Source: Escherichia phage ERS-1. Taken from it: a DNA stretch of 64,000 nucleotides. The position numbers were made by a program, and so were the translations under genes. Under the pieces are notes generated by a model. It had not been told where the DNA came from. It did not search any database and saw nothing but the letters and a program-made list of their open reading frames with translations. This document shows positions 1 to 64,000 of the stretch, in pieces (within the stretch, counting starts at the first letter, position 1; every line of letters starts with the position of its first letter). Where the stretch lies: the sequence record PP337211. One strand, given 5' to 3'.

Positions 1-1850
1 GGCACCGGGATGGCCCTTTGAGGGCGTCCCGGTTGGAGTACCCGGTGGTGATCTGGGTGATCACCGCCTTTGGCTTGTCTTTGCACCTCCGTCCGGTGGC
101 CGGTCGATGCGGTCGGCTTGCCGGCTCCTCCGCCGGGCGTCCGCTTCGGCTCGCCGCCGTCATCCTTCACCCGAGGATGCCCACCGCTTCCCGCCAGCGG
201 AAGGTCGTGCAGCCCTTCGCCCCGCCTTCCCGGCGCCGCTGTCTCGAAGTCCTCCCGCTGATGTCGGAGCGCCGCTCGCTCGCCGCGGAATCGACCCGCT
301 GGGCGGCGACGGTCGGGCGGCGACGTGTTCCTGGACGGTGACGCGGGAGCGCCTTGCCGCGGACCCGACGCGGTCCGCAGTCCTCCCTCCCCCGCGCCGC
401 GGGCCGCTGAACTCGATTGCGGTGCGGTCGAAGCTGTAGGCGAGTCGCTTCGGTCCCGGAGCTGACGTTGTCGGCCCAGGCTGACGGTCCCGGTCGGGGC
501 GATGGAAGTGAGGTGGGAGTTGCGGATGCCGTATTTGGCGATGGCGTCCTGCGTCCTCGCGGAGGGTCTTGATGAACTGGCCCTGAAGGTACTTGTCCTT
601 GTCGAACTTCGGGAAGGAGCCCTTGACCTTGGCGATGTGGGCGCTGGCCGTAGGGCTGCGCCTGCGTGTTGGTACCCTTGCCTCGAAGGCGAGGAAGGCG
701 GGCGAACCGTACGATGGCCTGGGCTTCGGCAGCGTTGGCCAGGCCGGTGATCCCGAGGCCCTTGCGGCGCTTGTCCTTGGCTTCCTGCTTCTGCGCGGCG
801 GTAGATCGCGCGATCGTACCGTTGTGCCATTGCGTGGACCTTCCTGCGGGATGTCCTCGCGGAACTGGTCCCGTCGAAGGCGTAGTGGCCCGCCCCGTCC
901 TCTAAGATGTACTTTACCTGTTGAAGGAGCCGGTGGTGCCGTAGGGCGGTAGGGTTGTCGTCCGTGGGGTTCGTGGCGGCGATGGTCTTGGGTTGGGCGT
1001 CGTTTGCGGTTGATCGCGTCGATGAACTTACGTCCCCGGCTCTGCCGGGTTGCCGGCTCGTGGCGATTGCGTCCTGGCGCCCGGGCGTCCGCTTCGCGGT
1101 AGGTCCGGCCCTCGAAGGTGAGGGGAACGGCTCGCCGGAGGCGACGCCGGCGCTGTCGGTGATGGCGACGGAGACGTTGAAGCCTGTTGCTTCTGGTCCG
1201 CTGAAGGGGATGATGGCCGCCGCTTCTCGGGGCTCCCTCCGGGAGTCGGTCCTCGAGGTCCGAGCGGCTGAACGTCCTTCCCGGGTCGCTTGGCGTGACG
1301 AACTCCTCGATGTCGGGATGGTCCGCGCATCACCCCCCCCGGGCTCCGCGGCGATGGCCGGCAGGAGGCGACGCACTGGGATCGCGTCGAAGATGTGCAT
1401 GAAGCTGATGGGGCCGGAGGAGTGGGACTGGAGCTTGCGGATCAGGTCGCCGCGAGGACGGAGGGTGCTGAAGTCAGGCCGATCCCGCCGCCCTTCCCGG
1501 TTGTGGCCTGCGGCTTCCGCGGCCCGGATTGACGGAGCCTTCGCCGTCCGCTTGAAGCTGTCGTTGATCGTCCCGGAGACGTAGCCTGTCCGTATGGCGT
1601 GACCTGGCGAGTGGAGCCCGTCGCGGACCGGATGCGGCCCGCCGGGAGGAAGTGGTACGCCTGCGAGGGCGTCCCGGAAGTCCGCGAAGTGCTGGTCATT
1701 GTCCTTCAGGGCCGCGGCGATCCGGTTCGTGGCCTCGCGGAAGGACTCGCCGCTGCCGCGGTACTTCTGGGCGTGTAGTTCTGTGAGTAGGGTACTTGAG
1801 GACCTGTCGGTGAGTCTCCTCGAAGGGTTGAGGGCTTTCTATCGTGTTGT
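1..1850 (-). CDS. Ribonucleotide reductase catalytic (alpha) subunit, copy 1; C-terminal end runs off the window start; frame broken by indels
   Basis: Reverse-complement translation gives RNR hallmarks spread over different frames: KYGIRNSHLTSIAPTGTV (~490-550), GFNVSVAITD (~1150-1180), HPDIEEFVHAK (~1300-1320), GKGGGIG and SSGPISFMHIFDAI (~1380-1500); GC3 is high in each motif frame. Confidence 0.8.
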
Positions 1851-1859
1851 TGCTCCTGT

Positions 1860-3026
1860 TCTTGGGCTAGGCGGTGAACGAGGTCGATGCGTTCCGCGGC
1901 CCGGGTAATGGCGGTGTACAACCCTTTCCTTCCGGCTCCTTCCCGTACCCCGTCCGGGGTGGCAGGACGTTGTTCCTTTGGGAGCCCTGCGACTTGTGGA
2001 CGGTGAGCGCACCTGCCCTGTCGAACTCCTCCGCGCCTTCCGCTCCCAGACTTCGGCTTGTTGCCGTGGAAGTAGTGGGGGTGGGCGCTGACTTCGACCT
2101 TCGCGCCGTCCTCGCCTTCGATGTCCTTGATGGAGTCGCTGTTGAAGATCGTGTCACGGCGGACCTTCCGGCTGGCCGTCGAGCAGGCCCGCCCTTCGTG
2201 GTCGTGAGGGGCCTTTGCCGTCGCCTTCCTGGGTGGGCGCGTCCGCCCGAGGAGTTCCCGGGACGTCGTCGCTCGTGATTCTCGTGGCGTTCCTGCCGGG
2301 TCAGGAGCTGGTCGGTGGACAGTACCATGTCCCGGAGTTCTTCGCGTGGTGGCGGCCATAGGAATCACGCGGCTGGCACCGTAGTCGCCGGGGGCGGAGC
2401 ACGCGGCCCTCGCGGACCTCCTTGGAGGTCCGGTCATCGGGTTGTCCTGGGCCTGGCGGTGAATCTCCGCGAGGACGTCGGGCTTGTCTTGAAGCAAGGG
2501 CGCTGCCGGGCGGGAGCTGTCCGGGATCGCCCGGGTGAGGACCGGTGCCGAAGTGAGGCCCTCCCCCCCGCCTGCCCGGACGGCGGAAGAATTCGCTTGC
2601 CGAGCGCGGCCCTCCAACCTGGGCGACTCCGCGTTGAGCTGGAAGGTCGGGCGGGCGAGGTTGATCTGCTCCGCCTTGATCGCCGGATCGACTTCTCCGG
2701 TCAGGGTTTCCGGGACGGGCTTGCGAGTGAGTAGCCGCGCCCGCTCCGCTTGGAGTTCCCTGGCGCTGCTGCGACTTGTCCTTGGGCGTGTAGATGAAGC
2801 TGCGAATGGTAATTCTCCGTTGGTCGCCCCGGACTTCGTGAGGACGTGAGCGGCCTTGCCGGTGTAGGCGGCGAAGGTGCCGGGACCTTTGACGGTCGCG
2901 GCGAGGTGTTTGGCCGGGTGGCCTGCCGGTTCCGGCGTACCCGGCGAGCTGGAAGGCAGGGCTTGTCCCGGGTCTTGACGTTGCCTGTCCTGGTTGGCGC
3001 GGTCTGCTGTTGGCGTACTCCGCGAT
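1860..3026 (-). CDS. RecD/Dda-like SF1B DNA helicase, copy 1; frame broken; start codon reads ATC where copy 2 has ATG
   Basis: Walker A AFQLAGYAGTG (~2930-2960), motif Ia FAAYTGKAAHVLTKSG, motif V TVHKSQGS (~1985-2010), motif VI LYTAITRAAERIDLV (~1885-1920), each in a different frame; RBS GGAGAA at 3032-3037 (rc). Confidence 0.8.
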
Positions 3027-3051
3027 GACCGTTCTCCGTTTCTGATAAGAA

Positions 3052-3072
3052 GGGGGGCCCTTGAAGGCCCCT
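3052..3072 (-). terminator. GC-rich hairpin between upstream gene and helicase RBS (terminator-like, no clear U-tract)
   Basis: Inverted repeat ggggggccc-ttgaa-ggcccc immediately upstream (on the minus strand) of the helicase RBS; conserved in copy 2. Confidence 0.35.
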
Positions 3073-3074
3073 GA

Positions 3075-3800
3075 AGGCACGCCGAGGGGGCGGGCCGTCC
3101 GGGCTGGTCCTCCCGGGTATCGGGTTGGCTGCCGCCGCCTGCGCCTGGGCTTCTCGTCGCGGCAGCCGGAGCTGGCGACGGGCGGCGCGGGCCTTGCCCT
3201 GCTGATCGTCGATTCGATGTCGGCGGACTGGAACAGCGGGTCATCGGGCAGGAGGCGAGCCGTGGGCGTTCTCTCGCCGTCGAAGGCGATGGTGTCCTGT
3301 TGAAGAAGGGCCCTTGTCGTCTGTCGGCTCGAGGCGGTAGCGGTGGGCGGCTGCGGAGCCGGGATGCGGCGACCGTCCCGGAATCCTGGATGGTCTTGGC
3401 CTTGTACCCTCTGCCCTTGTACTTCTTGATCTTCGTGGAGCCGAAGGCCCGACCGCTTCCCAGGCGTTGCCGCTGTTGCGCGTGCCGGCCCCGGTGGTGT
3501 AAGGTTCCGATTGGCTCGTTGCCGTCCGGGGGTGCTGCAGCTGCCGTGCTCGAGGACGCGGCCTTGGCGGTTCGCCGGGTCGCCGTCGACTCTGGGATGC
3601 CCGTTGCACCGCCGCCGCATCGCGGGGCTTCCACCACCGCACGTGCTGGGTGGTCGCCGGGACGAAGGCAATGCCCTTCTTGCCGTCCCAGACTTCGCCG
3701 GTCACCGGTGTTCGTGTACCCCGCCTGGCGGTGCTTGTCGTTCTCCTGGAGCTGCGGGCTGAGGGCCTGAAGAATCTGGAGGAACGGGATGCTGTAAGTT
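3075..3800 (-). CDS. Hypothetical protein upstream of helicase, copy 1; frame broken
   Basis: Protein-like peptides with high GC3 in rc frames: YSIPFLQILQALSPQLQENDKHRQAGYTNTGD, GEVWDGKKGIAFVPATTQHVRWWKPRD, STKIKKYKGRGYKAKTIQDSG, LLQQDTIAFDGE...DDPLFQSADIESTISRA. No family assigned. Confidence 0.35.
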
Positions 3801-4384
3801 GTCGCTGGTCCGGCTTCTCGAAACCCGCGCCCAGCCGTGCTGTGCCCTGGCCTCGCCGCGGCGGTGTTGTCTTTGTCGCCAGCGGTGGTCTTGCTATCGG
3901 TCTTGGCCCGGCGGCGCTGGCTCCTTCGGTTCGATGTGAGCGGGGCCGATTGGGCCCCCGGCTCGAATAGCCCTGCCGTCTGCCGGTGTACCCGCCATCG
4001 CCGCGGGGCGGTTGTAGGAAGGCCCGGGCCCGCCTCCTTCTGGGTCGTCACTTGGACGCTGACCACGGACCCCGAAAGGTTCTGGGACTTCCTGCCTTCG
4101 CTGTGGCCTCGCCGGCACGAAAGTGGTAGGGTTGAAGGATGGACGCTGGCGTTTGTCGTCGCCCGAACTCGTCCGCGAGACGCTGGCGGTTCGCTGCCTT
4201 CCCGCCTCGCCCTTGCCAAGGCGACTGGCGACCCGGCGCTCGATCAATCGCGGGCGTGGCCGTGCTCGCTCAGCTCAGGCGAAGGCGAGCGGGGCCTTGG
4301 CCTTCGGATGCTGGCGCCATCGTCTGCGGAATCCTTGATCTTCGGCTGGCGGTGGTCTTGGAGCTGCGGTATGCCGATCTGGTC

Positions 4385-4570
4385 CTCAAGTTTGGTACCC
4401 GGCGCTCCGCGATGTCGCGGAGTTCTTCGCGGGCCTTGTTGAGCTGGGCTTCGAGGCTGCGACCTTCGACGGGCGGCCTGTTGTTTGGCCCGCTGAGCCA
4501 GTTGGCGTGGCTTGACTCCGGCGGCTCGAGGTCTGTCTGGACGCGTTTTCCTTAGGCGTGGTTCTCCGTT
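4385..4570 (-). CDS. Small coiled-coil protein, copy 1 (start codon and stop both altered relative to copy 2)
   Basis: Homologous to 62703-62887; peptide ...KVADLEAQLDKAREELRDIAER; RBS GGAGAA present, but cacgcc replaces cacATGcc. Confidence 0.3.
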
Positions 4571-4596
4571 TCTTCGGCGAGGGTATTTGTATCGCT

Positions 4597-4630
4597 GAAG
4601 AAGTATAGCCGGTTGTTGCAAGAAGTAGAG
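4597..4630 (-). promoter_or_regulatory. Sigma70-like promoter, copy of the recurring family (-10 TATACT, -35 TCTACT, 16-bp spacer)
   Basis: rc sequence CTCTACTTCTTGCAACAACCGGCTATACTTCTTCAG; gene with RBS begins ~30 nt downstream. Confidence 0.45.
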
Positions 4631-6224
4631 GCCCAGGCGTTCACCGTGACCAGCGTTGGTCCTTGCCGCTCCGCTTGGAGGGATACGTCCCTTCGGTTGG
4701 TGTCCGCGGCGATGGCGACGGCGAACCCGATTGGGACTGGATCGCCCTTTGAAGGTGGTCCCCCGGCCCCGAAGCTTCGGCCGCTTCTCTTCGGTTTGGA
4801 ATGATTCGGCTCCGGCGGAAGGGGCCGCGGTCGGGCGGCGGGGCACCGGCCTTCCAACTCCTCCGCCGGCGAGGTTGAATTGGGCTCGAACCGCTGCTGT
4901 CGCGGTCCCTGCGGTGTTGGTCGGTGGCGGCTGACGGCTGGTAGTCTTGTGGTCCTGTCTTCCAGGCGGTCGCCGGTGATCTGGCTCGTCCCCGTTGAAT
5001 TTGTTCCTCAACGTTTTCCACCTTTCCTTCCCCTCGCAGTTCTCTGCCCTTGAGGTCGATGTACCCGCCGTTGTCGGTCTGTCCGATCCGGCGGGCGCGG
5101 CTCCTCCGACCAAGGCGGTCATTGAGCTTGAAGCTGTTGGAATAATAAATGACCGTCTTGGCCGCGGTCAAGGTGTCCGTGCCCGTCGCCCCCGCCGCGG
5201 GATCGCCCTGGCCGTCGCGGGCCCGCTCCTCCGGCGGACGGCCTCCGCCCGATCACCTGCCCGTTATGGTACAGGGGCGCTCGCCCTGGAACCTGGGCCT
5301 CGGCGTCCGCCCGCTCGTTGCGTTTCCCCTGCCGTTGGCCGGACCGCGCCGACGCCGCGCTCGCGGAGGGCGTCCGGATTGCGGCGATGCCGCTTTGCAA
5401 CTGGGCCCGGTCGATGCCCTTGCGCGGACTCCTCCATCAATTAGGTGCCGGGCGACGGTTCGGCCCCGCAATTCGGGTACCTTGGGTTCCGCTTCGTCGG
5501 TCGGGAGGTAGCTGTGATCTGCTGGAGGCGGAGGAGCCGGGTGATGGCGAGGGCGGCGATGACCGGGGCGGGGCCCTCCGCGCCCGTTGGGGGCGTCCCC
5601 GTCGGGTCGGTAGATGGAAGCGGTTGGGTTTGCCGCCGTTTGCCCGGCCCGTCGGTGCGTCTCGGCGACGGCTCGCGGCGACCGCTTCCGCGTCCCGGCT
5701 CACCCTGTTTCCCGCCCCTGTCATGTACTCGTCCGTGCTGGTGATATGCTTGCCCTGCTCCGGGGGTCCGTTTGGGAGAACTGCTCGCCGGTACTGTCGG
5801 CCGGGAGGTCTGGTGCGCCTCCCTTCGTGACCCGGGAGGAGACGGGCTGGAGTAGGGCGGTCGCGTGTCGGGCGGCGAGAGCCCTTCTGCCGTCCGTCTC
5901 CGCCTTCGTTCTTCTTGGTCTTTGGCTTGAAGGCGGTCGGGTCCTGCTCTTCCGGTCGTGAAGTGCTGTCTTGAACTCCGTGAAGGTGCCCTAGCGGTTG
6001 GGCTTCTGTAGTTGTTGTTTGTCCACCATCTCGGCTGTACAGGTGTTGAAGGGTCCCGGCTGTCGGAGTCCCGGCTGGGACCTGCCCTGAACGGCGCGTA
6101 CTTCGCGGAGCGGAGGATGGCAGCTGGTGCGCTCCGCGGTCGGGTCTTGATGCAGCGCGCCTTCCCTGACGTAATGTAGGCGGCGCTTGTCCAAGAAGTC
6201 GGTTGGCCCGCTTCCCGGAGGTGG

Positions 6225-6651
6225 TCAAGGCTTCAGGCGATGGCGGAGCCTGGTGAAGCCCTCGTGCTCGATGACGGCCTTGACCGCCTGCTCGTGCCCT
6301 TGGTGTCGGCCTTCGGGCTCTGGTAGTGGAAGGCCCGGACGTGCTTGATCGCGTTCGGGTACGTGGTCCGGAGATTCCCTCTCAACCCAGTTGCGGTGCA
6401 CGCTGTTCGGGCGACCACCTCGCTGTCGATGAGCCGCGGAGCCAGAGCCAGAGGCGGTGTCGATGGTCAGCTTGGACTTGCCGGCGCCCTGTTCCCGGAA
6501 GATCGCGCGGGCTTCTTCTTCGCGGGAGCGTGTCACTCCTCGCGCTGGCGGTTGAAGGGTTCGGCTTGAAGGGGTATTGGAGGGCGGCCTCATTTCTCGG
6601 CGATGCCCGGAAGATAGCCCAGCTGGGCGGCGAAGGCGAGCGGAGAATCAT
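6225..6651 (-). CDS. P-loop NTPase-like protein (first gene downstream of AT-rich island A); frame broken
   Basis: rc frames give EEEARAIFREQGAGKSKLTIDTASGSGS (Walker-A-like GAGKS), TTYPNAIKHVRAFHYQSPKADTKG, HEQAVKAVIEHEGFTRLRHRLKP then stop at 6225. Confidence 0.4.
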
Positions 6652-6739
6652 GTGCGCTTGGGAGGGGGGCCCAACGCTCGACTTCGTGTGCTGAAGAAGT
6701 ATGAAGTGGAGAGGCAGTGGAAGCCCTGTGGGGCTGGGG

Positions 6740-6910
6740 GTTTATATATTCTTCTTCTTCTTCTTTAACTCACTCAACTTACTTACCTTAACCCCCGCAC
6801 GGCCTCTTGGAACCTAGGCAACGGTCGCCGGTCGCCTCCCTGGGGGTCCCGGCGATTTATCGGGCGAAGTAGAACTGAACTGGAGAAGTGAAGTAACCTA
6901 AGCGAGGAGG
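6740..6910 (-). promoter_or_regulatory. AT-rich intergenic island A: TATATA box, (AAG)5 microsatellite, conserved 31-nt element, iteron-like GAGTTA repeats
   Basis: tttatata at 6741-6748; cttcttcttcttc at 6751-6763; ttaactcactcaacttacttaccttaaccccc at 6765-6796; homologous to 31420-31640. Confidence 0.5.
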
Positions 6911-6991
6911 GTCGGAGCTGTTACGGCGCTGGGCCTTCCATGGCGCTTGGGGCTCAGACCTTCGGGCGTGAAGGTAAGTATCCCAGCGTTC

Positions 6992-7342
6992 TCATTTGCG
7001 GAACCTCTCCTTGAGGCCCAGGAGGATCGGGGAGACCAGGCTGCAGAAGAAGATGCCCAGCAGTGGCACGGTTCCCCTTCCGCTCCTGTCCTCCCCGGAC
7101 TCGCGCCACTGGCGGAGGTGTTGGAAGTCCCTCTGGCGGCCAGCGGCTGCACGTGTTGGCCCGAGCTGGACTGTGTTTGCTTCACGGCTTCTGCCGCTTA
7201 CGCTGTTGGCTCCGCGCGGACGGCCCGGCTTCCGCGGCTCGCTTCGCCGCGTCCTCGCGGTAGCTTCGCCGCCCGGGTCTGTGGCCGGGCGGCGATGTCT
7301 TCGACTTGCTCCGGGCGGGGGTGTCGGTCCTGCGCGGGTCAC
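6992..7342 (-). CDS. Small membrane protein (C-terminal transmembrane helix); holin-like candidate; N-terminal extent uncertain
   Basis: rc frame ends ...GTVPLLGIFFCSLVSPILLGLKERFRK then stop at 6992 (hydrophobic helix followed by basic tail, high GC3); lies at the end of the structural block next to island A. Confidence 0.35.
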   Translation of the reverse strand: MTRAGPTPPPGASRRHRRPATDPGGEATARTRRSEPRKPGRPRGANSVSGRSREANTVQLGPTRAAAGRQRDFQHLRQWRESGEDRSGRGTVPLLGIFFCSLVSPILLGLKERFRK

Positions 7343-7949
7343 CTCGGCTGTACTCCACGGAGTCCGGGCCCCTGGGGGTTCAGATGGCCTGTCCTGTCCG
7401 CGTCCTTCCCCTGCGAGCCCGTGGACCGTGTCGGCTTGCCGGGTGGTGTCGAGTATCGGCCCCCGATCCGGAGGCGGCGCCGCCGCCGGCGGCTTCGCGG
7501 TCGTGCCGTAGCCGCGGAGGAACTTCCCGCGCCGCCGTGCCGGTAGGCGCTGTTGGCATCCTCCGGCGGAAATGGTCCTCCCCTTCTTCGGCGAAGACTT
7601 CTGCCGTCGCCGCGCTCGAATAGCGCGCGATCCGTTGGCCCGTACCCGGTTGTTCGTGCCGGTCGGGCTCGCCGGGCTAGGCCATGCTCCCCGTCCGCGG
7701 GCGAAGCCGGTTGGGCGGTCGTGGTCGCGGACTTCGCGTGGCCCTTAGAAGGCCGTCGGTCCTGGCGGAGGAAAGACTGAAATTGGTTGTAGGGCGCTGG
7801 TCCCCCAGCGCGCCGTTCCCTTGATGCCCGTTCGGGCCGTCACTGATAGCCGTTGGGACCTTCGGTACAGTTTGGGTATGTTCCCGAGTCGCTGTTCCCG
7901 GTGCGACGTGGGATCGGTAGCTGTCCTGGCCGTCGCGGACCGCCGTGAC

Positions 7950-8880
7950 CTCATCCGTTCCGGCCGCGGCGTTCTCCGTCGCCTCGTCGGTCGGTTTCTG
8001 CCGGCGCCGGTTGTGCCCGGCTCCGATTTTCGGGAGCGCGCCGCCGTTGGCCGCGTAGATGTCCGCGGTAGGTGTACCCGGCTCCGGCGATGTTCGCCGC
8101 GGAGTGGTCGATGACGGATGGATCCGCTGCGGTCCGGTCGCGGTGTGCCGGGTACAGGCTTGTCTCTCCGAGGATAGCCGAAGGATACTGGAGAACTGCT
8201 TTGCCGGAAGTTCCCGGGAGCGTAGGGGCGCGCGAAACGGCTACCAGCGCCTTCGAGTCCTCCGGCGGGCGGAGGTGTCCTACGCCACCCGGACTGGCCG
8301 GCCCTTCGCGGCGATGGTCTCGCCGCCTGTTATACGGAGCCGGTCGGCGCGCGGGCGTCCTCCGCGGAACGGAAACTGCGCCCCGGCTGCGCGTTCCGCG
8401 CAGACGAAGAATCGAAAGCAATCCCCACCCTGTCACTGACCCGTTCACCAGGTCGATAGCGTCCCTTGCCTGCGATTTCGTTGTCGGTTGCCGTCCACCG
8501 CTCCGTGGGGTTCGGTGCGGGAGGGCCTGGTTGGACCTGCTGGATGGAGGTCTGTATGGGCGTGATCGCGTTCGTCCTGGCCAGCGTGCGCCGCGGGGTC
8601 GCCGGTGGCCGCGTATGCGTAGGACCCGCCCGTGGCTTGTCCCTGGTCGGGGCTCTGGAGGTACTGGCGGGCTTGCCCTTTGCCGATCCAAGGCGGAGGC
8701 GTTGTCCAGCGCCTGGAGCTCGCCGAGGCTCGTTCGCCAAGTTGGAACAGTTCGCCTCCTCCGTAACGGCGGAGGGCGAACGGGTTGGGCGCTTGAACCG
8801 GGTCCTCTGCCGAGCCCTGGTTGCCCGTAGGTGGAGGACGGAAGGCCAAGGCTCGGTTGTGCTCCGCCGCATTCACCCGC
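7950..8880 (-). CDS. Hypothetical protein(s), structural-like; frame broken
   Basis: Protein-like rc peptides: AVLQYPSAILGETSLYPAHRDRTAADPSVIDHSAANIAGAGYTYRG, YLQSPDQGQATGGSYAYAATGDPAAHAGQDE. Confidence 0.25.
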
Positions 8881-10097
8881 TGGGCCGGTCTGCAAGTTCA
8901 CCCGAGGCCGCGGAACCATGTCGGCGAGGTGGTGCTGGTCCTGTAGAAGCGGTGCCACTTGGGCGTGTTGGCGCGTTCCGGCTTCCCCGCATGTGACGCG
9001 TGCGAAGGGGGTGGACTTCTGGGGAGGCTGCACCCGTGTTCGCTGCGTTCGCCGCGGTGCTTCATCCCTGGACAGTTCGCCGTCTGGCTCGCCACGCTCG
9101 TTGGGCTTGAATCGCTGCGAGGTCCTGGACGGGCCGGAGTTGCTCTGTGGAGCCTTGCGGACGGTAGGTTGTCGTGATTGTCGGTTTCTGCAGAGCCCGG
9201 GCGCTCGAGGACTCTGCTGGATCCGCGTCGGACTCGTCGCAACCTGCGGAGGTCGCTGCCAGCCTCGCCAAACCGCTTTGCCCCTTAATCGACCAGTTGT
9301 CGGTTGCGTGTAGGCAGGTTGCGGCTGGGTGGTGGTGTTGTGTACACGAAGGACTGATGGAGCTCCTGCTCGTCCGTCAATTCGGTCCAGGCGGCCGGCT
9401 CTTCCCGCGCTAAGGCAGGTCTGCCGCGCGAAAGGGGCGTCGTCGCGCGTTGATCCGGTACTCCGTCCCAGTCCGGGTTCGTCTGCTGTTCTCCGTGCAT
9501 GACGTGGGGGCGGGGTTCGCTGAGCCGTTGACGTCCCGCCTTCGCCGGATACTTGGCCTTGCCCGGAGGCGCTTCGCCTTTTGGCGCCTGGCCTTCCGAT
9601 AGGTGGCGGCCTGGCGCCCCTTCCGAAGGTCTGCCAGCACGCCCCGGAAGGCCCGGTATGACCGTGCCGAGTTTGGACTGGAGGTAGACTGTTCGCGGCC
9701 CGGGTTCGATTCCCCCCTTACGTCCGTAGCCCTGGACACCCTTCTCCTCCTCGCTGCCGAGGGCTCCGGGGTTGTTGAGGTAGATTTGCTGGCGAGGCGG
9801 TCCGTCTCCGCTCCTGCCGGTTCGTTGCCGATGGTTTCCTGGACGGAATCTCGACTGGCCGGTACCCAGGTGGGCGAGATAAACTGTAACCGGTGACGTC
9901 AGATTCGCTGCCGGGCTTCTCCGTCACTTGTAGCGCCGTTGTGATCGCGGTCGCTCCGCTCCTCCGCCCGGCATGCCCTCGTGGACGCGGCCCCGGTCCT
10001 GCCCGCGTCGGGCGGCGAAGGCGGCGCCGCGGTGTAGCTGGAGGCGCGGGCGGTGTCCAACCTGGAACGCTGCCGCTTTGTCCTCGCCGCCGTCCGT

Positions 10098-10950
10098 TCA
10101 CGGGACTGCTGGCCAAGTCCCGGACCGGTGTCGTTCGGCTCTTCGGCGAAACGGTCCCGAGGCGGTCCGGGATCGGTCGCCCTGGCTCCGCGGTTGGAAA
10201 TTGGAAGTCCTCGGGTCAAGCGGGTTTGGGGGTGGCCTGCTTCGGCGCAGGGCCACCGCTGCGTACGCCTGGGTCGATGAAGATGATCCGGATGCCCTGT
10301 CTCCTTTACGGGTCCTCCTCGGAAGATTGGCGCCGTTCGTTGGGTTCTCTTCGGGCAGAACGGCTGACCCCCGAAGTCGTCCGTTGTCGAACTCTGTTGT
10401 GGCGCATTTGGTGTGGTCGTCGCTGGGATAGGCCCGGACCGTCGCGTTGGCGGGTATCCCGCTGGTCGGGAGGTTGAGCGTGATCGCCTGCCCCGCGTGC
10501 GCGATGATGAACCGCCGTTCCGGGACCCTGCGCTTCCCGGTTCGCAGCCCCCGGCGAAGTAGCCGTCGGTGAAGGAGGAGAAGGCCGGTGAGCTGAGGCC
10601 CCGCCCCGAGACGCCCGTGAGGGTCGTGCTCCGCCCGGAAGTTCGCGGGCGGCCGCCCGCGGCCCGCAGGACGTGGGCGGTCGTCCGGTCCTCCGGCGGT
10701 GGGTCGGGCGGCGCGACGTGAGCCTGGCCTGCCTGGCTTCGGCCCCGCGCTCGGGTTCTGCCGATCCCCGCCGGTCTGCGGACGGCGAGCTGGCCGTCGC
10801 CTCGTGGTAACGCTGGACGGTGAGCTGGACGATGTCGGTGGGCGGCGAACCGCGGAATTGATCAGGAAGCCGATGCCCTTACCGCTTTGCCGGTGCCGGT
10901 TGCTCCGGGTATTCCTGGTTCTGCTCGAAGGCCCCGCGCTCTGACCTGGA
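10098..10950 (-). CDS. Hypothetical protein; frame broken
   Basis: rc peptides FIIAHAGQAITLNLPTSGIPANATVRAYPSDDHTKCATTEFDNG, LTGVSGRGLSSPAFSSFTDGYFAGGCEPGS, GKGIGFLINSA. Confidence 0.25.
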
Positions 10951-12420
10951 CGGAGTCTGGGAACCCCTGCCGACCCTTGCTCGTCCGCTGAGGTGTAGTG
11001 CCGGGATCGCGCGCCCCGGGCGGCGGGCGTGCTCGACCGGGTAGGCTTTGGCTGCTCCGCTCGCGTGCGTTGTGCGTTGCGGTTGAATCTCCGGCGGACT
11101 GGAGCTTCGGAGGGACCCGGTTGGAGTTCCGTCGAGTCTACCTGATCCGCGTCCTGGTGCTTTTGCTGGAAGCCGATTGGCGGATGCGACTGGCGTTGAT
11201 GTTGATCGGGGCGTCCGGTCTGATCGACCGCCGTGCCGTCCTGCAGGCCGTCGCCGCGTTGATCGTCCTGGCGGCCGTTCCGTCTGTCCGGAGGATGCCG
11301 ATGTGAGCGCGCTCCGGTGGGGTCGCGGTAGTCGTTGCTGGCGTGCCCTTGACGCTCTGGGCTGGCTCGCCGGTCTGGGCGATCCGCGGTTGTTCTCGAA
11401 GGTCGGAACCCGGAACGGGCGCGCGTCCTGGCGCCGGCGAAGGAACTTGCGGAGTTCGTGACGTCCTGGAGTCCTGGAGGTAACTGTAGGGGTGTCCGGT
11501 TGTGCGTAGGTCGGGGCGATAGAAGCTGGCCCCGCCGCGGTCCCGTAGTCGCGTGTCGGCCCGGGCTCGAAGGCTGTCCGTCGGCGCCTCGCCCGTTCTC
11601 GGCGCCTCGTCGAGATGTCAGGTGCCGAGGAACTGCGTGGGGGCCGCGGCGGGTCCGTCGACGTTGTCGCTGAACTCGGTGCGATTTCGGTGAACCGTCG
11701 TAGCCCGAGGTCGCCCGCGAGACGTTGCCAGGACCGCCGAGGCGCCGGGTACGATCCTCGGGTTGGCGAAGGTTTCGGCCGGTGGTCGGTTCGGTGCGGA
11801 GTCCCGGCGGAAACGATACCCGTGCTGCGGTCGCGCTCTCGCGGTTGGATCTCCCGGTTGACGATCGGCGCGCTGTCCCGGTAGTCGGAGGCGGTCGTGC
11901 TCGATGTTGATCCGGTCGTGCCCGCCTGTGGTTCCCACCTGTTGGGCCTCGGGTCGGAGGCGACGGCCCGGGTTGCGAGTCGGCCGGCTGGTGCCTGGTC
12001 TCCGCCCGGCCATTTCCTGGTACGGGATCGGATAGGTGACGTTGAAGGACTGGCGGGGCTCTCGTGCGTGCCTCGCCGCTCCGACCTGTCGTCGGTCGTG
12101 AGGCACGTCTGTTTTCCCGTCGTGACCTCCTTGGCGGGGCCTCGAAGATGTACGGGGCGACGATGCGCGAGCCCGACAGCACGTCGGCAGGTCGCCGTAC
12201 GACTGTCCCGTCCCGTCGAAGCGGAAGATGGCGTTGATGTCGGGCGGGCCGTCCGTGGTTAATGCTGCTGATAGGTCTGGTCTCCGGCCGCCCCGTGTCG
12301 CGGGCGGGATGGCCTCCTGGGTGGAAAACGCCGCCGCCGTTCTGAACCTGGATGTTCTGAAGGTATCGGTTGTCGAAAAGCTGTTCGGGTCCCTTGATCG
12401 CGAACTGCTGCTTCCTCTCC

Positions 12421-12930
12421 TCAGGTTTGCCGTTTGACGTTCGAGGGGCGGATGTGGACGCGGTTGTAGTAGTTGTTGTAAGCTAATGCCCTGCCGTCGA
12501 AACCTCCCCGGCTTCGCTGATGGGAAGGCTGTTCTGGACGGAGCCGAAGCCGTCCGTGGTTCGCTCCCGGGTAACGTTCTGGGCGGGCTTTGATCGTCTG
12601 CTGGACCAGGAGTCCCGCCCCACTGCCGGTTCCGGGCGGCCCCTGGAGACGGTGCCCTGCCAAGGCTCGCCTGGACGACTGTGTCAGACCTTTGTACCAT
12701 TTCCCCCGTTGGGATGGACCGCCCGCCTTTTCTGGTACGGGTGGAGCCTTCCGTCCCATCTGGTTGGGTGTGACCTTCCTCCCCCGGCCGGCAGGCCGGC
12801 TCGCCCTGCCCATTGGATTCCCCACCGGACTCGGGTACTCCTCGTTGCGGTTCGCTGAAGAGTTGATTGCAAGGACAAGCCCGACCCTGTTGGGGGTCGG
12901 CGAATAGTCCACGGGTTCATCCGTGAGCAC
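12421..12930 (-). CDS. Hypothetical protein (structural-like), stop at 12421
   Basis: rc peptides VDYSPTPNRVGLVLAINSSANRNEEYP ... GFDGRALAYNNYYNRVHIRPSNVKRQT then stop. Confidence 0.3.
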   Translation of the reverse strand: MLTDEPVDYSPTPNRVGLVLAINSSANRNEEYPSPVGNPMGRASRPAGRGRKVTPNQMGRKAPPVPEKAGGPSQRGKWYKGLTQSSRRALAGHRLQGPPGTGSGAGLLVQQTIKARPERYPGANHGRLRLRPEQPSHQRSRGGFDGRALAYNNYYNRVHIRPSNVKRQT

Positions 12931-13474
12931 CGCCTCCGCCGGCCCTGACCCGCTCTAGCGTAGGTCGGGCCGGCGCCAGGAGTGACCCTCCGAATTGTTC
13001 AAGGAATCGAACGAGCTGGAAGGAGACCCTGCCGTCGTCGTTGGCCGTGGTATAGTGAACCTGCCGACCGAAGGGACCTCCGGCAGTCCGTAGTTACCGC
13101 CGTCGGATCCTGCGGGTGGCGTTTCCGGTATAGTTGCGGGATGTTCCCCGCCCGTAGCGTAGAAGAACCGCCCCGCTCCGGGCCGCGGGTCAGGTTGGTG
13201 AGCCGAAGCCCTGGGCGCTGGAAGATAGTGGATGCCACCCTTGGCCTGTAGATGGTCTTGCTGTCCGGCAGCGGTAGGATGGCAATGGCCCCAAAGTAGA
13301 TGGGCAGCGGAAGATTGGCATGCCCTTGTCCCCGTTCGAGGTCGAGTGCGCAGCGGATAGCCGGGCTGGCGATCCGGCGAGCCCCCGCGCAGCCGTCCGA
13401 ACCGTTGACCGCGATTGGTATCGCCCGGAGCGAGGAACCGTTGACGGTGATGGTTTCGTTTGGGCAGCTGTGGT

Positions 13475-14240
13475 TTAAATAGGCCGTACCCTCGTGAGGG
13501 GCTCGCGCCGGGAGCCCGCCGCCACGCGGCCGTTTACCCTGGCCGCGGCGAAGTCGTGGCTGAAACGGGTTGTTGTCCGGTCCGGTCGTGCACCGGGTTC
13601 GGCTTCACCGGTTTGTCGTGTAGAGGTGGTGCTGGTGGAACTGATTCCGGTAGGCGGTGCTGGAGTTGTGGGCCCCGCCGTTATAGGTTGTCGTGTTCTC
13701 CGCGGCGTTCTGATACCCGCTGATGCTGAGGTCCCTCGGCTCTCGACCTCGCCAGCCAAGGGAGCCCGCTGGAGTAGGACGGTGGGCCAAGGACCCACCA
13801 CGCCTTCGGTAATTGCGGTATGGAGCTTGCCTGAGCTCCGGTCGGTCGTCCCGTGTGGCCCCCGCCGCCGCCGCTGGACGGCGAGAAGGGGATGCTGGCA
13901 GGATTTGTGTCGGCCCGGCTCTCCGGTTGCGGGCTCGAGCTCGCCGCCTCCCGAAGTATGCCTTTAGCCGTCTGGGTTGCGAGGCGTCGCCCGGGCGGCC
14001 TTCGCCTGCTCGGGAGCCTGTCGTTGCCGGTGCCCGGCACGTCCGCGGTGCCGTTCGCGTAGGAATAGCGCCGCTCGGAACGGGAGCGGCGTCCTGCGGG
14101 ACCAAGGACCCCCCGACCGCCTGCGGGTAGGGGAACTGGTTGGGCGTAGGTGCGGTGACGCAAGCCCGGCAGCCTCCCTCAGGCTGGTCGCGACCTCGGC
14201 GAACTGCAAGGAGCGGCCGAGGCGCGAATGAACAGGGCAA
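13475..14240 (-). CDS. Hypothetical N/T/Y/G-rich protein, tail-fibre-like composition; frame broken
   Basis: rc peptides ISGYQNAAENTTTYNGGAHNSSTAYRNQFHQHHLYTTNR, FSHDFAAARVNGRVAAGS. Confidence 0.25.
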
Positions 14241-15499
14241 TGTGGCGTTCCCGGGGACGCGTCGGGACGGCGAGCGGGTATTGAGCCCCGAACCGGTAGG
14301 GCGCGCCCGGCTGGTCGAACGGGGCGTCGGTTGGCGTCAGTGCCCGCGTACCCGTTCGTTGACGCGTTGTACCTGCCTGCGGCGCTGTCGTACTCTGACC
14401 TGATCTCGGCGTAGATTTCGGGTTGCAGTTGCCCGTGCCTTCGGGATGACCTCCGAGCCGAAGTGGTTGGCCGTCGGTCCCGTCCGCCTCGGCGAGGAGT
14501 TCGGACCTGAAACGTTCGTTGTTCCGCTTTGGATGGTTCCTGGCAGGTCGCCCGGCCAAGATGAGCCCCGGCAGTTCCGGCAACCGCGAAGGTCGCTGTT
14601 CCCGAGGGAGGCGGGCGTCCGTCATGGTCAGGCTGTAGTCCGTGAAGTCCCGTCGTCTGAGCATCGGAGGCCAGGACCGCGGGGGGAGGCCGTTGGATGT
14701 GCCGTATGTCGGATGTGACTTGTCCGCCGCTTGACTTCGCGGGCCGTCCCAGCTTCTGTGAATTGAAGCTGACCCCCGGATAGGTTCGAGGCGTACAAAA
14801 GCGGCCAGTTATTGTGGGGTCGTTCTGTGTTGGGTTCGTGGGGTTGTGCTGAACGCGTGGGGATGGTTCTTTGCGAGGCTGGTGGCAGGGTCCGCTGGCG
14901 GCCGGTATGGGTGGCGATGTTGTCCCGGCGGTACGGCGCGCCTGCCGGGCTGGCCATGCGCCGCTCCTTCTGGGTCGCGTTCGTGGTAAGGTGATCTGAC
15001 TCGCCAGAAAGTCTCGGGTTCGTCGCGGTTCCGATTTCGTTGCCTTGTCCTTCCCGGTTGTTGTGACCTGGCGGACCGCGCCAGCGTTGCGTCGGATCCC
15101 GTTTGGAGGACCCGCTCGCCCGAGGAGCTGGTGGTAGTCCTGTTCGGGCTCGATCCGTTCAGGCCCGGATCGCGGACCGACCGCCTGCTGCCCCTCGCCA
15201 CCGCCTGACGCGCTTCGCCCCGCTCCTGGGTCGGAGTACGGATGGACCTCGCTTTGCCGGCGTAGGCGGAAGGCGACCTGCTGCGAGTCCTGCCGCCTGC
15301 CCCCCGCCAGCGGGTCCCCTTCTGCCAGGCTGGGCCTGGCGTCCTGGGCGATGATCTGGGCGACGTTCGCGCGTCGCCGCGCCGGTCGCCGCCGCGAGGG
15401 CGTAGTTGGCCGGGGCGGAGCGGAGGCGAGGGCCTTCTGAACTGCCCTTGCCGTCAATGGTTGCCGCGGCGATAGCCGCCGCCTTGCCGATTGCCGCCT

Positions 15500-18250
15500 G
15501 CTTCGCTCCCGACCGGACCTGCCCTGGAGGGTGGAGAAGAAGTTGCGCTGGGTGGCGGTCCGCCTGTGATCTGGGCCTGGACCCGAGCCTTCAATCGTGG
15601 GCGGTCTGCTCGCCGACGAGGTCGGCTTGCCGCGTTGCCGTTGCGGCTTTGCCTGTGCCGCCAGGTATTGTGCCGGGCTTCCACCGTACCCGCGAGAGGT
15701 CCGCGTCGGACTTCCCTAACCGGTTCGCCTGGGCCTGCGCGATCGCCCCCGCGGCCTGGCCGTTCGATCGCCGTGAGCTGGGCGGTGAACTCCTGCTGGG
15801 TCCGAGGATAGCCTGAAGGACCTGGTTGCGGGTTTCCGCCGCCCCGGGTCTCCCTGAACGGTGCTGCTTCTCGCCAGCTGCTTCGGGTCTGGCTCCCCAG
15901 GACGACGCCTTGATAGCGGCGTCTGTTCCCATGTAGCGGTGCTGCTGTTCGACCTCGCCGCCCCCAGGTGAGGCGGCTCGCGCCTCCTCCTCCGGCTGGC
16001 GGTTGATCGCGCCCGGGGCCGGGCGTGGTCCTTCCGCTGCTCCTCGACGGTGCCTGACCTGGGCCTTGCGCTCCGCGGTGACGGCTCGCCCCCGGTTTGT
16101 CAGAGGGGGCGAGGGCGTTGGCGTACCCCGCCGAGCTGCCCGGTGCGCGGGGATCCTACCTGTTGGTTGAGTTCATCCTGGAGTCTCGAGGGCCTTGGCC
16201 GCCTCCTCATCGCCTTTCCCGGAGGTCCGGCGACCACCGCCGTCCCTGTTCGGCGTTCCGACTCCAGCCGCGGCGACCCGCTCCTTGGAAATGTCGCGCG
16301 CGTTGATCCGCTTGTCCGGATCGCCTAAACCGCTTTCCGGATCGGCGAGGACTTCCTGGCGGAAGCCTTCCTCGGGTTCGTGCCGATGTTGGCGCCGGCG
16401 GCCTTCGGCCCTCGACGTCGCTGGTCACCGCCGCCTTCTGGCCGTCCGTCGTCGTAAGGTTTTGCCGCCGGCCTTCGCGCGTTCCCCGAGCTGGCGGGAA
16501 GTCGTTCAGGGCGTCGATGACGGAGCTGCGGTTGAGGACCCGCGGTTCCCACGCCCCGGATCGTCCCGCCGATCCGGTTGATGTCCGAAGGACGGTGCGG
16601 CTTTGTTCTGCCTGGGCTTCCCTGGTTCTGCACGCTGGCCCCGGCCGGTCGGTTGTGCGTGCCGTCGCCGCGAGCCTGTTGCCCGTCGAGAACTCCCCAC
16701 CGTATTGGCGAGGCCGGTGATGATCGGGCCGATGTCCTCCCGGCGGCGCGCGTCAGATTGCCCAGAGTGGTCGTGTCGTCAATCCCCAGCTCGATTCTCG
16801 TCCCGGAACAGGGTCAGGGCGGTGATCACGGGAGGTGAGGACGATCAGGAATGCGCCCAAGGGGTTCGCGGCGATGGCGGCGTTGAGGGCGACCACCGCG
16901 GTGCGGACCGCGTTGAACGCAGCCGCGCCCCCGGCGACGATAGCGAAGCCCGCGCCCAGGAGGACCTTGGCGAGGGTGTCCGGTTATTGCTGATGAAGCT
17001 GTTGATCGCCTTGGACTGGCTCGCTCGCCCCGGTCGCCCGTCCAGTTGCCGGCTCCCTGGCCCTCCCGTTGTTCTGAAAGGACTTGGAAGGACTGGCCGA
17101 TGGTGGACGGACTGGGGTCGTTCCTCCGGCCTCCGTCCCGGGCGTTCTTGAAGGCGTCGAAGATGATGTCGGCGCTGATCTTCGCTCCTTTCCTTATCCT
17201 TGCCGGAGTTCGCCGCGGTTGTCCCGTCGCTTGGCCATCCTTCGCCATGGTCTGGCTGTTCGGACGGAGTTCGGTCGATCGCTGCGGAGGACGCCCAGGC
17301 GCAGGCCCTGGGCCTGCTGGACGTGCCCGCTCCAGCCTCGCCCGCGCTCGCGCCTGGACGGGCGACGGCTTGGTCCCTGTGACTTCGTGAAGTCGATCTG
17401 GCTCCTGCTGCGAGGTGCCGCCCCTTCGCGCTGTCGGCCGTCGGCCGCACGTCTCCCGGACCCTTGGGGACTGGCGGGTGGAGTTCGAGACGCAGGCCGA
17501 CCATAGACCGCCCCGAGGTATGGGTCTTCAGGCCGTCGCCCGGAGTCGGTTCTGAGGTTGGCGAGGCTGTCCTGCCCCTCCAGTTCGCGCGGGGCGTGTA
17601 CGCGCCCTGGAGGTGGTGGTTCTCAGGAAGTCCCCTCCCGTCCGCGGCTCCTCGCCCGGACTCGCCGATGTCCTCCCGTCGCTGAACGGCGCGCCAGCCT
17701 CGTTCGGTGATGATGATGTCGGTTGTGCCGGCCGTTGGCTCCCCGGTCCCCGTCAGATGCCCCTTCCCAACTGTAGGCCGGACGGCTTCGAGCACCGCCT
17801 GTTCCAAGTTGCTGGGGCTCGGCGGAAGCACCCGTCATTCCCGTTGTTGGATGTACGGAGGTTGTTGGTGATGCGCATCTCTCCCCGGCACCCAACCCGC
17901 GAATGACCGATTGGCTTGGTCGATAGCGGCCTGAGTGTCGGCGGCTTCGGTGCTGCCTGCCTCGCCGGCGAGAGGCGTTGTTGCGGGAGGAGGGGGCGGA
18001 GCCGGTCGCGGTGATCCGGTTGGATCGGGCGCGGCCCGTGTCCGGGCGTCCGGTGTCGGCTTGATCCGCGGCGAGGGCGACCTTGCGAGCGAGCGTGTTA
18101 GATGCTCGCCACCTTCGGTCCCGGGAGGAAATGCGTCGGCCCTGAGTCGCTGAGACTTGGCTGCGCTCGCCTTGTACAGACTTCTGGCGGCTTGCTGGAT
18201 GGTCGGGGGCTCTCCCCTGCTGCTCGCCCTCCATCCCTGTCTACTGTAGG
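15500..18250 (-). CDS. Candidate tail tape-measure protein; boundaries uncertain; frame broken
   Basis: Hydrophobic segment typical of tape-measure proteins, LAKVLLGAGFAIVAGGAAAFNAVRTAVVALNAAIAANPLGAFLIVL (~16850-17000); neighbouring peptides AKISADIIFDAFKNARDGG, KAINSFISNN, EAADTQAAIDQANRSFAGW. Confidence 0.4.
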
Positions 18251-19282
18251 TTTCTGGAATGGAGGGTGGCGGCACAGGTCCCTGGCCTGTGCCGATTCTG
18301 CCGTCACGTTGTTTAAAAATCCGATGTAGTACAGGCTCGAATGAAGGTTTACTCCGGGGCGTTCTGTATGCGGTCGGGGCGGTCCGACCCGTGCGTCGCT
18401 CGATGATCTTCGCCTCACTGGGCCTCGCTCGAAGCCGTAGGCGACTTCCCGGTTTCCCGTGCCGTCTCCCCGCACCTCGTCGCGGAGCGTTGCGTCGGCG
18501 GACTGCTCGCGGAGGTCCCGGCTGTCCGGTGCTCGAACCTGTTCGGACGTCTCCTCGTCGAAGTCCGCTTCGGCTGGCCGTCCGGGCCTTCCCGTCGATC
18601 GGTTGGGACCGCCGTCTCCGCGAACATTCCTCGGCACCTGTCCGCGGGGTCGTTGTCCGTGTCCGGTTGGACGGCCTTTCTGTACGGGCGGGTGGCCTTC
18701 TCCGCGCCTTCGAGAAGGCGAGCGTCCGCGGCCCCGGCGCGCGATCTCGATGCGGATCGGTCTGCCGTCCGCCGTTGGCCGTACCGGCGGAAACGTTGTC
18801 CGTTTCCGGGCCCTCCGTCTGGTCGGGCCCGTTTGGGCCCTCGCTCTCCGTTTCTCGCCAGGGTGAGGGAAGGGAGGGCCCGCAGCCTCCCGGGTCTGTT
18901 GATTATACGTCCGCCGTGTTCGGAAGGTAAGGAATTCGTTTCCAGTGGGCCAGCCCCGCCGCCCTCCCGCTCCGCTCCGCCAGGCAGGGTGATCCGCGGC
19001 CTGTCTGCGCTTTGTCGTCGCCCGGGTGAGCGGCATGTCCGTGGTTATGCAGTTGCTTGCCAGGCGAAGTCCTTGCCGTCACGTTGAGTTGTCGCGGTTG
19101 CTGGACCGCCTGGGTTCCGCGAAGTAGGCGGTGACGTTACCCGAGCCCGGAAGGTGCCCGCGGAACGCTCGAAGGCCCCGAGGACCTGCGACCGCCTTGT
19201 CGGGCGAGACGTTGTTGTTGATCGTCGGGTCAGCTCCGCTCAGGAAGGCGAACAGCGCAGTGGGGTTCGAACTCGCCCGCGG

Positions 19283-21000
19283 TCAAGCCTTCCCATGATC
19301 CGGCTGAAGTCCGAGGAGGTGTTGAAGGCCGGTGCGTCCCAGGTCGGGACGGGCGCCCGACTTCGTCGCCGGAGCTGTCGCGCTGTTCGTTGTCGGTCGC
19401 CGCGAAGCCGGGTCAACCGTGACCTTGTCGGCCTGGCGAATCTGGAGGCTCGGTTGTTTCTGGACCGCCTCCTGGTACTCACGTGCCGTTCGCGTCCTGG
19501 CCCGGGTACGTTCGAGCTGGCAGGTGCGGCGCTTTATCGTGTTGGCGTCCCGCTCGTCGATCCGATCCTGCCGGAGCAACTGTGGATGGTCTTGCCCGTG
19601 CCCGTCTCGTCCTCGGCGGTGCCGGCGGTCTTGTCGGTCTGATGTAGGTGGCCGCGACCGCGCGGACGCGGGCGAAGCCGTCGTCGGCGGTGTCGGCGGA
19701 ACTGGTCGCCGCCGCGTCCCCGCTCCGTCACCTTGCCAGGCTGGGTTTAGGCCTCGCGCCCAGCTCGCGGACCTGGTGCGGATAGCTGCCCAGTTGTCGA
19801 CCGTCGTTTGCGGAGCCCAACTGGAAACCAACCTCTCATCAAAGCTTCGCCGGTCGCCGGGGGCGTCATCCACTGCGGTTTGAGTCACCACCACGGTCGT
19901 GGCCGTGGAGCTGGCGACGTTCTTCAGGCCGTTGTTCGAGGCCTGACCGAAGCCGGAGGCGCAGGGCCAGATCACCGGCGAGGAACGCGACCCCTCGCCT
20001 GCCCTGAGCCCTGGGCGTAGGCCCCGCCGTGCCCGTTGCTGGGAGAAGGGCGGCGGTTCCGTTGGTCGGGACGTCGCTGGCCTTCTCGCGGATGTCCGCG
20101 AGACAAGCTGAAGCTGTGGTTTGTTGTTCTGGTCTGTTCTTACCCCAAACTGCCCAGGCGTCCGTGTTGTGGTCGTCGGCCCTCTGCGCTGGCCGGACGG
20201 GTCGACGGGGTTCCGGCTACCGTGGTCCTGGCCCTGATCAGCTGTTCGTAGCCGTTGGGGCTCCTGCAGACTGTCGGCGGCCCTGTTCTCGATCGTGTCC
20301 TCCTCCGCAGGCGCAGGCCGGTGACGTTCAGTCAATCTCGTTAGCCGTTGCAACCTCCGGATCGAGTGGTGGGTCGATCCGTTTGTCCCGTCTGACTCCA
20401 CCGCCGATATCCGCGCCGTCCGGGCCAATCTCCTGGACGCGCGCGTTGCGGAACGGATCGCCGCTCGCGCGCCTCGCCCCTCGAGGCGTCCCGGGCGATC
20501 ATCGCCTGTTTCCGGCGGGTAGGCCTTGGCCTCCGGGCCGCGGGTGAAAACTTGTACCGTGAACCCGGTCCGGTACGGTAAAGCGGCGACCGCCCGGCTG
20601 CTCTCGAAGGTCGCGCCGCGAAGTCGGTGCGGCGCAACGTGATTCGGCATAGGGCTGTCCGCGGGCGGCAGGGTCGCCCGCGTCCTCCTGGGCGGCCGCG
20701 GATCGGAGCCCCGCCGTTGAGGGCCGGGGCGTCCGTGGTCGGCTGGTGTTGAAACCTGCCGGGTGATTCCGTCGCGGGCGCTGTCGAAGGTCGGGAGGGT
20801 CATTGGCGCACCTGCAATTTCCGTTATCGCTCGCCCGTTCGGGTTCTGGTTTCGGCGATGACCTTCCGGTCTCCGGAGCCGGCGGCCTTCGACCTCCGGC
20901 GGAGCCGTGCGCGTCTCTCCGCGGGCGAAGTCGCGCTGGTCGCCCTTGCGGATCGTCGGCCGTCGATGTAGCGTTGCTGGTGTTGGACACCGCTTCAACC
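19283..21000 (-). CDS. Hypothetical structural-like protein(s); frame broken
   Basis: rc peptides ASNNGLKNVASSTATTVVVTQTAVDDAPGDRRSFDERLVSSWAPQTTVDNWAAIRT, LPYRTGFTVQVFTRGPEAKAYPPETGDD. Confidence 0.25.
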
Positions 21001-21957
21001 GGTGGTCCGCCGCGACGTTGCCGCCCGGCTTCCGGCTTGCCGCCGGGATCGGGGCGGCCCCGGCGGTGAAGCCCCGCAGGTTGCGGCCTGGCCGTTCTTC
21101 TTGACCGTTCTTGGCCCTGCGCGATAGCGGGTAGTACTGTGCCCGACCACCCGTGCCAGGCCGCCGGAGTGATAAGCTGGTGGTACCTGCTTCTGGCTTG
21201 TCGCCGCCGGAGTATTGGGTCGGAATACGGCCCCGCCGTCAAGGCGACGGACTCGCTGACGGGTCGGACCGCCTTCCGACTTCAGGACCGCTGTCGCCGA
21301 GGCGTCTTCCGCTCCGGGTTGGGGTTCTGCTTCGCCAGGGCGCGCGAGTCGCGTGTTCTTCACCCTTTGCGGCATGTCGTCGATGTAGTAGCGGTGCGGT
21401 CTGGCGTCCGTCCGGTGCCCTTCCCGGTGGTCGCGGCCTGCTGCTTTCTCGCCTTCAAGTCGAACCGCTGTTCCGGTAGTCGGTCGCGCGGATGACCGCG
21501 GCCTCGGTCCCTGGGGGTCCGTGAGCCCGCGAAGGAGTCGCCCCGGTCGGCGCGGTAGGTCTTCGAACCCTCCCCGCCACGTAGGGTTCGCCCCGGCCAC
21601 GGCTCCCGCGTCGTCTGGACGACGGGTGCCGGCGCTCCTCCAAGGCTTGATATTTGGCCCGGCGGATCGTCGATGTTCCGTGGCCTCCGGTTGATCGGCT
21701 GGTTCCTGTTCCCGTACCCGGGCTGAGGGACGCGGGGACTTGAGGCTGGTGCGTTCCGACGTGCCGGGTCGGGGCGGGGCCGGGTCGTCCGCGGGCGTTC
21801 AGGCGGCGGTGATCCTGTAGGACGCCCGCCGCCCCGCCGTTGTAGCTGGACGCCACGAAGCCCCGCCGTTGTGACCGTCGCGCCCGGGCTTCGCGGCGCA
21901 TCTTCGCCCGTGTTTTCTGTCCAGTTGCGTCATGGCCGTGAGCCTGGAAAGCCCGGG

Positions 21958-22605
21958 TCAGGCGGTTTCCCGTGTCGGTCGCGGCAGGGAGGCGTGCGCC
22001 GCGCGCTCCTCCAACCCGTCCAACCGCTCGAGCCGTCCGCGCGATAGGCTACCGGGATTGGCGGCTGAACCCGTATCGCCAGGTCCGCTCTGCCCGAGGG
22101 TTCCTGGCGGGGAGCGTGCGTGAGGCCACATGCTTTTCCTGCTCGATCCGTCCGGCGAGGGTCCGGGTCGGCCGTGGTGACCTCCCGCTGCTCGACCTGC
22201 CGCGGTGCCTCCTTCGCCCCCGAAAGGGACGAAGGCGCGGGCGTCCTGGGCGAGGGCGACCAGCCGAAGGCCCTGTACACGCGAAGGCGAAGTGAATCTG
22301 GCCCTCGCCGGAATGGTTGGAAGGTGAAGCGCTGCGGGGGCGATGGCGAGGACCCCAGGCTCCCTGCCCCTCCCAGCTCTCCCGGCTGTGTGAGCCTTTC
22401 CCAGTGTCGGCCCGGGCAGTACGGCGGGTGATCTGGGCGGTGATCCCTGCGGCGCGAGGGACGCTGTCCGTTGCGCGAGGGTCACGACGCGGCCGGGGTC
22501 GAATCCGTACGGGACCACGCCTGGCGATGAAGGTACCGGCCGGTTGTTGAAGAAGGGCGCGAGGGCGCTTGTCGGTCGGAAGAAGCGGGTGACGGCGATG
22601 TTCAT
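21958..22605 (-). CDS. Hypothetical protein with clear RBS-supported start
   Basis: rc CCGGAGAACCAACG-ATG (ATG is complement of 22603-22605); N-terminus MNIAVTRFFRPTSALAPFFNNRPVPSSPGVVPYGFDPGRVVTLAQRTASLAPQG; later part low-complexity (frameshifts). Confidence 0.4.
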   Translation of the reverse strand: MNIAVTRFFRPTSALAPFFNNRPVPSSPGVVPYGFDPGRVVTLAQRTASLAPQGSPPRSPAVLPGPTLGKAHTAGRAGRGREPGVLAIAPAALHLPTIPARARFTSPSRVQGLRLVALAQDARAFVPFGGEGGTAAGRAAGGHHGRPGPSPDGSSRKSMWPHARSPPGTLGQSGPGDTGSAANPGSLSRGRLERLDGLEERAAHASLPRPTRETA

Positions 22606-24499
22606 CGTTGGTTCTCCGGTTGGTGGGGGCAGGGTAGTGGGTGGACGGCGGACGCGCCCAGGCTGAAAGGGGCCTTTCGGCTTTCCCGACGGCCCGGTCG
22701 CCGTCTGCGGCGACTTCCCCGGTAGCCGCCGAAGTCTCTGGCGGTGGTTGGCGCTCCGTTCGGCCCTCGCCGGGGTGGACCTGCTGTCCGGATCGGCTGG
22801 GCCTGCAGGAGAATTGGAGGCGCCCCGCTGATTGCCTGGTCCTGGGGGTCCTGTGCAGAGCGCGGCTCTTCCCCGCGCCCGGGCGTCCGCTCGCCGTCGG
22901 GCGAAACCCGCGCCCGGAAGGTCGGCGCCTCGCTGTCGGCGGGTTTTCCCCCGTCGGCGGTCTCGTTGTTGGCCTGGCGCGTAGGCGTTCCCCTCCCGTT
23001 CCCGGCGCGGACCTCCTCCTCGCAATTCGTCAGCGGCCTCCGCCGCCTCCGCGGTCGCGCTCCGCCTTCCCGGAGCCGTAGCCGTAGCCGTAGCCCGCGA
23101 AGGTGATCCAGTGCGACGGTGAGGTGCACGCCTGCCGTGGCCGGCTTGGAGGAGGGGAAGCCGAACACGGGGGCTTAACCTCGCCCGTCCGTTGCCCTTG
23201 ATCGGGGCGGCGGGGCCGGAGGGGCCGGAGCGGACTTGCCTCCGGCGTTGCCTCCTCCAGTTCTGGCCGTGACGTGCGCCGGTTTCTCAGGCGTCAATGG
23301 TCGAGGCGGTTGCCTTGGTGGTGCCGGATCTTCGCCGGCTGTTCTCCTTTGCAGAGTCGGTCGGGTTACTGAGCGGCCTTCGCCTCTCGCGGGCGTGGCC
23401 CGGGCGACGGCTTCCACGTCAGCGCGGGCACGCCGGCGGAGCCCTGCCCCGCTTCTCCCGGCGGCCATCGTGGGCTCTCCGTCCTTGGTCCGAGTGAGAG
23501 TGTCGTCCGCCGGGTCCAGGCCGAGGACCGCCTTCTGAGCTTGGCAATCGGTTTCCGCGGTTTGGCCCCCTTGCCGGACCGGCGGGACCGCCGGTTGCTC
23601 GTCTCCCTTTGGGTTACCCCCGGCTCGCCCGGCTTCGGCTTCGCTCCGCCGCTGAGGCGTACGCGTTGCGGTTTTGCCGCTCCCGTCCGGGCGAACGTCG
23701 CCGTGTACCGGCTGTCGGCCGTCGCTGGCAGCCTTCTCTGAGATTGCTGGCCCTTCCGGTACCTTTGCGGGGTGCCTTCCGGTAGGCCTGCCGTTGCGTC
23801 TCGAGGAAGCGGGCGTGGCGCTGACCTCCCGCCGGAGCGGCGATGGTCAAGCGGCCCTTGTCGAACGGTAGGGCTGACTGCCCGGAGCGGACCGCGGCCC
23901 GCCTGGGGGTCTGGTCAGGACGAAGGTTGTTTGGATGATGGTGGGTCCCGTACGGTTCTCCTGGGTCAGCGGCTGTTGCGTTGCGGCCAGGACCCGCGGG
24001 TCCACAGCAGCGTCGGCAGGGTATCGCTGAGGGCGTCGCCCAGGCTCCGCCGTCCGTGATCGTGCCCGGGCGCTCGATGGGGGATTCGCCCCCGGCGGCG
24101 TGGACTGGATCCTGGTCTGCCGGTTGCCGGTAGTGCGTCCGCGGCTCCCGCGATGGCTAGGGTGTTCGTGGCGCGGGACGCGGCGTTGATCCCGGTTGTG
24201 TTCGGAAGCGGTCAACGGTGCTGCGGCGACCTGTCGGCGGTGTTGTCGGTCGCGTCTCCGCACCGGTGACGCTGACATGGGCGCTCCGTCCGCGGCCTCC
24301 GCCCGGGTACCTCGTCGAAGGTCCTGCTGTTCCGTCGGCTCCGGCGGCGATTCGGTCGGTTGAATCGTTGAGCCCTGCCCTGCCGTCGCCGTCGAACTTC
24401 GCCTGGTGGTCCGCTTGGCGATGGTGTCGGAAGCGGCGACAGGTGCCGGCGCTCCGCGCCGTGCGTCAGGTCGCGGCCGGAACTTGTTCCGGTCCAGGG

Positions 24500-25300
24500 T
24501 TAGGGTAAGTGGGCGGATGGCTTCTCCTGAGCGTGTTTCGGAAGGGTGACCCGCCCTGGCGGCCCGCCCTTCGGGTATGACGGGGGCCCTCCCCCGGAGG
24601 GCGGGACCGCCTTAGCTGGCGACGCCGGCGTGGTGCCCGCCCTCCGCCGAAGGGCGCCAAGCCGGTACCACTTGACGCGCCAGATGTGCTCGTCGGAGTC
24701 CTCCACTCGCCCGTCGTCGTGGTCCTGGATGCCCGCGGCCTGGGTCGTGGTCGGGTCGGCGACGCCGTGGGTGCGCGAACCGTTGTCTGCAGTACCTGCC
24801 AAGATCGTGGTGGTGTGGCGCCGGTGCCCTTGGTCTGGTTGGTCGGGACGTAGTCGTTGCGGAAGATCGGGGTGCCGGAGTAGGCCGGACCTCCGCGCCG
24901 CTGGCTCCATGCCCGTCATGGATGGTGGCCGCGGTGCGGAGTAAGCGCTGTAGCTGTGGACGCGGTGCGGTTGGTGCGCAGCCCGCTGGCTGTCCCGTTG
25001 GCGAGGTCCTTTGCCGTGATGGCGAAGCCGACGCCGGAGCCGTTCGCGCCGGTGGTCGCTTTCTGACCCGGAGGCGGGCGGCCGGATCGTGCCCGCCAGT
25101 CTGCGTCGCCCGCGCCGGCGCCGTTGATCGGTGGTTCCTGCAACTTGCGGCCTGGCGGACTTCGCCTTGGAGGCGATCTGGACCTGCGGTTGGTCGTCGC
25201 CGTCGCCGCAGCGGTAGCCTGGATCAGGCTGCTTGGCTTCGCGGCGTCACCCATGATGGTGGTGAGGTCGGAGTTGACCTTGGTGAGGTCGCAGCGGCCT
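24500..25300 (-). CDS. Hypothetical structural-like protein(s) (capsid or tail composition); frame broken
   Basis: rc peptides TTGANGSGVGFAITAKDLANGTASGLRTN, TTILAGTADNGSRTHGVADPTTTQAAGIQDHDDGRVEDSDEHIWRVKWYR. Confidence 0.25.
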
Positions 25301-25489
25301 TACCGTGTGGCGCCGGAGAAGGTCGTGCGATGGGCCTTTACGACGTTGCCGGTGACGTTCTCGCGGTTGTACGCGAGGCCGTCGCCTTCGATCAGTCGAG
25401 GGCGCCGAACCCGGCGGTTGACGGTGATGATGTTCTCATCCCTTGCCCGTGCCGTTCGTCCCTGGCCGCTGGCGCTTTCGGGTAGAAGC

Positions 25490-25942
25490 TTAGCCCTTTA
25501 CCGGCCTTCTCTTCCGGAGTCGATGAATCTTGCTGGCGGTTTTGCCGTGCCGGATTGCCGGTGTTCCGTCGCGGCCCGCGCAATTCACGCGTGGGCCTTC
25601 GCCTCTGGCGTATGTCGGTAGCGGACACCACAGTACGGTTGGCGAAAAGGGAAGCCCCCTGGCCGGGGGCCCCTGGGCCTCCCCGGATCCGTCCCTCGCC
25701 CACCGCGGCCCGCCTTGAACTGACCCTTGGCGAGGCCCTGGGCGATCCTTTTCGTTGGCCGGTTGGTGACCTTGCCCTGCTGGCGCGGAGGCGCTGACCG
25801 CCGCAGGTGCCGCCGCCCGCCGGGCTTCCGACTCCAAAGGGTGGTCCTGGCTTCTCGTTGGCCTTCGGTTTTTTTGCTGACCTGCTCGCGGATGGTCCGT
25901 GGGCTGGCCGGTTGCTGCGATAATGTGGTCGCCCTGGATCAC
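25490..25942 (-). CDS. Hypothetical protein, start overlapping upstream stop (GTGA)
   Basis: rc ...GVQ-TGA overlaps GTG-ATC-CAG (MIQGDHIIAATGQPTDHP...); an A7 run follows shortly after. Confidence 0.25.
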   Translation of the reverse strand: MIQGDHIIAATGQPTDHPRAGQQKNRRPTRSQDHPLESEARRAAAPAAVSASAPAGQGHQPANEKDRPGPRQGSVQGGPRWARDGSGEAQGPPARGLPFSPTVLWCPLPTYARGEGPRVNCAGRDGTPAIRHGKTASKIHRLRKRRPVKG

Positions 25943-27353
25943 TGAACACCTGACTTTAGTGCCTGCTGCTCCACCCCTTCCTCTACCTGGGCTTGATGAA
26001 CGGTGAGTTCCGGGGACGCCCTTCGGCCTCCGCGACGGTGGCGGGTGGTGCTCGACCTGGTAGCCCGTGGCCGGTTCCTGGAGGGCTTCGGCGCGGGCCT
26101 CCGGCCTTCTTCAGGCCCTTCGCGCGCGCATTGGCCAGCTCTGGTGAACCTTGTCCGGTTCAGGCTGGCTTCGCCGCCCTTGGCGGTTTCGTTCTGGAGT
26201 TCGGTCCGGCTTCGCGCCGACGCTCGGCCTTGATTTCCTCCGGCGTCGCCGAAGCTTGCCCGGCTGTTGGCGAGGTCTTGGCCTTCGCTTCGGCGCGAGC
26301 GGCCTTGAGGGTACGGTTCCCTGCCGGTTTTCCTCACCTCCCTTGTGGGCTTCGTCCGGGACGGTCTGCCCTTTATCGCCCTGCTGTAAGATTCCCCGGA
26401 ACTGTTCCGGGACCTTGTCGATGGAATCGACCGGAGCTGAATTCAGGGTGGTGGAATTGTATCCTCGTTTGCCGTGGATCACCCGCCTGTCCCGGCGCCT
26501 TGCGGTTTGTGTCTGTAGCCTCTGGGGCTTTTCGCGTCGGTGCCCGCCTTGCGGAAGGCGTCCGGCTTGCGCTCCGCGAGTCAAGAGCCTTGCTGTTGCC
26601 TGATCCGAACTGGTCTGTTCCTGCCCGCCCTCCCGGCTGCTGGCCTTGGCCCTCGCCCCTAACCTCCTTCCTGGAAGGAGGCGGGCTGCGCTTCAAGTCC
26701 TGACACGCGGTCGCCGCCGGAACCCTGCCCCACGTTCTCCGCGGCCCGGCTTTCCCCTGACGTCCTGGATCGGCTTGCCCGCCTCCTTCGCCTTCCGGCG
26801 GAAGTCGATTTCACGCTTGGCGCGGGTCCGGGGTCGTTGCGGTCGGGCGATTGCCCGGAGGCCCTCGCCGTCGATGTAGGCGACCATCCGACCGGCAGTT
26901 GAAGTGGGCCGGGGGCTTCGCGTCCTTGGGCTGGAGCCGGGGATGTCCGTGGCAGCTGTTCGTCGCCCGGGCTCCCGCGGCCGTCCCGGGTGGCGTGCCC
27001 TGCCGTGGCCGACCGTCCGGCGTGCTCCTCCCCGGCCTTCGCCGTGATGATGTCGCTGTCGGCGTCCCGGGTCAGCCCGCGCGGTATTGGACCCGCGGTC
27101 GACCGCGGTTCGGACGATCCCCTGGGCGTCCCGCCGGGCGTCGAGCGATGCCGTCCTGGGCGCGTCTGCGCGTCCGACCCCGCTGCGATGTCGTCAATGG
27201 GCTCCCCGTTCGTCTGTCCGAGCTGAAGGGCCGTGGTCCTCGCTGCTGGTCAGCCGCCTCCGGTGCTGAACCTGTCCTGCAGGAACCGCCCTGGAACGGG
27301 CGGGAGGTGGCGATGGCCCGGAGCTGGTCCGCGCTTCATGCCTTGAAGCCACC

Positions 27354-27672
27354 TCAATCGTGATGGAGGATGTAGGCAGGTCGATTTTCGGCCTGGCCTT
27401 CGAGGACGGCGAGCTGCCCCAGTCCGCCCGGCGGGTCTTGTACTCCGCGAGGGCCGCGGCCCGGGCTCCGCGGACGTCCGGCGGCCTTCCTGCGTTCGCC
27501 GGTGAAGTCCGTGCGCGGCCCTCGAAGCGGGCGAGCCGGGTGCGCGGTGTTCGGTCGGCGCGGTCCGCCTCCTCCTAGCCGGGCGACCCGCTCGGCGACG
27601 CCCGCGCTGTAGCGGCGCAGGTCATTTGGTGACGCAACGCGGCGTCCCCGGTACTTCGTTGAAGGTGGGCAT
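27354..27672 (-). CDS. Hypothetical small protein with RBS-supported start
   Basis: rc GGAGAAGGCA-ATG (ATG is complement of 27670-27672) in a locally AT-richer patch; C-terminal peptide ...GLGQLAVLEGQAENRPAYILHHD then stop at 27354. Confidence 0.3.
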
Positions 27673-30600
27673 TGCCTTCTCCATTTCTTCGGTCCGTTTG
27701 CTGAAGTGGTATAAGCCCGGTAATTGAGCGGCCGAGGACGATGCTCAAGGAGCCAAAGCCAAGAAGTGCCGGGTTCGACTCGCCTCCGGATTCCGGTTGC
27801 TTCGCCGCCTTCGCCGCCTTCGCCGCCCTCGCCGCCCCTCGCCCCTCCCCTTCGGCGGGTCTTCTGGCCGGGTCGGTGCCGGAGCTGCGCGGCCCATCGC
27901 CTCGCCGATCTTCCTTCTGCCCTCCCCTCGTCCGTTGAAGTCCTCCGGCAGGACCCCGCGGCGGAGGCCGTTCGGGTGCCCCGCGGCGACGTCGCGCTTC
28001 TCGCGTGCGACTTGGAGGGCCTGAAGGCCCGGGGCGTCCGTTTTTCCGTCAGGCTCCGGCCTGCGCGCCGCCGTTCGGCCCAGGCGGAGCCGTTCGCGGT
28101 GATGTCCAGGGCCTGGGCCGGGCGTCCTCGAACTGCCCGTTGTCGCGTTCCGTCGCCGGTCGCCTCCGCGCTGTCCGGCGCCGGGCGGTCGCCGTCGCCC
28201 GCCGGTCTGCGCTTCGGGAACTCCGCGCCAGGCCCGCCCCTTCCCGCCTCGGGTGTCCTTGAGGTCCGTGCGGCCCGCGGCGATGGCTTGGCCGGTGTGC
28301 TCACCAGAGAACCGGCCCGCCGGGTCCGGGTTGGGCCCTTGTCCGGCCTGACCACGGCCGGGTCCCAGTCCTCCCCGCACGCCCCCGAGGCGAGGATCGG
28401 GAAGCGGGAGACGGTGAGGATGTGGCGTTGGTCGGAGGAGGACTGCCTGTGAGCCACGTCCGTTGAGGTGAGCCGTGTCCGGGAGCGGGGGCTTGCCCGG
28501 CGAAGCCTTGGCGGTCCGCGTAGAAGGTGACCTGTGGGACGGGTAGTTCTGGCCCGTCGCCCCTTCCTCGCCCTTGCCCCCTTCTGGGCGTTGGACTTTT
28601 GCCGGCTCCCGGCTGAGGCCCGGCTCCGGACGCGGATGCGGCGCTTGGCGTCTCCGCGAAGCCGTCCTGCTCGGCGTAGTGTTCGATGATGCGGACGTGC
28701 TGGAGGACTTCACCCCGTCGATCACCTCTGACCGGGCGGCTGGGGTCGGCTCTGATCAGATCCTGTACGGGCGGTGCTCTCCCGGCGGTCCTTTGCGGGT
28801 CCGGGGTTGGCCGTCCTCCCGCGGGGCCGGGCGGGGGTCGATGAGGACGTGGCAGGGCCTTGCCTTGCCTTCGCGAACCCTTGATGGGCCAACGTTTGTC
28901 GTTCCCCGCAGGTTCCTTGTTGGTGATCGTCTCCAAATTGCCTTGGGCACGTCTCGCCTCCAGCTTGATCGGCTCGCTGAGGGCTTGCCGCTCTGGGCGT
29001 CCGCGTCTGTTCGACCTTGTTGAGGAGGACGGCGGAGGCCTGGTGCTCCTGATAGCCCTTGTCCGTCTCCCTCCTGGTGGCGGGTACGCTCCGCCCGCCT
29101 CGCGGATCGTTTGCCCCGCCTGGTCTCCATGACGTGCCGTGCGGAGGTTGGGCGTCGCCCCCGCTGGTCGTGGCGGGGGGCTCTTCGGGCTTTGTCGGCC
29201 GGTTGGTTCTCCTGGTTCGCGGATCTCGCCCGAAGGCGAGGACCCTGGCAGTTGCACCGAGGTTGCCCTGCTTGACGCGCGTGGCTCGTGCGCGGTAGCG
29301 GATCGCGTCGGCGTGGTCCTCCGCCTCCGTGTTTGTTGTCCGTCCTCGTCGTCGTGGGGGGGGGACCGTCCGATGGTCTGTGATGCCTGTCGAAAGACGG
29401 GACCTGCCGGGACCTCGCGCGGTCCCCCGCCCGCCGGAGGTAGTCGCCCCCCAGGCTCGCGGATTCGCTCCTGCCTGCTTGCGCGAGCCTGGGCCTCGTC
29501 CGCGGGCGTCGGCGACGCCCTTCCTCTCCGTCTGGCGGCGATGCCGTCGCCGTTCTCCCGTCGAAGATGGAGGAGCTGCGGGGCCGGGCTGACCCACCTT
29601 CCGGCGCCCAGCCCCTCCTCCCGGCCCTTGCCCTTGGGCGACCTCGGAGGTGAGGCGCGGATGCCCTCGTTGCGCGTTCCGTTCCTGCCGTACCGCCCTG
29701 GAACGGGTGATCGCCCCGCCTTCCCGGCCTCGCGGCCGTTCCCCTGGAACGGCTCCCCTTCCGACTCTGCCTCGGCGACGGCGAAGGGCTTGCAGCTGCC
29801 CCGTCGAAGCCGCGGCGACTTTCACCGCTTCGGGATCGCCGATGGCGGGACGGAGGGCGGGTGCACGTCCCCGCGGTAGATGTCGTCGGTGTCCCTTCCC
29901 GCGCAGACGCCCCAGGAGCCGTGGAGCCGGCGGCGAGTTCGGAGGGGTTCCGGCCGCGGCTCGAATCTTGCCGATGTACTCCGGGCGGCGTGGGGGTATC
30001 CGGTTTTCGGCACGGACCGGTGGATGGCGACCCGGGGCGGTTCGCGCTCGCCGTCTCGTCGCGTCCAGGATTGCCCACCGCGGCTGTGGGGAGGCGGAAG
30101 CGGGCCTCTGACCCTGTTGTGGCCGGGGCCGTAGGGGTTGGTGGTCGCCCGGTAGCGGGTCCCGGCTTCGCGGGAGTGGTGGTGTCCGTTAATGGCGAGC
30201 CCCGCCGTCGCCCGTTGGTGCTCTTCCCGCCGGTTGCGGATAGGCGTGGCCGTGGCAGTTCAATCCTCCGCGACTTCTGGCGCCCTGCTCCTCGCCGTCC
30301 GGGAGGTCTTCTGTGCTCCCCTTGTTGTACTTGGCCCCCGGGAAGATGCGCTTGAACCGTTGGTCTGTCGATCGCGTCTGAGGGCTGGGGTAGGTCTGAC
30401 GGGGAACTGTATGCCCCGCCTCTCCACCCGTAGCCCTTCCCCCGCGCTGGAGGAAGCCTTCCCTGGTCGGTCTTGCCCGGGCCGCGCGTCCCCTGCCTCC
30501 CTCGAAGATCGGGTGCGCCTTTAGGAAGGCGAGCTGCGACCCGCACCGGCCCTTCCCTGTCGCCTCCGACTCCTTCCCCCGTCTCCGGTCCGCGGCAGCC

Positions 30601-30849
30601 CTGGCTCGCCGGGCTCCGCCTCGCGCCGCTCGGGTTCGGGTAGTCCGGGCGGGCGGCGATGGCGACCGCCTTGTCGGCTTCGGTTCGAGCGGTCTTCCTG
30701 CCGCCCTCCCCGGTCGGACGGCCCGACGGTCCGCGGGCGAGGTCCCCGGGTCTGGTTCTGCCGTCGTTGATCGTGGCCGGAGCCCCCGGGACGATTACCC
30801 CGCCGGTGCCCGAGGTGGTTGCTGGCCGCGTCCTTCCCGTCCTTGAACT

Positions 30850-31250
30850 CCTGCGGTGGGCGCGGAGGCTGATGGCGCGAGTGAATCGCTGGCACCCTCC
30901 GCCGGTGATGATTTCGTCCTTGAACTTCCCGCCGATGATCGGCGCTCCGCCGCCCCGCGCCCGCTTCAGGCCGCGCCGGAACCTGGTGCCGGCTTTGTCG
31001 CTCGGCGGGCGTCCTCCAGGGCCTGGGAACTCTCGGTCCCTTCCCCGGTGATAGTCGATGGTGGAGCCGGAGACGCGGCCTCCGCGGTGTATTCCGCCCT
31101 CCCGTCGGGACGCGTGCGGAGGGCTCCTGGCACCTGCTCCTTGCGGTCCGAGGTGAAGGGCCCTTCGGCTCCGGCTTTTGGTCTTCCTGGTTGCGGTTCG
31201 CTCCCCCTTCGGCGTGTACTGTTCGTCGGTTGTGCTGCGTGGCCACCCGT
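30850..31250 (-). CDS. Hypothetical protein downstream of the 31.3-kb promoter; frame broken
   Basis: rc peptide GSTIDYHRGRDREFPG...RRGLKRARGGGAPIIGGKFKDEIITGGGCQRFTRAISL. Confidence 0.25.
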
Positions 31251-31281
31251 CCCGGCCTCGGTCGGGCTTTCCCTCGCCGCG

Positions 31282-31310
31282 AGTATAGCGTGAGCTTGGG
31301 CAATAGCCAA
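31282..31310 (-). promoter_or_regulatory. Sigma70-like promoter (-35 TTGGCT, 17-bp spacer, -10 TATACT)
   Basis: rc ccTTGGCTattgcccaagctcacgcTATACTcgcgg; sits ~100 bp downstream (minus sense) of AT-rich island B. Confidence 0.5.
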
Positions 31311-31419
31311 GGGCGGGTCGCGCCCGCCCGCGGGGAGAGGTCGAGGAGCGTGTGGGCGGATTGCCGGCAGGCGCGCAGCGTCCTCCGCTTAGGTTCGAGG
31401 GCTGCGTTCCACTTTCGTC

Positions 31420-31640
31420 CGAAAAAAAAAAAGTCAAGCGGTAAAGGTTAAAAACCTGCCCTTTATATACAGACAGACAGATAGATACTTAACTCACTAA
31501 CTCACTTACCTTAACCCCCTGACAGCCCTTCGGACAGCCGAAACCCTCAGTGGTGATTCTCTGGGCGGTCCGCCGGGTCGATTTGTCGGCAGAATTTATT
31601 TCAGGGTAAAGATCGAAGGTAACCTAGCTAAGGACGTGAA
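31420..31640 (-). promoter_or_regulatory. AT-rich intergenic island B, homologous to island A
   Basis: A11 run at 31422-31432; tttatata at 31463-31470; (CAGA)n and TAGATA repeats; ttaactcactaactcacttaccttaaccccc at 31489-31519; shared flank motifs GCTAGGTTAC and CGAYAAATCG. Confidence 0.5.
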
Positions 31641-32999
31641 CCCCAGACGGTTTGACCTCCCGCCTCGCCTCGCTTTCTCTTTTCGGAGCTGAACCCAGTG
31701 CATTTCGTAACCCGGGAGGTTCCCGGTCACGGAAGTGGAGAAGGAGGAGGGAGCCCCGCCGGTTTTCCGCTGGCCTTCGGCCTCCTGTAGCGAAGTCGGT
31801 CGATTGCCGCCCGGCGGGGCATTCAGGGGCGGGCTGCCCAGGTGTCGACCTGGATGGAAGGGGGTGAGGAGCCGCCCCGGCGGGCCTCCAGGTGGAGGGG
31901 AGGGGGTGGTTGTTGACGTAGGTGGAGCGGGGCGGTGGAATTGAGGGCGGCGTCCTCCGGGTCCCACGCCGCCCTCGACGGCCTGTCATCCCAGGTCGGT
32001 GCGATCGACCGGGAGACGCTGACGCGCTCCCAGCCCGCTCCGTCCGAGGCGATTGCGAAGCAGGGGCGCGGGCGTCCCGGGCGTTCAGCTTCAGCTCGAA
32101 GGCTCCGTTGTTCCCGAAGGATGGGTGGAGGCCAGACGGCCCGCGGTGACGCGGTACTGTTGGGGTGGAAGCCTTCAGTCACCTCCGTCTCGCGGGGCCG
32201 CGGCCCCTGGATTCCCCGATCAGCGCGACCGGACCGGCGGCGTTGAGCTGGGCGTTGAATTGCCGCTCCGTCTCCGCCTTGTTCTCCGGCTCATCGCCGA
32301 AGCAGACCCCGGCCCCGTCGGGCCGTAGGGGTGGGCTCCTCTGTCGTCGGGGTAAGTGGCATTTCGCGACGTCTCCCGGTTCGATCCGCAGGACCTTCCG
32401 CCGGCCGGCTAGCCGAACCGGGTCGTGTCCGCCCGGGAGCGGCTGAACTCGCTGTGGATGCGGTCGAAGTCGGACGGGTGGACGGGGCGGATCGGTAGAT
32501 TCATGAAGGGTCGCGGTCGCCGGTTGGGTTGCTCCAGGCATTCCCCGGCGTCGAAGTCGTGGACCTGTAATGGAGGATCTGGGGTCGCTGTCCGGTGATC
32601 GTCTCCCCATGCCCGGGCTTCGCCGGCGGTGTGCGGCGTACTGGCTTTATGGGGGTTAACGGAATTCGAACAGGGCCTGCGTCGGGTTGGCTTCGCCTCC
32701 GTGCCGGGTCCGAAGCCGCCGGACGGCCCGCTTCGCCTGGTCGATCGAGTTCGTCACTGTTCCGTGGTTCTCGGGTGTTGGAATAAGGTCGTTCTGGCGC
32801 TCCCGCTCCGCCTCCGTCTGTTGGTGCGGCCGGGCGCGGGGCGTCCGCGGCGGTCGCGGACCTCCCATTCACCGGCCGCCTTCCTCCGGGTAGCTGGAGC
32901 CGGCGGGCCGCTCGCCTTCGCGGGCGAGGGTTCCCGGTAGGTGACCTGATGAGGCAGGGGATGCCCGCCGCGGTCCTCGAACCTGGAGTGTCAGCCTCC

Positions 33000-33730
33000 C
33001 CCGGATCGCCGGAGCCGGTACCCGGTGACGGTTCGGCTCCGTCGTCGGCAGTCGTGGCGGTGATCCTTCGCCCGGCGGACCTGTAGCCGTCGCGGGTCGT
33101 GCCCGGAGGAGGTGGATGGCGCGGCGGTCGGCGGGGCGTTCGGCGTGTCGTTGCCTCGCCCTCCTTCGCCGGGGTTCGGGGCCGCGTGGCCTTCCCCCTC
33201 TGGGCGGCCTTCAGGGCCGCGCGGACTTCGCCCGGGACCTCGTCGAGCAGCTGGATCGCGTCGGCGTCCAGGGGCTCGCGCCCCGTTGAACTTCGGCAGG
33301 GCCTCCTCGAACCGCCAGCGGCCCGGGCGAGGGTCGCCTGAGCGTCGCCGGTCCGGGAACCTCCTGAAGTGACGGAAGATGTCCGCGGCGAGGCGGGCCG
33401 CTCCTTCCCTCACTTGGACAGGCCTTGGTCACCGTGATCTGGAGGGCAGCCCGGGCGTCTCCGCCGCAGAACCCGCTGGCTGGTAGCCTTCCCGGGGGCG
33501 GTTGATCGGTTTGGTGCCGCTTCTTTACCTCCCGGGGCGTTGCTGGGCTTCGTCCGCTCGCGGCGGTCGATGGTCTGCCCATCTCCTCCTGTTGTCCGCG
33601 GCGAGTTCGAGGAGGGACGCCCGGGCGCGGGCTTCCGATCCGCCCTGGGTCGTTCGCGTTCCGCGGTCGCGGAGGTCGTTGAGGGTGTTCTCCCGGGTTG
33701 GTAGTTGTTGGCCGGCGGTTGGGTTCTCCT
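33000..33730 (-). CDS. Hypothetical protein; frame broken
   Basis: rc peptides ENTLNDLRDRGT...EARARASLLELAADN, REGAARLAADIFRHFRRFPD, PLDADAIQLLDEVPGEVRAALKAAQRGKA. Confidence 0.25.
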
Positions 33731-33749
33731 TCAGAAGGATGATCTGCTT

Positions 33750-34500
33750 GACTTACCTTTGCCTGGTGCGGTCGAAGTCGCGGTGAAGTGGGTGATCTTC
33801 GGCTGGACTTGTTTGGTGGCACAGGCCCTCCGGGGTCGCGATTTGGCGTAGTGGATGGAGTGGACCTGGTTCCGGCCGGGTTGCCGGGTTCCTGACTTCC
33901 GCGCGGGCGAAGGACTGGAATTGGTAGCTGTCGGACTTGATCGTGAGGCGGCCTTGAAGTTGCCCAGGGACAGGACGCGGCGGGCGGTCAGGTCCTGGCG
34001 ACCTTGGTCGATGGTCTCCTCCAGGAGGACGGCCTTGGTGGCGTTGGCGGATTTGGTTTTGCTCTTCTTTTCTGGGAAGTTCGGCGGATCGGCTCCGCCC
34101 CGGGTTGGTGTATTGGTTGATGGCGGCGATGATTTCCTGCCTCCGGGTGGTCGAAGGCGAGTTGCGTGGCTTGTAGAAGGTTCCGCTCCAAGTCCTCGCG
34201 CTGGGGTACTTCTGGTAGGGCGTTGAAGCGGCCTGTGATTGGCTGCGGCGTCTCCGCTGACCTCGCCCGAGTAGCCGTTGGTGTCCTGCTGTTGGCTTCC
34301 GGTTCTCAAATTGCCGGGGGCGGGTATTGCGCGCTGTTGGACCTGCCGGCATGTACCCTGTACGCGCCGTCGTACTCCTCCGGGGCCCTTCTGGAGGTGG
34401 CTGGCAGGCCCTTCCCACCGGAGGAAGCCGCGCCAAGAAGGTCGGGAGGATTTGGAGGCGCTGTCGTCGTTGTCGATGCGGGTGGCGGTGATCTTGCTCG
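33750..34500 (-). CDS. Hypothetical protein downstream of promoter at 34.55 kb; start codon reads ACG after a canonical RBS
   Basis: rc GGAGAACTCAC-ACG-AGCAAGATC (would give MSKITATRIDNDD... if ATG); peptides EIIAAINQYTNPG, KAVLLEETIDQGRQDLTARRVLSLGNFKAA. Confidence 0.3.
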
Positions 34501-34544
34501 TGTGAGTTCTCCAGTTCCGTTGTGGCCGGCACCGTCCCGACCTG

Positions 34545-34580
34545 AAAGAAGTATAGTGGGGGCCTCCGAAGAAGTAAAGC
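34545..34580 (-). promoter_or_regulatory. Sigma70-like promoter of the recurring family (-35 TTTACT 34573-34578, -10 TATACT 34550-34555, 17-bp spacer)
   Basis: rc GGGGCTTTACTTCTTCGGAGGCCCCCACTATACTTCTTTCAG; near-identical to the site at 36953-36990. Confidence 0.6.
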
Positions 34581-34908
34581 CCCGGAGGTCGATCGGTTGA
34601 CGGGCGGTAGGGGTCGGAGTCCTCGCGCGGCGAAGGCCGGACCGCTCCCGCCTCGCCTTGTCGTGGATTGTTCGCCGTCCGCCTCCGCCGTCGGTCCCGG
34701 TCCCGAAGCTGAAGCCCGGGATCGTCGCGCGGAGGACCGCGAGCCGTTGGGCGAGACGTTCGGGCGATCCCCGTTGCGAACTCATCGCCCGGCGGAGTTC
34801 CCCGGCTGGCCTGAAGGATTGGCGAGGGCGTCCGCGGGACCTGGAGGGCTTGATCGCCGGCGCGGTGGCCCTGTTGTCGTTGATTCGTTTCCTGCGAGTC
34901 GGGACGGG

Positions 34909-35616
34909 TCAGGGCGACGGCCCGGGCCTCCCCGAGGGCTCCGGTGAAGGCCCTGCGGTTGAGGACCCCGGTGAGGGGTCCTGGTAGGTGGCGGCGCAGG
35001 CCCCGCCCTCAGCTTGCCGCGGAGGGCTTCGAGGAGGTTTGGGCGCTTCCGGCTGGTTTTTCGGGTTGCCGATCCGCTGGAGGTCGGTCTGGGCCTGGCC
35101 GCGCACTTCCGCGTGCTCCTCGGCGGTGGCCTTGATCTTCGGCTCCTCGCCTTCCTCCGCGTAGAAGGCCCCGGACTTCGAGCAGGCAGGCCCCGGTCGC
35201 GCGGTCGATTGTTGTGACGACGTGGACCGTCTCGATGCCGTAGCCGTTCCTGGCGTCCCGGTGAAGGTGTAGCGGTGGCGGCGGTTGCGTCTGAAGGCGG
35301 CGTGCGCTTCTTCGGCTCGCCCGCTGTTGGGCTTCGGCTTCGGCGGGCGAGTGCGGGACCCGGCGGGCGACCTCCTGGGCGGCTGCGTTTCCCCTTCCTC
35401 GAAGTCCGGGAGGGGCGTCGATGCCCGCTGCCGATGCAGCCCGCGGGGCCTCGTGGAACTCCTTGCCCGCGTAGGGTCCGAAGGCGAACTTGCCGCCCGA
35501 TGGCTGGCGCTTCTCCTCCTCCTCCGCGGCCCGTTCCGCGGCCCTGCGGTCCTCGCGTCTTCCGCTCGCGCTCCCGGCGCTCGGCTCGCGGCGTCGGCGC
35601 GGTGAATCGCGTTCAT
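34909..35616 (-). CDS. Hypothetical protein with RBS-supported ATG; frame broken
   Basis: rc GGAGGAA-ATG (ATG is complement of 35614-35616), N-terminus MNAIHRADAAS; peptides GKFAFGPYAGKEFHEAP, NGYGIETVHVVTTIDRATGACLLEVRG, AFYAEEGEEPKIKATAEEHAEVRGQAQTDLQRIGNPKNQPEA. Confidence 0.35.
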   Translation of the reverse strand: MNAIHRADAASRAPGARAEDARTAGPRNGPRRRRRSASHRAASSPSDPTRARSSTRPRGLHRQRASTPLPDFEEGETQPPRRSPAGSRTRPPKPKPNSGRAEEAHAAFRRNRRHRYTFTGTPGTATASRRSTSSQQSTARPGPACSKSGAFYAEEGEEPKIKATAEEHAEVRGQAQTDLQRIGNPKNQPEAPKPPRSPPRQAEGGACAATYQDPSPGSSTAGPSPEPSGRPGPSP

Positions 35617-35762
35617 TTCCTCCCCGGAGGGAGTCGCGGGAGGTCGTGAGCTTCAGGCCCTTGCGCCTGGTGCTTCCCTGGGCCTTCTCGAAGGCTTCGT
35701 CGGGTCCTGGCCTGGCTCTTGACGTGGTAGCTGCGGACCTCGAAGGAGCCCTGAGGCTGCCT

Positions 35763-36915
35763 TCACCGTTGCGTTGCCCGGGCCGGGACCCGGGACGGCG
35801 TGGGTACGTCTCGCGGAGGGTGAAGAAGCTGTGCTCCCCCGACTCCGATGAAGGGTGGGGACGAAGGTGGAGGGGTTCTGGGTGCGGTTGTCGATGTGGT
35901 AGGCGGTCGAGCTCCTTTCTTGGGTGGGGAGGGCCTGAGCCCTCCCGTTCGATTGGCTGGCCGAACTTCCGGGGGCCCCGCGGCCTCCGCGAGGTCCGAA
36001 GCCGATGGCTCCTGTTGCCGTCGGCGCGGAGGACCTTTGTCGACCTGGCGGATCGCGCGATCGCCGGTGAAGGTCCGGGCGGCGCTGGCCTTGGCTTCGC
36101 GGGTGCCGGGAACTTTTGCGCGGCCCCGACTTCGCCCTGGGAGGTGGTGCCCTGTCGACGGTTCGCGGGCGGCGTGGGTCTGGCGGGAGGATGGTTCGAT
36201 CGGTTCTCCGCTTCTCAGGTTGTTAACGTGAAGAAGCAGACCTGCCGCCGTTTGCCCGAAGAAGTAAAGCCCCTGGTGGCCTCTTTTTCGACCCGCGAGG
36301 AGGGAGGGCCGAGCCTCCCGCTTCGTCTCGCCTTGCCTTCGGCTTCCCGGCCTTCGCCTCCGCGGCGGCGATGATGATAGACGGGGCAGGGTGCCGTTTG
36401 GTAGTAGAAGGCCCGGAGGAAGGTGGTGCCGTGCTGGCTTGTTCGTAGTGGACGTTGGCGTGGACCGGGAGCCCGCCGAAGATGTCGTGGAGGCGGAGGG
36501 CGTTGTTGTACTGCTCCTGCGCTCCTTCCGTCGCGGATGGACTTGGTTGCGGCTTCGACCTTGGCGTTGTCGCTGGCGCGTTCGATCTTCACCCTTGCCA
36601 GCGGCCTTGATAGCGGCGCGGACGGCTCCGAGGGCTTCGATCTGGGCGACGGTCGCGGCGGTCTGCGGGTCGCGGAGGGCGAGGGCGGAGTGCTTGGCCT
36701 TCCGTTGTGGGGTAGTCGGCCAGGTTTGGGCGCGGTCCGACCGCGGTGCGGGCGTCGTGCTGATGTCCGGTACCCTGCCGGCGACGTCGCGCTTCTGGCT
36801 CGAAGGCGCTGTTGAGGTCGCGGAGGGCTTCTCGTCGAGCGGCCTTGGAGGTGAAAGCCGGCCTCGAAGCGGGCGGTGGCGCGGTCGATGTAGAAGGAAG
36901 CGGTGCGGGCCGATG
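35763..36915 (-). CDS. Hypothetical protein; start codon reads ATC after RBS GGGAGAA; frame broken
   Basis: rc peptides FYIDRATARFEAGFHLQG, ALRDPQTAATVAQIEALGAVRAAIKAAGKGE, ARVKIERASDNAKVEAATKSIRDG, TTFLRAFYYQTAPC. Confidence 0.3.
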
Positions 36916-36952
36916 TTCTCCCGTTTCTGTGGTTGCCGTTCTCGTTGAACGT

Positions 36953-36990
36953 GAAGAAAGTATAGTGGGGGCCTCCGAAGAAGTAAAGCC
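36953..36990 (-). promoter_or_regulatory. Sigma70-like promoter of the recurring family (-35 TTTACT 36982-36987, -10 TATACT 36959-36964, 17-bp spacer)
   Basis: rc GGGGGGGCTTTACTTCTTCGGAGGCCCCCACTATACTTTCTTCACG. Confidence 0.6.
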
Positions 36991-39900
36991 CCCCCCGCGC
37001 GGTTCTTTTGATTCGGTGGGCCCGTGGTGGTCCCGAGCTGGCCGGCCCCCTCCCTCCGCTCCTCCGCTCCTTTCGCCCTGTTGGCCCCCGGCTCCCCGGC
37101 GGCATCTTCGCCGCGGCCTCCGCCATCCGGGCGCCTCGCGGTCCGTGTCGTGGAGGATGCGGCCAGTTGCCGAGTCGATTTGCTGCGGGTCCCTTGGGTT
37201 CTCCTTCTGGGTCGCCCCGGAGGACGTTGGGTGCTCGGAGGAGGGATCTGGCGGGGTGGTCTTTCCTGGCCGGCGTGGACGGCTTGCGCGCCTTCCGGCT
37301 TCGACCTGCCCCGCTCCTTCGCCCGTGCGCGGTGCGGGTGTCCCGCGGCGGAGATCCCCGGGATCGGCACGCCCGCCCGGCGATAGTAACCTCGGCAACG
37401 GCGATGTTGGGCTACGGCCCCTGGCCGGGTCGCTTCGCGTCGGGTACCGCCCAACCCTGCGGGCCAGGTCGGTCTGCGCGGAGCGCATTGCCTTCGGCGG
37501 GCGCTTGGGCTGGAGCCGCCCTGGTCCCGCCCGGCAACTGGACCGTGGAGGGTTCCACCCCGCCGCCGGGTAGGCGCCTGGAGGTTGCGTCGCCCTCGAG
37601 GTGTCTGGCTTCGCCGGATCCGGTTCGGCCGTCGAACGGGATCGCCCCGACCTGAATGACCCCGGCGTCGGCCGGTCGCCGCTTCGTTTTCCTGCCGATC
37701 GGCGCTGCCGGTTCGCGTTGTCGTCGTGATCACCTTCCTCCTCTTTGTTTGATCTCGCTTTGAAATCCCGGGGCCTTTGTTGCGGCATCCCGGACCACTC
37801 GCCGCCCTCCGCCTTTTTAGGGGCGGGCCTCCGTCCGGTTGAAGGGGTGAGCGGCGGTGGTCCGCTGGTCCCGGTGTGCGACTCCCAGTCGCGGGAACCG
37901 ATAGGCCCCCGGCGGGGGTTGATGAAGTAGCGTGGGGCGACCGCCTCCGAAGCGGTGCGGAACCGATAGGCCCCTGTGCCCTGCCACTCCCCGCGGCGGG
38001 GTTTCCTCCGGCTCGTCCGCCTCCCGGCGGCGGGCGCTTCGCCTTCCCCTTCTTGACCTTGCGGACGCGGGCCTTGCCGACCGGGCTGTTCGAGAAGGCG
38101 AGGTGGAGGGCGTAGCGCGGTGACCGTCCGCTGGCCGTCGATTGGCTGAGTTCTCCGGCTTTGGGTTCGGAAGAAGTCCGGCTCCTTTGGCTCGCCCGGG
38201 GGGCGGTCGCGTCCGCTCCGGCAACCTGACCATCCTGCAGGGCTGACGCGGCGGCGGGTGAACCTGTGAGCCCAGGGGGGTGAATCTGGATCTTGTGCCC
38301 TGCTGCGCTGGGATCCCTGTGACGTTCTGGAAGGACTGGGCCGTGGTCTGGAAGGACCTTCACCCCCGGGCCGTCTGCCCGTGGAAGGGTGTAGGCCCGG
38401 TGGGCGACTCCGGCCCCAGGTGGTCGCCCGGGAGGTCCGGATGAAGTCCTTTGCCCCGCTTCCCCGTCGTTTGTGGCGGGTTCGGTGGTTTCTCCGGTAG
38501 GGGTTGTTGGTCGAAGCCCGGGGCGGTCCTGTCCCGGGCCCGTGATCGGTCCCGACTCCGGCGGCGGGGCGGCGGGCGTCCGCCTGAACCTGCTCCGCCT
38601 GCCGGCCGCCGCGAACCGGGTTGCCCTTTGGCCTGGCGGGTTGAAACGGAGGTCTTGGCCTCCTGGCGTGGGCGTAGCCGTTCCCTTCTTGGTTTGAAGG
38701 GAACCTCCCGGGATGTACCCGGCCCTCGGTCCCGGTTCTCCTTCAGTTCTGGCCCTCCTCTCGTCGTCCGTTCCTTGCCCGTGCCGCTCCGCTCCTCCCT
38801 GAGGTCGCCGCGAGCCGTCGCCGGTCGGACGCCCGGGCCTTCTGCGCTGTTCCTCACAGCCTCCACCTGCCGACGGAAGGGCGAAGGCGAGAAGGCGGAG
38901 GCCCCCGTGGATCGCCGCGTCGGAAGGTTTGCCGGCGGCCGCTCCGCCTTGGGCTTGTACGTCCCGTGGGGCGCTTGTTCGGGGTCTTGGTTTGGTGCTG
39001 GCCCTCCTTCGGGTGCCGATGAATCTGGTGCCAAGCGGTCCGGGTCGCGCTCCTCGCGGATCGCCTCCCGGTGCCCGCCCTCGATCCGTGCTCCCGTGCC
39101 AAGCCCCTGGCTCGCCCTGGAAGGCGAGCTGGTGCGCTTCCCCGGTCGGCGCCCGCTCCGGGTAGGTGAGCTGGGCGGCAGTCCTTGCCACGTTCTTCCT
39201 GCCCGTGCCCGTCCGTGGAGTTCGCTGAAGTCGCCCGAGGCTTCGACTTGGCAACGGTACGCGGCCCGTCCTCGAAGGCCCCGCGGGCGGTTTGGCGTTG
39301 AATCTCCGCGAAGTGGCGACGGAAGCGGGCCGCGCGGAACTGGAGTTGGTGGGCGACGGACGGGCCGCCGAGGACCTCGTCCGCGGTGTGATGCCCTGCC
39401 CGCTGTCCGTAGTCGCGGACCTCCTCCGGCTTCGCGGAGGGTACGGCGGCGGCGATTGCCTCGAAGGCGACGGCCGGGTAGCCTTGCGCGCTGCCTCCTC
39501 GCCCTTCTTCGGGCGTAGGTTCCGAAGAAGCGATGGCCGGGTTGTTCGTCTTGATCCGTGTTCGTCTCCGTGTCGATCCGGGGTTTGTCGTCGTCCGGCT
39601 TCGGGAGGAGGGCGATGGCGCCCGCTTCGCGGAGTTCCTTCGGTGGAGCGGTCGCGGTCCCGGGATCGCCAGGCCGGTGAGCCAACCGATGAGCCGGCGT
39701 GTCGGTGGCGGCGGGTCGGCTTCCCTGGAGTCTTGGGCAAACACTCCCGGCGCTGGACCCGGTGCACCTGCTCCGAGGCGAGGACGCCCCGGGCGATGAC
39801 CTGAACCCTCCCGTCCGTGAGGGAGGCGTTGCCGGCACTCCTCGGCTGGGTACGGCCGGGCTGCTTCGTCCGTTCGTCCCTGCCGGCCCTCCGTGGAGTT

Positions 39901-42871
39901 CCCCGAGGCGCTGATCTGCCTGCGCCACTTCCCCGTGGCTTCTCTGGCGGTTTGAGGTAGCGAAGGCGGCGCGCTGCTCCTGGTTTTCGTTCTGCTGCCT
40001 TCGCCCGTTGGCTTCGAGGCGCTTCTGCTTCTCCGGTACGTCGCGGCGAGTTCCGCCGAGCGGCCCCTCCCCGAAGGCCCGGACCGCATCCTGGGAGGCC
40101 ACCCGGGTCGATGTTGTCGCCGTACTTCTCCCCCTGGTACTCCGCGGCGGCTCCCGCCGTCCCGATCGGTCTGGAGGAGGCGCTGCTGGCTCGTGGCTGG
40201 CTGGTCGATGTCCGTGGAGGACTTCGCTGGCGGACTGGCGATGCGATCGGACCGTGACCTGGTACTTGCGGGGGTCCTCCGGGTTGCGCCCGAGGCGGGC
40301 CTGGCACGCCTGGATGGTAGTGGTTGTGCTGGTTCTCCTTCGGCGGTGGGGGTTGGCTTTCCGAGGTGGCCGCGGCCCGTAGACGTTCGCTGTCCTGGCC
40401 CTCGAAGAAGCCCCCGGCCTGGAAGGTCGGCCACCGTCCTTCGGCTCCGGCGGCGACCCCCTCCGCGGACTGGTCCGTTGGGGCGGCGTCCGCGGACTCG
40501 AAGCCCCGGCGGTGAAGAAGTGGCCGGAGTCGCTGAGGATGTAGAACTTGTCCGGTTGTCCCAGCGCGCTCCCCGGCTCCGGAGGTTATCGCGTGCTGGA
40601 CTTTCTTCCGCACGGGCTCCGGTCCGTTGCGGCGGCGGTTCACCCCCATCTGGAAGCTTCGCCGGCCCCCGAAGGTCGTTGCTTCTCCGCGACCTGGGCG
40701 AGGGTGATGAAGATGTTTGCGGGTCCTTTGCAGTTCCTGGACCTGGCTCTGGTCCAGTGTCTCGACCGGGACGGCGGCGACCGTGGCGAGGCCAGTGACC
40801 TGCTCCGCCACCTCGCCCGGTCGGCGGCGACTTCCGCCGGGCGCTTCGCCGAAGGCGTCGTCTGCCCTGCGGGTGATCGATTCTTGGGTTTCGTCGCTCG
40901 TTTGGTTCTCCGAGGTTCGGGGTACGGTTGCCCTGGGGTCGGGCGGGATCGTGCCTGTCCTGCCGCTCGAAGCGGGCCGGGTCCGGCTTCGCCCCACCTC
41001 CGCCGGGAGGACCCGGACGGAGGGGCGAGGCGTGGGGAATTGCTGCCGATCTGCGGCTCGCCGGACCGTCTCCTGGCGTTATAGGGGCCGGTCCTCCGGT
41101 GCCGCCTGCGTGGCGAGGTGGGCCAGGGCGAAGATCCTGCGGTTTCGGTCGGGCTCTGCGCTTCGAGGTGGTCGGTGGACTGGAGGAGGTCGCCGGGGAG
41201 GGGCGGGCGTCCTCCGCCTCGCGCTTGCTCCTGGAAGGCGTGCCGTGGGTTGTCGGAACAGCTCGTGTCCTGTCTTCCCCGCCCTGCTCCTCCTTCGGCA
41301 GGTCCGCGGTGTCGGCGGGAGGCTGCCCTGCCCCGGCTCGTTCCGCTCCTGGGCGTCCCGCCCGAGTTCGTTCCTGTCGCTCCTGGAACTCGCGTTCGGC
41401 CCTCGCCTTCTGGGCGTGGGCTTGTTGGTGGATGCCGTGGACGGCCCGGCGGCGGTCGGGCGTCTCCGGTGAGACGGATGGTGGTCTTGCGGCTCAGGCG
41501 GTTCTCCGGTGATCTGTTCGCCCGGAAGGGAGGCGATGGTGTCGGCTTGGTTCTGCGGTGCGGGTTTCAGTCGCACCTGGCCGGTGGCGGAGGTGGATGA
41601 CCCTCAACGGCGTCCGGCCTGTCCGGTCCCCGGAGGTGCGCTTGCTGATGTAGATTTTGCCCGCTGCCCGGCCTGGACCTCCTCGCCCTGAGCCGCCAGG
41701 ATGATCGGGTACTCCTGGACGGCGAAGCCCTGCTGCTTGCAGAAGCCGCGGCCTTCTCCGCCGGTCCGTTCCGCTTGCCGGCGGTTGGGTCGCCTCCTCG
41801 CGGAGCTGGTCCCTTTACCCGGCTGCGAAGCCTTCGGCGCGGAGCGGGGGCGAGGAGTCGAAGCTGCGGGCGAGTTCGGAGACGGTCGCCAGGAAGGGCT
41901 TGGACGGCTCCACGCCCTCGAACTCCGCCTTCGCCGAAGGTCGCCTTGGGCGCGGTGACGGCCTTCTTGACGGGGGAGCCGTTGCGACTTGCAGAAGCCC
42001 GCGACGGGACGGCGGCGCTGATGTCCCCTTACCCTTGATGGCCCGATCTTCCCGTGTTCGGCCTTCTTCTGGATGTTGTAGGTGAACTGCGAGGGGTTGT
42101 CCTGCCGGTAGGCTTGTACGCCCTGGCAGACGAAGTGGGACGGGCCGGGATGGATGTGGACGGCCTCGTGGCGCTCCTGGGTCGCTGGCAGGATGATGTC
42201 GGAGCGGAGGCCGGTGTCCCGGCCCCCGCCCGGGACCCGGTTGCGGTTTCGTCCGCGGCGACTTCCGGGACCTCGCTGGCCTCGAGCCTCGCCCCGTTCG
42301 TCCTTCGTGTTGCAGTGGCTCGCGGAAGGCTTGCCCACTTTTCCCTGCTCCGCCGACCTCCGTGGTGAAGCCCGGACGGCGGTTGTTCGCTTCGCTACCG
42401 TTGAAGTCGGTTGACCGGACGTGATCCCGCTTGATGCCGAACTCCGGCTTGCGCTTCCCGGCGTGAATGGTGATGTCGTGGCCCTCGCGGAGGAGGATGG
42501 CGATGGCGCAACTGAGGCCGGTCCCGAAGAAGCCGATGGCCCCGGGGGTTCTCCTTCCAGCTGACCCCGAAGGTGGTGATGGACTTGGGGTCAAATGATG
42601 CCCTTGTTGCGGAAGATTATCCGTTGTGACTCCTCTTGGGTTGTTGAAGGGACCTTACTCCTCCCCTTGCCGGCGGTCCGGCAGGGCTCTGTCGATCTGG
42701 GGAGCCGTCCGCGTTGCCCCGCCCCTCCGGTTGTAGCTGATATGAACCTCCGGGCGGTCCGGTAGTCTGGAGACCCTGCTGGTGCCCCGGTGGTGACGGC
42801 GAAGGCGCAGCGGAGCCTGCCGGCGTGGTCGTGCCCCGCCGGCGTCCCTTGCAGGCCGAAGGCGATTGACT

Positions 42872-42979
42872 TCAACGAATCGCAACGGCTTTGCCTGGTC
42901 CTCGCGCCGACTTCTTGCGGTTTTGCGCCGCGCGGGATCGGGTGCCCGTGTATGCGGCGGAAGGCTTCTTGTAGTTCAT
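42872..42979 (-). CDS. Small basic protein (35 aa as read; may be truncated by a frameshift)
   Basis: rc AAAGGAGCAGCCCATC-ATG (ATG is complement of 42977-42979): MNYKKPSAAYTGTRSRAAQNRKKSARGPGKAVAIR then stop; ~65 nt downstream of the promoter at 43.05 kb. Confidence 0.3.
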   Translation of the reverse strand: MNYKKPSAAYTGTRSRAAQNRKKSARGPGKAVAIR

Positions 42980-43044
42980 GATGGGCTGCTCCTTTCCAAT
43001 CTTGAATCGCGGGTGCTGGTCTGGGGTTGGTTGTTTGGACTCGT

Positions 43045-43081
43045 GTGAAGAAGTATAGTGGTTGTCCGAAGAAGTAAAGCG
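43045..43081 (-). promoter_or_regulatory. Sigma70-like promoter of the recurring family (-35 TTTACT, -10 TATACT, 15-bp spacer as read)
   Basis: rc CCGCTTTACTTCTTCGGACAACCACTATACTTCTTCACAC. Confidence 0.5.
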
Positions 43082-43599
43082 GTTTGGTGGTTTGGCGCGC
43101 GGCGGATTTCCCGCCGGACCTGAAGGCGGGCGTTGAGGGCCGCGCGGTGGTCGGAGGAAGTCCGCGGCACGTGCACCTGGGGCTCCCCCCTCGGTGAAGC
43201 GGACCTTGCAGCGTCCTGGCCTGCTCCTCCGTGTAGGCCATCCCGCCCCCTCGGCTCCCGCTTCGTCGCTTCCGCGTGTCGCTCGGCGGGGGTGCTCCTC
43301 GGGAACGGCGGCTTGTCCGACTTCGGGCTGTCCTTCTGTAGGCTCCTGGGTCGGTCGACCTTGGGCGAATCGAACGGGCTGCCGGGTCTTGTCCCTGTGC
43401 GCCCGGACCTGCTCCGCGGCGGGAGGTGGGCGCAGGCGCGCTCTCGATCGTGCGCCTCGAAGCCGTTCGTTGGTTGGAATTTCCGCCAGTTTCTGCTCCG
43501 ACTGCGGCCTGCTGTCCGGGAAGGCCCGGTGAGCGCTTGCCGAAGCCGGTGCGGCTGGCGTGGAGTTCGGCCTGGTCGCGGAGGTCGTTGGCGTAGTCG

Positions 43600-46400
43600 T
43601 CCGTGGGTCCTTCACCACCTTGCCGCTCCGCCTGTCCTGGTCGGTCTTGAGGCGGCCCTCCCCTGGCTCCTGGCCTTCCCTTTGGGTTTCCGGTGAGCGC
43701 CGTCACTTCTGGTCCTGCAGGGCGCGGGTCTCGGGGGGACTGGCGAACCTCGAAGGTGCTTGTGCCGGGTGAGGAGGAAGTGGAGGCCTGTGTTGGGCCC
43801 CTGTTGTCCGGTTGTCCTTGATGCGCTTGAAATAGGCGTGGTCCTGCTTGTGGCCCTCGCCCCTTTCGTGACCGAGAACCGGCGCCTTCCGGGCCCCGTA
43901 CCTTCCCGGACCCTTCGTTCGAGGCGAGGACCTGGTGGAGGTGCTTCGGCCGCTTCCCGTCCGCCCTTGCCCTCGATCCCTGGTGTTCGGTCATCAGGGT
44001 CGAACCTGCTTTCGTGCTTCTTGTCTCCGGCGAAGAAAGCCATCACCGAACAGCAGGACTAACCAGATCGCGGAGGTGGGCGTTGAAGGAGCCCACCAGG
44101 CGCTTCGAGTCGCTGACTTGGAGGTAGTGACGCCCAACATCGTGCCCGTGACCTTGGCGAAGAAGGACTTGCCGGTGCCGCGGCGACCGCGGAGGACCAC
44201 GGCCCTCGCCCGGGCCGTCCGGGGTGCTGGACCTCCGCGCCCCTCCCGACAGGTAGCGGCAGTGCTCCGGGTTCCCTGAGCCTGGACGTCGTCGCGGATG
44301 TGGTCGGGAAGGGCGCGCTCTCGCCCGGGAGGGAGTCGCCAACCCGCGCCTGGGTCGTAGGCTTCTTCCACCTCCTGGCCGGGGGTGGTGATGGGCTCGT
44401 GTTGGCGGCGCTGGGCGATCCGTTTGTAGGCTCCCGCGGCCTTCTCGATGGGCTTGCCCTCCTCCAGCGCCCAACCACTTCACCTTGATGTGGCGGTAGC
44501 GGTTGCGGAAGTCCTCGAAGGACTGCTCGCTGATTTGGTCCGCTTCATCGCTGGGTCCCGAACCTCGCTGACGATGCGGCACTTCTTCTGCCGATGTCCG
44601 CGACTGACGGCGTGCTTCTCGTTGAAGCTTGCGCGGCCAGGGTCCACCGCCTCCCCGCGGGCGTTCGATCTGCCGTGGGCGTAGCCTTCCCGTTCGGCTT
44701 GTCTCTGACGCTCGCGGCGATTTCGTCGGAGCCGGTGATCACCGCGAAGACGTTTGGGGACCTCCGCCGCCAGGTTGGTGCCTCCAACCTGGCTTCCCGA
44801 CCGGCAGAGGGGTACTGGTCGGGTCCGTGGGTCCTGCCCGGTGCCCTGCCCTGCGTGGTCGCTGATAGCCTTCCCGCGCCGGCCGGGCTCCGGCTCCTCC
44901 GTCCCGATGTCCGGGACGTTGCCCGTGATCTTGCCTTTGCACGGCCCCCCGGCCTGGCCCTGCTCCGCCTTTGGACTCGAACCGCGGGGGCGAATTGTTC
45001 GATGGGGCAGCTGGCCTCGTCGCTACGAGACGGCGAGGGTCGGCTGGCGACCCTTCTTGACCTTCTTCGCGGTGGGCGTCGATCGTGCCCGGGAGGCGGG
45101 CGATGCGAGCTCCGTTGTGGCGGTCCGCCTGAAGCACCTTCTCCGGCTGGATGTTGTACGCTTCCGCTCTGAGCCTTCGCCGCCGATCCGGCGATGTCCG
45201 CTTGTCGGACGGGTTTGGCTGCCAAGCCCTGCATAGCCCCCGCCCGAGTCGATGATGACCGTGGGCTTGGCGTGTAGGACTGGAGGCTTCGGCGCCGCGC
45301 CCGCTCCTCCTCGAAAGCCTCCCCGGCTCGCGGTCGATGTCCCGTGAAGCCTGGCGAGGCGGGCCAGTTGTCCTCCTTCGAGGCTTTCACGTTTGATTCG
45401 CCGGCGGACCGGGTTGGCGTGGAAGGCGTTGCGCTTGCCCTGATGCCCTTCGATCGCTCTGCGGCCTTCTGCCTGTGGTTGGGCGGAATGCCACCGTCTC
45501 CGTTTTCCCGTCCGGGATGATGGCCGTTGGGTACCACGGCCTCCCGGTCCCTTTCCTCCTTCAAGAAGTCGATCGCGTCCTTGGTCTTGTGTTTTGGTGT
45601 TTTCTGCCCATTTGATCCCCCGGCTGAAGGATATTCCCGAAGGCGCTGGCCGCGCTTTCCCCCGTCCTCCTTTGGATGACCGGAGGCGTGTGCCGGAGGC
45701 GGCGGCGATTTCGCGCTGGCGTTTTGCCCGCCCGGCGGCGGATGGGAACCGGCGTGGGCTTCGGCTCGTCCGAGGTGCTGGCGCGGTCTGATCGTCCGGC
45801 GGCGGTCCGCTTCCCGTCGCAGCGGTCCGGGCGCCTGTCCTTCGCGGCTTCGATCGGTTGAGGCCCTTGCGGCGGCGGTGTAGGCTTTCGCCTTGGTTGG
45901 TGCGGCAGGCCGGGCAGGACTCCTTGGTTCTTGGAAGGCGTGTCCGCTTGTGCGGCCCCTGCCCGTTGTCGTTCCCGCGAACCTGGCCCTGGTGCCGGCT
46001 ACCGTCCTTCCAAATAGACGCCGTCTCGTTCCCCCGACCTTCGGCGAGGAAGGCCCGGCCCCCGGCCTTGCGGCGACGGGCAGCGTGTCCTCGCTGGCGG
46101 TGAAGTGGTCCGCTCAAGCGGTCCGCCCCTGGGCGGCCTGTGTTGGTGAATTTCAATTTGGTTGCTGGTTGTAGTTCACGTCCGGGTCCCGGCAATGGGC
46201 TTCTCCTCGCCGGTCCGGTTGGCGACCGGATGACGGGGCGGAGGGAGTCCGCGTTGCGGCTTTGCTGGTTGCCCTCCTTCCACGTCGTAACGGCGGGCGA
46301 CTTCCGGCCTTTGACGCGCCGATTCCCTTCCTGCCCCCTCCCCCGGATCGCGGCCCGAGTAGTCGATGCCCGGGAAGGCGACCCGCTTCGCCTGCCTTCC
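43600..46400 (-). CDS. Primase-polymerase (PrimPol) / SF3 (D5-like) NTPase replication protein; frame broken; boundaries approximate
   Basis: PrimPol-type motifs KPTVIIDSGGGYAG and AYNIQPEKVLQADRHNGARIARLPGTIDAH (~45150-45270); C-terminal P-loop AVVLRGRRGTGKSFFAKV followed by GRHYLQVSDSKRLVGSFNAHLRDL (~44050-44200). Confidence 0.55.
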
Positions 46401-46429
46401 CCGCGGCCTCCAGGCTGTTGGACCTGGGG

Positions 46430-46445
46430 AAGAAGTATAGAGCGT
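46430..46445 (-). promoter_or_regulatory. Probable promoter -10 element of the same family (TATACTTCTTC); -35 degenerate
   Basis: agtata at 46434-46439 (rc TATACT) upstream of the primase-helicase gene. Confidence 0.3.
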
Positions 46446-47094
46446 GAAGCCGTTGTGAGCCGCAAAAAGTTGAGCGCGATTTGACCTCTGCGCAGGCTAC
46501 GTGCCGGCAATTCGTACCGCGGTCCGGGTGCAGGGCTCGGCGAGTTGTTCGTGCCCGGGCGGAAGCCGTTGAACCCGGTCGAAGCCCGCTGTCGTTGGGC
46601 CTGGAACCGTGACGGCTCCGACCTTCGTGGAGGGTCCTTGTCCTGCCCGCGACGTGTTGGGCCTGCCGAGGCGGCGGTCCCTGGTGGTTGCGGTCCTGCG
46701 ACGTTCCCGAGGAAATAACCGCTGGAGCCGTCAAGGACTCTGCCCCTTCTCGCGGCCTAGGGCCTGGCGATACCGTTGCTGCCCGCAAACTTTGGCAGGA
46801 CGGTGCCGTGATGTCGCTGCGCGGCCCTCGATCCTTCCGGTGACGGTCGGGGGTTGCCCGCGCGGCCCTTCTTCTCGACCGCGCGGACCTGGTCCGGTTC
46901 CCCCCTCACCCGCTGTGGTCGATGAGGTATGCCTTGTCTGTCTCGCGCTCGATGACCCTTCCGAGGTCCGGTGTTGTCGTTGCTGCGGCGGTGTTGTTCT
47001 CTGGGGGTTCGCCCCGGACTTCCTCCGGGCGGCGGCCCTTTGCGCGTGTGTTGGTGGGTGAGCAAGTGACCTGCGCGTCTGTTGATAGGGACTT

Positions 47095-49611
47095 TCACGG
47101 CGGAATTCCCTGTCCTGCCCGGAAATACCCTGCTCTGCCAAATTTTGCCGCTGCCTTTGACGGGAGTTCCAGCGGCGTGCGCCTCACGTGGGCGGCTTCC
47201 GCGGCCTCCTTCGTCGTGTACGCTGAAGGCGATCTCGTCGTGGACCTGGATGATGATGTCCGTCTGGCTTCCTGTGCCTCTACGCCGTCCTTGGTCTGGT
47301 CTCGCGGAGGAGCCCTGAATCTGCGGTTGGTCCCTTGTGGTTCTTGCCCGTTCTCCCGTCCTCGTCCTTCGGGAAGTGGTGCGGCGACCGCTCGGTGTCG
47401 TGACGTAGCCGGCGGCCTTCGCCCGGGCTTCGGCCTTTGCCGCTTCTCGATGCAAACGGCCTTGTGGTCGAAGGTGTCCGGGAGGGCCTGACCCTCCGGC
47501 CCCGCGGCCTCGAACCTCCGCGCCCCTTCCGCGACCTGGCGCTGACCCTCCGGGCTGTTCGTGAACGGCCGGAAGCGGGGGCGTGCGGGCGGCCATCGGT
47601 CGGGAGCCCGAGCTTGCGCTCCTCCCCTCGCCCGCCTGTCCCGGTAGGACCTGCCGGTAGATTTCCTTGGCGTCCTTGCGCTTGATCCCCGCCTGTCCGC
47701 CATCATCCGGTGGTTGTCGGTGTTCGGGTCGTTGCGGACTGTCCCGGGCTTCGATTGTGGACCTGCCCTGCTGGTGCCCGTTTGGTCTTTGCCGGGTGGC
47801 GTAGTGGACCGCCTTGCGCGGCTCCTGCTGGCTGTAGTCGTTGGACGCCCTGTGTTGGCCTTCCTCCGGGAGGTAGATGGCCCGCCGCGGCGGCGAACTC
47901 TTCCCCAGCCGGTCGCTGCTGGAGGTTCGGGTGTTCGCTGGACTGTCGCCCGTAGGCAGGCGCCGCGGTCCCGTCGCTTTCGTCTCTTCCCTTCCGGCGG
48001 CGGAGCTGGTCGAACGTCCCGTGGAGGCGCCGTTCGCCATGTGGTCCGGGACGGACTGGCGAAGGTCGTGCGCCTTGTTTGCCTTCCGGCGCGTTCGAGG
48101 AGGCTCTGCCTCGGGTGGCTGATTGAGCCCTGGCTCCTTGTCGATGTTGGGCTTGCCCTGGGAGGTTGTTCGGCTTGATGCCGATGTGTTCGAGGGCGGG
48201 GGCGATCACCTCTGGCTTCCCGGTACGCTGCGGTGATCCGGTGGCCGGTGATCGACCGGACTTGGGCGTGGGCCTCCGTCTCCTTCTCCGCGCCGGGCTG
48301 GTCGGTTGTCCTGGCGGTCGCGTCGATTGCACGCCCCGGCGGCGAAGGCCCGTGAGGATCGGGGCAGGCCGGACTCCCTGGTGCAGGTTGCCCCGGGTCC
48401 TGCCGGACCTCCCGCTCCTGACGGCGGAGGATGTTGGGTGCGCGTGTCCTCCTCCGCGCACTTCCCGAGGCCTTGGCCGGAGGTCCCGGTTGCCCTTCTT
48501 CGGGCAATCCTGTACCACCGCGGCGGCGCGTGCTTCGTCCTTGCCGTGGAAGCCCCACCGCTCCGCGATAGCTTGCATGCTGTAGCCGTCGTGGAGTTTG
48601 GCAGTTGCGGGTCTGCGATCTGGATGTCACGGAAGTAGCGGACCCGCTCCAACTCGAGTGCCGTCCCCGGCGAGGAAGTCCGTTGGTGCCAGGTTGGCCT
48701 CCCAGGTCGCCGGTGAGCACCTTTGCCGGGCGCGGAGGTAGGCCGGTACGCCCTCCGGCCGGTAGGTTGCCCCCGCCTTCGCGTCCGATGGGGAGTACCC
48801 GCCCGGGCCGTCCTCGATTGCGAAGCTGATGCCGGTGATGTAGCTGTTCGGCGACGGCCCGCCCCGGCCCCGAGCTCTCGAGGTCCGGTCCCCGCGTTCC
48901 TGCCGATGGCGACCCGCTCGGCCCTCCCACCAGGGAGGGTGCTGAGGTCCGGGGCCTCCCTGTCGCTGGAGACGGTCGTGAACAGGGTGGTTGGAGGTAT
49001 GAGGCTTGGCTCCCACCTCCGCAATCATCTTGCGCGAGGTTCAGGTGCCGCGGTCTGGCTCCGGGTCGGACTCCCGGAAGGTGAGGATGTGGACCGCTTC
49101 GGCTCCGTCCTCCGTCCTGCCCGTTCGCGGCGGCGAAGGCGTCCGGCATGACGACGGGGCGGAGCGGGGCGAGGACCCCGTTGCGGGCGCCGGACCCTCT
49201 CCCGTAGTGGATCGCCTTCTCGGAGGTCCTGGCGCGGGTCCTCGTGCTCTTGCGGTTGCGGGTCGCGCACTGGTCGCGCGGCCTTCGGTGTAGCGGAGGC
49301 CGTTGGTTCCTCCCAGCTCCTGTGTTGGACGGGCGAGCGGCAGCGCTCATCCGTCCTTGCTTTTCGTTTTGTCCTAACTCTCTTCCTTTGGTTTTGCAGC
49401 CGGAGCGTCTGCTGGCGGTAGTAATACCGGGAACCCCGCCTCCCCGTCGGTGTTGTATGGACCTTGCGGAGGTGCGCGAGTTCTTCCGTGTCGAAGGCGT
49501 AGAACTTCTGCTGCGGGCTCCTGCCGGTTGCTGGCCTCTCCAGTTGTTCGCGCACCACCTCCTCGAGAAGTCCGAGAGACGGCGATGCGGCTGGCGCTTC
49601 GCTGCCCGCAA
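47095..49611 (-). CDS. Family-A DNA polymerase (Pol I-like) with 3'-5' exonuclease domain; frame broken
   Basis: Exo I motif QQKFYAFDTEELAHL (~49490), pol motif A SNDYSQ (~47830), pol motif C TDIIIQVHDEIAFSV (~47245); order and spacing appropriate for a Pol A. Confidence 0.65.
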   Translation of the reverse strand: MRAAKRQPHRRLSDFSRRWCANNWRGQQPAGARSRSSTPSTRKNSRTSARSIQHRRGGGVPGITTASRRSGCKTKGRELGQNEKQGRMSAAARPSNTGAGRNQRPPLHRRPRDQCATRNRKSTRTRARTSEKAIHYGRGSGARNGVLAPLRPVVMPDAFAAANGQDGGRSRSGPHPHLPGVRPGARPRHLNLAQDDCGGGSQASYLQPPCSRPSPATGRPRTSAPSLVGGPSGSPSAGTRGPDLESSGPGRAVAEQLHHRHQLRNRGRPGRVLPIGREGGGNLPAGGRTGLPPRPAKVLTGDLGGQPGTNGLPRRGRHSSWSGSATSVTSRSQTRNCQTPRRLQHASYRGAVGLPRQGRSTRRRGGTGLPEEGQPGPPAKASGSARRRTRAPNILRRQEREVRQDPGQPAPGSPACPDPHGPSPPGRAIDATARTTDQPGAEKETEAHAQVRSITGHRITAAYREARGDRPRPRTHRHQAEQPPRASPTSTRSQGSISHPRQSLLERAGRQTRRTTFASPSRTTWRTAPPRDVRPAPPPEGKRRKRRDRGACLRATVQRTPEPPAATGWGRVRRRGGPSTSRRKANTGRPTTTASRSRARRSTTPPGKDQTGTSRAGPQSKPGTVRNDPNTDNHRMMADRRGSSARTPRKSTGRSYRDRRARGGAQARAPDRWPPARPRFRPFTNSPEGQRQVAEGARRFEAAGPEGQALPDTFDHKAVCIEKRQRPKPGRRPPATSRHRAVAAPLPEGRGRENGQEPQGTNRRFRAPPRDQTKDGVEAQEARRTSSSRSTTRSPSAYTTKEAAEAAHVRRTPLELPSKAAAKFGRAGYFRAGQGIPP

Positions 49612-52574
49612 GGGCGCACGGGTTCGGACTTCGGCCCCGCTCTCCCGTCACCGTCTTGCCTCTCCGGACGGCGCGACCGCTTCGTTGCCCGTGCTCCTCC
49701 CGGCGCTGCCCTGGTCGAGGGCGTCCGCGGCCTTTGCTGTCCTCCTCGTCGGGAGAAGGCCCGGGAGGTGCCTGGTCGCCTGTCGCGGCGTTCCGCGGCC
49801 TCCGTGCCCTTCCCCAGTTCGGGTGGTTCGCTCTCGCCGGGGCCGGCAATGTCGCCTGGCGGAACGCTCCGCGCAGTCGTGCCGCTTGGACCGCCTTGAC
49901 AGGTTCGGCGACGGGTGCGGGTGGAAGGAGGCTCGACGCCGTAGCTGCGCTGGGCGATGTTGTACTGACCGTGGTGCGGGACGATGTGGTCCGGTGGACC
50001 GTCCCGGCCTCCCGGGTCGCGGCGATCCGGGCGGAGCGGCGGACGGCGCGGCGGTTGGCTCCTCCGCCTCGCGCTCCTCGTCATGAATCTTGCTTCCCTG
50101 GCTTCCCTTCGTCCGCGTCTCCTCCCTGCCGCGCCGTCGTCATTGCCTGGGCCTCGCGGGCCTCGAAGGCGGCGCGGCGGCGTTGATCCGTTTCCTTCCC
50201 CGGCCGTCTTCCCGTCGGTGGCGGCGACGTTCTCCGCTCGCCCCGGGCGGCGTCGAAGCGGAGGGGTTGGACGCTTGAAAGCCTTGTGGGCCTTGAGGTT
50301 GGGATTGCTCGCGGCGGAAGAAGGGTTGCGGAAGCCGTCGGCGTCCGGCTCGCCGGTGCCCGGCTCCTGGTCGCCTTCCTGCCGGTCCGTGGAGGCTTGA
50401 AGCGGAAGGGCTCCGCGATCCCGGCGGCGTAGGGGTCGGGCGTTCCTTCCCGGGGTGTTGGGTTGGCGGCGAGGTCCGCGAGCGGGCGACCTTGCCCAGT
50501 ACCCTCATCGGCGTGGAAGTTGGCGCTGACTTGGCGGTAGATGCCTTGTTGGCCCGAGGTCCGGCGACGTCGGCGGAGGTAGCTGAAGTGGACCGCGTTG
50601 GCCCCTGTAGGCTCCCCGGGTCCCGTCGTCGGAGCGGTTGGTGCGGTCATGTCCGGCCGACCGTCGTGATCTGGAAGATGGCCTGAAGGTTGGCAGGGGA
50701 GGTCCTTGCCTTGGCGGCCTGGTCCGCGTCCGCGCTCCTGTCCAGGACCTGGCGGTGGTCATCGCGGTTCGCCTTCGGGCGGCGATGATCTTGGGCAGTG
50801 GTCCTCGAAGAAGTGCTGGCGCCCTGCGGAAGCCGTAGGCCCCGTGGAAGGTCCTGCCGTCGTCCAGTAGCTGCGCTTGCGACCGGCGAAGCGGGGCGCG
50901 CATTCCGCGTCATTGCGTCTGCCCAGCATCCAGAGGCTTTCCATCAGGTGGAAGAAGGGGTTGGCGTCCCGTTCTGCCCGGCGCGCTCCGCCGGCGGAGG
51001 CGCCGGTGGCGACGGGTTCCGGGCGTCAAGCGGGGCCGTTGCGCGAGTCGCGGCGGACGCCCTCGAAGGACCTGTCGAGAGGGCCTCCCGGGAGGGCCTG
51101 TTGTACGTTGCGGGCTTTGATGACTTTGTCTGTTAATTTGAAGATGACGTTGCCGGTCCGGCGAAGGACGCGGAAGCGGTTTGCGGGTGGTGCCCCGTTA
51201 AGCCGGCGTTCGGTTCGCGGATCGGGGGCGATAGCCCGGGACGGCGATTTTAACCGCGAAGGGGCGGGCGAACTGCTCCGCCTCGGCCCGGTTTCATTGT
51301 TTCTGACCGTGGTGACGGAGTTCGTGACGGCCTCCGCGGAGGACTTCGCCTTGGACTTCTCCGCGTCCGCTCGTCCCGGGCCTCTTCTAGGTGTCGGTGG
51401 TGGCTGTGGGCGCTTGGCGTGGTGTACCGGCGTTGTACTCGTGGGACTTGGCGATGCGGCGGCGCTCCCCGAGGTCGCGCGTGCGAAGCGTTGGCCCTCG
51501 AACTGGACCTTGACGTCGCCGTGGTCGGCAAGAAGCCGTCCGGCGCCTGCCCTTCCCGCTTGCGGAGCGGTTCCGGGTAGATGTCGTTGTACACGGCGTC
51601 CCCAGGGTGAACTTCTCCGCCTCCCTGGGCTTTTTTCGCGGGCCTCGAAGGCGTGCTGAGGACCCCTTGCCGCTCGCGGATGTAATTGGACCCGGCACCT
51701 GCCCGAACCTGGCCTCCAGTTCGTCGATGCCGCCGGAATGGTCCGGCGGCGAGGTTTCGATCCGGCGAGGGTGGTTGCCTTGCGCCGTGGTGCTCCAGCG
51801 GGTTTCTTGCCTTCGTCGGTGGTGCGCTTGCTCGTCGAACTTGGCGTGTGTTCGATGTCCCGGGCCTCGAACCGCGGCCCCCGCGCGGGCTCCCGAGCTG
51901 CGGCGGTCCGAAGGTTTCGTCGAAGCCCCGGGCGTCCGTGTTGGCTTGGCTTCGGCTCGATCAGTTTCCGCGTTCGTCTGCTCCGGGCGGGGCTTCGCGG
52001 CGAGGTCGTGCCCTGCTGGCGGTCGAGCCCGCGGATCGCCCCGGCAGGGCGTTGGCCGGTTCCGTGACGTCCTGGGCGTCGTGGTAGCGGGTGTGGCGGA
52101 GGTCGGTCACCGTTGCCCGGACGGCCCCCGCCGACCAGCGGTGCTGCTGGAATTTGGCCCTGCGCTTTCGAGGGTCGGAACCCGCGGAACCTTGGGGCTG
52201 CACTTGGCGGGCTCCGCGTCGCGCGCCCGTTCCTCGCGGTCCTCCCGGTACGGCCCGGCAATCTCCGCGATGTAGCGGTGCTTGGTCCGCTGTACCCTCC
52301 TTGGAGGGGTCGGACTCCGCGCGGATCGTGAGGCTCCGGGCGCCGCCTTGTTGCCCGCGGCGGCGTAGTCCTCCGGCGCTTCGCCGCTTCGCGGGCTCGA
52401 GTCCTCCCCTTTGCCGGGTTCCCGGCTCCGCCTTGTCCTGGAGAGCGGAGGGTGTCGGCTGTTGATGTAGCGGGCGATGGTGAGGGCGGGTCTTGTAAGG
52501 TGCGGGTGGTCCGCGTAGGGCTTGCGGATGTTCTCCTGGTCCTGGTCGTCCCGGGTTGGCTTCGCGGCAAGATG

Positions 52575-53245
52575 TTAGGGTACTGCCGCCCTCGCGAACC
52601 GGGTCCGCGGTCCGGGGCCGGGCTTCCCGGCCTTGCGGTCGGTAGACGTCGTGCCGGGCCCTTGAAGGCGGCGATGTCGTCGACGCGTGGGTGGTCGGTT
52701 CGGGGTCCTGGTCGGGCTCTCGATGACGGCCTTGATGTCCTTCGGGGCCGTCTCCCTGTGGATGTCGCGGACCGTCTCGCCGTCCGCCGTGGCCTCTCGC
52801 CGGACCCGGGCGATGGTGCGGTGCTTGTCGGCCTCTGGTTCTCCTCGACGGGCTTCCCGCCGTCGCGCTCCTGGATGTGCTTTGGGCTTCCAGCGGCGTG
52901 TCCTGAAGGCCGGGTTGTTCCGCCGTTCGCCTTCGACCCCTGCGCGTATGTAGATGGGCACTGACACCTCGCGCCCTCCAGCCCTACCGCCTTCACGTCC
53001 GGGCCCCGCCAACCAGCTCCGCGACGGCCTTGGCCGCGGCTTGGGTCTTGATCCGGTCCGGACCGGCGGTGGTCGCTCCGGCGGCGGCGGGGGTAGTCCC
53101 CGATGATGGCGATGCCGCCCGGCGCGTCGCCGGGATCGGCTTGTGGTCCGGGACGATGACGTCGATGACGTGGCCTGCGGATCGCGGTCCTGGCTGCGGG
53201 TGTGGTCTTGCCGGAGCCGTTACTGCCCTGCGTGATGTACTTCAT
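52575..53245 (-). CDS. P-loop NTPase with Walker A in the first 15 residues (ParA- or kinase-like); frame broken
   Basis: rc GGAGAACCCAAG-ATG (ATG is complement of 53243-53245): MKYITQGSNGSGKTT...; later peptides GHVIDVIVPDHKPIPA, ADGETVRDIHRETAPKDIKAVIES. Confidence 0.35.
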
Positions 53246-53556
53246 CTTGGGTTCTCCACCGGTTGAAAACGGCGGAGCCGGAGCCCCGCCTGGTTGCTGT
53301 TGGTTGCGTGATCGGGATGATCTTGCGCTCGCCGCCGTCCTCCTCCGGCGGGTCTGGTTCCACGATCTTCTTGAAGTCGGGCGAGCGGCCTTCGCCGCTC
53401 CGGCTGGTTCCGAACCGGCGGGCTTGCCCTTCGTCCGCTGTCCGCGCGGTGGAGACCTGCCGGTGGGGCGCGTCCCTTGACCTCCTGGAAGGGCTGGCCC
53501 GTCGGTCCGGTGAAGGTTCGGCACGCGCTGGCCGTGGCCGGTCTGCGGTGATCATT

Positions 53557-53955
53557 TCACGCCTTCCAAAGCCAGTGCCGGCTCCGCCGGCTCCGGGCTT
53601 CCCGCGGCGGGTCCAGGCGTCGCGTAGGTCGGTTGCCGTGCTCGTCGCCAGTTCCGGTACCTGGCCGGTGGGCTTCGACCCGGCACGGCTCCGCGATGGT
53701 CTTTTCGGGCTCCGGCCTGGTTCTCCGCGGGCTGTCGGCCAAGGCTTTGGTACGCTCCGGTCCGAACCGCTTTGGAGGCGTTCGATCATTGCCGGGGCCC
53801 GCTGTAGCCCGCCTCCCGAATTTTCGGCGATTGTGGTCGTTGCCGACCGCGGCCTGGTGCTCCAGCGTGTGGCGGATGTCGTCGTGGGTGACGATCCCCG
53901 GGATCTGCGGATTGACCTGAATGGAGGTGTAGATGCCCTGACGGCGCTCGGCCAT
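53557..53955 (-). CDS. Hypothetical protein
   Basis: ATG is complement of 53953-53955: MAERRQGIYTSIQVNPQIPGIVTHDDIRHTLEHQAAVGNDHNRRKFG... Confidence 0.25.
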   Translation of the reverse strand: MAERRQGIYTSIQVNPQIPGIVTHDDIRHTLEHQAAVGNDHNRRKFGRRATAGPGNDRTPPKRFGPERTKALADSPRRTRPEPEKTIAEPCRVEAHRPGTGTGDEHGNRPTRRLDPPREARSRRSRHWLWKA

Positions 53956-54143
53956 TTCGTCAGATGGTCCTGAAGGCTGATGGCCCCGGCAGGCCGTGCC
54001 GTTGTGGTCGTTGCCGGTGTTCTGTGACTTCTGGGCGTAGCTGTAGGGGTTCCGCTTCGGGTGCCCATGGCCCGTGACGGTAGCCGAGACGGCTGGAAAG
54101 AAGATGGTGCCGGGCTCCCGAAGGCTTCCGCCCCCGCCGGGCG

Positions 54144-54680
54144 TTATGGGCGCCGTCCCGGTTGGGAAGGGGTCCGTGAAGCTGGAGAAGTAGCCCGCGG
54201 CGGAGGTCCGGGACTTCGAGAGGGTTTGCGGACCTGCTCGCCGGAGTTCGCCGGGACGCCGATGAGGCCGGTGCCGCGGTAGCCCCGGAACCCGCTGTCG
54301 ACGTAGCAGGCGCGTGCCGCCTGTAGCCCTGGAGGTTCGTTGATCGCCTCGCTGAAGGGGCGGGCGCGGGAGCCTCGCTCGTCGTTGCGCTTGTCCTGGT
54401 ACCTGCCCTGAAGGGGCTTGGCGTTCGGGATGCGGATGTGCGGGAGGTAGGTGACGTCGTTTGAAGCGGCAGGCCCTCCACCTCCTTCTTGTCGTCGTCC
54501 TTCGCGTCGCGGACCTTCCCCTCTGCCCTTGCCGGAACTTCGCGCGGCTGGTCCTGTGGGTTTCCTTCTCCCCCATCGGGTCCTGGAACTCCCGTTGGTT
54601 CGGTCCGGCGGGCGAAGACTTGTAAGCCTCCTGCAGCGGCTTCGCCGGTTCTTCTGTCCTTGCCGCGTGGTCGGTGCCAT
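54144..54680 (-). CDS. dUTPase / dCTP-deaminase-fold protein (tentative); frame broken near the N-terminus
   Basis: rc GAAGGAGA-ATG (ATG is complement of 54678-54680); peptide [71 protein letters not shown], resembling the RSS...(I/V)D(S/P)G(F/Y)RG core of the dUTPase superfamily. Confidence 0.35.
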
Positions 54681-54704
54681 TCTCCTTCAACTGTGAAAGT
54701 CAGC

Positions 54705-54738
54705 GCCTTACCCGGAAGAAGTAAAGCGGCGTTAATTC
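54705..54738 (-). promoter_or_regulatory. Weak member of the promoter family (-35 TTTACT intact, -10 degenerate)
   Basis: rc CGCCGCTTTACTTCTTCCGGGTAAGGCGCTGACTTTCACAG directly upstream of the RBS at 54681-54688. Confidence 0.3.
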
Positions 54739-57049
54739 GGCCCGGCTCGCCCGTCGCTTCCGGGCGGCTCCCCTGGCCTTCGTCTCCTCCGAACGCCGGC
54801 GACCGGCGAACTGCCCGGAACCGTGCGGCGACCCTTCCGCGTCGGGTCGTCTGGTTGTCCTTTTGGGACCCGAGGGTGAACGCTTGGGGTTGACGGTGGC
54901 GGTCGGTCGCTGTGAACCTGGCGTCACCGCTGTCGGGGATCGGCAATTGTTCGAAGGGCTCGAGGATAGCCGATTCCTGCCGCTTGTAGTCGATGTTGGC
55001 GTGTACCGTGCTGAAGTACCTGGAGCAGGTCGGGTCCTGTGCTCCCGTCTCCGGGTCCTCCTTACAGCGGGCGTTTAGGTGAGCCGGTCCGTCACGGTTA
55101 CCGATGTTCGGGCGATGGGGCGTGGATGGACGGAAGCCTGTCGAGCGGGTCGCTGCGTTTCGGCTTTTGGGACGGTAACGGGTTGGGGAACGGGGCGGAG
55201 GCGTCCCGGGCCGCGTCCGCGTACCCGTAGCCCTCGTCCGGATGGGTCGATCCGGTTGCCCGGTCCGGCCCGCGGCCTTCTCGATGTACTCCCGGCTGGC
55301 GTCCTGGCTCCGCAGATCCGCTTGTGGAGGATGACGTCGTAGTTGCGGAGGCTCGCCTCCTCCAAGCCCTCGAGTGCCCGGCGGCGACCGTCCCCCGAGC
55401 CGACACCGATGACCGGGTCCCGGCAGTCCGGGAGGTGCGGGGCGGTGCGGACGGCCTCCGCGGCGTTCTCCGTGATCGACTCCGGGAGCTTGGGGCGTTG
55501 GCTGTAGCTGTCGTGGTAGTTCTCCTGGTGCTCTGGCCGGACGGGCGATCGCGGAGCGGCCCGCCGGGATGTCCAGGTCCGCCCCGAGCTGGCGAGCGTG
55601 CTGCTGTTGGACGCGCGGGCGTCCGCGGCCCCGTCGCGCTTGAAGCGGGGCCCGTAGTTCGCTTGCACCCGTTCCCCAGCTGCTGGCGTAGGCGACCGCC
55701 CTGCCCGCCTTCGAGCGGCACGTGTCCGGCTGCCGATGGTGGTTCTTCTGCTGGTCTCGATATGGGCGAGGCCCCGTGAATCTCGCTGAAGGACGGACCC
55801 GGAGCGCCCTGCTCTCCCGCTTCAGGATCGGCACCCCGTCAGCTGGTGTTCGACCGGGGCGTCGTTGACGATTGTTGCTGCTCTTGGGCGTGGTCGAGGA
55901 AGGCCCGTGCGGCGGAGGCGGCCTGCCTCGGTCGAGCCCGCCGTCGATTTCCCGGATGTCGTTCCGGGTGGGAGCTGGCCCTTCGCGGGATTTTCCGGTT
56001 TGCCGCCGCACCGTCTCCACCTTCTGGATGTTCGGCGGGCGGTTGCCGGGTGGGGCGAGGTCCGCGAACTGCCGGTTTGTAAGTCCGCGACCCTGGGCGA
56101 TCGCCTCGCGCTTGGGCTTCGCGTTCTCCGGGTACTCGTGAGCCTCGCGCCGCTCCGCCGTCGCGGCCTTCTCCGGTCCTTGAAGCGAAGACGGCGGCGT
56201 TGTCCGAGTCCGCCGGCATCTCGACCGGTTCCGGCTTGTCGCGATCTTGAAGCTGATCGGGACTGAAGCCGTTGTGCTCCTGGGCGCGGGCGGAGACGGT
56301 GCGGAAGGGGCGCTCCTCCTCCGTCGCCCGGGCTCCCCGGTGGGTGCCCCGCCTCCCGGGCGGTCGCCGAGCGGGCCTGGAGGGAGGTCCCGCAGTCGGC
56401 GGTGCGACCCTGGCCTGTAGCGGCGGCGCTCGCGTCCCCGGAGGCCTGTGACCCCCGGCGGGCGTCTCCTCCTCGTGGTGGGCCGCGACGTCCCTTTGCG
56501 GAACCTCGCCCTCCTTCTCCAGGAAGGAGGCGACCCCGGCGTGGAGTAGCTCCAGGTTGAGGCTAGCCTGTGGGCGGGTGGAGAAGTCCCCCGCCTGCCC
56601 GCGCCGAACCAGGGCCGTGCACACGGGGTCGGATCGCGGTGGTGATCCGGTGTCGGCCGGGAACGTCTCGATGTCCGGTTGGGGCAAGTTTCTGCCGTGT
56701 CTTTTCTCTGGTATGCGTGACCGATTTTCCCGCTCGTGTCCTTGCACATGTCCGGTTGGGTAATTGGCGACTGAAGGAAGGCTCCGTGCGGACTTCTTCG
56801 TTGACGTGAATACGGGATGGACCGTCTGCCCTTGCCGTCGCCGTCCTCCGTGATCCGGGTGAATCCCGCAGGTAGCTTGAGGGCTCCCTTCTGTATCCCC
56901 GCTCCGCCGGGCACCTCCGGCGGAGGGTAGCCGCGTGCGCTCCGAGGCTCCCAGTGGCCTTGCCCTGCTTGGGCTGGCGGGCTACCGGCGGGCGTCCTGC
57001 CTTCGGCGGACTTCTGCGGCTCGTGGGCCGGGATCGCGTGGCCTTCCGG

Positions 57050-57690
57050 GACCTCACGTGGAACCGCTTGTGCCGTCCGCGGCGAAGGCGGAGCGGCACC
57101 CGCAGCCCTTCCGCTTCATGTCCTGCTGAAGCCGGAGGGCGTGGCTCGGTCCGGGCTTGTTGCTGCCCGGGCTTCGACCTGTTCCTGCCTTGGTCGTCCG
57201 TTTCGGGGCGGGATCCTGTATGTCGGGAGACGCCCGCTCCAGCCCTCGCGGCGGGGATCGGGGCGTGGCCCGGGCGGCCGTGTCGGCGCCGCGCGGGGCG
57301 CGGGCCTTCTTCTCCTCCGCGGACTTCGGAGCCTTCTGGGCCTTCGGAGGCGACGGGGCGGGGGTTGCGGTTTGTTTGCGGTTTCGACCTTCTGGGTTCG
57401 GCCTGCTCTGCCGCTCAAACTTCCGGGTGCGCTTCGGCATAACGCGCCAGGCATCTTCTGGTGTGGGGCAATGGCGGTGGTCTTGTTGGCGAAGCGGCGC
57501 ACGTTCGGACGGACTTGCCGTTGCGGAAGGTGCCGATGACTTCGTCGGACCTGCTCGACCAGGGCTGGGCCGGAGGGCTCGCTGGGAGGCTTCGGTGTAG
57601 GCGACGTTGTCGAAGTTGATGGTGTTGGCGGTAGGCTCCTTTTCTGGGGTTGAGGTGCGATCTTGTTCGACCGTGAGAGAATCTTAACCC
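57050..57690 (-). CDS. Hypothetical small protein(s) downstream of RNR copy 2; frame broken
   Basis: rc peptides [69 protein letters not shown]...EEKKARAP. Confidence 0.25.
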
Positions 57691-57712
57691 TGGCCCCCGA
57701 AGAAGTAAAGTG
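57678..57712 (-). promoter_or_regulatory. Sigma70-like promoter of the recurring family (-35 TTTACT 57704-57709, 17-bp spacer, -10 TAAGAT 57681-57686)
   Basis: rc CACTTTACTTCTTCGGGGGCCAGGGTTAAGATTCTC. Confidence 0.45.
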
Positions 57713-58201
57713 GTTTGACTAACTTTTTCAGGTTCTCGGTCCGAAGGCCGGGTGCCCGTTGGACGGCGGAGGGCGAACCGTTGAGGCCTTCTTCCCTGAA
57801 GGCCCGGGCGGCGTCCCTCGTGCCCTGGTTCTCCTGTACCGGCTGGTTGCGCCCCGAGGTGTGCGGTACCCTGGCGACCTCGAAGCCCTGCGACGTCCTG
57901 GCAAACCCTTGCCGGTGGAAGTCCTGGCGCTGGGCCGGATAGCCGAAAGCCTCTGCGACGTCTCCGCCGGGTCAGGAGGATGACGTGCCGACCGCCGGTG
58001 GTGGGCCTCCACCGCGGCCGCGGGCACCCCGCGTCCCGGGCGGGCCGCTTGTCGTCCCGCTTCCGGCGCCCCGGGAAGGTGTGGAGGGTGTCGGCGCGGT
58101 CGAAGGTCTTGAGGTAGTCCTTGGCGATAGGCCCGCCTGCTTCGCCCTACGCCCTCCCGCGGAGGACCGCGGAGGGGAGCCAGGGGCCGGTCGGGTCCGT
58201 G

Positions 58202-60130
58202 TTAGGTCCGGCGCTGGCCGATGAGTAGGGGCTTGTTCGGTTCTTCGGGCTCCTCGCTTTCTTCTGGTGACGTTTGGTTTGAGGGCTCGCTCTGTACCGG
58301 GATGGCCCTTTGGGGTGTCCTGGTTGCGCGAAGGAGGAACCCGGCCGGTGAATCTGGGTACCGCCTTCTGTCTGTCCTTTGCACCCTCTCCGTCCGGTGG
58401 CCGGGTCGACGCGGTCCGGCTCGCCGGCTCCTCCGCCGGGGCGTCCGCTTCGGGCTCGCCGCCGTCTCTTCCTTTGCCAGGATGCCCACCGCTTCCCGCC
58501 GGGCGGAAGGTCGTGTGCCCTTCGCCCCGCCTTCCCTGGTGCTGGCTGTGTCCCAGTCTTCCCGCTGATGTCGGAGCTGCCGCCGCTCCGCTCGCCGCGG
58601 AACGACCCGCTGGGCGGCGACGGGCGGGGCGGCGACGTGTTCCTGGACGGTGACGCGGGAGGGGCCTTGCCGCGGACCCGAACGCGGTCCGTAGTCCCCC
58701 GCCTTCGCCTCGCGGGCCGCCTGAACTCGACGGCGGTGCGGTCGAAGCTGTAGGCGAGTTCGGCCGGACCGGAGCTGACGTTGTCGGGCGTGCCGACGGT
58801 CCCGGTCGGGGCGATGGAAGTGAGGTGGGAGTTGCGGATGCCGTATTTGGCGATGGCGTCCTGCGTCCTCGCGGAGGGTCTTGATGAACTGGCCCTGAAG
58901 GTACTTGTCCTTGTCGAACTTCGGGAAGGAGCCCTTGACCTTGGCGATGTGGGCGCTGCCTGGTAGGCTGCGCGTGCGCGTGTCGGTACCCTGCCTCGAA
59001 GGCGAGGAAGGCGGGCGAACCGTACGCGGCCTGGCTTCGCGCGTTGCCCTGCCGGCGATCCCGAGGCCCTTGCGGCGCTTGTCCTTGGCTTCCTGCTTCT
59101 GCTGCGGCGGGTACATCGCGCCATCAACCCGTTGCCATCGCGCGGACCACCTGCGGATGTCCTCGCGGACTGGTCCCGTCGAAGGCGTAGCGGCCCGCCC
59201 CGTCCTCTAAGATGTACTTGACCTGTTGAAGGAGCCCAGGAGGCAGGCACCGTAGGGCGGCAGGGGTTGCTCGCCGGTGGGGTTCGTGGCGGCGATGGTC
59301 TGGCGTCCTGGCGCTCGTTTGCGGTTGATCGCGTCGATTAATGGCGTACCCGGCTCCGCCTGTCCCGTTCGTGCGATCGCGTCCTGGCGCCTGGGCGTCG
59401 CTTCGCGGGCAGGTCTGGCCCTCGAAGGTGAGGGGAACGGCTCGCCGGAGGCGATGCGGCGCTGCCTTGTCGGTGATGGCGACGGAGACGTTGAAGCTGG
59501 TTGCTTTGGGTCTGCCGAAGGAGACGGGCCGCCGCTTCTGGGCTCCCTCCGGGAGTTGGTCCAGGTCCGGCGGCTGAACGTCCTTCCCGGGTTGCTTGGC
59601 GTGAATGAACTCCTCGATGTCGGGATGGTCCGCGGATCGTTGTCCGGGCTCCGCGGCGATGGCCGGCAGGAGGCGACGGCTGGCAATCGCGTCGAAGATG
59701 TGGGTGAAGCTGATGGGGCCGGAGGAGTGGGACTGGAGCTTGCGGATCGGTCGCCGCGAGGACGGAGGGTGCTGAAGTCAGGCCGATCCCCGCCGCCCTT
59801 CCCCGGTATCGCGTGGCCGCGGCTTCCGCGGCCCGGATCGCTTGACGGAGCCTTCGCCGTCCCAAGCTGTCGTTGATCGTCCCGGAGACGTAGGTTGTAT
59901 GGCGTGACCTGGCGAGTGGAGCCCGTTTGCGGACTGGATGCGGCCCGCCGGGAGGAAGCTGCGCCTGGAGGGCGTCCCGGAAGTCCGCGAAGTGCTGGTC
60001 ATTGTTCCTTCAGGGCCGCGGCGATCCGGTTCGATGGCCTCGCGGAAGGACTCGCCGCTGCCGCGGTACTTCTGGGCGTGTAGTTCTTGTGAGTAGGGTA
60101 CTTGAGGACCTGTTGTGAGTCTCCTGAAGG
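58202..60130 (-). CDS. Ribonucleotide reductase catalytic (alpha) subunit, copy 2 (3' end present); frame broken
   Basis: Same motifs as copy 1 plus RQTIAATNPTGEQPLPPYGACLLGSFN (NPCGE-type active-site region); C-terminal ...EESEEPEEPNKPLLIGQRRT then stop at 58202. Confidence 0.8.
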
Positions 60131-60139
60131 GTTGAGGGC

Positions 60140-61306
60140 TTTCTATCGTGTTGTTGCTCCTGTTCTTGGGTAGGCTGGTGAACGAGGTCGATGTGTTCCG
60201 CGGCCCGGGTAATGGCGGTGTATGCCCCTTTCCTTCCGGTCCTTCCCGTACCCCTGTCCGGGCCTGGCGGACGTTGTTCCTTCGGGAGCCCTGCGACTTG
60301 TGGACGGTGAGCGGCTGCCCGTCGAACTCCTCCGCGTCCTCCGCTCCCAAGATTCGCTTGTTGCCGTGGAAGTAGTGGGGGTGGGCGCTGACTTCGACCT
60401 TCGCGCCGTCCTCGCCTTCGATGTCCTTTACGGTCGCCGCTGTCGAAGATCGTGTCGCGGCGGACCTTCCGGCTGGCCGTTGAGGCCTGCCCGTGGTTGT
60501 TGCGGAGGTGCCGCTCGTCGCCTTCCTGGGTGGGCGTCTGTCCGCCCGAGGAGTTCCCGGGTACGTCCGTTGCTCGTGATTCTCGTGGCGTCCTGCCGGG
60601 TCAGGAGCCCTTGGCGGTGGAGGTACCATGTCCCGCAGTTCTTCGCGCTGTGGTGGCGGTGGGAATTTGTGGCTGGTCCGTAGTCGCCGGGGCGGAGGCG
60701 CGGCCCTCGCGGACCTCCTTGGAGGTCCGGAACGATCGGGTTGTCCTGGGCCTGGCGGTGAATCTCCGTGAGGATGTCGGGCTTGTTCTTGAAGAAAGGG
60801 CGCTGCCCGGCGGGAGCTGTCCGGGATCGCCTGGTGAGGATCGGTGCCGAAGCCAGGCCCTCCTCCCGCCGTCGGTTGCGGAGATTTGCGAGCGTGGCCT
60901 CGAACCAGGGGCGACTCCGCGTTGAGCTGGAAGGTCGGGCGGGCGAGGTCGATCTGCTCCGCCTTGATCGCCGCAATCGACCTTCGCGAGGGTTTCCGGG
61001 ACGGGCTTGTGAAGTGAAGAGCCGCGCCCGCTCCGCTTGGAGTTCCTTCTGGTGCTGCTGCGACTTGTCCTTGGGCGTGTAGATGAGCTTGTGAATGGGT
61101 TCCGTTGGTCGCCCCGGACTTCGTGAGGACGTGAGCGGCCTTGCCGGTGTAGGCGGCGAAGTGCCGGACCGTCGACGGTCGCGGCGAGGTGTTTGGCCGG
61201 GTGGTCTTGCCGGTTCCGGCGTACCCGGCGAGCTGGAAGGCGGGCTTGTCCCGGGTCTTGAGCGATGCTGCCCGGTTGGCGCGGTCCGCCGTTGCGGACT
61301 CCGTCA
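60140..61306 (-). CDS. RecD/Dda-like SF1B DNA helicase, copy 2 (intact ATG start with RBS); frame broken internally
   Basis: rc GAAACGGAGAACGGTC-ATG (ATG is complement of 61304-61306): MTESATADRANRAASLKTRDKPAFQLAGYAGTGKTT...FAAYTGKAAHVL...; motif V TVHKSQGS in frame with HYFHGNK; motif VI YTAITRAAEH one frame off. Confidence 0.8.
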
Positions 61307-61334
61307 TGACCGTTCTCCGTTTCTGATGAAAAGA

Positions 61335-61355
61335 AGGGGGGCCCTTGAAGGCCCC
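61335..61355 (-). terminator. GC-rich hairpin upstream of helicase RBS (copy of 3052-3072)
   Basis: ggggggccc-ttgaa-ggccccc inverted repeat. Confidence 0.35.
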
Positions 61356-61364
61356 CTGAAGGTA

Positions 61365-62100
61365 CGGCCCGAGGGCGGGCCGTCCGGGCTGGTCCTCCCG
61401 GTGGAATCGGGTCCGGCTTGCCGCCGCCTGCGCCTGGGCTTCTTCGTCCGCGAGCCCGGAGCCTGCGAACGGGCGCGCGGGCCTCGCCCTGCTCGATCGT
61501 CGATTCGATGTTCGGCGGATGGAACCTGCGGTTGTGGGCAGGAGGTGAGCCTGCTGGGCGTTCTCGCCGTCGAAGGCGATGGCGTCCCGTTGAAGAACTG
61601 GCCCTTGTCGTTCTCGCTTGCGGTCTTGAGGCGGTAGCGGTGGGCGAACCTGCGGAGCCGGAATGCGGCGACCGTCCGGCGGAATCTGGATGGCTTGGCC
61701 TTGGTCCTTCCTGCCCTTGCACTTCTTGATCTTCGTGGAGCTGAAGGCCGGTGACCGCTTCCAGGCGTTGCCGTGGTCGTTGCGCGATGCCGGCTGGCGC
61801 AAGGTTTCGATCCTGGCTCGTCGCCGTCCGGGGTGCTGCAGCTGCCGTGCCCCGAGGACGCGGCCTTGGCGGGTTCACCAGGTCGCCGTCGACTTCGTGG
61901 ATGCCCGCAAACCGCCGCCCGCATCGCGTGGGCTTCCACGCCACGTACACGTGCCGGGTGGTCGCCGGGACGAGTGGACGCCCTTGGCCGTCCCGGCTTC
62001 GCCGGTCCCGGTGTTGGATCATGCCCTGGTGGTGCTGTCGTTCTCCTGGAGCTGCGGGCTGAGGGCCTGAGAATCTGGAGGAACGGGATGCTGTAGTCAT
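61365..62100 (-). CDS. Hypothetical protein upstream of helicase, copy 2; frame broken
   Basis: Homologous to 3075-3800; shares the SIPFLQIL and DTIAFDGE peptides but with different indels. Confidence 0.3.
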
Positions 62101-62702
62101 TGCTGGTCTGGCTCTCGAAAACCCGCGCGCCCGCGTAGTGGTGCGTGCCTGGCCTCTGCGGTTGCGGTGTTCTGTTCCTTCAGCCCGAGGTCGGTGGTCT
62201 TGCTATCGGTCTTCTGGCGGTTACAGGCTCCTTCGGTTCGATGTGAGCGGGTCGATTGGGCCCCCGGTCGAATAGCCCTGCCGTTCCTGCCGGTGTACCC
62301 GCGTCCCGCGGGGCGGTTCGGCTCGGGAGGAAGGCCCGGGGCCGTCCTCCTTCCTGGTTTGTTCTTCGATCTTGGACGTGCTGACGATGGACCCAGGTGT
62401 CGGGGGACTTCCTCGCCTTGCGTGGCCCTCGCGGACGAAAGCGGTAGGGTTGAAGGATGGACGCTGGCGTTGTCGCCGCCTCGAACTCGTCCGCGAGACG
62501 CTGGCGGTTCGCTGCCTTCTGCCCCTCGCCCTTGCCGAAGGCGACGGTGACCCGCGCTCGATCATCGCGGCGCGGCCGTTCTGCTCGAGCCGGCGAAGGC
62601 GAGCGGGGCCTTGGCCTTCGGGATGCTGGCGCGGATCGTCTCGTCGGGTTTGATCTTCTGGCGGTGGTGGTCTTGAGCTGCCAAGTTGCGCCGATCTGGT
62701 CC

Positions 62703-62887
62703 TTAGTTTGTACCCTGGCGCTCCGCGATGTCGCGGAGTTCTTCGCGGGCCTTGTCGAGTTGGGCTTCGAGGTCTGCGACCTTCGACTGGGCGCCTGTTG
62801 TTCGGCCTGCTGAGCGAGTTGGTCCTGGCTTGTCGCCGGCGGTCTGAGGTTGGACATAGTCCAGGTATGCGTTTTCACTTGAGGCAT
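62703..62887 (-). CDS. Small coiled-coil protein, copy 2 (ATG and stop present, one internal frameshift)
   Basis: rc GGAGAACCAC-ATG (ATG is complement of 62885-62887); C-terminal frame ...SKVADLEAQLDKAREELRDIAERQGTN then stop at 62703; length is not a multiple of 3. Confidence 0.35.
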
Positions 62888-62927
62888 GTGGTTCTCCGTT
62901 TCTTCGGTAGAGGGGTATCCCAATTGC

Positions 62928-62965
62928 TGAAGAAGTATAGCCGGTTGTTCGGAAGAAGTAAAGAG
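62928..62965 (-). promoter_or_regulatory. Sigma70-like promoter of the recurring family (-35 TTTACT 62957-62962, -10 TATACT 62934-62939, 17-bp spacer)
   Basis: rc CCTCTTTACTTCTTCCGAACAACCGGCTATACTTCTTCAG; paralogue of 4597-4630. Confidence 0.55.
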
Positions 62966-64000
62966 GCCCAGGCGTCCACCGCGATGTAGCGTTGGTCCTT
63001 GCCGCTCCCTTAGCAGGGACGTCCCGTCGTTGGCGTCCGCGGCGATGGCGACGGCGAACCGATTGGGTACCGGATCGCCCGAGGCGAGGTGGTCCCCCGG
63101 CCCGAAGTCGGCCCGCTTTCTCCTCGGGCCGGTCATTCGGCTCCGGGCGGAAGGGGCCGCGGTCGGGCGGCGGGCACCGGCCTTCCCCAACTCCTCCGCC
63201 GGCGAGGTTGAATTTGGGCTCGAACCGCTGCTCGTCGCGGTCCCTGCGGTGTTGGTCTGTACAAATACACGGCTCGGGGTAGTCGTCACAACCTGTCTTT
63301 GAGGCGGTCGCCGGTGATCTGGCTCGCCCGTCCAATTCGTTTCGGCTTTCCCCTTCCCTTCCCCGGAGTCCTGCGCCCAGGTCGATGCACCTGCCCGTTG
63401 TTGGTCTGTCCGATCCGGTGGGCGCGGTCCTCCGACTGGAGGCGGTCGTTTGGCTTGAAGCTGTTGGAATAATAAAATGACCTGCTCTGGCTGTGGTCGG
63501 GTGCCGGTGCTGCGTCGCCCCCGCCGCGGGGTTGCCCTTTAGCCTCGCGGGCCCGCTCCTCCGGCGGACGGCCTCGCGCCCTGGACCCTGCCCGTTGTGG
63601 GCAGCGGGCGCTCGCCCTGGAACCGGGCCTCGGCGTCCGCCCGCTCGTCGTTCGTTTCCTGCCCTGCGGCGGACCGCGCCGACGCCGCGCTCGCGGAGGG
63701 CGTCCATTTGGTGATGTCCGCTTCTGGAACCGGGCCCGGTCATCGCCTTGCGCCGGACTCCGACGGTTCCGGGGTGTCGGTGACGGCTCGGCCCCGGGAT
63801 TGTGTACCCGGGTTCCGCTTCGTCGTCGGTCGGGAGGTAGCTGGCGTGATCTGCTGGAGGCGGAGGAGCCGGGTGATGGCGAGGGCGGCGATGACCGGGG
63901 CGGTGCCCTCCGCGCCCTGTCGGGGCGTCTCCTGGTCGGTGGGTAGACGAAGCCGTTGAAATTTTTTACCGCCGTTTGCCCGGTGCCGGGCGTCCGGCGA

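Follow-up and report, generated by a model that had tools for sequence, protein, structure and literature searches.

The 64,000-nucleotide stretch of Escherichia phage ERS-1 (PP337211) analysed here, hereafter referred to as the window, contains recognisable phage genes whose reading frames are broken throughout. This raises the question of whether the lesions belong to the phage DNA itself, or were introduced when that DNA was read. A preliminary description had reported conserved enzymes to be frame-disrupted, and had favoured recent or technical lesions over long-term decay.

Genome identity and layout

The window (1–64000) corresponds to 1.09 units of a Yuavirus genome (family Mesyanzhinovviridae), the genus of the Pseudomonas phages M6, YuA and PAE1. 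It is colinear over its full length with reference genomes of this genus. Three blocks align to PaTs-2 (MH791403.1) and span positions 1–63956 (window 1–15242 to PaTs-2 45730–61810, window 15253–38006 to PaTs-2 1–23840, and window 38071–63956 to PaTs-2 24612–51645), and PAE1 is likewise colinear outside the mosaic early region. All genes lie on the − strand, and the genome content shows the mosaicism normal for a Yuavirus, with an HNH insert also present in PC1 and LKO4. The nucleotide identity to PaTs-2 is 79%, and about 50 isolates are tied at ∼81.5% identity to the window, suggesting that identity is capped by error rather than by divergence.

The window crosses the arbitrary ends of PaTs-2 and repeats 5.9 kb of this reference, before being cut at 64,000. 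Two repeat copies had been described previously, and they are indeed present, at 1–5624 and 58293–63956, both corresponding to PaTs-2 45730–51645. They are 85.5% identical to each other, with 370 gap events and 348 mismatches. In a circularly permuted genome, copy 2 would represent either terminal redundancy or concatemerisation, and the layout is consistent with the circular permutation and headful packaging reported for this family (PMC11946847).

Considering only positions of the doubly read region at least 7 nt from a + strand CA dinucleotide, the two copies both agree with PaTs-2 at 91.9%. A difference confined to one copy is seen at 5.8% of these positions, equivalent to ∼3% random error for each copy, and the copies share the same difference at 2%, which places true divergence at no more than 2%. 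Once errors are discounted, identity is therefore high across the doubly read 5.9 kb, and the sequence beneath the errors would be that of an ordinary Yuavirus, with an identity of at least ∼98% to known isolates.

Disruption of reading frames

I counted 3,565 frameshifting indels in 66,955 aligned bases, or one per ∼19 bp, in genes whose homologues are intact in PaTs-2 and PAE1. The frame disruption described previously is thus confirmed, but it is considerably denser than the one lesion per ∼50–300 bp then proposed. Ribonucleotide reductase (RNR), DNA polymerase A and the primase-helicase carry 78–111 frameshifting events each, with a longest in-frame run of 64–137 bp. On the − strand, the RNR alpha gene is located at 82–1806 (copy 1, 82 frameshifting indels) and 58380–60112 (copy 2, 78), a Dda-like helicase at 1867–3023 and 60170–61304 (51 frameshifts in either copy), a DNA helicase at 4948–6580 (79 frameshifts), the primase-helicase at 43299–45611 (111) and DNA polymerase A at 47094–49005 (90). 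Every gene tested is affected, structural genes among them. Disruption is as heavy in the genes of the terminase and the major tail protein, and in hypothetical genes, as in these enzymes, and conserved enzymes are therefore not singled out, contrary to what had been implied.

Within the Dda-like helicase, the motifs HYFHGNK and TVHKSQGS are in frames 0 and 1 in copy 1, and in one common frame in copy 2, while a one-frame offset separates the RNR segments LREDA and IAKYGIRNS in either copy, in agreement with the preliminary description. The latter junction had been attributed to a 7-bp tandem duplication in the RNR gene (gcgtcct ×2, 544–557, − strand, with an identical lesion at 58856–58869). 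This duplication is only apparent: PaTs-2 and PAE1 both read GGCGTCCCGCACGTCCTC at this site, while the window reads GGCGTCCTGC--GTCCTC in a three-way alignment, corresponding to the loss of 2 nt at a CA and a C-to-T change. The true RNR protein at this position is LREDVRDAIAKYGIRNS. The site is among 80 deletion runs found in both copies, and it was thus correct that at least one lesion is common to both.

Stop codons are also affected: the − strand of the window has 262 TGA triplets, compared to 1048 in the reference, and its longest stretch without a stop reaches 1771 codons (877 in the reference). A 1744-codon ORF (35763–40997, − strand) is a spurious product of this loss of stop codons.

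Anatomy of the errors

The + strand of the window is strongly depleted in A (10.4%, against 15.8% in the reference). Among reference A, 15% are deleted and 27% substituted, compared to 4% and 5% for G, and the overall error affects 42% of A sites against 19% of T sites. The A of + strand CA pairs with the T of TG on the − (coding) strand, and is erroneous at 80% of 3,848 sites, while the error is only 14% in GA, 31% in AA and 29% in TA. This failure holds regardless of the flanking bases, and CA is intact as CA in only 12.9% of cases; using PAE1 as a second reference, the CA error is 81%. The preliminary description overlooked both the depletion of A and its CA/TG cause, and had suspected homopolymers. 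Homopolymer length has a mild effect on errors and is a minor contributor only, the main driver being the CA/TG context.

The error peaks at 83% at the A of CA, and decays over ∼5 nt to a baseline of 8–10%, with a footprint spanning about −5 to +7 nt around the dinucleotide. This decay matches the width of the k-mer sensed by a pore. As computed from the error profile, 54% of all errors are located within 2 nt of CA on one strand. The failure is strand-asymmetric, as in a read of a single strand (80% error for + strand CA, against 26% for + strand TG), and the error at the A of CA is 68–89% in every 2-kb bin over 64 kb, with no strand switch. Deleted bases outnumber inserted ones (4,798 against 1,725), which, together with the wide footprint, is as expected of a nanopore-type read.

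Where the sequence was read twice, 68% of CA sites have an erroneous A in both copies. The two copies carry different wrong calls at 33% of the sites, and such calls cannot be real sequence. Only ∼8% of CA/TG sites are correct in both passes. The 80 shared deletion runs comprise 112 deleted bases, where ∼22 would be expected if the copies were independent, and 58 of the 80 are within 2 nt of CA (background 24%).

A second, weaker signal was also identified, in which the T of + strand TG is read as C in ∼15% of cases, even where any CA is at least 7 nt away. It is partly site-correlated between the copies; the explanation proposed below does not account for this signal, which counts against it.

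Origin of the errors

The strand asymmetry, the tie to one dinucleotide, the ∼5-nt footprint, the recurrence at the same sites (often with differing wrong calls) and the disappearance of the errors elsewhere strongly support the technical half of the previous “recent or technical” proposal. The best explanation, to which I assign a probability of roughly 0.78, is that the errors are technical and do not reflect decaying genes, the window being an unpolished, raw, nanopore-type read of a single strand from an ordinary Yuavirus possessing 5-(2-aminoethyl)-2'-deoxyuridine (5-NedU) at TG. Most likely, a single raw nanopore read was saved in reverse-complemented form. The anatomy of the errors, with its dinucleotide and strand specificity and its recurrence between copies, is observed directly, whereas I infer the platform (from the error profile alone), the strand that was read, and 5-NedU at TG as the cause.

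In this model, the DNA molecule would be longer than one genome unit, leading to ∼5.7 kb being read twice. Yuavirus phages swap about one third of their thymines for the bulky 5-(2-aminoethyl)uracil (5-NedU), with the modified base probably placed on the T of 5'-TG-3'. As the coding (−) strand went through the sensor, each modified T would give a signal that the base-caller cannot decode, and would be deleted, or called C, A or G, with the calls a few bases on either side disturbed as well. Since TG occurs every ∼17 bases on the − strand, this would produce a frameshift every ∼19 bp. Modified TG on this strand would also explain the loss of A on the + strand, the loss of TGA stops, and the lesions found at the same sites in both copies.

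Alternatively, the errors may be technical but originate from an unpolished long-read assembly of very low coverage (a miniasm- or Canu-style contig), with overlapping ends derived from different reads. Overlapping ends are a frequent outcome when circular genomes are assembled, and here the window ends repeat each other with different errors, while the baseline error away from CA is just ∼3% per copy. Frameshift-ridden genes are a well-known artefact of unpolished long-read assemblies, and as in the window, indels break every ORF, motifs are found in shifting frames, and deletions outnumber insertions. Homopolymers are the usual driver in such assemblies, whereas here they are minor and CA/TG is dominant. 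Against an assembly origin, a consensus of both strands would mend the + strand CA sites, since reads of the opposite strand have the right bases at such positions. The observed error of 80% is however uniform over 64 kb, and no 2-kb bin shows the mirror pattern. The differing wrong calls at 33% of CA sites also resemble single-pass calls. I therefore consider an assembly origin unlikely, although deserving of some weight.

Could the lesions be real, the genes being true pseudogenes of a prophage-like element that carries a duplicated segment and is decaying or hypermutated? Frames are broken throughout and some lesions are common to both copies, and pseudogene decay in degraded prophages similarly leaves interrupted frames with recognisable domains. 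Such decay is however dominated by substitutions, strand-symmetric, and identical in duplicated copies, none of which applies to the window, where one indel per ∼19 bp is found beside at least 98% identity away from CA. The same reference base fails in both copies, yet 33% of CA sites show a different outcome in each, and the errors are distributed symmetrically around a single dinucleotide of one strand. Substitutions found in one copy only show no preference for a codon position (25 at position 1, 28 at position 2 and 23 at position 3), and the concordant T-to-C changes are 15 nonsynonymous and 3 synonymous. A mutational process restricted to the A of CA, deleting or randomising it on a single strand of an entire genome, is not known. 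This reading is thus scarcely credible. The window was accordingly not assigned to the class of decaying prophages, as the lesions of its duplicated copies differ and evolutionary patterns are absent.

Artificial corruption, or a machine-generated sequence (from a read simulator or a generative model), was also considered. Simulators have context-free or homopolymer error models, whereas the errors here track one dinucleotide, in agreement with independent wet-lab data on Yuavirus, and the genome content is that of a normal mosaic member of the genus, with the HNH insert as in PC1 and LKO4. I consider the probability of an artificial origin to be negligible.

Thymidine hypermodification

As the modification genes of the window are untranslatable, the pathway was deduced from its colinear relatives. 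The 5-NedU gene set, comprising a dUMP hydroxymethylase, a 5-hmdU DNA kinase, an amino acid:DNA transferase, a PLP decarboxylase and a radical SAM isomerase, was identified in PaTs-2, whose orthologues, rather than the window's own genes, respectively match PF00303, PF18748, PF18724, PF00291 and, below the gathering score, PF04055; the window is colinear across all five. A thymidylate-synthase-like gene (dUMP hydroxymethylase, PF00303 in the PaTs-2 orthologue) is located at 50123–51128, and the hypermodification cluster, encompassing the other four families, at 52709–56698, both on the − strand. The cluster includes, on this same strand, the 5-hmdU DNA kinase (52709–53245), a radical SAM enzyme (53298–54673), the HNH endonuclease insert (about 54728–55177), a PLP enzyme (ending at 55873) and the amino acid:DNA transferase (55875–56698).

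The Yuavirus phages known for 5-NedU, with M6 as the example (PMC5889632, PMC8989533, PMC6449724), belong to the same genus and share the gene order of the window, with colinear ThyA-like, 5-HMUDK, AADT, PLP and radical SAM genes. In M6, ∼30% of T is 5-NedU by LC-MS (PMC5889632). In the reference, TG represents 36% of T on the − strand and 32.9% on both strands, so that the affected share of T in the window (TG = 33%) matches the M6 value, which suggests that the errors report a sequence-specific modification.

For M6, two candidate dinucleotides, TG or TC, have been put forward from restriction resistance (Flodman et al., 2019; PMC6449724). I re-counted the published digests, and found that 52 of 55 enzymes with an obligatory TG/CA in their site fail to cut (95% resistance), against 28 of 111 enzymes without possible TG/CA (p = 8e-19), and that TC/GA had no effect on M6 resistance in this re-count. 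Some TC-only sites are resistant in M6 (SacI, SapI, EarI, AatII), which counts against TG alone. In the literature, the specificity of Yuavirus modification is given as “TG or TC”, and as “not known whether random or specific”, while the error map of the window and the re-count of the published table both indicate TG alone.

It is conceivable that base-callers or chemistry have a generic weakness at CA/TG in high-GC DNA, unrelated to modification. Context-specific systematic errors exist on long-read platforms, and a weaker CA-to-CG-type error is seen on the other strand too. Any single read is expected to be strand-asymmetric under such a weakness, and the link to modification therefore relies on the effect size and on the external M6 data. 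Here, 87% of one dinucleotide is lost, against ∼3% random error at least 7 nt away; the genus is known by experiment to modify ∼30% of T, and TG is 33% of T; and the restriction protection of M6 DNA is specific to TG/CA sites. This makes a generic weakness quite improbable.

I lean towards interpreting the error map as an accidental single-molecule footprint of the modification, in which 5-NedU would target 5'-TG-3' irrespective of the surrounding sequence, TC would not be a target, and nearly every TG would be occupied. This high occupancy of the 64-kb strand is suggested by the small fraction of sites (∼8%) that are correct in both passes. The artefact and the M6 re-count point to a single target dinucleotide for Yuavirus thymidine hypermodification, namely TG. 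If true, this would pin down the DNA-level sequence specificity of the pathway, presumably determined by the 5-hmdU DNA kinase, and would predict the restriction and defence systems that these therapeutic-candidate phages escape.

Comparison with modified phage DNA

Hypermodified phage DNA can make a native long read just 79% identical to its source, and uncorrected reads of such DNA reach databases, where they resemble a divergent or degraded virus. The window is unfit for the mining of genes, be it for pseudogenes, recoding or new ORFs, because its frameshifts, long − strand ORFs and skewed composition are all artefacts.

No nanopore error or signal map of M6-like phages was found in the literature searched. 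In the Pseudomonas phage iggy, dPreQ0 was mapped at GA by nanopore (PMC10484667), using raw signal against a WGA control, with usable base calls, whereas the window consists of base calls alone, with ∼13% of the dinucleotides correct. The modified base is G in iggy, and would be T in the window. Modification at nearly every GA nonetheless lowers read quality and disturbs the neighbouring calls in iggy, as observed around TG here, which provides a precedent for the model proposed above, and the fraction of modified sites matches that obtained by LC-MS (PMC10484667).

Genome identity and layout

A BLAST search with window positions 1–8000 identified ∼50 Pseudomonas Yuavirus genomes (PaTs-2, PAE1, Clover and others), with 100% query cover and 81.4–81.7% identity. 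Exact matching of 41–50-mers against viral, genome and metagenome contigs returned nothing, apart from a conserved, error-free 44-mer described below. The window is colinear with the PaTs-2 genome (MH791403.1, hereafter the reference) in three blocks, with window positions 1–15242 corresponding to reference positions 45730–61810, 15253–38006 to 1–23840, and 38071–63956 to 24612–51645, and thus represents 1.09 genome units, crossing the arbitrary ends of the reference. This is consistent with the genomes of this phage family, which are described as circularly permuted and packaged by a headful mechanism (PMC11946847). All genes are encoded on the − strand. Reference positions 45730–51645 occur twice, at window positions 1–5624 (copy 1) and 58293–63956 (copy 2), and these copies share 85.5% identity, with 370 gap events and 348 mismatches over 5.9 kb.

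Local differences to the reference were also observed. Some 450 bp at window positions ∼54728–55177, flanked by the genes for the radical SAM and PLP enzymes, are missing from PaTs-2; they match an HNH homing endonuclease that phages PC1, LKO4 and PSP2 carry at this position. In PAE1 an endonuclease gene is also annotated there, and its sequence does not align with this insert. At positions 38006–38071, 65 bp replace PaTs-2 23840–24612 (the hypothetical gene PaTs2_39), and the early region (31000–38200) is a mosaic, for which phage Pa-C (MN871456.1) is the best colinear match.

Frame disruption across the window

I counted frameshifting indels against the reference CDS map, and found 3,565 in 66,955 aligned bases. 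This is one per ∼19 bp, much denser than the one per ∼50–300 bp proposed in the preliminary description. The conserved enzymes emphasized there are indeed affected, with 82 and 78 such indels in the two copies of RNR, 90 in Pol A and 111 in the primase-helicase, but they are not singled out: damage is just as heavy in the genes for terminase and the major tail protein, and disruption is window-wide. Across the tested genes, the longest in-frame run is 64–137 bp. The reading frames reported for individual motifs are correct, with HYFHGNK and TVHKSQGS in frames 0 and 1 of copy 1 but sharing frame 2 in copy 2, and with LREDA and IAKYGIRNS offset by one frame in both copies alike.

Errors are concentrated at CA on the + strand

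The + strand of the window contains 10.4% A, versus 15.8% in the reference. Of the reference A's, 15% are deleted and 27% substituted, compared to 4% and 5% of the G's. The preceding base is a C for 69% of the miscalled A's, but for only 12% of the correct ones. Accordingly, the A is wrong at 80% of CA sites (n = 3,848), versus 14% for GA, 31% for AA and 29% for TA, and only 12.9% of CA dinucleotides are retained as CA. No wider motif is apparent, as the error is flat (76–85%) regardless of which base occupies −3, −2, +1 or +2. It reaches a maximum of 83% at the A of CA and falls to 8–10% over ∼5 nucleotides, with ∼54% of all errors located within 2 nucleotides of a CA and ∼72% within 5. Overall, deleted bases (4,798) outnumber inserted ones (1,725).

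This pattern does not stem from the poor quality of the PaTs-2 record, which is flagged UNVERIFIED, since the RefSeq genome of PAE1 gives the same statistics (81% at CA). Homopolymers, at which a check of the indels had been suggested, do have an effect, but a mild one: per-base deletion is 2.5% for single bases and still only 4.7% for runs of length 5, and they are not the main indel source. In each 2-kb bin the CA error is 68–89%, and a strand switch is absent throughout; the mirror pattern appears in no bin, which argues against a contig pieced together from + and − strand reads. An unpolished contig, derived from a very small number of same-strand reads, is an unlikely alternative.

A lesion common to the two copies was previously described as a 7-bp tandem duplication (gcgtcct ×2) in the RNR gene. 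In a three-way alignment both references read GGCGTCCCGCACGTCCTC, while both window copies read GGCGTCCTGC--GTCCTC. Nine bases in the references thus correspond to seven in the window, and the lesion is a two-nucleotide loss at a CA combined with a C>T change, its repeat-like appearance being coincidental. The true RNR protein at this site is LREDVRDAIAKYGIRNS. Nor is this lesion unique: 80 deletion runs (112 bases) are common to the two copies, against ∼22 bases expected under independence, and 58 of the 80 lie within 2 nucleotides of a CA, for a background of 24%.

Sequencing error and real divergence

Where the sequence was read twice, both copies have a wrong call for the A of CA at 68% of sites, the two wrong calls differ at 33%, and both calls are correct at only 8%. 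Copies that differ site-specifically between two passes cannot be real sequence. The frame disruption is therefore not a genomic feature but a sequencing artefact, and of the origins considered in the preliminary description, technical lesions were the right one.

At 7 or more nucleotides from any CA in this region, the two copies both agree with PaTs-2 at 91.9% of positions, a single copy deviates at 5.8%, corresponding to a random error of ∼3% per copy, and the two deviate concordantly at 2%. Substitutions confined to one copy show no codon-position bias. T>C is the dominant concordant class, with 15 nonsynonymous and 3 synonymous changes; since these are mostly nonsynonymous, even part of the 2% is systematic error, and real divergence accounts for at most ∼2% of these positions. 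Within the doubly read region the underlying phage thus shares at least ∼98% identity with known Yuaviruses, and is an ordinary member of the genus.

A modified thymine as the probable misread base

I infer the platform, the strand read and the chemistry. Because complementary bases fail at very different rates, it would appear that only one strand was read. The excess of deletions, together with a k-mer-wide footprint around one base, would be the signature of a nanopore base-caller meeting an unfamiliar base. As CA(+) corresponds to TG on the − strand, the misread base would be a modified T of TG.

The probable cause of the artefact, hypermodified thymine in Yuavirus DNA, is already known. 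Approximately 30% of thymidine is replaced by 5-(2-aminoethyl)deoxyuridine in Yuaviruses (PMC5889632). This base is built up within the DNA, through the action of a 5-hmdU DNA kinase, an amino acid:DNA transferase, a PLP decarboxylase and a radical SAM isomerase (PMC8989533). The PaTs-2 orthologues match the corresponding Pfam families, and colinearity of the window extends across this cluster (50123–56698). In the reference, TG accounts for 32.9% of all T, in agreement with the LC-MS figure of ∼30%. There is a precedent in dPreQ0 at GA, a dinucleotide-specific phage modification that degrades nanopore reads and also affects neighbouring bases (PMC10484667); no published map of nanopore errors or signals in M6-like phages was found in the literature searched.

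The target had been given as "TG or TC" from restriction resistance, with the specificity stated as unknown (Flodman et al., PMC6449724). I re-counted Supplementary Table 1 of that study, restricting the count to the 187 enzymes with sites in phage M6. M6 DNA blocked 52 of the 55 enzymes with an obligatory TG/CA, versus 28 of the 111 without a possible TG/CA (Fisher p = 8e−19). For TC/GA there was no difference (51% versus 50%), although a few TC-only sites are resistant. TC as a second target is further disfavoured by GA(+), which is TC on the − strand and the least error-prone A context (14%). These two independent lines, the error map and the M6 re-count, suggest that TG alone is the target, probably with near-complete occupancy, an element that is only modestly new.

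A weaker signal is not accounted for by single-strand reading of modified TG. Throughout the window, a C is called for the T of TG(+), and also of TA(+), at ∼15% of sites, and this holds even at a distance of 7 or more nucleotides from any CA(+); examples span reference positions 46273–51583, mapped to window ∼500–5600 and ∼58800–63900. The rate is about equal to that of CA>CG (15.1% versus 15.9%), the changes are mostly nonsynonymous, and they are partly site-correlated between the copies, with C in both at 20 sites, in one at 39 and in neither at 229.

False open reading frames and reference quality

Miscalling of TG removes TGA codons, three quarters of which are lost from the coding strand (262 in the window versus 1,048 in the reference), and thereby creates spurious − strand ORFs, for example at 35763–40997 (−). 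Mechanical ORF calling yields false − strand ORFs of 800–1,771 codons, each spanning many real genes. In PaTs-2, the closest reference, several genes have no more than a misc_feature annotation ("similar to"), suggesting that this record is likewise frameshifted, and several sibling records (MN8714xx) lack annotation.

Finally, a 44-nucleotide repeat is present at window positions 34540–34583 and 36949–36992, with weaker copies at 57671–57714 and 62924–62967. A sigma-70-like − strand promoter lies within it (TTTACT, 17 nucleotides, TATACT), with two occurrences where shuffled sequences gave an expectation of 0.0. On the − strand the element lacks TG, and its reading is error-free; the exact 44-mer is present in two short, unrelated metagenome contigs.

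Follow-up and report, generated by a model that had tools for sequence, protein, structure and literature searches.

Organization of the window and its relatives

The window (the whole 64,000-nt stretch of DNA analysed here) is ∼1.1 turns of the genome of a Yuavirus (M6/YuA/PAE1-like) Pseudomonas phage, and all of its genes lie on the − strand. Its overall layout is as follows.

1–64000, − strand: the whole window, a continuous, error-rich, read-like Yuavirus genome sequence, collinear with and 81–83% identical to PAC6, Pa-C, PAE1 and BL8
1–5700: copy 1 of an overlap, the first pass through the RNR / Dda-like helicase / small-genes region; aligns to 58301–64000
58301–64000: copy 2 of the overlap, the second pass through the copy-1 region; maps to PAC6 41663–47578, as does copy 1

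Pseudomonas Yuavirus phages (PAC6, PaTs-2, PAE1, BL8, Pa-C and others) match the window at 81–83% identity over 99% of 12-kb queries. Altogether 65–69 phage records match, most of them Pseudomonas Yuavirus, and 22–42 cover at least 80% of the 12-kb queries. HSP chains run across the whole window to PAC6, Pa-C and PAE1, placing it within Yuavirus by both similarity and gene order. At polymorphic sites the window agrees about equally with each of these three phages (42–46% each), and no much closer reference was found. An exact match to a noisy 46-mer of the window was also sought in collections of viral and metagenome contigs, and none turned up. An accessory region (35412–37510) is missing from PAC6 and for the most part from PAE1, but has collinear counterparts in Pa-C and, in part, in BL8; early-gene mosaicism of this kind is usual for Yuavirus genomes.

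The opening ∼5.7 kb of the window recurs at 58.3–64 kb, with a spacing that drifts from 58,285 to 58,332. Aligned locally, the two copies are 85.5% identical and differ by 346 substitutions and 370 indel events (716 scattered events). Both passes fall on the same target, PAC6 41663–47578, which is a single-copy region in that reference. The overlap is thus one genome read twice, across a terminal redundancy or a concatemer junction, and not a gene duplication. The sequence extends at least 5.7 kb (about 6 kb true length) past one genome length, or at least 10% of the unit. This excess is compatible with either headful terminal redundancy or a replicative concatemer.

Reference spans are about 5% longer than the corresponding window spans, and the net deletion is about 5.5% (39,468 bases of the window align with 41,761 of Pa-C). 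The repeat period of 58.3 kb becomes about 61.7 kb once corrected for this loss. Yuavirus genomes are expected to measure about 60–62 kb with a GC content of about 64%; the 58.3-kb period and the 68.4% GC of the window agree with these values only after error correction. We infer that the window represents either one long read of a single molecule, left uncorrected, or a contig derived from such a read.

Start codons at the flagged genes

The initial annotation had drawn attention to canonical ribosome binding sites followed by ATC, ATC and ACG at three gene starts, and to a small gene that had lost its ATG in one copy of the repeat. The sites and their repeat counterparts are listed below.

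3021–3037, − strand: flagged site 1, RBS GGAGAAC plus spacer and a collapsed ATG, Dda-like helicase (‘putative exonuclease’) gene
61304–61306, − strand: helicase start in copy 2, ATG; the window reads GGTCATGACGGAG, the references GATCATCATGTGGAG
36912–36914, − strand: flagged site 2, an ATC that is probably a spacer triplet, the next ATG being collapsed to G
34499–34501, − strand: flagged site 3, antirestriction-protein gene, with ACG instead of ATG
4555–4567, − strand: flagged site 4 in copy 1, where GGAGAACCAC runs straight into G and the ATG has lost its AT
62885–62887, − strand: flagged site 4 in copy 2, ATG intact

The letters themselves were reported correctly. The − strand reads GGAGAACGGTCATCGCG at 3037–3021, with ATC at 3026–3024, and the helicase start in copy 2 reads GGAGAACGGTCATGACG, with ATG at 61306–61304. 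Likewise, GGGAGAAC-ATC is found at 36922–36912 and GGAGAACTCAC-ACG at 34512–34499 (both on the − strand). For the small gene, the loss itself is real (GGAGAACCAC-ATG at 62887–62885, GGAGAACCAC-G in copy 1), but it lies at about 4557–4558 and not at 4570.

The interpretation of these letters changes once orthologues are brought in. Comparison with orthologous phages, a check that the initial annotation had itself proposed, returned ATG at all four sites in every aligning reference, which argues against a biological reading. At site 1, the references read GGAGAACGATCATCATGTGGAG and the window GGAGAACGGTCATC--GCGGAG; split by codon, this is GGAGAACGATCATC-ATG-TGG in the references and GGAGAACGGTCATC--G-CGG in copy 1. 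The ATGTGG stretch contains two adjacent TGs. At site 2, BL8, Pa-C and PAE1 read GGAGAACATCATGACC and the window GGGAGAACATC--GGCC (by codon, GGAGAACATC-ATG-ACC in the references and GGGAGAACATC--G-GCC in the window). All references carry a spacer that itself ends in ATC before the ATG (..GATCATC-ATG-TGG.. at site 1 and ..AACATC-ATG-ACC.. at site 2). On these alignments, the ATC triplets at 3024–3026 and 36912–36914 are most parsimoniously the spacer triplet, with the true ATG cut to a single G. Both copies of the helicase start are 2 nt short relative to the references, and local alignment in copy 2 is ambiguous: its ATG may be the true ATG or a miscalled spacer ATC.

The two remaining sites are simpler. 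At site 3, PAC6 and Pa-C read GGAGCACACGACATGAGCAAGATCACC and the window GGAGAACTC-ACACGAGCAAGATCACC; this ACG is a typical T>C change, the commonest miscall at TG (see below). At site 4, the references and copy 2 share GGAGAACCACATG. In the real DNA, every flagged position is almost certainly ATG.

The window holds two copies of a 36-nt element, GAAGTATAGTGGGGGCCTCCGAAGAAGTAAAGCCCC (34548–34583 and 36957–36992; 0 occurrences expected by chance), each just upstream (− strand) of a flagged gene. It is also found twice in phage Pa-C, with matching spacing, and is probably a conserved hairpin or promoter element of early genes. The element is read cleanly because its − strand contains no TG.

Start codons across the genome

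Altered starts are the rule in the window and are not confined to the three or four genes first noted. We compared the aligned starts of the 93 annotated CDSs of PAC6. Intact codons are left at just 8 of 81 ATG starts, at none of 8 GTG starts and at 1 of 4 TTG starts, so that 73, 8 and 3 starts, respectively, are altered; the damaged starts include those of the terminase, portal, capsid and DNA polymerase genes. Starts are nevertheless hit no more often than chance would have it under the noise model: ATG survives at 8.8% of its occurrences anywhere on the − strand (n = 740) and at 9.9% of starts (binomial p = 0.69). All eight TG-containing trinucleotides survive at 5–14% on the − strand, against 24–79% for the other 56. 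ATG, GTG and TTG each contain TG, and therefore about 90% of the start codons of the window are corrupted.

These counts bear directly on whether the altered starts are real, either as losses that inactivate a gene or one of its copies, or as near-cognate ATC and ACG codons that initiate translation behind a canonical RBS. The codons are literally there, behind intact GGAG-type RBSs, and copy 2 has an ATG where copy 1 lacks it. But a genome in which about 90% of starts are altered, those of essential genes included, and in which frameshifts occur throughout would not belong to a viable phage. The inactivated copies envisaged earlier are not paralogues at all: both map to one single-copy region, both are TG-damaged, and the repeat is one genome read twice. 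Near-cognate initiation fares no better, as the orthologues have ATG, start ATGs are lost at the rate of any ATG, and two of the supposed initiation codons are mis-registered spacer ATCs. We regard real start-codon loss or non-canonical initiation as having almost no chance of being correct. The flagged start codons are a base-calling artefact, and the genes are neither inactivated nor dependent on unusual initiation.

Errors centre on TG of one strand

The errors in the window are TG-, strand- and site-specific. On the − strand, T in TG is correct relative to PAC6 at 19.2% of 3,664 sites, as against 86% for T in TC, 72% in TA and 67% in TT. The T of TG is read as C in 27–28% of cases, A in 15% and G in 10%, and is deleted in 27%. 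The picture is the same at sites conserved in PAC6, Pa-C and PAE1: T in TG is 18.6% correct (n = 2,695), T more than 6 nt from any TG is 91–98% correct, and overall accuracy more than 6 nt from any TG is 93.9%. By offset, agreement is lowest at the T itself (0.19), reaches 0.60 on the G, 0.66 at −1 and 0.71–0.76 at ±2, giving a footprint of roughly ±5 nt that returns to about 0.9 by ±6–8. Positions within 2 nt of a TG make up 32% of bases and 62% of discrepancies.

All 16 NTGN contexts are affected, each being 11–31% correct, and with no clean exception among them we rejected a motif wider than TG. TC, proposed as a second target from restriction data, leaves no footprint in the window (86–89% correct). 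The pattern is uniform along all 64 kb and strong on one strand only: in every 4-kb bin, T in TG is 10–26% correct on the − strand and 59–83% correct on the + strand. Uniform strand bias in all sixteen 4-kb bins led us to reject a mosaic assembly from reads of both strands. The − strand of the window behaves as the strand that was read.

The overlap provides two passes through the same sequence. Both copies are wrong at 230 of 320 TG sites, with the same wrong call in 151 of these 230 and differing calls in 34%. At positions where the reference has A, the copies are jointly wrong 298 times against 148 expected (odds ratio 28). Substitutions and indels are a single phenomenon, concentrated on TG of one strand. 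The suggestion that single-base noise is superimposed on the indels therefore holds as far as noise is concerned, but this noise is not generic. Modification-induced nanopore errors are strand-specific (PMC11610603), and the errors in the window are tied to a motif, restricted to the read strand, accompanied by a k-mer-sized footprint and reproducible, as modification-induced miscalls are.

One alternative is generic, modification-independent noise of an early long-read chemistry that hit start codons by chance. Some of the damage is doubtless ordinary noise or real divergence: away from TG, comparison of the window with PAC6 still gives about 6% substitutions, 2.3% deletions and 0.9% insertions, and a separate bias affects A after a pyrimidine (see below). 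Generic noise fails, however, to produce 81% error at a dinucleotide of one strand while T elsewhere is 91–98% accurate, and predicts neither a symmetric ±5-nt footprint nor identical miscalls by two independent passes. An inherent error of 80% at TG is not known for any sequencing platform reading ordinary DNA. We consider generic noise distinctly unlikely.

Alternatively, the changes might be real hypermutation at TG, with mutagenic or damaged thymine derivatives fixed as T>C. T>C is indeed the commonest change at TG (27–28%), but the T is also often deleted (27%) or changed to A (15%) or G (10%), and the damage extends to neighbouring bases. Moreover, at 34% of the sites where both passes are wrong their calls differ, and the pattern is seen on one strand only, whereas fixed mutations would show equally on both. 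Hypermutation is, in our judgement, extremely improbable.

Divergence from PAC6 was likewise considered. Relative to PAC6, A on the + strand (T on the − strand) is kept at only 61–63%, with about 14% read as G and about 15% deleted; G is kept at 93–95%. We rejected true divergence as the source of the A-specific loss or of a CA>CG excess, because changes into A are at or below 0.4% and the patterns persist where PAC6, Pa-C and PAE1 agree.

Deletions outnumber insertions by about 3:1 and their rate grows with homopolymer length, a profile that is nanopore-like, though not decisive for the platform. A PacBio-type origin was considered, since modification of the template strand could give errors at complementary positions. 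The ∼3:1 ratio of deletions to insertions, the ∼6% substitutions away from TG and the homopolymer deletions fit nanopore better, again without being decisive.

Residual bias and distorted composition

A second, weaker bias is present. On the − strand, A after C or T is miscalled as G at 15–18%, as opposed to 3–4% after A or G. The excess (CA 17.7%, TA 14.7%) is seen more than 6 nt from any TG at sites conserved in the three references. Modification of TG on the opposite (+) strand is not supported as the cause of the excess at CA, because that at TA is nearly equal (14.7% versus 17.7%). We suspect that the pyrimidine-A>G bias is a generic base-caller bias, not accounted for by TG modification.

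The GC content of the window is 68.4%, compared to 64.2–64.5% in the references; A on the + strand amounts to 10.4%, compared to about 16%, and the AT skew is about −0.35. Loss of A on the + strand (T on the − strand) thus raised the GC content of the window, and composition-based inferences drawn from it are unreliable. Reading frames are similarly distorted. TGA survives at only 13.5% on the − strand, and the loss of TGA together with frameshifts gives rise to spurious ORFs. For example, a spurious 1,744-aa ORF (35763–40997, − strand) spans roughly a dozen and a half small reference genes. The ORF structure of the window is interpretable only against a reference.

The thymidine-hypermodification cluster

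The window encodes a set of DNA modification genes, which we located through Pfam domains of the PAC6 orthologues and tblastn of the PAC6 proteins onto the window.

50141–56693, − strand: thymidine-hypermodification cluster (M6 type)
54727–55100, − strand: remnant of an HNH homing-endonuclease gene, flanked by the radical-SAM and PLP genes and visible as an HSP gap

The cluster contains a thymidylate-synthase homologue, Nmad5, a HMUDK helical-domain protein, a 5-hmdU DNA kinase, a radical-SAM enzyme, an HNH endonuclease insert, a PLP enzyme and an amino-acid:DNA transferase, and is collinear with PAC6 33416–40038. Among the PAC6 orthologues, Pfam identifies Thymidylat_synt (4.6e-18), HMUDK_HMUD1 (7.4e-18), HMUDK_hel (7.1e-56) and ADDT (1.3e-46). 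Six of the seven PAC6 cluster proteins are covered at 92–99% by tblastn; Nmad5 is covered at only 31% and is split over frames. The core of the 5-HMUDK pathway (dUMP hydroxymethylase TS homologue, 5-hmdU DNA kinase and aGPT-Pplase) is therefore encoded in the window.

Two further genes mark the branch of the pathway. Radical_SAM (1.7e-4, below the Pfam cut-off) is found at PAC6 36811–38253, a gene that is the M6 gp53 orthologue by position, with its own orthologue at 53304–54675 of the window. PALP (5.7e-10) is found at PAC6 38325–39161, with the orthologue at 55099–55875. The radical-SAM isomerase and PLP decarboxylase that characterize the M6 branch are thus both represented. The PaMx11 branch has an FAD oxidoreductase and an acetyltransferase instead (PMC5889632, PMC8989533).

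The HNH remnant (about 370 nt) is absent from PAC6 and Pa-C. It matches same-position HNH endonuclease genes of PC1, LKO4 and PSP2 at 75–77% identity, and PAE1 carries a different HNH gene at this position. It represents a mobile endonuclease within the modification cluster.

In M6, 5-(2-aminoethyl)-2'-deoxyuridine (5-NedU) replaces 30% of T, and the same modification is predicted for YuA, MP1412, PAE1, LKO4 and AN14 (PMC5889632). The sites in M6 DNA that resist restriction have TG or TC in common, and purified M6 5-hmdU DNA kinase modifies TG (PMC6449724, the latter from unpublished data cited there). In an Acinetobacter phage, a related 5-HMUDK-pathway modification is placed predominantly at TG and is near-saturating (PMC13458397). 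Our literature search found no report on the nanopore behaviour of 5-NedU DNA. Counted over both strands of PAC6, Pa-C and PAE1, TG accounts for 32.7% of all T, whereas TG and TC together would account for 71–72%; TG alone therefore fits the measured 30%. Misreading of ∼81% of − strand TG sites, combined with this share, is compatible with modification of about 26–33% of T, although misread bases do not measure the chemistry.

A thymidine derivative other than 5-NedU could cause the same artefact. Residual 5-hmdU, phospho-5-hmdU, an Nα-glycinyl-T intermediate and PaMx11-type 5-AcNmdU/5-NmdU are candidates. Sequence cannot reveal chemistry, and the pathway has several DNA-borne intermediates (PMC8989533); moreover, PaMx11 and Ab18, which belong to the M6 family, have a different end product (PMC5889632, PMC8989533). 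The radical-SAM and PLP genes of the window, however, mark the M6 (5-NedU) branch and not that of PaMx11, and the 32.7% share of TG among T matches the 30% measured for 5-NedU. We judge another derivative unlikely.

Origin of the altered start codons

By far the most probable explanation of these observations is that a − strand of native Yuavirus DNA was read, that the thymines of its TG dinucleotides were hypermodified and that the miscalls follow from this. Under this model, the phage would replace about 30% of its thymidines with 5-(2-aminoethyl)-deoxyuridine after replication, by way of the 5-hmdU DNA kinase pathway encoded in the window. The modified thymines would be located at TG dinucleotides, where they would distort the signal, presumably that of a nanopore. 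The base caller would then delete or miscall the T about 81% of the time and degrade about 5 bases on each side. Corruption of TG would affect about 90% of starts, TGA stops and internal TG-containing codons, and the outcome would be the apparent near-cognate starts, indels and frameshifts. The remaining ∼19% of TG sites, which are read correctly, could reflect incomplete modification or lucky calls.

Implications

We conjecture, with somewhat less assurance, that the miscall footprint is a de facto one-strand, base-resolution map of Yuavirus hypermodification, which would fall on TG alone, independently of flanking bases, with an occupancy of at least about 80% throughout the genome. If so, each ATG, GTG or TTG start and each TGA stop would contain a modified T in its coding DNA strand. 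Such a map would sharpen the inference of ‘TG or TC’ published for M6, and the 5-hmdU DNA kinase would be a near-saturating, dinucleotide-specific DNA-modifying enzyme.

There are also practical consequences. The whole window is a corrupted read-out, in which starts, stops, ORF lengths, frameshifts, GC content and AT skew are distorted, and other findings from it that are based on single bases or on ORF structure are suspect. DNA of this kind would defeat standard long-read base calling, and native long reads of Yuavirus-like phages would need polishing with amplified-DNA or short-read data. Conversely, a strand-specific dinucleotide error signature may be used to flag hypermodified phages in long-read data.

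Comparison with known systems

The window shares with genuine non-AUG initiation and start-codon pseudogenes only the appearance of an RBS followed by ATC or ACG. Its codons are absent from the real DNA, orthologues do not conserve them, and two are out of register.

Nanopore errors at bacterial methylation motifs (PMC11610603) are a closer parallel, as they too affect one strand, centre on a short motif, are reproducible and have a k-mer-sized footprint. The window, for which the nanopore platform is our own surmise, is far worse, with about 81% of motif sites wrong. Its motif is also only 2 nt long, so that roughly one base in three is no more than 2 nt from a site and the read is ruined across the genome.

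The α-dapT of Acinetobacter phage SH-Ab 15599 (PMC13458397) and the putT of ΦW-14 follow the same 5-HMUDK / aGPT-Pplase logic as the window, but differ in the appended group, the host and the phage lineage. α-dapT was placed predominantly at TG by restriction mapping (PMC13458397), whereas the evidence in the window consists of read errors.

The closest known systems are the phages of the M6/YuA/PAE1/LKO4 group (Yuavirus), with which the window is collinear at 78–83% raw DNA identity over nearly its whole length, rising to 94% at reference-conserved sites away from TG. They have the same set of modification genes (TS homologue, Nmad5, 5-hmdU DNA kinase, AADT, radical SAM and PLP). The window differs in its accessory region, which follows Pa-C. 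The published context for M6, derived from restriction resistance, is ‘TG or TC’, whereas in the window TC shows no footprint and is 86–89% correct.

Follow-up and report, generated by a model that had tools for sequence, protein, structure and literature searches.

Two AT-rich islands in the 64-kb stretch of DNA analysed here (the window) are best explained, in our view with moderate confidence, as paralogous non-coding cassettes of convergent promoters and terminators that occupy two early/late junctions and are characteristic of Yuavirus-type siphophages (Mesyanzhinovviridae). By sequence homology and by their flanking genes (gp01 and helicase gp02 for island A, early genes and terS for island B) the islands are orthologous to YuA 489–700 and 33014–33230, and equal intergenic positions are occupied in PaTs-2, LKO4, YuA and MW2, where the cassettes align block by block. 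The regulatory elements of YuA, two promoter-trap promoters and the antisense promoter P002, have the same sequences and the same genomic positions as the window islands, and this comparison shows the host-dependent promoters of 2008 and the antisense start of 2024 to be parts of a single cassette that is duplicated and deeply conserved.

The window reproduces a Yuavirus genome (YuA/M6/LKO4 family) with much noise, at ~80% identity and one indel per ~30 bp; by blastn the flanks of the islands are 80–82% identical to Yuavirus, and the genes lie on the minus strand. Because the whole window is such a degraded copy, the fine detail of its motif copies should not be trusted and the reference phages should be preferred. 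The 'P-loop protein' at 6225–6651 is the N-terminal part of the helicase gp02 homologue, broken by frameshift. A reading of the window as intact coding DNA was dropped in view of long ORFs with no Pfam hits and no codon-phase GC periodicity, as was the idea that TTTATATA and GGTAAGT are an archaeal/eukaryotic TATA box and splice site, once blastn had placed the window in Yuavirus. A tRNA/tmRNA search found none.

Both of the islands that the earlier note had described are present at their coordinates with the listed motifs in the same order and orientation (Table 1), and a MAFFT alignment with the PaTs-2 and LKO4 equivalents recovers the shared blocks; what needs correcting is the strands, which had been mixed, as GCTTAGGTTAC, CGAYAAATCG and the genes are read from the minus strand, the 31-nt element having been given in its plus-strand form. 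The islands are the 60-bp intervals of lowest GC in the window (33% and 35%, against 68%), just as their YuA counterparts are the lowest-GC 60-bp intervals of the real genome (25% and 32%, against 64%). The element, 32 nt long in island A and 31 nt in island B, ends in a 16-nt tail, ACTTACCTTAACCCCC, that is found exactly at these two sites only (0 expected, 100 shuffles). Curated phage records bear out that the islands are non-coding and stand at module boundaries: island A lies between tail/structural genes (gp76, gp77, gp01) and the helicase/replication block, and island B between early 'host-interaction' genes and terS, ~250 nt upstream (in gene direction) of the sigma70-like promoter noted near it, TTGGCT-N17-TATACT, which is YuA P014.

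No gene is annotated over the cassettes in the curated YuA, LKO4 and M6 records. The suggestion that the element might be part of a coding sequence fails on the 72-aa ORF that covers it, annotated in PAC6 and similar records: its stop codon directly precedes the core GGTAAGTAAGTTAAGTAAGTTAAG, and the conserved DNA blocks fall in frame 0 (one in frame 1) in YuA, whereas MW2 has every one of them in frame 2, which shows the region to be non-coding. Short ORFs called across the islands are spurious, and annotators should be warned of them.

Table 1. Features of the two islands and their surroundings (window positions)
Feature	Position	Strand	Remarks
Island A
Long imperfect hairpin GCGCTTGGGG...TCCCAGCG, bidirectional terminator	6943–6988		Just past the gp01 homologue; equals YuA 415–463
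Gene-sense sigma70 promoter A	6874–6903	−	−35 TTAGGT 6896–6901 inside GCTTAGGTTAC, −10 TTCAGT 6874–6879; homologous to YuA 509–537
GTAACCTAAGC motif	6893–6903		
CGATAAATCG box	6853–6862	−	Predicted initially transcribed region of the sense promoter; CGATTTATCG as found in the window
GC-rich spacer	6797–6852		Sequence variable, length fixed
Equivalent of YuA antisense TSS P002	~6802	+	Transferred from YuA 612(−) by alignment
31/32-nt element	6765–6796	+	9-bp-period repeat; upstream region of antisense promoter; inverted-repeat partner of −35 box
TTTATATA and (TTC)5, AT-rich block upstream of antisense promoter	6741–6764		TTTATATA 6741–6748, (TTC)5 6749–6763
Small GC hairpin AGCCCcacaGGGCT	6722–6735	−	After AT block in gene direction; equals YuA/PaTs-2 hairpin AGCCCCGCTGGGCT
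Proximal helicase promoter region	6605–6711	−	TACTTCTTC-type and GGGCTAT(A)CTT −10 motifs; window copy degraded
Island B
Gene-sense sigma70 promoter B	31598–31628	−	−35 CTAGGT 31622–31627, −10 TGAAAT 31598–31603; homologous to YuA 33048–33076
GTAACCTAGC motif	31619–31628		
CGACAAATCG box	31579–31588	−	CGATTTGTCG as found in the window
Second 31-nt element copy	31489–31519	+	
TTTATATA and (CAGA)3(TAGA)2	31462–31487		TTTATATA 31462–31469, microsatellite 31470–31487; corrupted (TAGA)6 of real phages
Intrinsic-terminator-like hairpin, then T-run	31420–31469	−	TATAAAGGGC...GCCTTTTT in real phages
Downstream sigma70 promoter TTGGCT-N17-TATACT driving terS	31282–31310	−	Equals YuA P014

GCTTAGGTTAC is the −35 region of both promoter-trap sigma70 promoters of YuA, which reportedly go back to Ceyssens et al. 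2008. The trap fragments span 489–568 and 33014–33160 in record NC_010116, are given there as 'medium activity (1000 MU)' and carry their −35 inside CTTAGGTTAC. The YuA promoters read TTAGGT-N17-TTCAAT (A) and TTAGGT-N17-TGAAAT (B), with a spacer that is 17 nt in real phages against 16 (A) and 18 nt (B) in the window; both fall below the 9/12 threshold of a sigma70 consensus scan, which reported neither and recovered P014 in YuA. Both trap fragments end short of the core, which fits the sense promoter being active once the core has been removed, and during YuA infection no sense TSS was called at either trap promoter in the published ONT-cappable-seq data. Within the predicted initially transcribed region, TTC(G/T)CCCGAYAAATCG is kept in the A and B cassettes of both Pseudomonas and Bordetella phages.

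Facing the sense promoter of island A is P002, an antisense TSS of YuA at 612(−) that is listed as a 'phage promoter' in Table S3 only (Putzeys et al. 2024; bioRxiv 10.1101/2023.10.13.562163). Its 50-nt upstream region, TTCTTCTTCTTCTTAACTTACTTAACTTACTTACCTTAAACTCCCGGACG, consists of the microsatellite and the element (Table S3 of the same work), and its antisense transcription units run from 612 to 411 (201 nt) and from 612 to 60 (552 nt) (Tables S3 and S5, ibid.). The mapped start lies ~15 nt past the element. It is documented for only one phage, YuA, and only for island A, and at the island B equivalent (~33150−) none was called in the published data; we infer that island B and the other phages also fire antisense.

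P002 does not conform to the promoter models applied to it. The 'phage-type' promoter of YuA is CTTTACTTCTTCGG-N8-CACTATACTTCTT, i.e. TTTACT-N17-TATACT, and with a PWM built from six canonical promoters of this type P002 scores −52 in register and −11.5 at best, against 34–50 for the canonical promoters and −3.2 for the 99.9th percentile of the genome. A sigma70 consensus scan of the region gave no match. P002 loosely resembles TTAACT-N18-TAAACT, and in the window copy TAACCC replaces the −10. The −10-like hexamer is TAAACT in YuA and TAAACC or TTAACC in most relatives, and it is absent in the Bordetella phages, in which the core is still identical. As the core is thus kept where the −10 is not, promoter function alone may not explain its conservation.

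The earlier note had offered three candidate functions for the islands. The regulatory one is directly supported, because GCTTAGGTTAC is the −35 of promoter-trap-positive promoters and the element adjoins a mapped antisense TSS, whereas a replication origin or a packaging site has no positive evidence and neither is supported.

In real phages the element reads CTTAACTTACTTAACTTACTTACCTTAA(A)CCCCC. The GAGTTA direct repeats proposed for it do not survive this comparison: the internal repeat has instead a 9-bp period, with 2.6 copies of TAAGTTAAG, and the window copy is slightly corrupted. The core of this repeat, GGTAAGTAAGTTAAGTAAGTTAAG, is identical in every Yuavirus and Vojvodinavirus cassette recovered, most of them by exact-match searches; these comprise 32 IMG/VR loci, for which the core itself was the exact-match query, and those GenBank cassettes of the two genera that were read. 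Searching homologous phages for the element yields syntenic sites, two per genome, and no scatter. More than 50 GenBank Yuavirus genomes carry both cassettes, one upstream of helicase gp02 and one upstream of terS, and among the Yuavirus records listed island A is 96–100% and island B 91–100% identical; each island query also matches nine Bordetella Vojvodinavirus records at 70–78%. Almost all records listed have two sites per genome, and a distant low-GC relative has three.

The core is linked to the sense promoter by sequence as well as by position. The −35 box repeats the core unit in inverted form, and in other lineages the two co-vary (CTTAACTTACTT in L008, CTTACCTTACTT in L066/L077/L091 with 15/15, and 18/18 in L075). 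The 24-mer of the cassette is shared unchanged across two genera and changes, where it does, together with the −35 box. The distance from the −35 box to the core is 119–121 nt in all Pseudomonas-phage cassettes despite unrelated spacers. The microsatellite varies in its unit, (AAG)6, (TATC)6 or (TAA)5-6 across phages, and keeps a length of ~17–24 nt; TRF reports (TTC)5.7 for island A of the window. A reading of the microsatellite as an Hfq/Crc 'AAnAAnAA' site was excluded since (TATC)6, the dominant variant, does not match that pattern. In bacterial genomes, 22-mer matches fall mostly within longer (TAAGTAAGT)n-type tandem or low-complexity repeats of AT-rich MAGs, with phage contigs binned into MAGs besides, which points to a core that is by nature a short tandem repeat with no host-encoded counterpart. 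A 16-mer search of IMG/VR returned mostly chance matches in AT-rich phages, along with the variant lineages L066/L068/L073/L077/L091 and L075.

The spacer between promoter and core is of fixed length, and no selection on its RNA folding is seen. Over the eight spacers folded, z-scores against shuffles range from −1.05 to +0.92 for the canonical ones, and RNAalifold on 14 B-type leaders finds no conserved fold (−7.1 kcal/mol, covariation term −0.05). Against Rfam 15 the window has no match at gathering thresholds, nor do the YuA and MW2 islands at E ≤ 1. The short-spacer lineages differ, with z ~ −2.4 and one hairpin with a conserved CCCAGNRGAA loop. A spacer with no selected RNA structure points to constraint at the DNA level.

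Taken together in gene direction, the cassette begins with a terminator hairpin and a host sigma70 promoter with −35 CTTAGGTTACTT, continues through the CGAYAAATCG box and the GC-rich spacer of fixed length into the AT block (GGTAAGTAAGTTAAGTAAGTTAAG, a microsatellite of 3–4-nt units, TATA(T)AAA), and ends with a hairpin and the proximal promoter of the next gene. On the plus strand of the window, a promoter directed back toward the sigma70 promoter would have the AT block with its 31-nt element as its upstream region, so that the antisense start, which is mapped, and the sense start, which is predicted, would face each other. Antisense transcription driven by the element would then oppose sense transcription, through RNA polymerase collision or occlusion and through antisense RNA over the sense promoter region and gp01, and the cassette may insulate the early from the late arm of a genome whose genes are all codirectional. 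Transcriptional interference would on this account be the purpose of the cassette.

Such an arrangement has a known counterpart. The promoters pR and pL of coliphage 186 are arranged face to face with starts 62 bp apart and act on each other by transcriptional interference. The Yuavirus promoters are likewise opposed and likewise stand at a boundary between gene blocks; with the sense −10 at YuA 532–537 and the antisense TSS at 612, their starts would be ~67 bp apart. Unlike 186, Yuavirus is virulent and has no lysis/lysogeny decision to make, one of its two starts is only predicted, and its two arms are inverted repeats of each other. The last of these features can also be read as a bipartite control site, in which a lineage-specific phage factor would bind the co-varying −35 box and core at their fixed distance, bridge or melt the AT block and switch the junctions between early transcription and either the start of replication or late transcription. 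We regard this as doubtful; if it held, the two copies would be master switches, possibly origins, of Yuavirus-type phages with hypermodified thymidine.

The cassettes might be transcription-activated origins, where the host promoter would transcribe into the easily melted AT block and the purine-rich RNA would serve as an R-loop or primer for the family-A DNA polymerase, with the 9-bp repeats as primase/helicase recognition sites; we think this unlikely. The primary origin of T7 consists of promoters followed by a 61-bp AT-rich region, and oriF and ori34 of T4 of a promoter with a downstream unwinding element. The cassettes resemble these in geometry: promoter, GC-rich stretch and AT block of 45–65 bp follow in conserved order, the sense promoter stands ~90 bp upstream of the lowest-GC block, this block is the most AT-rich of the genome, the two cassettes hold its two least stable (lowest-GC) 60-bp intervals, and island A is next to replication genes, directly upstream of the helicase gene in a phage with a Pol A, a primase and helicases of its own. 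In the (AAG)n variants the block lacks C and is rich in purines on its gene-sense strand, and the core keeps its synteny and not its orientation in the distant relative, as expected of a DNA site. However, purine richness is missing from the (TATC)6 variant, the dominant one of island B and of the Bordetella phages; two to three equal copies per genome are unusual for a primary origin, and the AT block holds a sequence conserved across genera that a pure unwinding element would not need. The cumulative GC-skew analysis that had been proposed as a check was run on the window and on YuA and is uninformative, as GC skew is small and noisy and neither it nor AT skew changes polarity at either island. 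Nor was a sense TSS detected at the trap promoters during infection. The cassettes share with iteron origins short direct repeats that adjoin AT-rich DNA, but have only 2.6 contiguous, unspaced 9-bp copies, no array of at least three iterons, and no Rep-like gene annotated nearby; no exact match to a DnaA box, an IHF site, boxA or the sigma54 consensus is present in either island of YuA or of the window.

In the low-GC relative the core, within the same synteny, is in the reverse orientation with respect to the genes, which weighs against the convergent-promoter reading, as it fits an orientation-independent DNA site and an independent transcription unit equally well. The cassette could be an sRNA gene, or a leader of the nut/put or lambda PR′-6S-tR′ type, giving a 150–170 nt sense RNA with a single-stranded AU-rich core that would stop at the hairpin beyond the AT block and either act in trans or alter RNA polymerase so that it reads through; this we consider improbable. 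Lambda PR′-6S RNA-tR′ and nutL/nutR are terminated leader modules, and the cassettes are similar in being homologous elements downstream of two known host-dependent promoters, with island B combining a constitutive promoter and a nearby terminator ahead of late genes. The promoter-trap promoters are real, the cassettes of relatives are flanked by hairpins on both sides in the manner of independent transcription units, the short-spacer lineages have their conserved loop hairpin, and Putzeys et al. list three 5′UTR ncRNA candidates in YuA, one of them named in the main text. Yet in YuA neither island has a sense TSS or TTS called within it, the RNA analyses give no conserved structure, canonical spacers no more stable than shuffles and no Rfam match, and, unlike the lambda leaders, the cassettes have no boxA/boxB and no known Q- or N-like factor.

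After the AT block of island B stands a good hairpin (10-bp stem followed by UUUUU in YuA, LKO4 and L007, by RNAfold), at which the LKO4 record annotates two terminators; a strict terminator scan passed it over, and the published data have no TTS at the YuA site. In island A, the small hairpin has a weak or absent U-tract, again with no TTS called at the YuA equivalent in the published data, which speaks against an independently terminated sense RNA. The long hairpin just past gp01 reads as a bidirectional terminator; in YuA the termination sites T002 (395+), T004 (471+) and T003 (411−) flank its counterpart at 415–463 (ONT-cappable-seq; bioRxiv 10.1101/2023.10.13.562163). One of its arms carries ACTTACCTTCAC, an inverted copy of the element tail with two mismatches.

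The inverted repeats formed by −35 box and core might also be the bounds of a MITE- or inverton-type mobile or recombining element that would have spread to two or three sites and whose regulatory content would be incidental. Co-varying inverted repeats of 12–18 bp around a segment of 90–180 bp would suit such an element, as would the three copies of the low-GC relative, nearly identical over ~300 bp, the existence of A/B chimeras such as L042, and the AT block and downstream flank that Bordetella A and B share, which suggest concerted evolution. However, the sites keep their synteny from genus to genus, the low-GC relative included, so that the copies are ancient and fixed and not recently mobile; the surroundings of the islands have no annotated recombinase or transposase gene, and no opposite orientations are seen among close relatives. 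We consider this origin of the cassettes highly improbable. Very little probability also attaches to the element being a pac site or TerS binding array for headful packaging. The terS gene follows island B after ~330 bp in Yuavirus and, as a gene of the P22-gp3 type, after ~200 bp in the low-GC relative, and the genomes are reported to be circularly permuted with headful packaging, but an identical copy lies 25–33 kb away upstream of the helicase, one relative has a third, no defined start of the genome is given in the published comparative work, and no link between the element and DNA ends is seen.

The convergent-promoter cassette makes the regulatory map of a known genus more precise and adds no new class of system. 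The treatment of the two sites as one paralogous cassette, the 24-mer and the inverted-repeat link to the −35 box are not described in the papers and records covered here, the YuA record and Putzeys et al. 2024 among them (the text of Ceyssens et al. 2008 lies outside this scope). Among the candidate therapeutic phages of Pseudomonas aeruginosa Yuaviruses are common, and the cassette gives mutagenesis, reporter assays and protein pull-downs a small and concrete target.

Downstream of each cassette, the next gene has its own mapped start in YuA: P003 at 814(+), 26 nt before gp02 and preceded by ...GCTGGGCTATACTTCCGGGCA, and P014 at 33417(+) (bioRxiv 10.1101/2023.10.13.562163).

By blastn the window belongs to the genus Yuavirus (siphophages of Pseudomonas YuA, M6, LKO4, PaTs-2 and others; Mesyanzhinovviridae, Rabinowitzvirinae), with 80–82% identity across whole 3.5–8 kb queries and with the Yuavirus genes on its minus strand. 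It is 68% GC, its plus strand is strongly skewed (A 10.4% vs T 21.2%), codon-phase GC periodicity was sought in it and is not present, and its long ORFs, the translations of which are low-complexity, have no Pfam matches; intact ORFs are absent. Compared with PaTs-2 over 8 kb (1–8000) it carries 1234 substitutions, ∼200 deletion events and ∼50 insertion events, an indel rate of ∼1 per 30 bp, with a strongly preferential loss of A from the plus strand (A>G 242 and A deleted 143, vs 64 changes to A in total). The stretch at 58.3–64 kb repeats the first 5.7 kb, giving a unit length of ∼58.3 kb, and the two copies of this overlap (300–5650 vs 58610–64000) are only 81% identical. The window is thus a Yuavirus genome in degraded form, and we examined the islands in curated reference genomes. 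The error pattern would fit one noisy long read taken from the gene-sense strand and miscalled at modified T (5-NedU replaces T in M6-like phages; PMC5889632), and it would also fit a synthetic or generated sequence.

The two AT-rich islands, A at ∼6.74–6.91 kb and B at ∼31.42–31.64 kb, are the two lowest-GC 60-bp stretches of the window, as their counterparts are of the YuA genome. All motifs that an earlier note had listed for them are in place and in identical order. A 16-nt tail of the 31/32-nt element is common to both islands and found nowhere else in the window (0 expected by chance). Bordetella Vojvodinavirus phages carry both islands at the same two positions with 70–78% identity. More than 50 public genomes carry the island sequences; almost every record listed has two such places, and YuA has exactly two core copies. 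No genes are annotated over the islands in curated records. In some auto-annotated records a 72-aa ORF runs from the gp01 stop to a stop codon immediately 5′ of the core. An ORF of this kind is open in YuA as well as in Bordetella phage MW2, yet the conserved DNA blocks fall in different frames in the two phages, so that conservation is at the nucleotide level; the element is not coding (a coding element would have spoken against the note), and the island A ORF is, from this frame comparison, very likely spurious. Short 'hypothetical proteins', one over A and three over B, are auto-called in L096 567–785 (PP408253.1) and L097 335–925 and in similar records.

The core is itself a short tandem repeat with a 9-bp period. 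An exact search with the 24-mer (GGTAAGTAAGTTAAGTAAGTTAAG) gave 32 IMG/VR loci, the core identity of which is a consequence of the exact-match query; independently of this, each Yuavirus and Vojvodinavirus reference genome examined has the unaltered core in both its islands, with flanks that differ by ∼30%. In bacterial genomes the 22-mer is mostly part of longer repeats, tandem or low-complexity, of the (TAAGTAAGT)n type. The adjoining microsatellite varies in unit, (AAG)6, (TATC)6 or (TAA)5–6, keeps its length and in all cases precedes TATA(T)AAA. The GC-rich spacers that separate the CGAYAAATCG box from the core have little in common across A, B and a third type (L008, L026, L032), and −35 box and core lie 119–121 nt apart in every Pseudomonas-phage cassette, 110–111 nt in Bordetella A and 89–90 nt in the lineage of locus L066. 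The −35 box CTTAGGTTACTT and the core unit (reverse complement CTTAACTTACTT) form an imperfect inverted repeat, and in other lineages box and core arms change together.

Positions and sequence features of the islands, their promoters and related cassettes
Feature	Position	Sequence	Remarks
Island A, gp01/helicase-gp02 intergenic region	YuA 413–839		96–100% identity in Yuavirus records listed
Island B, intergenic, upstream of terS	YuA 32840–33498		91–100% identity in Yuavirus records listed
Islands of MW2	L005 470–500; L006 790–820	AT block (TATC)6 TATAAATATAGGATTTA; downstream motif ACTTCTTC	Both common to A and B
Hairpin between gp01 and island A	Window 6943–6988	GCGCTTGGG...CCCAAGCGC	Termination sites mapped on both strands, flanking
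terS promoter P014	YuA 33417+; window 31282–31310, minus strand	TTGGCT-N17-TATACT	PMC10914365
'Phage-type' promoter repeats	Window 34540–34583, 36949–36992, 57671–57714, 62924–62967, minus-strand sense	CTTTACTTCTTCGG-N8-CACTATACTTCTT; plus-strand view ...GAAGAAGTATAG...GAAGAAGTAAAG	TTTACT-N17-TATACT
Exact 24-nt core, IMGVR_UViG_3300043400_000014	L010 5846–5869; L014 100–123; L035 10080–10103		
−35 box of L008		CTTAACTTACTT	Canonical core
−35 box of L066, L077, L091		TTACTTACCTTACTT	Variant core AAGTAAGGTAAGTAA, 15/15 match
Arm of L075			Own variant core, 18/18 match

According to the YuA GenBank record, a promoter-trap screen recovered only two sigma70 promoters ('medium activity, clear −35/−10'), in fragments 489–568 and 33014–33160, which correspond to islands A and B, respectively. 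Their −35 hexamer TTAGGT sits within GCTTAGGTTAC on the gene-sense strand, and CGAYAAATCG, 3′ of the −10 hexamer, would fall in the first stretch transcribed from the sense promoter. The hairpin next to island A is a bidirectional terminator, given the termination sites on both strands. The key evidence comes from the supplementary tables of the YuA ONT-cappable-seq study (bioRxiv 10.1101/2023.10.13.562163; PMC10914365), which map the TSS of promoter P002 to position 612, antisense to the genes. The 50-nt upstream region listed for P002 consists of the microsatellite and the 31-nt element, so that the element (window plus strand) lies a short distance 5′ of a mapped antisense start, whose window equivalent by alignment is ∼6802(+). 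One P002 transcript, 612→411, is 201 nt long and stops at the bidirectional terminator; another runs 612→60. Helicase gp02 is served by P003 at 814+ (PMC10914365). In the published table of YuA transcription units, no sense transcript spans YuA 32200–33400 (window ∼31300–32500), between P013 (farthest 3′ end 32161) and P014 (33417).

In the same YuA infection data no sense TSS was called at the trap promoter of either island, and no antisense TSS in island B (PMC10914365); in infected cells island B appears to give no sense transcripts, despite its trap-positive fragment. The P002 region does not score with a PWM from six canonical 'phage-type' promoters (TTTACT-N17-TATACT), nor did a sigma70 scan of it report anything, so the 'phage promoter' label for P002 is loose and the sole remaining likeness is TTAACT-N18-TAAACT. 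The TAAACT hexamer is YuA-specific; TAAACC or TTAACC takes its place in most relatives, and neither occurs in Bordetella phages. 'Phage-type' promoters in YuA are annotated 'putative sigma70 promoter requiring phage-encoded cofactor', with TSSs mapped for six.

The best-supported reading is that the islands are a DNA-level transcription-control cassette, duplicated at the two junctions of a one-direction genome. A host sigma70 promoter would face an AT-rich block where antisense transcription starts, with terminators bounding the unit and the predicted sense start ∼67 bp from the mapped antisense start, and in the native setting the AT-rich arm would suppress the sense promoter. A spacing that is fixed while the spacer sequence is free, together with co-varying arms, argues for a DNA-level constraint and fits such suppression, as do the active sense promoters of isolated trap fragments without the core and the undetected sense promoters in infection, for which the detection thresholds of the study are a possible alternative cause. 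Coliphage 186 has face-to-face promoters, to which this predicted convergent arrangement may be likened.

A weak point of the promoter reading is that the core is kept across genera, yet the −10 is not conserved and the core faces the other way in a distant relative. This leaves room for an orientation-independent protein-binding or unwinding site, including a transcription-activated origin of T7/T4 type, the geometry of which is present in the cassette; we consider such an origin unlikely. The islands hold no DnaA, IHF, boxA or sigma54 consensus sites, and YuA GC skew, which the earlier note had proposed as a check, is small and without a switch at either island. An sRNA or leader ranks lower than an origin: the spacer has no conserved RNA structure (RNAalifold −7 kcal/mol, covariation term near 0), canonical spacers fold no better than dinucleotide shuffles (z −1.05 to +0.92; near −2.4 in short-spacer lineages only) and there is no Rfam match. 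A pac site and a mobile element also rank below the origin. Among the functions first proposed, regulation is retained on the antisense TSS and trap promoters, with replication origin improbable and packaging behind it.

The cassette is of a kind already known, a phage promoter/terminator control region. The YuA sense promoters were reportedly published in 2008. The antisense start followed in 2024 in a supplementary table (PMC10914365), and one paralogous cassette with a 24-mer unchanged across two genera, −35 co-variation and fixed spacing is undescribed in the literature searched, a scope that excludes the 2008 YuA paper.

L066, L068, L073, L077 and L091 form a Yuavirus-like lineage (IMG/VR contigs of 33.8 and 60.9 kb, GC ∼0.6). 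Its cassette has the variant core GGTAAGTAAGGTAAGTAAGTTAAG, a (TAA)n microsatellite, a −35 box (TTACTTACCTTACTT) perfectly complementary to that core, and a much shorter spacer with one hairpin (CCGGAGG-CCCAGCAGAAGT-CCTCCGG); the flanking hairpin stems are GCGCTTACC/GGTAAGCGC, vs GCGCTTGGG/CCCAAGCGC in Yuavirus. A low-GC relative (IMGVR_UViG_3300043400_000014, 53 kb) carries three cassettes, near-identical over the ∼300 bp examined, with hairpins of the same 14-bp stem (CGTCTTAACTTAGC) on both sides. Of the three, one precedes a P22-gp3-type terS and another an SNF2 helicase, 3′ of which come a Pam3_Gp34-like protein and a Dda-like helicase; these two are syntenic with the Yuavirus islands, with the core on the strand opposite to the genes.

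Bordetella A and B are more alike than either is to its own orthologue in Pseudomonas phages, a sign that the two cassettes of one Bordetella phage genome evolve in concert (gene conversion). The A-type copy of L042/L060 has an A-type first half and a B-type second half, and such chimeras show recombination between the paralogues. L042, L048, L056 and L060 (DYKZ01000001/2, labelled 'Anaerolinea thermophila') and L061 and L062 (labelled Microbacteriaceae) are Yuavirus-/Vojvodinavirus-like contigs binned in unrelated MAGs, and MAG-binned phage contigs of 112 and 81 kb have one A-type and one B-type cassette each.

Follow-up and report, generated by a model that had tools for sequence, protein, structure and literature searches.

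The window, the whole 64,000-nucleotide stretch of DNA analyzed here, has the character of a noisy copy of a single molecule and spans a little over one genome length of a Pseudomonas Yuavirus (M6/YuA group). By alignment it is collinear with the phages PaTs-2, Churro, and Aergia, and every gene is located on the minus strand. Across the window, T in TG context is miscalled in about 80% of cases on one strand, a pattern consistent with the hypermodified thymidine of M6-like phages. These miscalls selectively wreck ATG, GTG, and TTG starts, TGA stops, and codons for Leu, Val, Trp, and Cys. ORF reading in the window is unreliable, and all sequence-only findings made here require correction against an intact relative.

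The locus under study contains an ORF at 6992..7342 (minus strand, 116 aa as read) with the C-terminal end TVPLLGIFFCSLVSPILLGLKERFRK, followed by a TGA stop at 6994-6992. The original prediction of a small ORF that ends in a transmembrane (TM) helix and a stop was confirmed, and the helix is conserved in the orthologs. The hydrophobic peptide (6992-7072) forms the C-terminal end of the YuA gp01 ortholog, and the gene is already known as the hypothetical or "membrane" protein gp01 of YuA/M6-type Yuaviruses. Its orthologs are YuA gp01, M6 ORF040, MP1412_01, PaTs2_80, and Aergia_0031; the name gp01 is used herein for the window gene as well. The DNA can be aligned to PaTs-2 and Churro across the entire gene. 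The true start lies at about 7322, where the ATG is destroyed, and the raw ORF enters the true frame at ...QRDFQHL. Compared with the 345-nt gene of PaTs-2, the window copy has 30 substitutions, 19 deletions, and 5 insertions. These 54 base differences, with 24 indel positions and the lost start, fit the read-error pattern of the whole window rather than true divergence. The raw ORF is in the true frame over only its last 48 or so codons because read errors removed the start codon and shifted the remainder. Thus, the ORF continuity upstream is apparent only, the C-terminal part, from ...QRDFQHL onward, being the only one in the correct frame. The profile phrog_6420 is matched by the raw ORF with E 9.5e-13 (residues 70-116) and by the intact ortholog with E 2.4e-39. 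Coordinates of all features are given in Table 1.

TABLE 1. Features of the gp01 locus and of the lysis cassette in the window.
Feature	Position	Strand	Evidence and remarks
Gene for 114-aa tail-anchored membrane protein (gp01)	~6992..7322	-	DNA alignment to PaTs-2 and Churro; tblastn with Aergia_0031, E 8e-20; phrog_6420; indel-corrupted, start codon lost
Short periplasmic tail	6995..7012	-	KERFRK in window, KEWFHK/KEWFQK in orthologs; stop TGA 6994-6992 next
Hydrophobic core of C-terminal TM helix, VPLLGIFFCSLVSPILLGL	7013..7069	-	KD19 2.25; VALLGIFFSGLVSLILLGL in intact orthologs
Juxtamembrane motif QRDFQHLRQWRESGED, cytoplasmic	7088..7135	-	Family consensus MQ[RK]DFQHLR.WR; earliest true-frame part of the gene in the raw window
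Candidate sigma-70-like promoter element directly upstream of gp01 gene	7345..7376	-	Consensus scan and mapping; TTGCCA-17 nt-TA[A/G]AAT in intact Yuaviruses
Intergenic island A, between gp01 gene and SNF2 helicase gene	6581..6991	-	Alignment
DUF2793 tail-fibre-like protein (Aergia_0030), upstream neighbour	7380..7853	-	PF10983, E 5e-21; tail-fibre PHROGs
i-spanin, Rz-like	22602..23168	-	PF03245, E 1.7e-10 (above Pfam cut-off); phrog_1327, E 9e-40
o-spanin embedded in i-spanin gene	~22677-22870	-	66 aa; lipobox VISGC; Pro-rich lipoprotein ORF
Annotated holin, 111 aa, three hydrophobic segments	22297..22605	-	phrog_8226 "holin", E 5e-54
Endolysin, 241 aa, N-terminal signal/SAR-like hydrophobic segment	21632..22311	-	phrog_669 "endolysin", E 1.6e-29

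The gp01 gene follows the tail hub gene (9913-7853) and the DUF2793 fibre-like gene (7853-7380). It precedes the 410-bp island A and a gene for SNF2 helicase (6580-4950), and it is indeed, as had been claimed, the last gene of the structural block before the island. In YuA, the counterpart of island A contains a promoter (record positions 489-568, about 6835-6915 of the window) for which experiments showed "medium activity (1000 MU)" (YuA GenBank annotation). A candidate sigma-70-like element is located 36 nt before the gp01 start codon and is identical in seven Yuaviruses. Scans of YuA and Aergia for the sigma-70 consensus gave 10/12 matches, with 1-2 sites found vs. 0.1 expected. In the window itself, this element is unreadable because of the TG-context errors. 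No peptidoglycan hydrolase was found between 7 and 9 kb, in agreement with the earlier observation that no endolysin was recognized nearby; this stretch is occupied by the fibre and hub genes. For Lydia gp70-75, peptidoglycan-degrading activity was likewise not found (PMC11946847).

The window sequence QRDFQHLRQWRESGEDRSGRGTVPLLGIFFCSLVSPILLGLKERFRK comprises the MQ[RK]DFQHLR.WR motif, a K/R cluster, and then the C-terminal TM helix. The best 19-residue Kyte-Doolittle window of the raw ORF, VPLLGIFFCSLVSPILLGL, scores 2.25, a value that 2000 shuffles of the ORF never attained. In intact orthologs, the corresponding site reads VALLGIFFSGLVSLILLGL, with a score of 2.56. Pro and Cys in the window core are probably read errors at CTG and TCC/GGT codons. 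Over the in-frame part, the window and the orthologs share QRDFQHLRQWRESGED...LLGIFF..LV..ILLGLKE.F.K. Among the motif columns, Q68, R75, and R78 are invariant, and D70, L74, and W77 are nearly so (alignments A2 and A3). The AF2 model contains three helices, the last of which runs continuously from residue 64 to 113 through the TM domain (TMD), with pLDDT 89-93 across residues 81-110.

The same architecture is found throughout the family. All 162 analyzed members have a hydrophobic core, which starts within the last 35 residues in 99% of them, while a hydrophobic N-terminal segment was found in only one. A single TMD is located at the extreme C-terminus, after an N-domain of 55-90 aa that is cytoplasmic by topology call. 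The 15 residues before the core contain on average 4.5 Lys and Arg, vs. 1.6 after it, and a median of 7 residues follows the 19-aa core. By the positive-inside rule, gp01 is predicted to have an N-in topology. The N-terminal part is all-helical and cytoplasmic, with only a few residues in the periplasm. Thus, the gp01 gene is real, and its product is a conserved phage protein anchored in the inner membrane by its terminal helix.

The helix is not, as had been stated, the only clear one outside the tape measure protein. In Aergia, 13 proteins have a KD19 of at least 1.6, and 11 of them are proteins other than gp01 and the tape measure. These include the holin, the i-spanin, the signal/SAR segment of the endolysin, and two late proteins of 43 and 77 aa. 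In the window, the other hydrophobic helices are hidden because the frames are broken.

The gp01 family is large, with 1309 clusters (50% identity) at E <= 1e-3 and 407 at E <= 1e-10; 129 close homologs were found. All 40 sampled relatives match the phrog_6420 profile. Related loci were located with a degenerate DNA pattern of the juxtamembrane motif, and this cytoplasmic motif is strongly conserved across hosts of 37-67% GC. In seven Yuaviruses, mean dN is 0.030 and mean dS is 0.27, which demonstrates purifying selection on gp01 (dN/dS about 0.1).

Searches of Pfam, NCBIfam, PDB sequences, and Foldseek gave no relative of known function. The Pfam scan gave only a sub-threshold Phasin match, originating from the Ala-rich helix, and the NCBIfam scan gave only noise. 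The best match in the PDB profile search had E 0.62, and Foldseek comparison of the AF2 model with BFVD and PDB gave nothing below E 1, including no structural match to a tail protein. Of 40 diverse family members, 10 gave weak sub-threshold matches to the uncharacterized family DUF6127 (PF19622), the best with E 1.3e-5; for the protein P0209, a precomputed match is rated "faint." These matches do not reach the gathering threshold, and the window ORF and the PaTs-2 and Aergia proteins have none at E <= 0.1-1. No mention of DUF6127 was found in the literature searched. Judging by these profile matches, the YuA gp01/phrog_6420 family may be distantly related to DUF6127.

A full lysis cassette was found elsewhere in the window, at about 23168-21632 (minus strand), including a Rz-like i-spanin, an embedded o-spanin, a 3-TMD holin, and an endolysin. 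The endolysin gene is located 14.3 kb from the gp01 gene. The KD19 of the phrog_8226 holin, 2.96, is the maximum of the proteome. Sequence comparison alone gave no PDB relative for the Aergia endolysin; its assignment is based on PHROGs and on PMC11946847, where similarity to lytic transglycosylases is reported. Phage Lydia carries the same three-gene lysis module (PMC11946847). For this window, gp01 matters little, the Yuavirus lysis genes being already annotated at another place. A role of gp01 as a substitute for a missing o-spanin was rejected, given the 66-aa lipoprotein ORF embedded in the i-spanin gene. A role as a spanin of any type (i-, o-, or u-spanin) was rejected as well, the TMD being C-terminal and an i-/o-spanin pair being already present at 22602-23168.

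The gene had also been proposed as a candidate holin, that is, a protein accumulating in the inner membrane and forming a lethal lesion that admits the endolysin. Holins are very diverse, and single-TMD holins such as T4 T and T7 gp17.5 exist. The small size of gp01, its one true TMD (KD19 2.25-2.56), its place in the late block, and the adjacency of an endolysin gene in some relatives agree with such a function. We nevertheless consider it very improbable, and the proposal is not upheld. Every cassette examined has a separate holin candidate, which in the Yuaviruses is the 3-TMD phrog_8226 protein, located with the endolysin 14 kb away; in DLP4, PaMx28, and the metagenomic loci, the candidates belong to a 2-TMD family. 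The architecture is reversed, being N-in with the charged domain N-terminal and nearly nothing in the periplasm. The strong conservation of the cytoplasmic motif across hosts of such different GC content is unusual for holins, and no holin family was matched by gp01 in the Pfam, PHROGs, and NCBIfam scans.

In relatives, homologs of gp01 were found inside lysis modules. In DLP4, the gene order is holin, endolysin, i-spanin, o-spanin, and the gp01 homolog, which has a 4-nt overlap with the o-spanin stop and is followed by a terminator. In PaMx28, AXL1, and Mallos, the homolog is the last gene of the same five-gene lysis layout. Yuavirus gp01 has 40-45% identity to the fifth lysis gene of DLP4 and PaMx28 over 74-78 residues (E 1e-23). 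The homolog is described as the fifth lysis-module gene in the papers on DLP4 and AXL1, where its role in lysis is stated to be unknown (PMC6469090, PMC9206674). At least eight metagenomic lineages (L008, L009, L018, L019, L025, L038, L044, and L056) show this order as well, with PHROG matches for endolysin and spanin. In three further lineages, the homolog is located beside non-homologous lysis genes: an SLT-type endolysin (L034), a lambda-R-like endolysin with another holin (L035), or a CHAP/PG_binding hydrolase with a lipoprotein (L006). In L081, an M15 peptidase gene, a 63-aa gene, and the gp01 homolog are linked to a Yuavirus-type helicase block.

A lysis-type gene was found within five genes of the homolog in only 11 of the 32 viral-contig clusters. 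Moreover, the holins, spanins, and M15 endolysins of the cassettes beside gp01 homologs are mostly homologous to one another, and there are therefore few independent association events. Thus, the idea of many independent associations of gp01 with lysis cassettes is only partly true. In a large clade, the homolog is flanked by the gene for the major capsid protein on one side and that for an A1-like phosphoesterase on the other, and in phage 7-7-1 it follows the small terminase gene. In the window, the five-gene module (2-TMD holin, M15 endolysin, i-spanin, o-spanin, and single-TMD gene) is absent upstream of gp01, and the tail hub and fibre genes are found instead. The positional argument, according to which the gene lies where lysis cassettes usually do, therefore holds for the sister genera, in which the homolog is last in the lysis module; in the Yuavirus, the cassette is elsewhere. 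A lysis association is likewise backed by the fifth gene of the sister phages, the link being one of synteny only.

The location at the end of the tail block could also indicate a virion (baseplate or tail) component. Lydia gp75 is labelled "tail protein" and the vB_Pa-PAC9 protein "structural protein," and Lydia gp70-gp75 were grouped as possible baseplate proteins (PMC11946847). We find this scarcely credible for a protein whose C-terminal TMD is strongly hydrophobic and whose charges show the positive-inside pattern; in other phages, its homologs are encoded either within the lysis module or behind the capsid gene. In PaMx28, the label of virion structural protein is given to the neighbours gp34, gp35, and gp38 but not to gp40; in PaTs-2 and PAE1, the fibre is labelled structural and the gp01 ortholog hypothetical. 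The Foldseek search of BFVD and PDB also speaks against this function.

The neighbouring genes could suggest that gp01 is a membrane tether or partner of DNA-handling or assembly proteins, namely, the A1-like metallophosphoesterase, the SNF2 helicase, or the small terminase and capsid proteins. The gene immediately downstream encodes an A1-like "DNA transfer protein" in 12 of the 32 viral clusters (phrog_1745, E 1.6e-165), in one of them with two short ORFs between. In L006, the A1-like gene follows with an 11-nt overlap, PhiJL001 gp04-gp05 are arranged alike, and the gene that follows in RDJL Phi 1 carries the annotation "DNA repair exonuclease." SNF2 helicase follows gp01 in the Yuavirus-like lineages. 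However, the neighbours of gp01 vary between clades. A1-like proteins were found in 1132 phage records, mostly of T5-like, Vibrio, and Flavobacterium phages, with no Yuavirus or Bradleyvirinae in the genus tally or among the A1-like records listed. The gp01-carrying Yuavirus and Bradleyvirinae phages apparently have no A1-like proteins, and there is therefore no co-occurrence. A function as a tether is accordingly judged distinctly unlikely, and an obligate partnership of gp01 with the A1-like "DNA transfer" protein was rejected for lack of co-occurrence in cultured phages.

The promoter-like element raises another alternative. Under its own host-type promoter, gp01 could be a membrane protein expressed independently of the late genes and protecting the infected cell, either by superinfection exclusion or by a block of the type IV pilus or of DNA entry. 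The gene, which would then resemble the cor/llp-type genes beside receptor-binding genes in other siphoviruses, immediately follows a fibre-like gene, a near-consensus TTGCCA-17-TA[A/G]AAT precedes it, and it was kept when the lysis cassette moved. Use of type IV pili by YuA (PMC11461919) agrees with this function. On the other hand, the promoter is only a consensus match, and the one promoter listed in the promoter-trap annotation of YuA is that downstream of gp01. The seven Yuaviruses resemble one another too closely for conservation of the element to carry weight. The exclusion proteins known from such a position are lipoproteins of the outer membrane rather than tail-anchored proteins of the inner membrane. 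The homologs of DLP4 and PaMx28 overlap the stop of the upstream lysis gene and leave no room for a promoter; therefore, they are late lysis-operon genes. In sum, we regard exclusion as unlikely.

Our preferred reading, offered tentatively and somewhat short of probable, is that gp01 may be a host-lysis accessory protein, not a hole-former, that tunes the membrane step. In the ancestral lineage, gp01 would have been the last gene of the lysis module, after the 2-TMD holin, the endolysin, and the i- and o-spanins. The protein would act late in infection at the cytoplasmic face of the membrane, where its juxtamembrane helix and glycine-containing TMD could adjust the timing or the manner of the membrane step of lysis, through either holin triggering or the release of a membrane-held endolysin. 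The retention of gp01 next to holins that are unrelated speaks against a role as a holin-specific antiholin. In Yuaviruses, the lysis module would then have been exchanged and moved beside the head genes, with gp01 staying at the end of the tail block; there it may have gained or kept its own sigma-70-like promoter and would work without a specific neighbour. The 14-kb distance, the different cassette type, and the host-type promoter-like element fit early or independent expression equally well as a lysis role.

A broader proposal, which we consider possible but doubtful, is that the gp01 family might form an unrecognized, widespread class of lysis accessory proteins, tail-anchored and cytoplasm-facing, that time lysis or release the endolysin whatever the type of holin or endolysin. 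Such independence would explain why gp01 was kept after the swap and move of the Yuavirus cassette. This family of more than 1300 clusters has an invariant cytoplasmic motif and is repeatedly the last gene of the lysis module; if the proposal is true, it would be a fifth common player in Gram-negative lysis.

Comparison with known systems shows both likenesses and differences. The canonical holin classes are represented by lambda S105 (class I), S21 (class II), and T4 T (class III). Like them, gp01 is a small phage-encoded inner-membrane protein of the late period; unlike them, it has its one TMD at the very C-terminus, with a cytoplasmic N-domain and nearly nothing in the periplasm. Mu gp25, the "releasin" (DUF2730), is reportedly a membrane-tethered cytoplasmic protein that is encoded with lysis genes and helps in the release of the membrane-held (SAR) endolysin. 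A signal/SAR-like hydrophobic segment is likewise found at the start of the Yuavirus endolysin, and the likeness is a functional analogy only: the TMD is N-terminal in Mu gp25 and C-terminal in gp01, no DUF2730 match was found among 40 gp01 family members at E <= 0.1, and, unlike the Mu protein, gp01 relatives also accompany soluble M15 endolysins without a hydrophobic segment. A homologous counterpart is the fifth lysis-module gene of Bradleyvirinae and Pamexvirus (DLP4 BIT20_015, AXL1 gp52, PaMx28 gp40, PaMx74, and Mallos BL60050). Its products are like gp01, with the same motif and C-terminal TMD, but do not have the Ala-rich N-terminal 25-35 residues of the Yuavirus protein. This gene is the last of the late block, before the terminator, and is translationally coupled to the spanin genes, whereas the lysis genes of Yuaviruses are located 14 kb off and belong to other families.

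The ORF under study occupies the position of a 114-aa gene found in the phages PaTs-2 (PaTs2_80), Churro (Churro_080), and Aergia (Aergia_0031), where it is flanked by a DUF2793 fibre-like gene on one side and by the SNF2 helicase gene on the other. Since the records of YuA, LKO4, MP1412, and PSP2 begin just upstream of this gene, it is gp01 of these phages, the name used here. As the original prediction stated, the ORF ends with a hydrophobic peptide, TVPLLGIFFCSLVSPILLGLKERFRK, followed by TGA; the intact ortholog proteins terminate in GTVALLGIFFSGLVSLILLGLKEWFHK. Base-by-base alignment of the 345-nt gene revealed 30 substitutions, 19 deletions, and 5 insertions in the window copy. The raw ORF is in the true frame only from ...QRDFQHL onward, so the C-terminal part of the predicted protein stands, while the upstream ORF is broken by indels and by loss of the ATG (true start near 7322). 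The hydrophobic core has a 19-residue Kyte-Doolittle score of 2.25, a value that none of 2000 shuffles attained; the score of the orthologs is 2.56. It is not the only such helix outside the tape-measure protein, as had been proposed: Aergia has 13 proteins scoring at least 1.6, among which are the holin, the i-spanin, and the endolysin (at its N-terminus).

Positions of the features discussed in the text
Feature	Position	Strand	Remarks
gp01 ORF	6992..7342	-	
Sigma-70-like element	window ~7345-7376; YuA 4-32; Aergia 25193-25221	-	garbled in window
Island A (between gp01 and SNF2 helicase)	6581-6991		
i-spanin	~23168-22602	-	PF03245 (Rz, above Pfam cut-off), phrog_1327
Embedded o-spanin ORF, 66 aa	~22677-22870	-	inside i-spanin gene 22602-23168, another frame
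Holin	22605-22297	-	phrog_8226 'holin'
Endolysin	22311-21632	-	phrog_669 'endolysin'
Collinear match	window 1-31177; Aergia 32941-22		
Collinear match	window 31199-63956; Aergia 61685-27026		
5.7-kb region present twice	4-5668; 58296-64000		helicase to ribonucleotide reductase region
Thymidine-hypermodification cluster, expected	window ~51600-56000; Aergia 35.4-41.2 kb	-	by collinearity
PLP enzyme			Aergia_0044, annotated 'threonine dehydratase'
Radical-SAM			Aergia_0045, annotated 'photolyase'
dUMP hydroxymethylase			Aergia_0049, annotated 'thymidylate synthase'

The 5-kb stretch around gp01 matched 83 phage records at ~79% identity with ~230 bases missing, the best matches being Pseudomonas phages of the genus Yuavirus (PaTs-2, Churro, Aergia, and M6 relatives). 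The window is collinear with Aergia throughout, in reverse orientation and with wrapping; thus, it spans one genome and a little beyond, and every gene is on the minus strand. Nearly all its long ORFs are on this strand, T is far more abundant than A on the plus strand, G+C content is 68%, and the phase of the codon-position G+C signal switches at intervals of a few hundred bases. Ordinary divergence does not account for the differences from the relatives. Both copies of the 5.7-kb region could be compared: they are only 84.6% identical and differ by 436 gap positions, so the window is not a polished assembly; some errors are common to both copies and hence systematic, and some are not. In comparison with Aergia, 75-84% of 3600 T residues before G on the coding strand were altered or missing, versus 10-42% for other T contexts (10-19% for TC) and only 21-28% for CA, the complementary context on the opposite strand. 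T makes up 10.4% of coding-strand bases in the window versus 15.9% in Aergia. Together, the strand- and context-specific errors and the discordant copies make the window resemble one noisy single-molecule read, and its ORFs are therefore not reliable at face value. Miscalls at TG preferentially destroy ATG, GTG, and TTG starts, TGA stops, and Leu, Val, Trp, and Cys codons.

In phage M6, ~30% of thymidines are replaced by 5-(2-aminoethyl)deoxyuridine (5-NedU) (PMC5889632), and modification in TG or TC contexts was inferred from restriction-resistance data (PMC6449724). In the window, TG accounts for 36% of coding-strand T, and TG is the failing context, TC (10-19% error) not. This pattern is compatible with TG-specific T hypermodification in a single-strand, nanopore-type read. 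A hypermodification cluster like that of M6-like phages is expected in the window (see table).

The intact protein matched phrog_6420, a family of unknown function, with an E-value of 2.4e-39, and the raw window ORF with 9.5e-13. The homologs recovered by a word-indexed search number 129; all are ~100-120 aa long, and almost none carries a name. When 1.84 billion cluster representatives were searched with a profile, 1309 reached E <= 1e-3 and 407 reached E <= 1e-10, with lengths of 58-147 aa among the 150 matches listed. For seven Yuaviruses, dN averages 0.030 and dS 0.27. The gene is thus real, under purifying selection, and a member of a large family; its ortholog had been deposited before, uncharacterised, and it is nothing new in kind. 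The Pfam search of gp01 gave no significant match, and searches of the family with Pfam, NCBIfam, PDB profiles, and Foldseek yielded no relative with a known function; weak DUF6127 matches (Pfam) were seen in 10 of 40 members.

Family alignments contain a variable, Ala-rich N-terminus, the consensus V..TL..LG[VI]D...P.EMQ[RK]DFQHLR.WR.....[KR].K[GS], a hydrophobic helix in which glycines are conserved, and a short tail. The hydrophobic core was present in all 162 sampled members, starting no more than 35 residues from the C-terminus in 99% of them and followed by a median of 7 residues. Lys and Arg average 4.5 in the 15 residues before the core versus 1.6 after it, with an excess before the core in every member. 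By the positive-inside rule, this places the N-terminal part in the cytoplasm, and the proteins are predicted to be tail-anchored in the inner membrane. AlphaFold2 with an alignment gave helices at 5-35, 39-56, and 64-113 (mean pLDDT 78), with confidence peaking over the juxtamembrane and membrane parts.

A holin had been proposed for gp01, with no endolysin recognised nearby. An endolysin is indeed absent there, the 7-9 kb stretch suggested for the search consisting of fibre and hub genes. In the Aergia annotation, i-spanin, holin, and endolysin occupy the interval between capsid and head-tail adaptor genes. The spanin pair is completed by a lipoprotein ORF without annotation in Aergia, MSALLLICGLVISGCASKSPLVVRPDPVRLSPPPAELMEPEQ..., with the lipobox VISGC and a Pro-rich body, embedded in the i-spanin gene. 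Phage Lydia has the same spanin-holin-endolysin module, and peptidoglycan-degrading activity was not found for its tail-end gene products gp70-gp75 (PMC11946847). The canonical set is thus complete elsewhere in the window and does not require gp01, which is very unlikely to be a true holin. The label of virion protein, given in Lydia and PAC9, is in our view extremely improbable.

For the context survey, viral contigs were scanned with a degenerate DNA version of the motif, yielding 63 loci in 32 clusters (37-67% G+C); six divergent members and cultured phages (tblastn, 120 records) were added. The latter included Yuavirus, Bordetella Vojvodinavirus, Xanthomonas and Stenotrophomonas Bradleyvirinae, PaMx28/74, Roseobacter RDJL phages, Agrobacterium 7-7-1/Milano, and others. 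Three arrangements were seen repeatedly: (i) tail genes, gp01 homolog, and SNF2 helicase in Yuavirus-like genomes; (ii) scaffold, major capsid protein, ~85-aa gene, gp01 homolog, and a T5 A1-like metallophosphoesterase (phrog_1745, 'DNA transfer protein'); and (iii) a lysis module with the gp01 homolog as last gene.

In DLP4, arrangement (iii) comprises tail fibre, two-TMD holin, endolysin, i-spanin, o-spanin, gp01 homolog, and terminator, with a 4-nt overlap between the homolog and the o-spanin stop; the order is the same in PaMx28 and Mallos. It was also found in metagenomic loci (L008, L009, L018, L019, L025, L038, L044, and L056), with endolysins and Rz-like spanins confirmed by PHROGs. 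These cassettes are mutually homologous and therefore represent a single old module rather than many events. Elsewhere, the homolog adjoins lysis genes that are unrelated to these: in L034 an SLT-type endolysin, in L035 a lambda-R-like endolysin together with a different holin, and in L006 a CHAP/PG_binding hydrolase together with a lipoprotein. In L081, an M15 peptidase, a 63-aa gene, and the homolog are joined to a helicase/Pam3_gp32/DUF7307/Pam3_Gp34/PIF1 block, which is the block following gp01 in Yuavirus. A lysis-type gene lies within five genes of the homolog in 11 of the 32 viral clusters. Yuavirus gp01 is 40-45% identical to the DLP4 and PaMx28 proteins (E 1e-23). The positional link to lysis is seen in these relatives, where the homolog is the last module gene; in Yuavirus, the cassette is elsewhere.

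We tentatively favour gp01 as a lysis accessory: it would act on the cytoplasmic side of the membrane, would descend from a five-gene lysis module, and would have been kept by Yuavirus once that module was exchanged and moved. A more far-reaching and less likely reading would make the whole family a general fifth lysis protein.

In many relatives, an A1-like protein of ~550 aa, carrying metallophosphoesterase motifs and, at its N-terminus, an HTH, is encoded directly after the gp01 homolog, in some with overlap (L017, L025, L032, L044, L006, and others; PhiJL001 gp04-gp05; RDJL Phi 1 gp03-gp04). That gp01 tethers neighbouring DNA-handling proteins is nevertheless quite improbable, a reading weakened because A1-like proteins and the gp01 family apparently do not co-occur in cultured phages.

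Between the fibre gene stop and the gp01 start, TTGCCA-17 nt-TA[A/G]AAT matches the sigma-70 consensus at 10 of 12 positions; 1-2 such sites were found versus 0.1 expected by chance. The element is identical in seven Yuaviruses, although these are themselves 94-98% identical overall. In the YuA record, an experimentally active promoter is annotated only downstream of gp01, in island A (record 489-568). That gp01 is an independently expressed protective membrane protein, acting for example in superinfection exclusion, is unlikely. The gp01 5' leader, 3' of the element, contains the hairpin CCAAGA-TCA-TCTTGG, annotated as a terminator in LKO4. Island A, especially 6745-6800, is conserved and lower in G+C, with (GAA)6 and AAGT/AAGTT repeats adjoining a G+C-rich hairpin, CCCAGC-CCC-GCTGGG. 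A 70-aa Pro/Arg/Ser-rich ORF annotated across it in Aergia (Aergia_0032) and some other records appears non-coding.

Membership of the family in the lysis module has already been published, although no function was given: the papers on DLP4 and AXL1 describe the gp01 homolog as the fifth gene of the module, with its role given as unknown (PMC6469090; PMC9206674). A NeuB_NnaB/SpsE domain was reported for its product in DLP4 (PMC6469090); this domain was absent in scans of 40 family members other than the AXL1 and DLP4 proteins. The A1-like genes beside gp01 homologs sit in late or structural blocks, in contrast to the pre-early position of A1 in T5. The AXL1 paper placed the single TMD of the product at the N-terminus (PMC9206674), whereas across the family the TMD is C-terminal in 99% of members.

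Follow-up and report, generated by a model that had tools for sequence, protein, structure and literature searches.

The 64,000-nt stretch of DNA analysed here (the window; sequence record PP337211, Escherichia phage ERS-1) is best explained, with a probability of about 0.85, as a single-strand long read, or an unpolished contig of equal quality, of modified Yuavirus DNA whose long single-base runs are read artefacts. The runs are present in the text of the window and are very probably absent from the underlying DNA molecule. Under this explanation one strand of a single molecule would have been sequenced as a long read, most likely on a nanopore platform, and the window would be the reverse complement of that read. 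The template is a YuA/M6-like Pseudomonas aeruginosa phage (genus Yuavirus), in which part of the thymidine would be replaced by 5-(2-aminoethyl)-2'-deoxyuridine (5-NedU). On the read strand, a modified T before G would give a signal that the basecaller cannot interpret, leading to deletion or miscalling of the T, and neighbouring bases within ~3 nt would be degraded too. Loss of the interrupting T, or of another interrupting base, between short runs of the same base would then fuse these into a false long homopolymer.

Phage identity and layout of the window

BLAST comparison with phage genomes gave collinear matches at 80-84% apparent identity to ~60 Yuavirus genomes of P. aeruginosa, among them PaTs-2, Pa-C, PaSz-4, AN14, YuA, M6 and LKO4. 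The nucleotide identity threshold for the genus Yuavirus is ~70%. Judged by its sequence, the window is a Yuavirus genome, being collinear genome-wide and having an identity well above the genus threshold. It shares with YuA, M6, LKO4, PaSz-4 and PSP2 (Mesyanzhinovviridae) the gene order, the placement of genes on one strand, a unit of ~62 kb, a regulatory island that precedes the terminase genes, and phage-specific promoter repeats. Far from TG dinucleotides, in the part of the window that is read twice, the identity to PaSz-4 is ~98%, and the overall figure of 80-84% is lowered by read errors. The window lacks ~770 nt around PaSz4_51 (PaSz-4 35759-36531), and its tail-fibre region is divergent from that of PaSz-4, aligning piecemeal at ~70% identity. 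Both, at 12473-14914 and 38006-38071 of the window, are ordinary mosaic differences among Yuaviruses.

The minus strand of the window follows PaSz-4 from 8728 to 61942 and continues from 1 to 14695, in four long alignments. This layout corresponds to one genome unit plus ~6 kb and fits terminal redundancy or a concatemer junction in a circularly permuted phage. The region of the RNR, ATP-binding protein and helicase genes is read twice on the minus strand, at 1-5700 and again at 58291-64000, with a period of ~58.3 kb in read coordinates. The RNR gene, mapped from PaSz-4, is found in both readings (82-1807 and 58380-60113, minus strand), and terL, mapped in the same way, lies at 29257-30696 on the minus strand. 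Since 8 kb of the window corresponds to 8.54 kb of PaSz-4, a net deletion of ~6%, the ~58.3-kb period translates into a real genome of ~62 kb. Between the two readings of these 5.7 kb there are ~380 runs of indels, most of them 1 nt long, and 296 substitutions. No coding sequence tolerates such differences, and the two copies are therefore noisy readings of one sequence. The twice-read ~6 kb also provides an internal replicate for error estimation.

Alignment to PaSz-4 shows 4486 bases deleted from the window and 1107 inserted, an indel every 12 nt or so, and none of the conserved Yuavirus genes is present as an intact ORF. We attribute this loss of intact ORFs to read error and not to biology. 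All of the long ORFs in the window sit on the minus strand, where they reach 1744 aa, but they are not real. They owe their existence to the scarcity of stop codons on the T-poor strand, and their translations are junk rich in R, G and P. Searches of the window with Rfam at gathering thresholds gave no matches and a tRNA scan of the window found none, while a search of a plasmid collection returned a weak ribonucleotide reductase match and nothing else.

Failure of thymidine before guanine

The errors in the window are unevenly spread over the four bases. On the gene strand, recovery of PaSz-4 bases was 82.4% for A, 91.7% for C and 84.2% for G, against 58.7% for T, and the poor recovery of T accounts for the low T share of this strand in the window (10.4%, compared with 15.9% in PaSz-4). 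Window-wide, the T of TG was recovered in only 18.7% of cases (n=3715) and all other T's in 81.8%. Sorted by the following base, on one strand of one molecule, T recovery was 19% in TG, 88% in TC, 74% in TA and 72% in TT. The T of TG was deleted in 30% of cases and called as C in 27%, A in 17% and G in 7%, leaving 19% correctly called as T. A search for an extended motif around TG showed that the flanking bases from -6 to +6 were without effect on T failure. The footprint is short, with accuracy back to normal within ~3 nt on either side of TG.

The twice-read region allows reproducible failure to be separated from random error. Both readings fail at 29.3% of T's, compared with 13.4% expected if failures were independent. 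T's that fail in both readings precede G in 80% of cases, against 5% for T's read correctly twice. The calls themselves are less consistent, differing between the readings at 123 of the 270 T sites that both failed. Where the nearest TG is more than 4 nt away, both readings agree with the reference at 90.8% of positions, one reading does so at 6.7%, and the readings share a non-reference call at 2.0%. The 6.7% of one-reading matches implies ~3-4% random error per reading away from TG, and the 2.0% of shared calls approximates the real divergence from PaSz-4. At this distance from TG the read is ~96% accurate and ~98% identical to PaSz-4.

An internal control is provided by the phage-specific promoter repeats, which are T-rich, TG-free, ~40 nt long and read nearly perfectly. 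Copies of the form CTTTACTTCTTCGG-N~11-CTATACTTCTT lie on the minus strand at 62950-62963, 57697-57710, 54713-54726, 43066-43079, 36975-36988, 36256-36269 and 34566-34579. The copies are free of TG and nearly free of error in the read, and TTTACTT is correct in 8/8 promoter repeats. The YuA record labels the repeat as a 'putative sigma70 promoter requiring phage-encoded cofactor', and it is probably the nine-promoter motif described previously (PMC10914365).

A failure limited to one base, one context and one strand, with a short footprint and a bias towards deletion, is what a bulky modification produces in a single-strand nanopore read. An origin of the window as a consensus assembly of both strands was considered and rejected. 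Reads of the complementary strand would have rescued the T at TG, which is recovered in only 19% of cases.

A second, smaller deviation was seen on the minus strand at positions more than 4 nt from TG. Here A after C was called as G in 16.7% of cases, compared with ~3.5% in AA and GA, and G after C was called as A in 5%, compared with ~1.8%. The effect is partly reproduced between the two readings, and the CA to CG change mirrors the commonest TG miscall of the other strand. It may reflect a generic transition bias, real CpG/CpA polymorphism or an influence of the opposite strand.

Single-base runs and the A11 site

A listing of all runs of at least 7 nt in the window gave six: A11, G9, two C8, C7 and T7. 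The A11 run occupies 31422-31432 on the plus strand (T11 on the gene strand, which is the minus strand), exactly where the earlier note had placed it, and is intergenic. That note also recorded a G9 at ~29353-29361 and a C8 at ~1331-1338. Both runs are present, but their positions were off by 2-3 nt: the G9, inside the large-terminase homologue, lies at 29356-29364 (C9 on the gene strand, minus), and the C8, inside the ribonucleotide reductase homologue, lies at 1333-1340 (G8 on the gene strand, minus). Three runs had gone without mention: the second C8, directly upstream of a phage-specific promoter repeat (36989-36996; G8 on the gene strand, minus), the C7 in the ATP-binding protein gene (2563-2569; G7 on the gene strand) and the T7, at which no gene was mapped (25869-25875; A7 on the gene strand).

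The plus strand is composed of 10.4% A, 21.2% T, 36.3% G and 32.0% C. Given the scarcity of A, an A11 run is far beyond chance: an iid model predicts 9e-7 such runs and a first-order Markov model 2.6e-4, and a calculation restricted to the A-richer island that contains the tract gives 3e-5. The A11 run is alone in this respect. Runs of at least nine G's are expected 4.5 (iid) or 2.6 (Markov) times and observed once, and runs of at least eight C's are expected 4.8 (iid) or 7.4 (Markov) times and observed twice, which places the G9 and C8 runs within chance expectation.

The longest runs in PaSz-4 are A6, C6, G6 and T5, and each of the window runs of at least 7 nt (6/6) aligns to an interrupted tract in that genome. 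The PaSz-4 counterparts are TTTTTACTTTTT for the A11, CCCTGTGCTGCCCC at ~45690 for the G9, AGATGGGGG for the C8 at 1333-1340, TATGAGGGGG for the second C8, GAAATGAAGG for the T7 and GGGGGAGG for the C7. TG is present in the interrupted tract for four of the six, and in the alignment at the G9 site the three TG dinucleotides of CCCTGTGCTGCCCC are dropped. The C8 at 1333-1340 falls in the twice-read region, and the second reading of this locus (near 59638-59650) gives a different string with no run. Fusion of shorter runs would account for the G9, both C8 runs and the gene-strand A7 (T7 at 25869-25875). If the runs are artefacts, the true sequence would be AAAAAGTAAAAA at 31422-31432 and of the GGGGCAGCACAGGG type at 29356-29364, with interrupted tracts at both C8 sites.

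True T5 runs appear in the window as anything from T2 to T5, and run lengths in the window are therefore uninformative. The shortening of real T5 runs to T2-T4 is shared with ordinary single-molecule homopolymer length error; the difference is that most of the long runs appear to be fusions and not mis-sized real runs. The suspicion that sequencing chemistry lay behind the tracts was sound as to their origin in error, although not in the form of real homopolymers read at the wrong length, the tracts being better described as shorter runs fused by miscalling or deletion of the interrupting bases. Some tracts do coincide with frame breaks, as had been proposed, but the coincidence is uninformative because about one indel per 12 nt relative to PaSz-4 breaks every gene throughout.

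The A11 run lies inside the intergenic regulatory island B, as the earlier note had it. Island B occupies 31197-31833 on the minus strand. It separates the last host-interaction gene from the small-terminase gene, the two neighbours lying at 30696-31196 and 31834-32175. The island is 640-710 nt long, corresponds to a 710-nt gap between genes in PaSz-4, and has a low GC and high A content at 31296-31761. Comparison with the relatives indicates that the island is real and highly conserved in Yuaviruses, with a core of ~180 nt that is near-invariant among eight cultured phages. The A11 site was compared in these eight (PaSz-4, YuA, M6, LKO4, PSP2, SN1, BILI and EKU1) and in 8 IMG/VR contigs. On the gene strand, 15 of the 16 relatives (7/8 cultured, 8/8 IMG/VR) have CGCTTGAC-TTTTT-AC-TTTTT-CGGAC, and EKU1 has TTTTTACTTCTT, which is interrupted too. 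The window's own version of the site was absent from viral, genome and metagenome contig collections in an exact search.

In PaSz-4 the counterpart of A11 (at 43487) is a copy, with 2 mismatches, of CTTTACTTCTTCGG, which is the upstream box in the phage-specific promoter repeat. The TG-free TTTTTACTTTTT element of the relatives is a degenerate version of this box, and in PaSz-4 it is without the downstream half of the repeat. Tandem repeats of TAAGTTAAG (x3.2) and TATC (x5.8), invariant in the eight Yuaviruses, lie a short way upstream of the tract, at ~31450-31510 in the window. The PAE1 record ends within island B.

Two promoters flank the A11 site. A proximal sigma70-like promoter, TTGGCT-N17-TATACT, lies at 31282-31310 on the minus strand, upstream of the small-terminase gene, and is supported by the LKO4 annotation and by an independent scan. 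The counterpart of a sigma70 promoter that, according to the YuA record, was recovered in a promoter-trap assay lies at 31598-31627 on the minus strand; YuA has TTAGGT at -35 and TGAAAT at -10, and the window has CTAGGT at -35. The distance from the -10 of the YuA promoter down to the A11 site is ~165 nt in window coordinates (~173 nt in YuA coordinates), and that from the A11 site down to the next sigma70-like -35 is ~111 nt in window coordinates (~120 nt in LKO4 coordinates). UP elements are positioned at about -40 to -60, upstream of the -35. The proposal that A11 functions as a UP element or a bend found no support, since both promoters place the site outside -40 to -60 and the tract is interrupted in the relatives. 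The likeness to a UP element or A-tract bend is one of superficial appearance, whereas no annotated or predicted promoter has the site in its -40 to -60 region. A sigma54 or sigma70 reading of TTGACT with the T-tract was rejected by eye, there being no acceptable -10 or -12 at the right spacing.

In the LKO4 record two terminators, and no promoter element, are annotated here, at the first T5 and directly before it. A hairpin formed by AAAGGGCUGU and AUGGCCUUUU and followed by U-rich sequence is predicted at the A11 site, with a fold z-score of -0.83 that is no better than those of shuffled sequences, and a terminator pattern scan of the clean LKO4 island found none. The A11 run also has a superficial likeness to a phase-variable contingency tract. 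A contingency locus is not indicated, because all 16 relatives are interrupted at A11 and PaSz-4 is interrupted at the other sites; with no uninterrupted run in the relatives, there is no real tract whose length could vary.

The TG mechanism does not explain A11. The TG nearest to the AC within TTTTTACTTTTT is more than 4 nt away, which places the AC outside the footprint, and the changes needed, A to T and C to T, are the rarest miscalls in the read. Under the artefact explanation the TG-free TTTTTACTTTTT would have been misread as T11 by an ordinary homopolymer-type read error. By our estimate, a context-free error model using the error rates of the read puts such a conversion at ~3e-4. The position of the AC and the rarity of the miscalls speak for the alternative that A11 is real, a private variant of the conserved TTTTTACTTTTT that might alter local regulation as a terminator tail, promoter half-site or bend, with only the G and C tracts being read errors. 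The correct reading of TTTACTT at all eight other places and the variability of the element, as seen in TTTTTACTTCTT of EKU1, speak for it as well. We nevertheless consider it unlikely. An uninterrupted T-run is found in 0/16 relatives, of which 15 have TTTTTACTTTTT within the near-invariant ~180-nt core, and a private variant would need both a substitution and a deletion at adjacent bases. The read renders T5 runs as T2 to T5, making its lengths unreliable, and a true run of at least 11 T's would rarely be read at its exact length. The EKU1 variant carries less weight if that record is itself affected by error, several of its genes being fragmented. The EKU1 record (PV844354.1) is 57.1 kb long and lists the helicase and ribonucleotide reductase as several fragments; it may be affected by modification-induced long-read errors. 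The conservation of TTTTTACTTTTT among the relatives leads us to favour a read error at A11 over a private variant, by a margin that we estimate, with a single read to go on, at about ten-fold or more.

Thymidine hypermodification in Yuaviruses

The nucleoside of 5-NedU has a mass of 271 Da. In phage M6, ~30% of T is replaced by this base according to LC-MS, in a sequence motif stated to be unknown, and phages related to M6 are predicted to carry the same replacement (PMC5889632). Restriction data for M6 suggest that the modification occurs at 'TG, TC or TS' (PMC6449724). Elsewhere, near-complete targeting of TG has been reported in 2026 for alpha-dapT in Acinetobacter phage SH-Ab 15599, which uses the 5-HMUDK pathway, and a TG pattern was noted for PhiW-14 too (PMC13458397). 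A TG motif was also inferred for Pbunavirus in a 2025 preprint (PMC12191111).

In the window, excess T failure, an indirect measure taken from miscalls, amounts to 28.3% of all T on the read strand, compared with the ~30% 5-NedU measured in M6 (PMC5889632), and targeting of TG on both strands is predicted to modify 25-33% of T. DNA collinear with the thymidine-hypermodification cluster of PaSz-4 lies at 51761-56698 on the minus strand, where 79-85% of PaSz-4 bases are recovered. The products of this cluster in PaSz-4 are an amino acid:DNA transferase, a PLP enzyme, a radical-SAM enzyme, a 5-hmdU DNA kinase and a kinase helical-domain protein, and Pfam analysis of its proteins matched PF18724, PF00291, PF04055 (below the curated cut-off), PF18748 and PF18723. 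These domain matches were made on the PaSz-4 proteins, the ORFs of the window being broken by errors, and the cluster in the window is known from collinear DNA. Between the PLP and radical-SAM genes, at an alignment break relative to PaSz-4, the window has an HNH homing-endonuclease gene (54727-55101, minus strand), which LKO4, PSP2, PC1 and others share and PaSz-4 lacks.

These observations bear on the possibility that the tracts and the T deficit come from generic noise in long reads and from a bias of the basecaller on GC-rich DNA, free of any base modification. Long reads are known to mis-size homopolymers, and the CA/CG confusion is not obviously linked to modification. Noise of this kind is hard to reconcile with ~96% accuracy away from TG against 19% at the T of TG, a failure confined to a single base of a single dinucleotide and to one strand, and with an affected T share of 28% that matches the M6 LC-MS figure. 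The collinear modification-enzyme cluster and the TG preference documented for the pathway (PMC6449724; PMC13458397) point the same way, and we regard generic noise as improbable, slightly more so than a real A11.

The window was also weighed as a relic within a cellular genome. A decayed, pseudogenised prophage or duplicated relic of that kind, with the tracts as real mutational products, would account for the breakage of every reading frame and for the ~15% difference between the two 5.7-kb copies, but is scarcely credible given that the differences are mostly 1-nt indels at about one every 15 nt, that the copies often call the same T differently (123/270 of the sites failed by both), that identity to a living phage is ~98% away from TG, that the layout is one exact genome unit plus overlap, and that T is lost only before G on one strand, a pattern that to our knowledge matches no known mutational process.

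Miscalling on modified DNA is the reading we retain, and as a side result the read lends per-base support to TG-targeted thymidine hypermodification in a Yuavirus. The window shares with the M6 5-NedU system (PMC5889632; PMC8989533) the enzyme cluster, as judged by collinear DNA, and the share of T affected. It differs in that base calls cannot show chemistry, and in that TG and not TC is indicated. By analogy with M6, we infer that the modified base is 5-NedU, and its placement is presumably directed by the 5-hmdU DNA kinase of the M6-type pathway. With SH-Ab 15599, PhiW-14 and M6 the window has in common a near-complete targeting of T in TG and a modified share of T equal to the share of TG; the evidence in those phages is restriction resistance, whereas here it is per-base miscalling in one read. 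Compared with the 'TG, TC or TS' reported for M6, TC is the best-read T context in the window (88%). Apparent occupancy at TG, as derived from miscalls and not from a chemical assay, is ~77% or more. On balance we lean towards regarding the read as a base-resolution map of Yuavirus hypermodification, in which essentially every TG is targeted, TC is not, and the flanking bases are free.

The window is no place to look for ORFs, frame breaks, homopolymers or composition anomalies. Read error on modified DNA has produced its A-poor strand, its very long 'ORFs' and its frame breaks alike. When a base is lost on one strand and in a single dinucleotide context, with near-normal reading elsewhere, this pattern is a fingerprint of hypermodified phage DNA and of its motif. 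If this holds true, the error spectra of public native long reads could be mined for modification motifs. The phage and the modification are of a known kind, and TG but not TC at base resolution would be a modest refinement. The question of TG targeting in Yuavirus was described as open in 2018-2019 and has so far been addressed by restriction digests; if true, the TG map would sharpen the 'TG, TC or TS' conclusion drawn from those digests.
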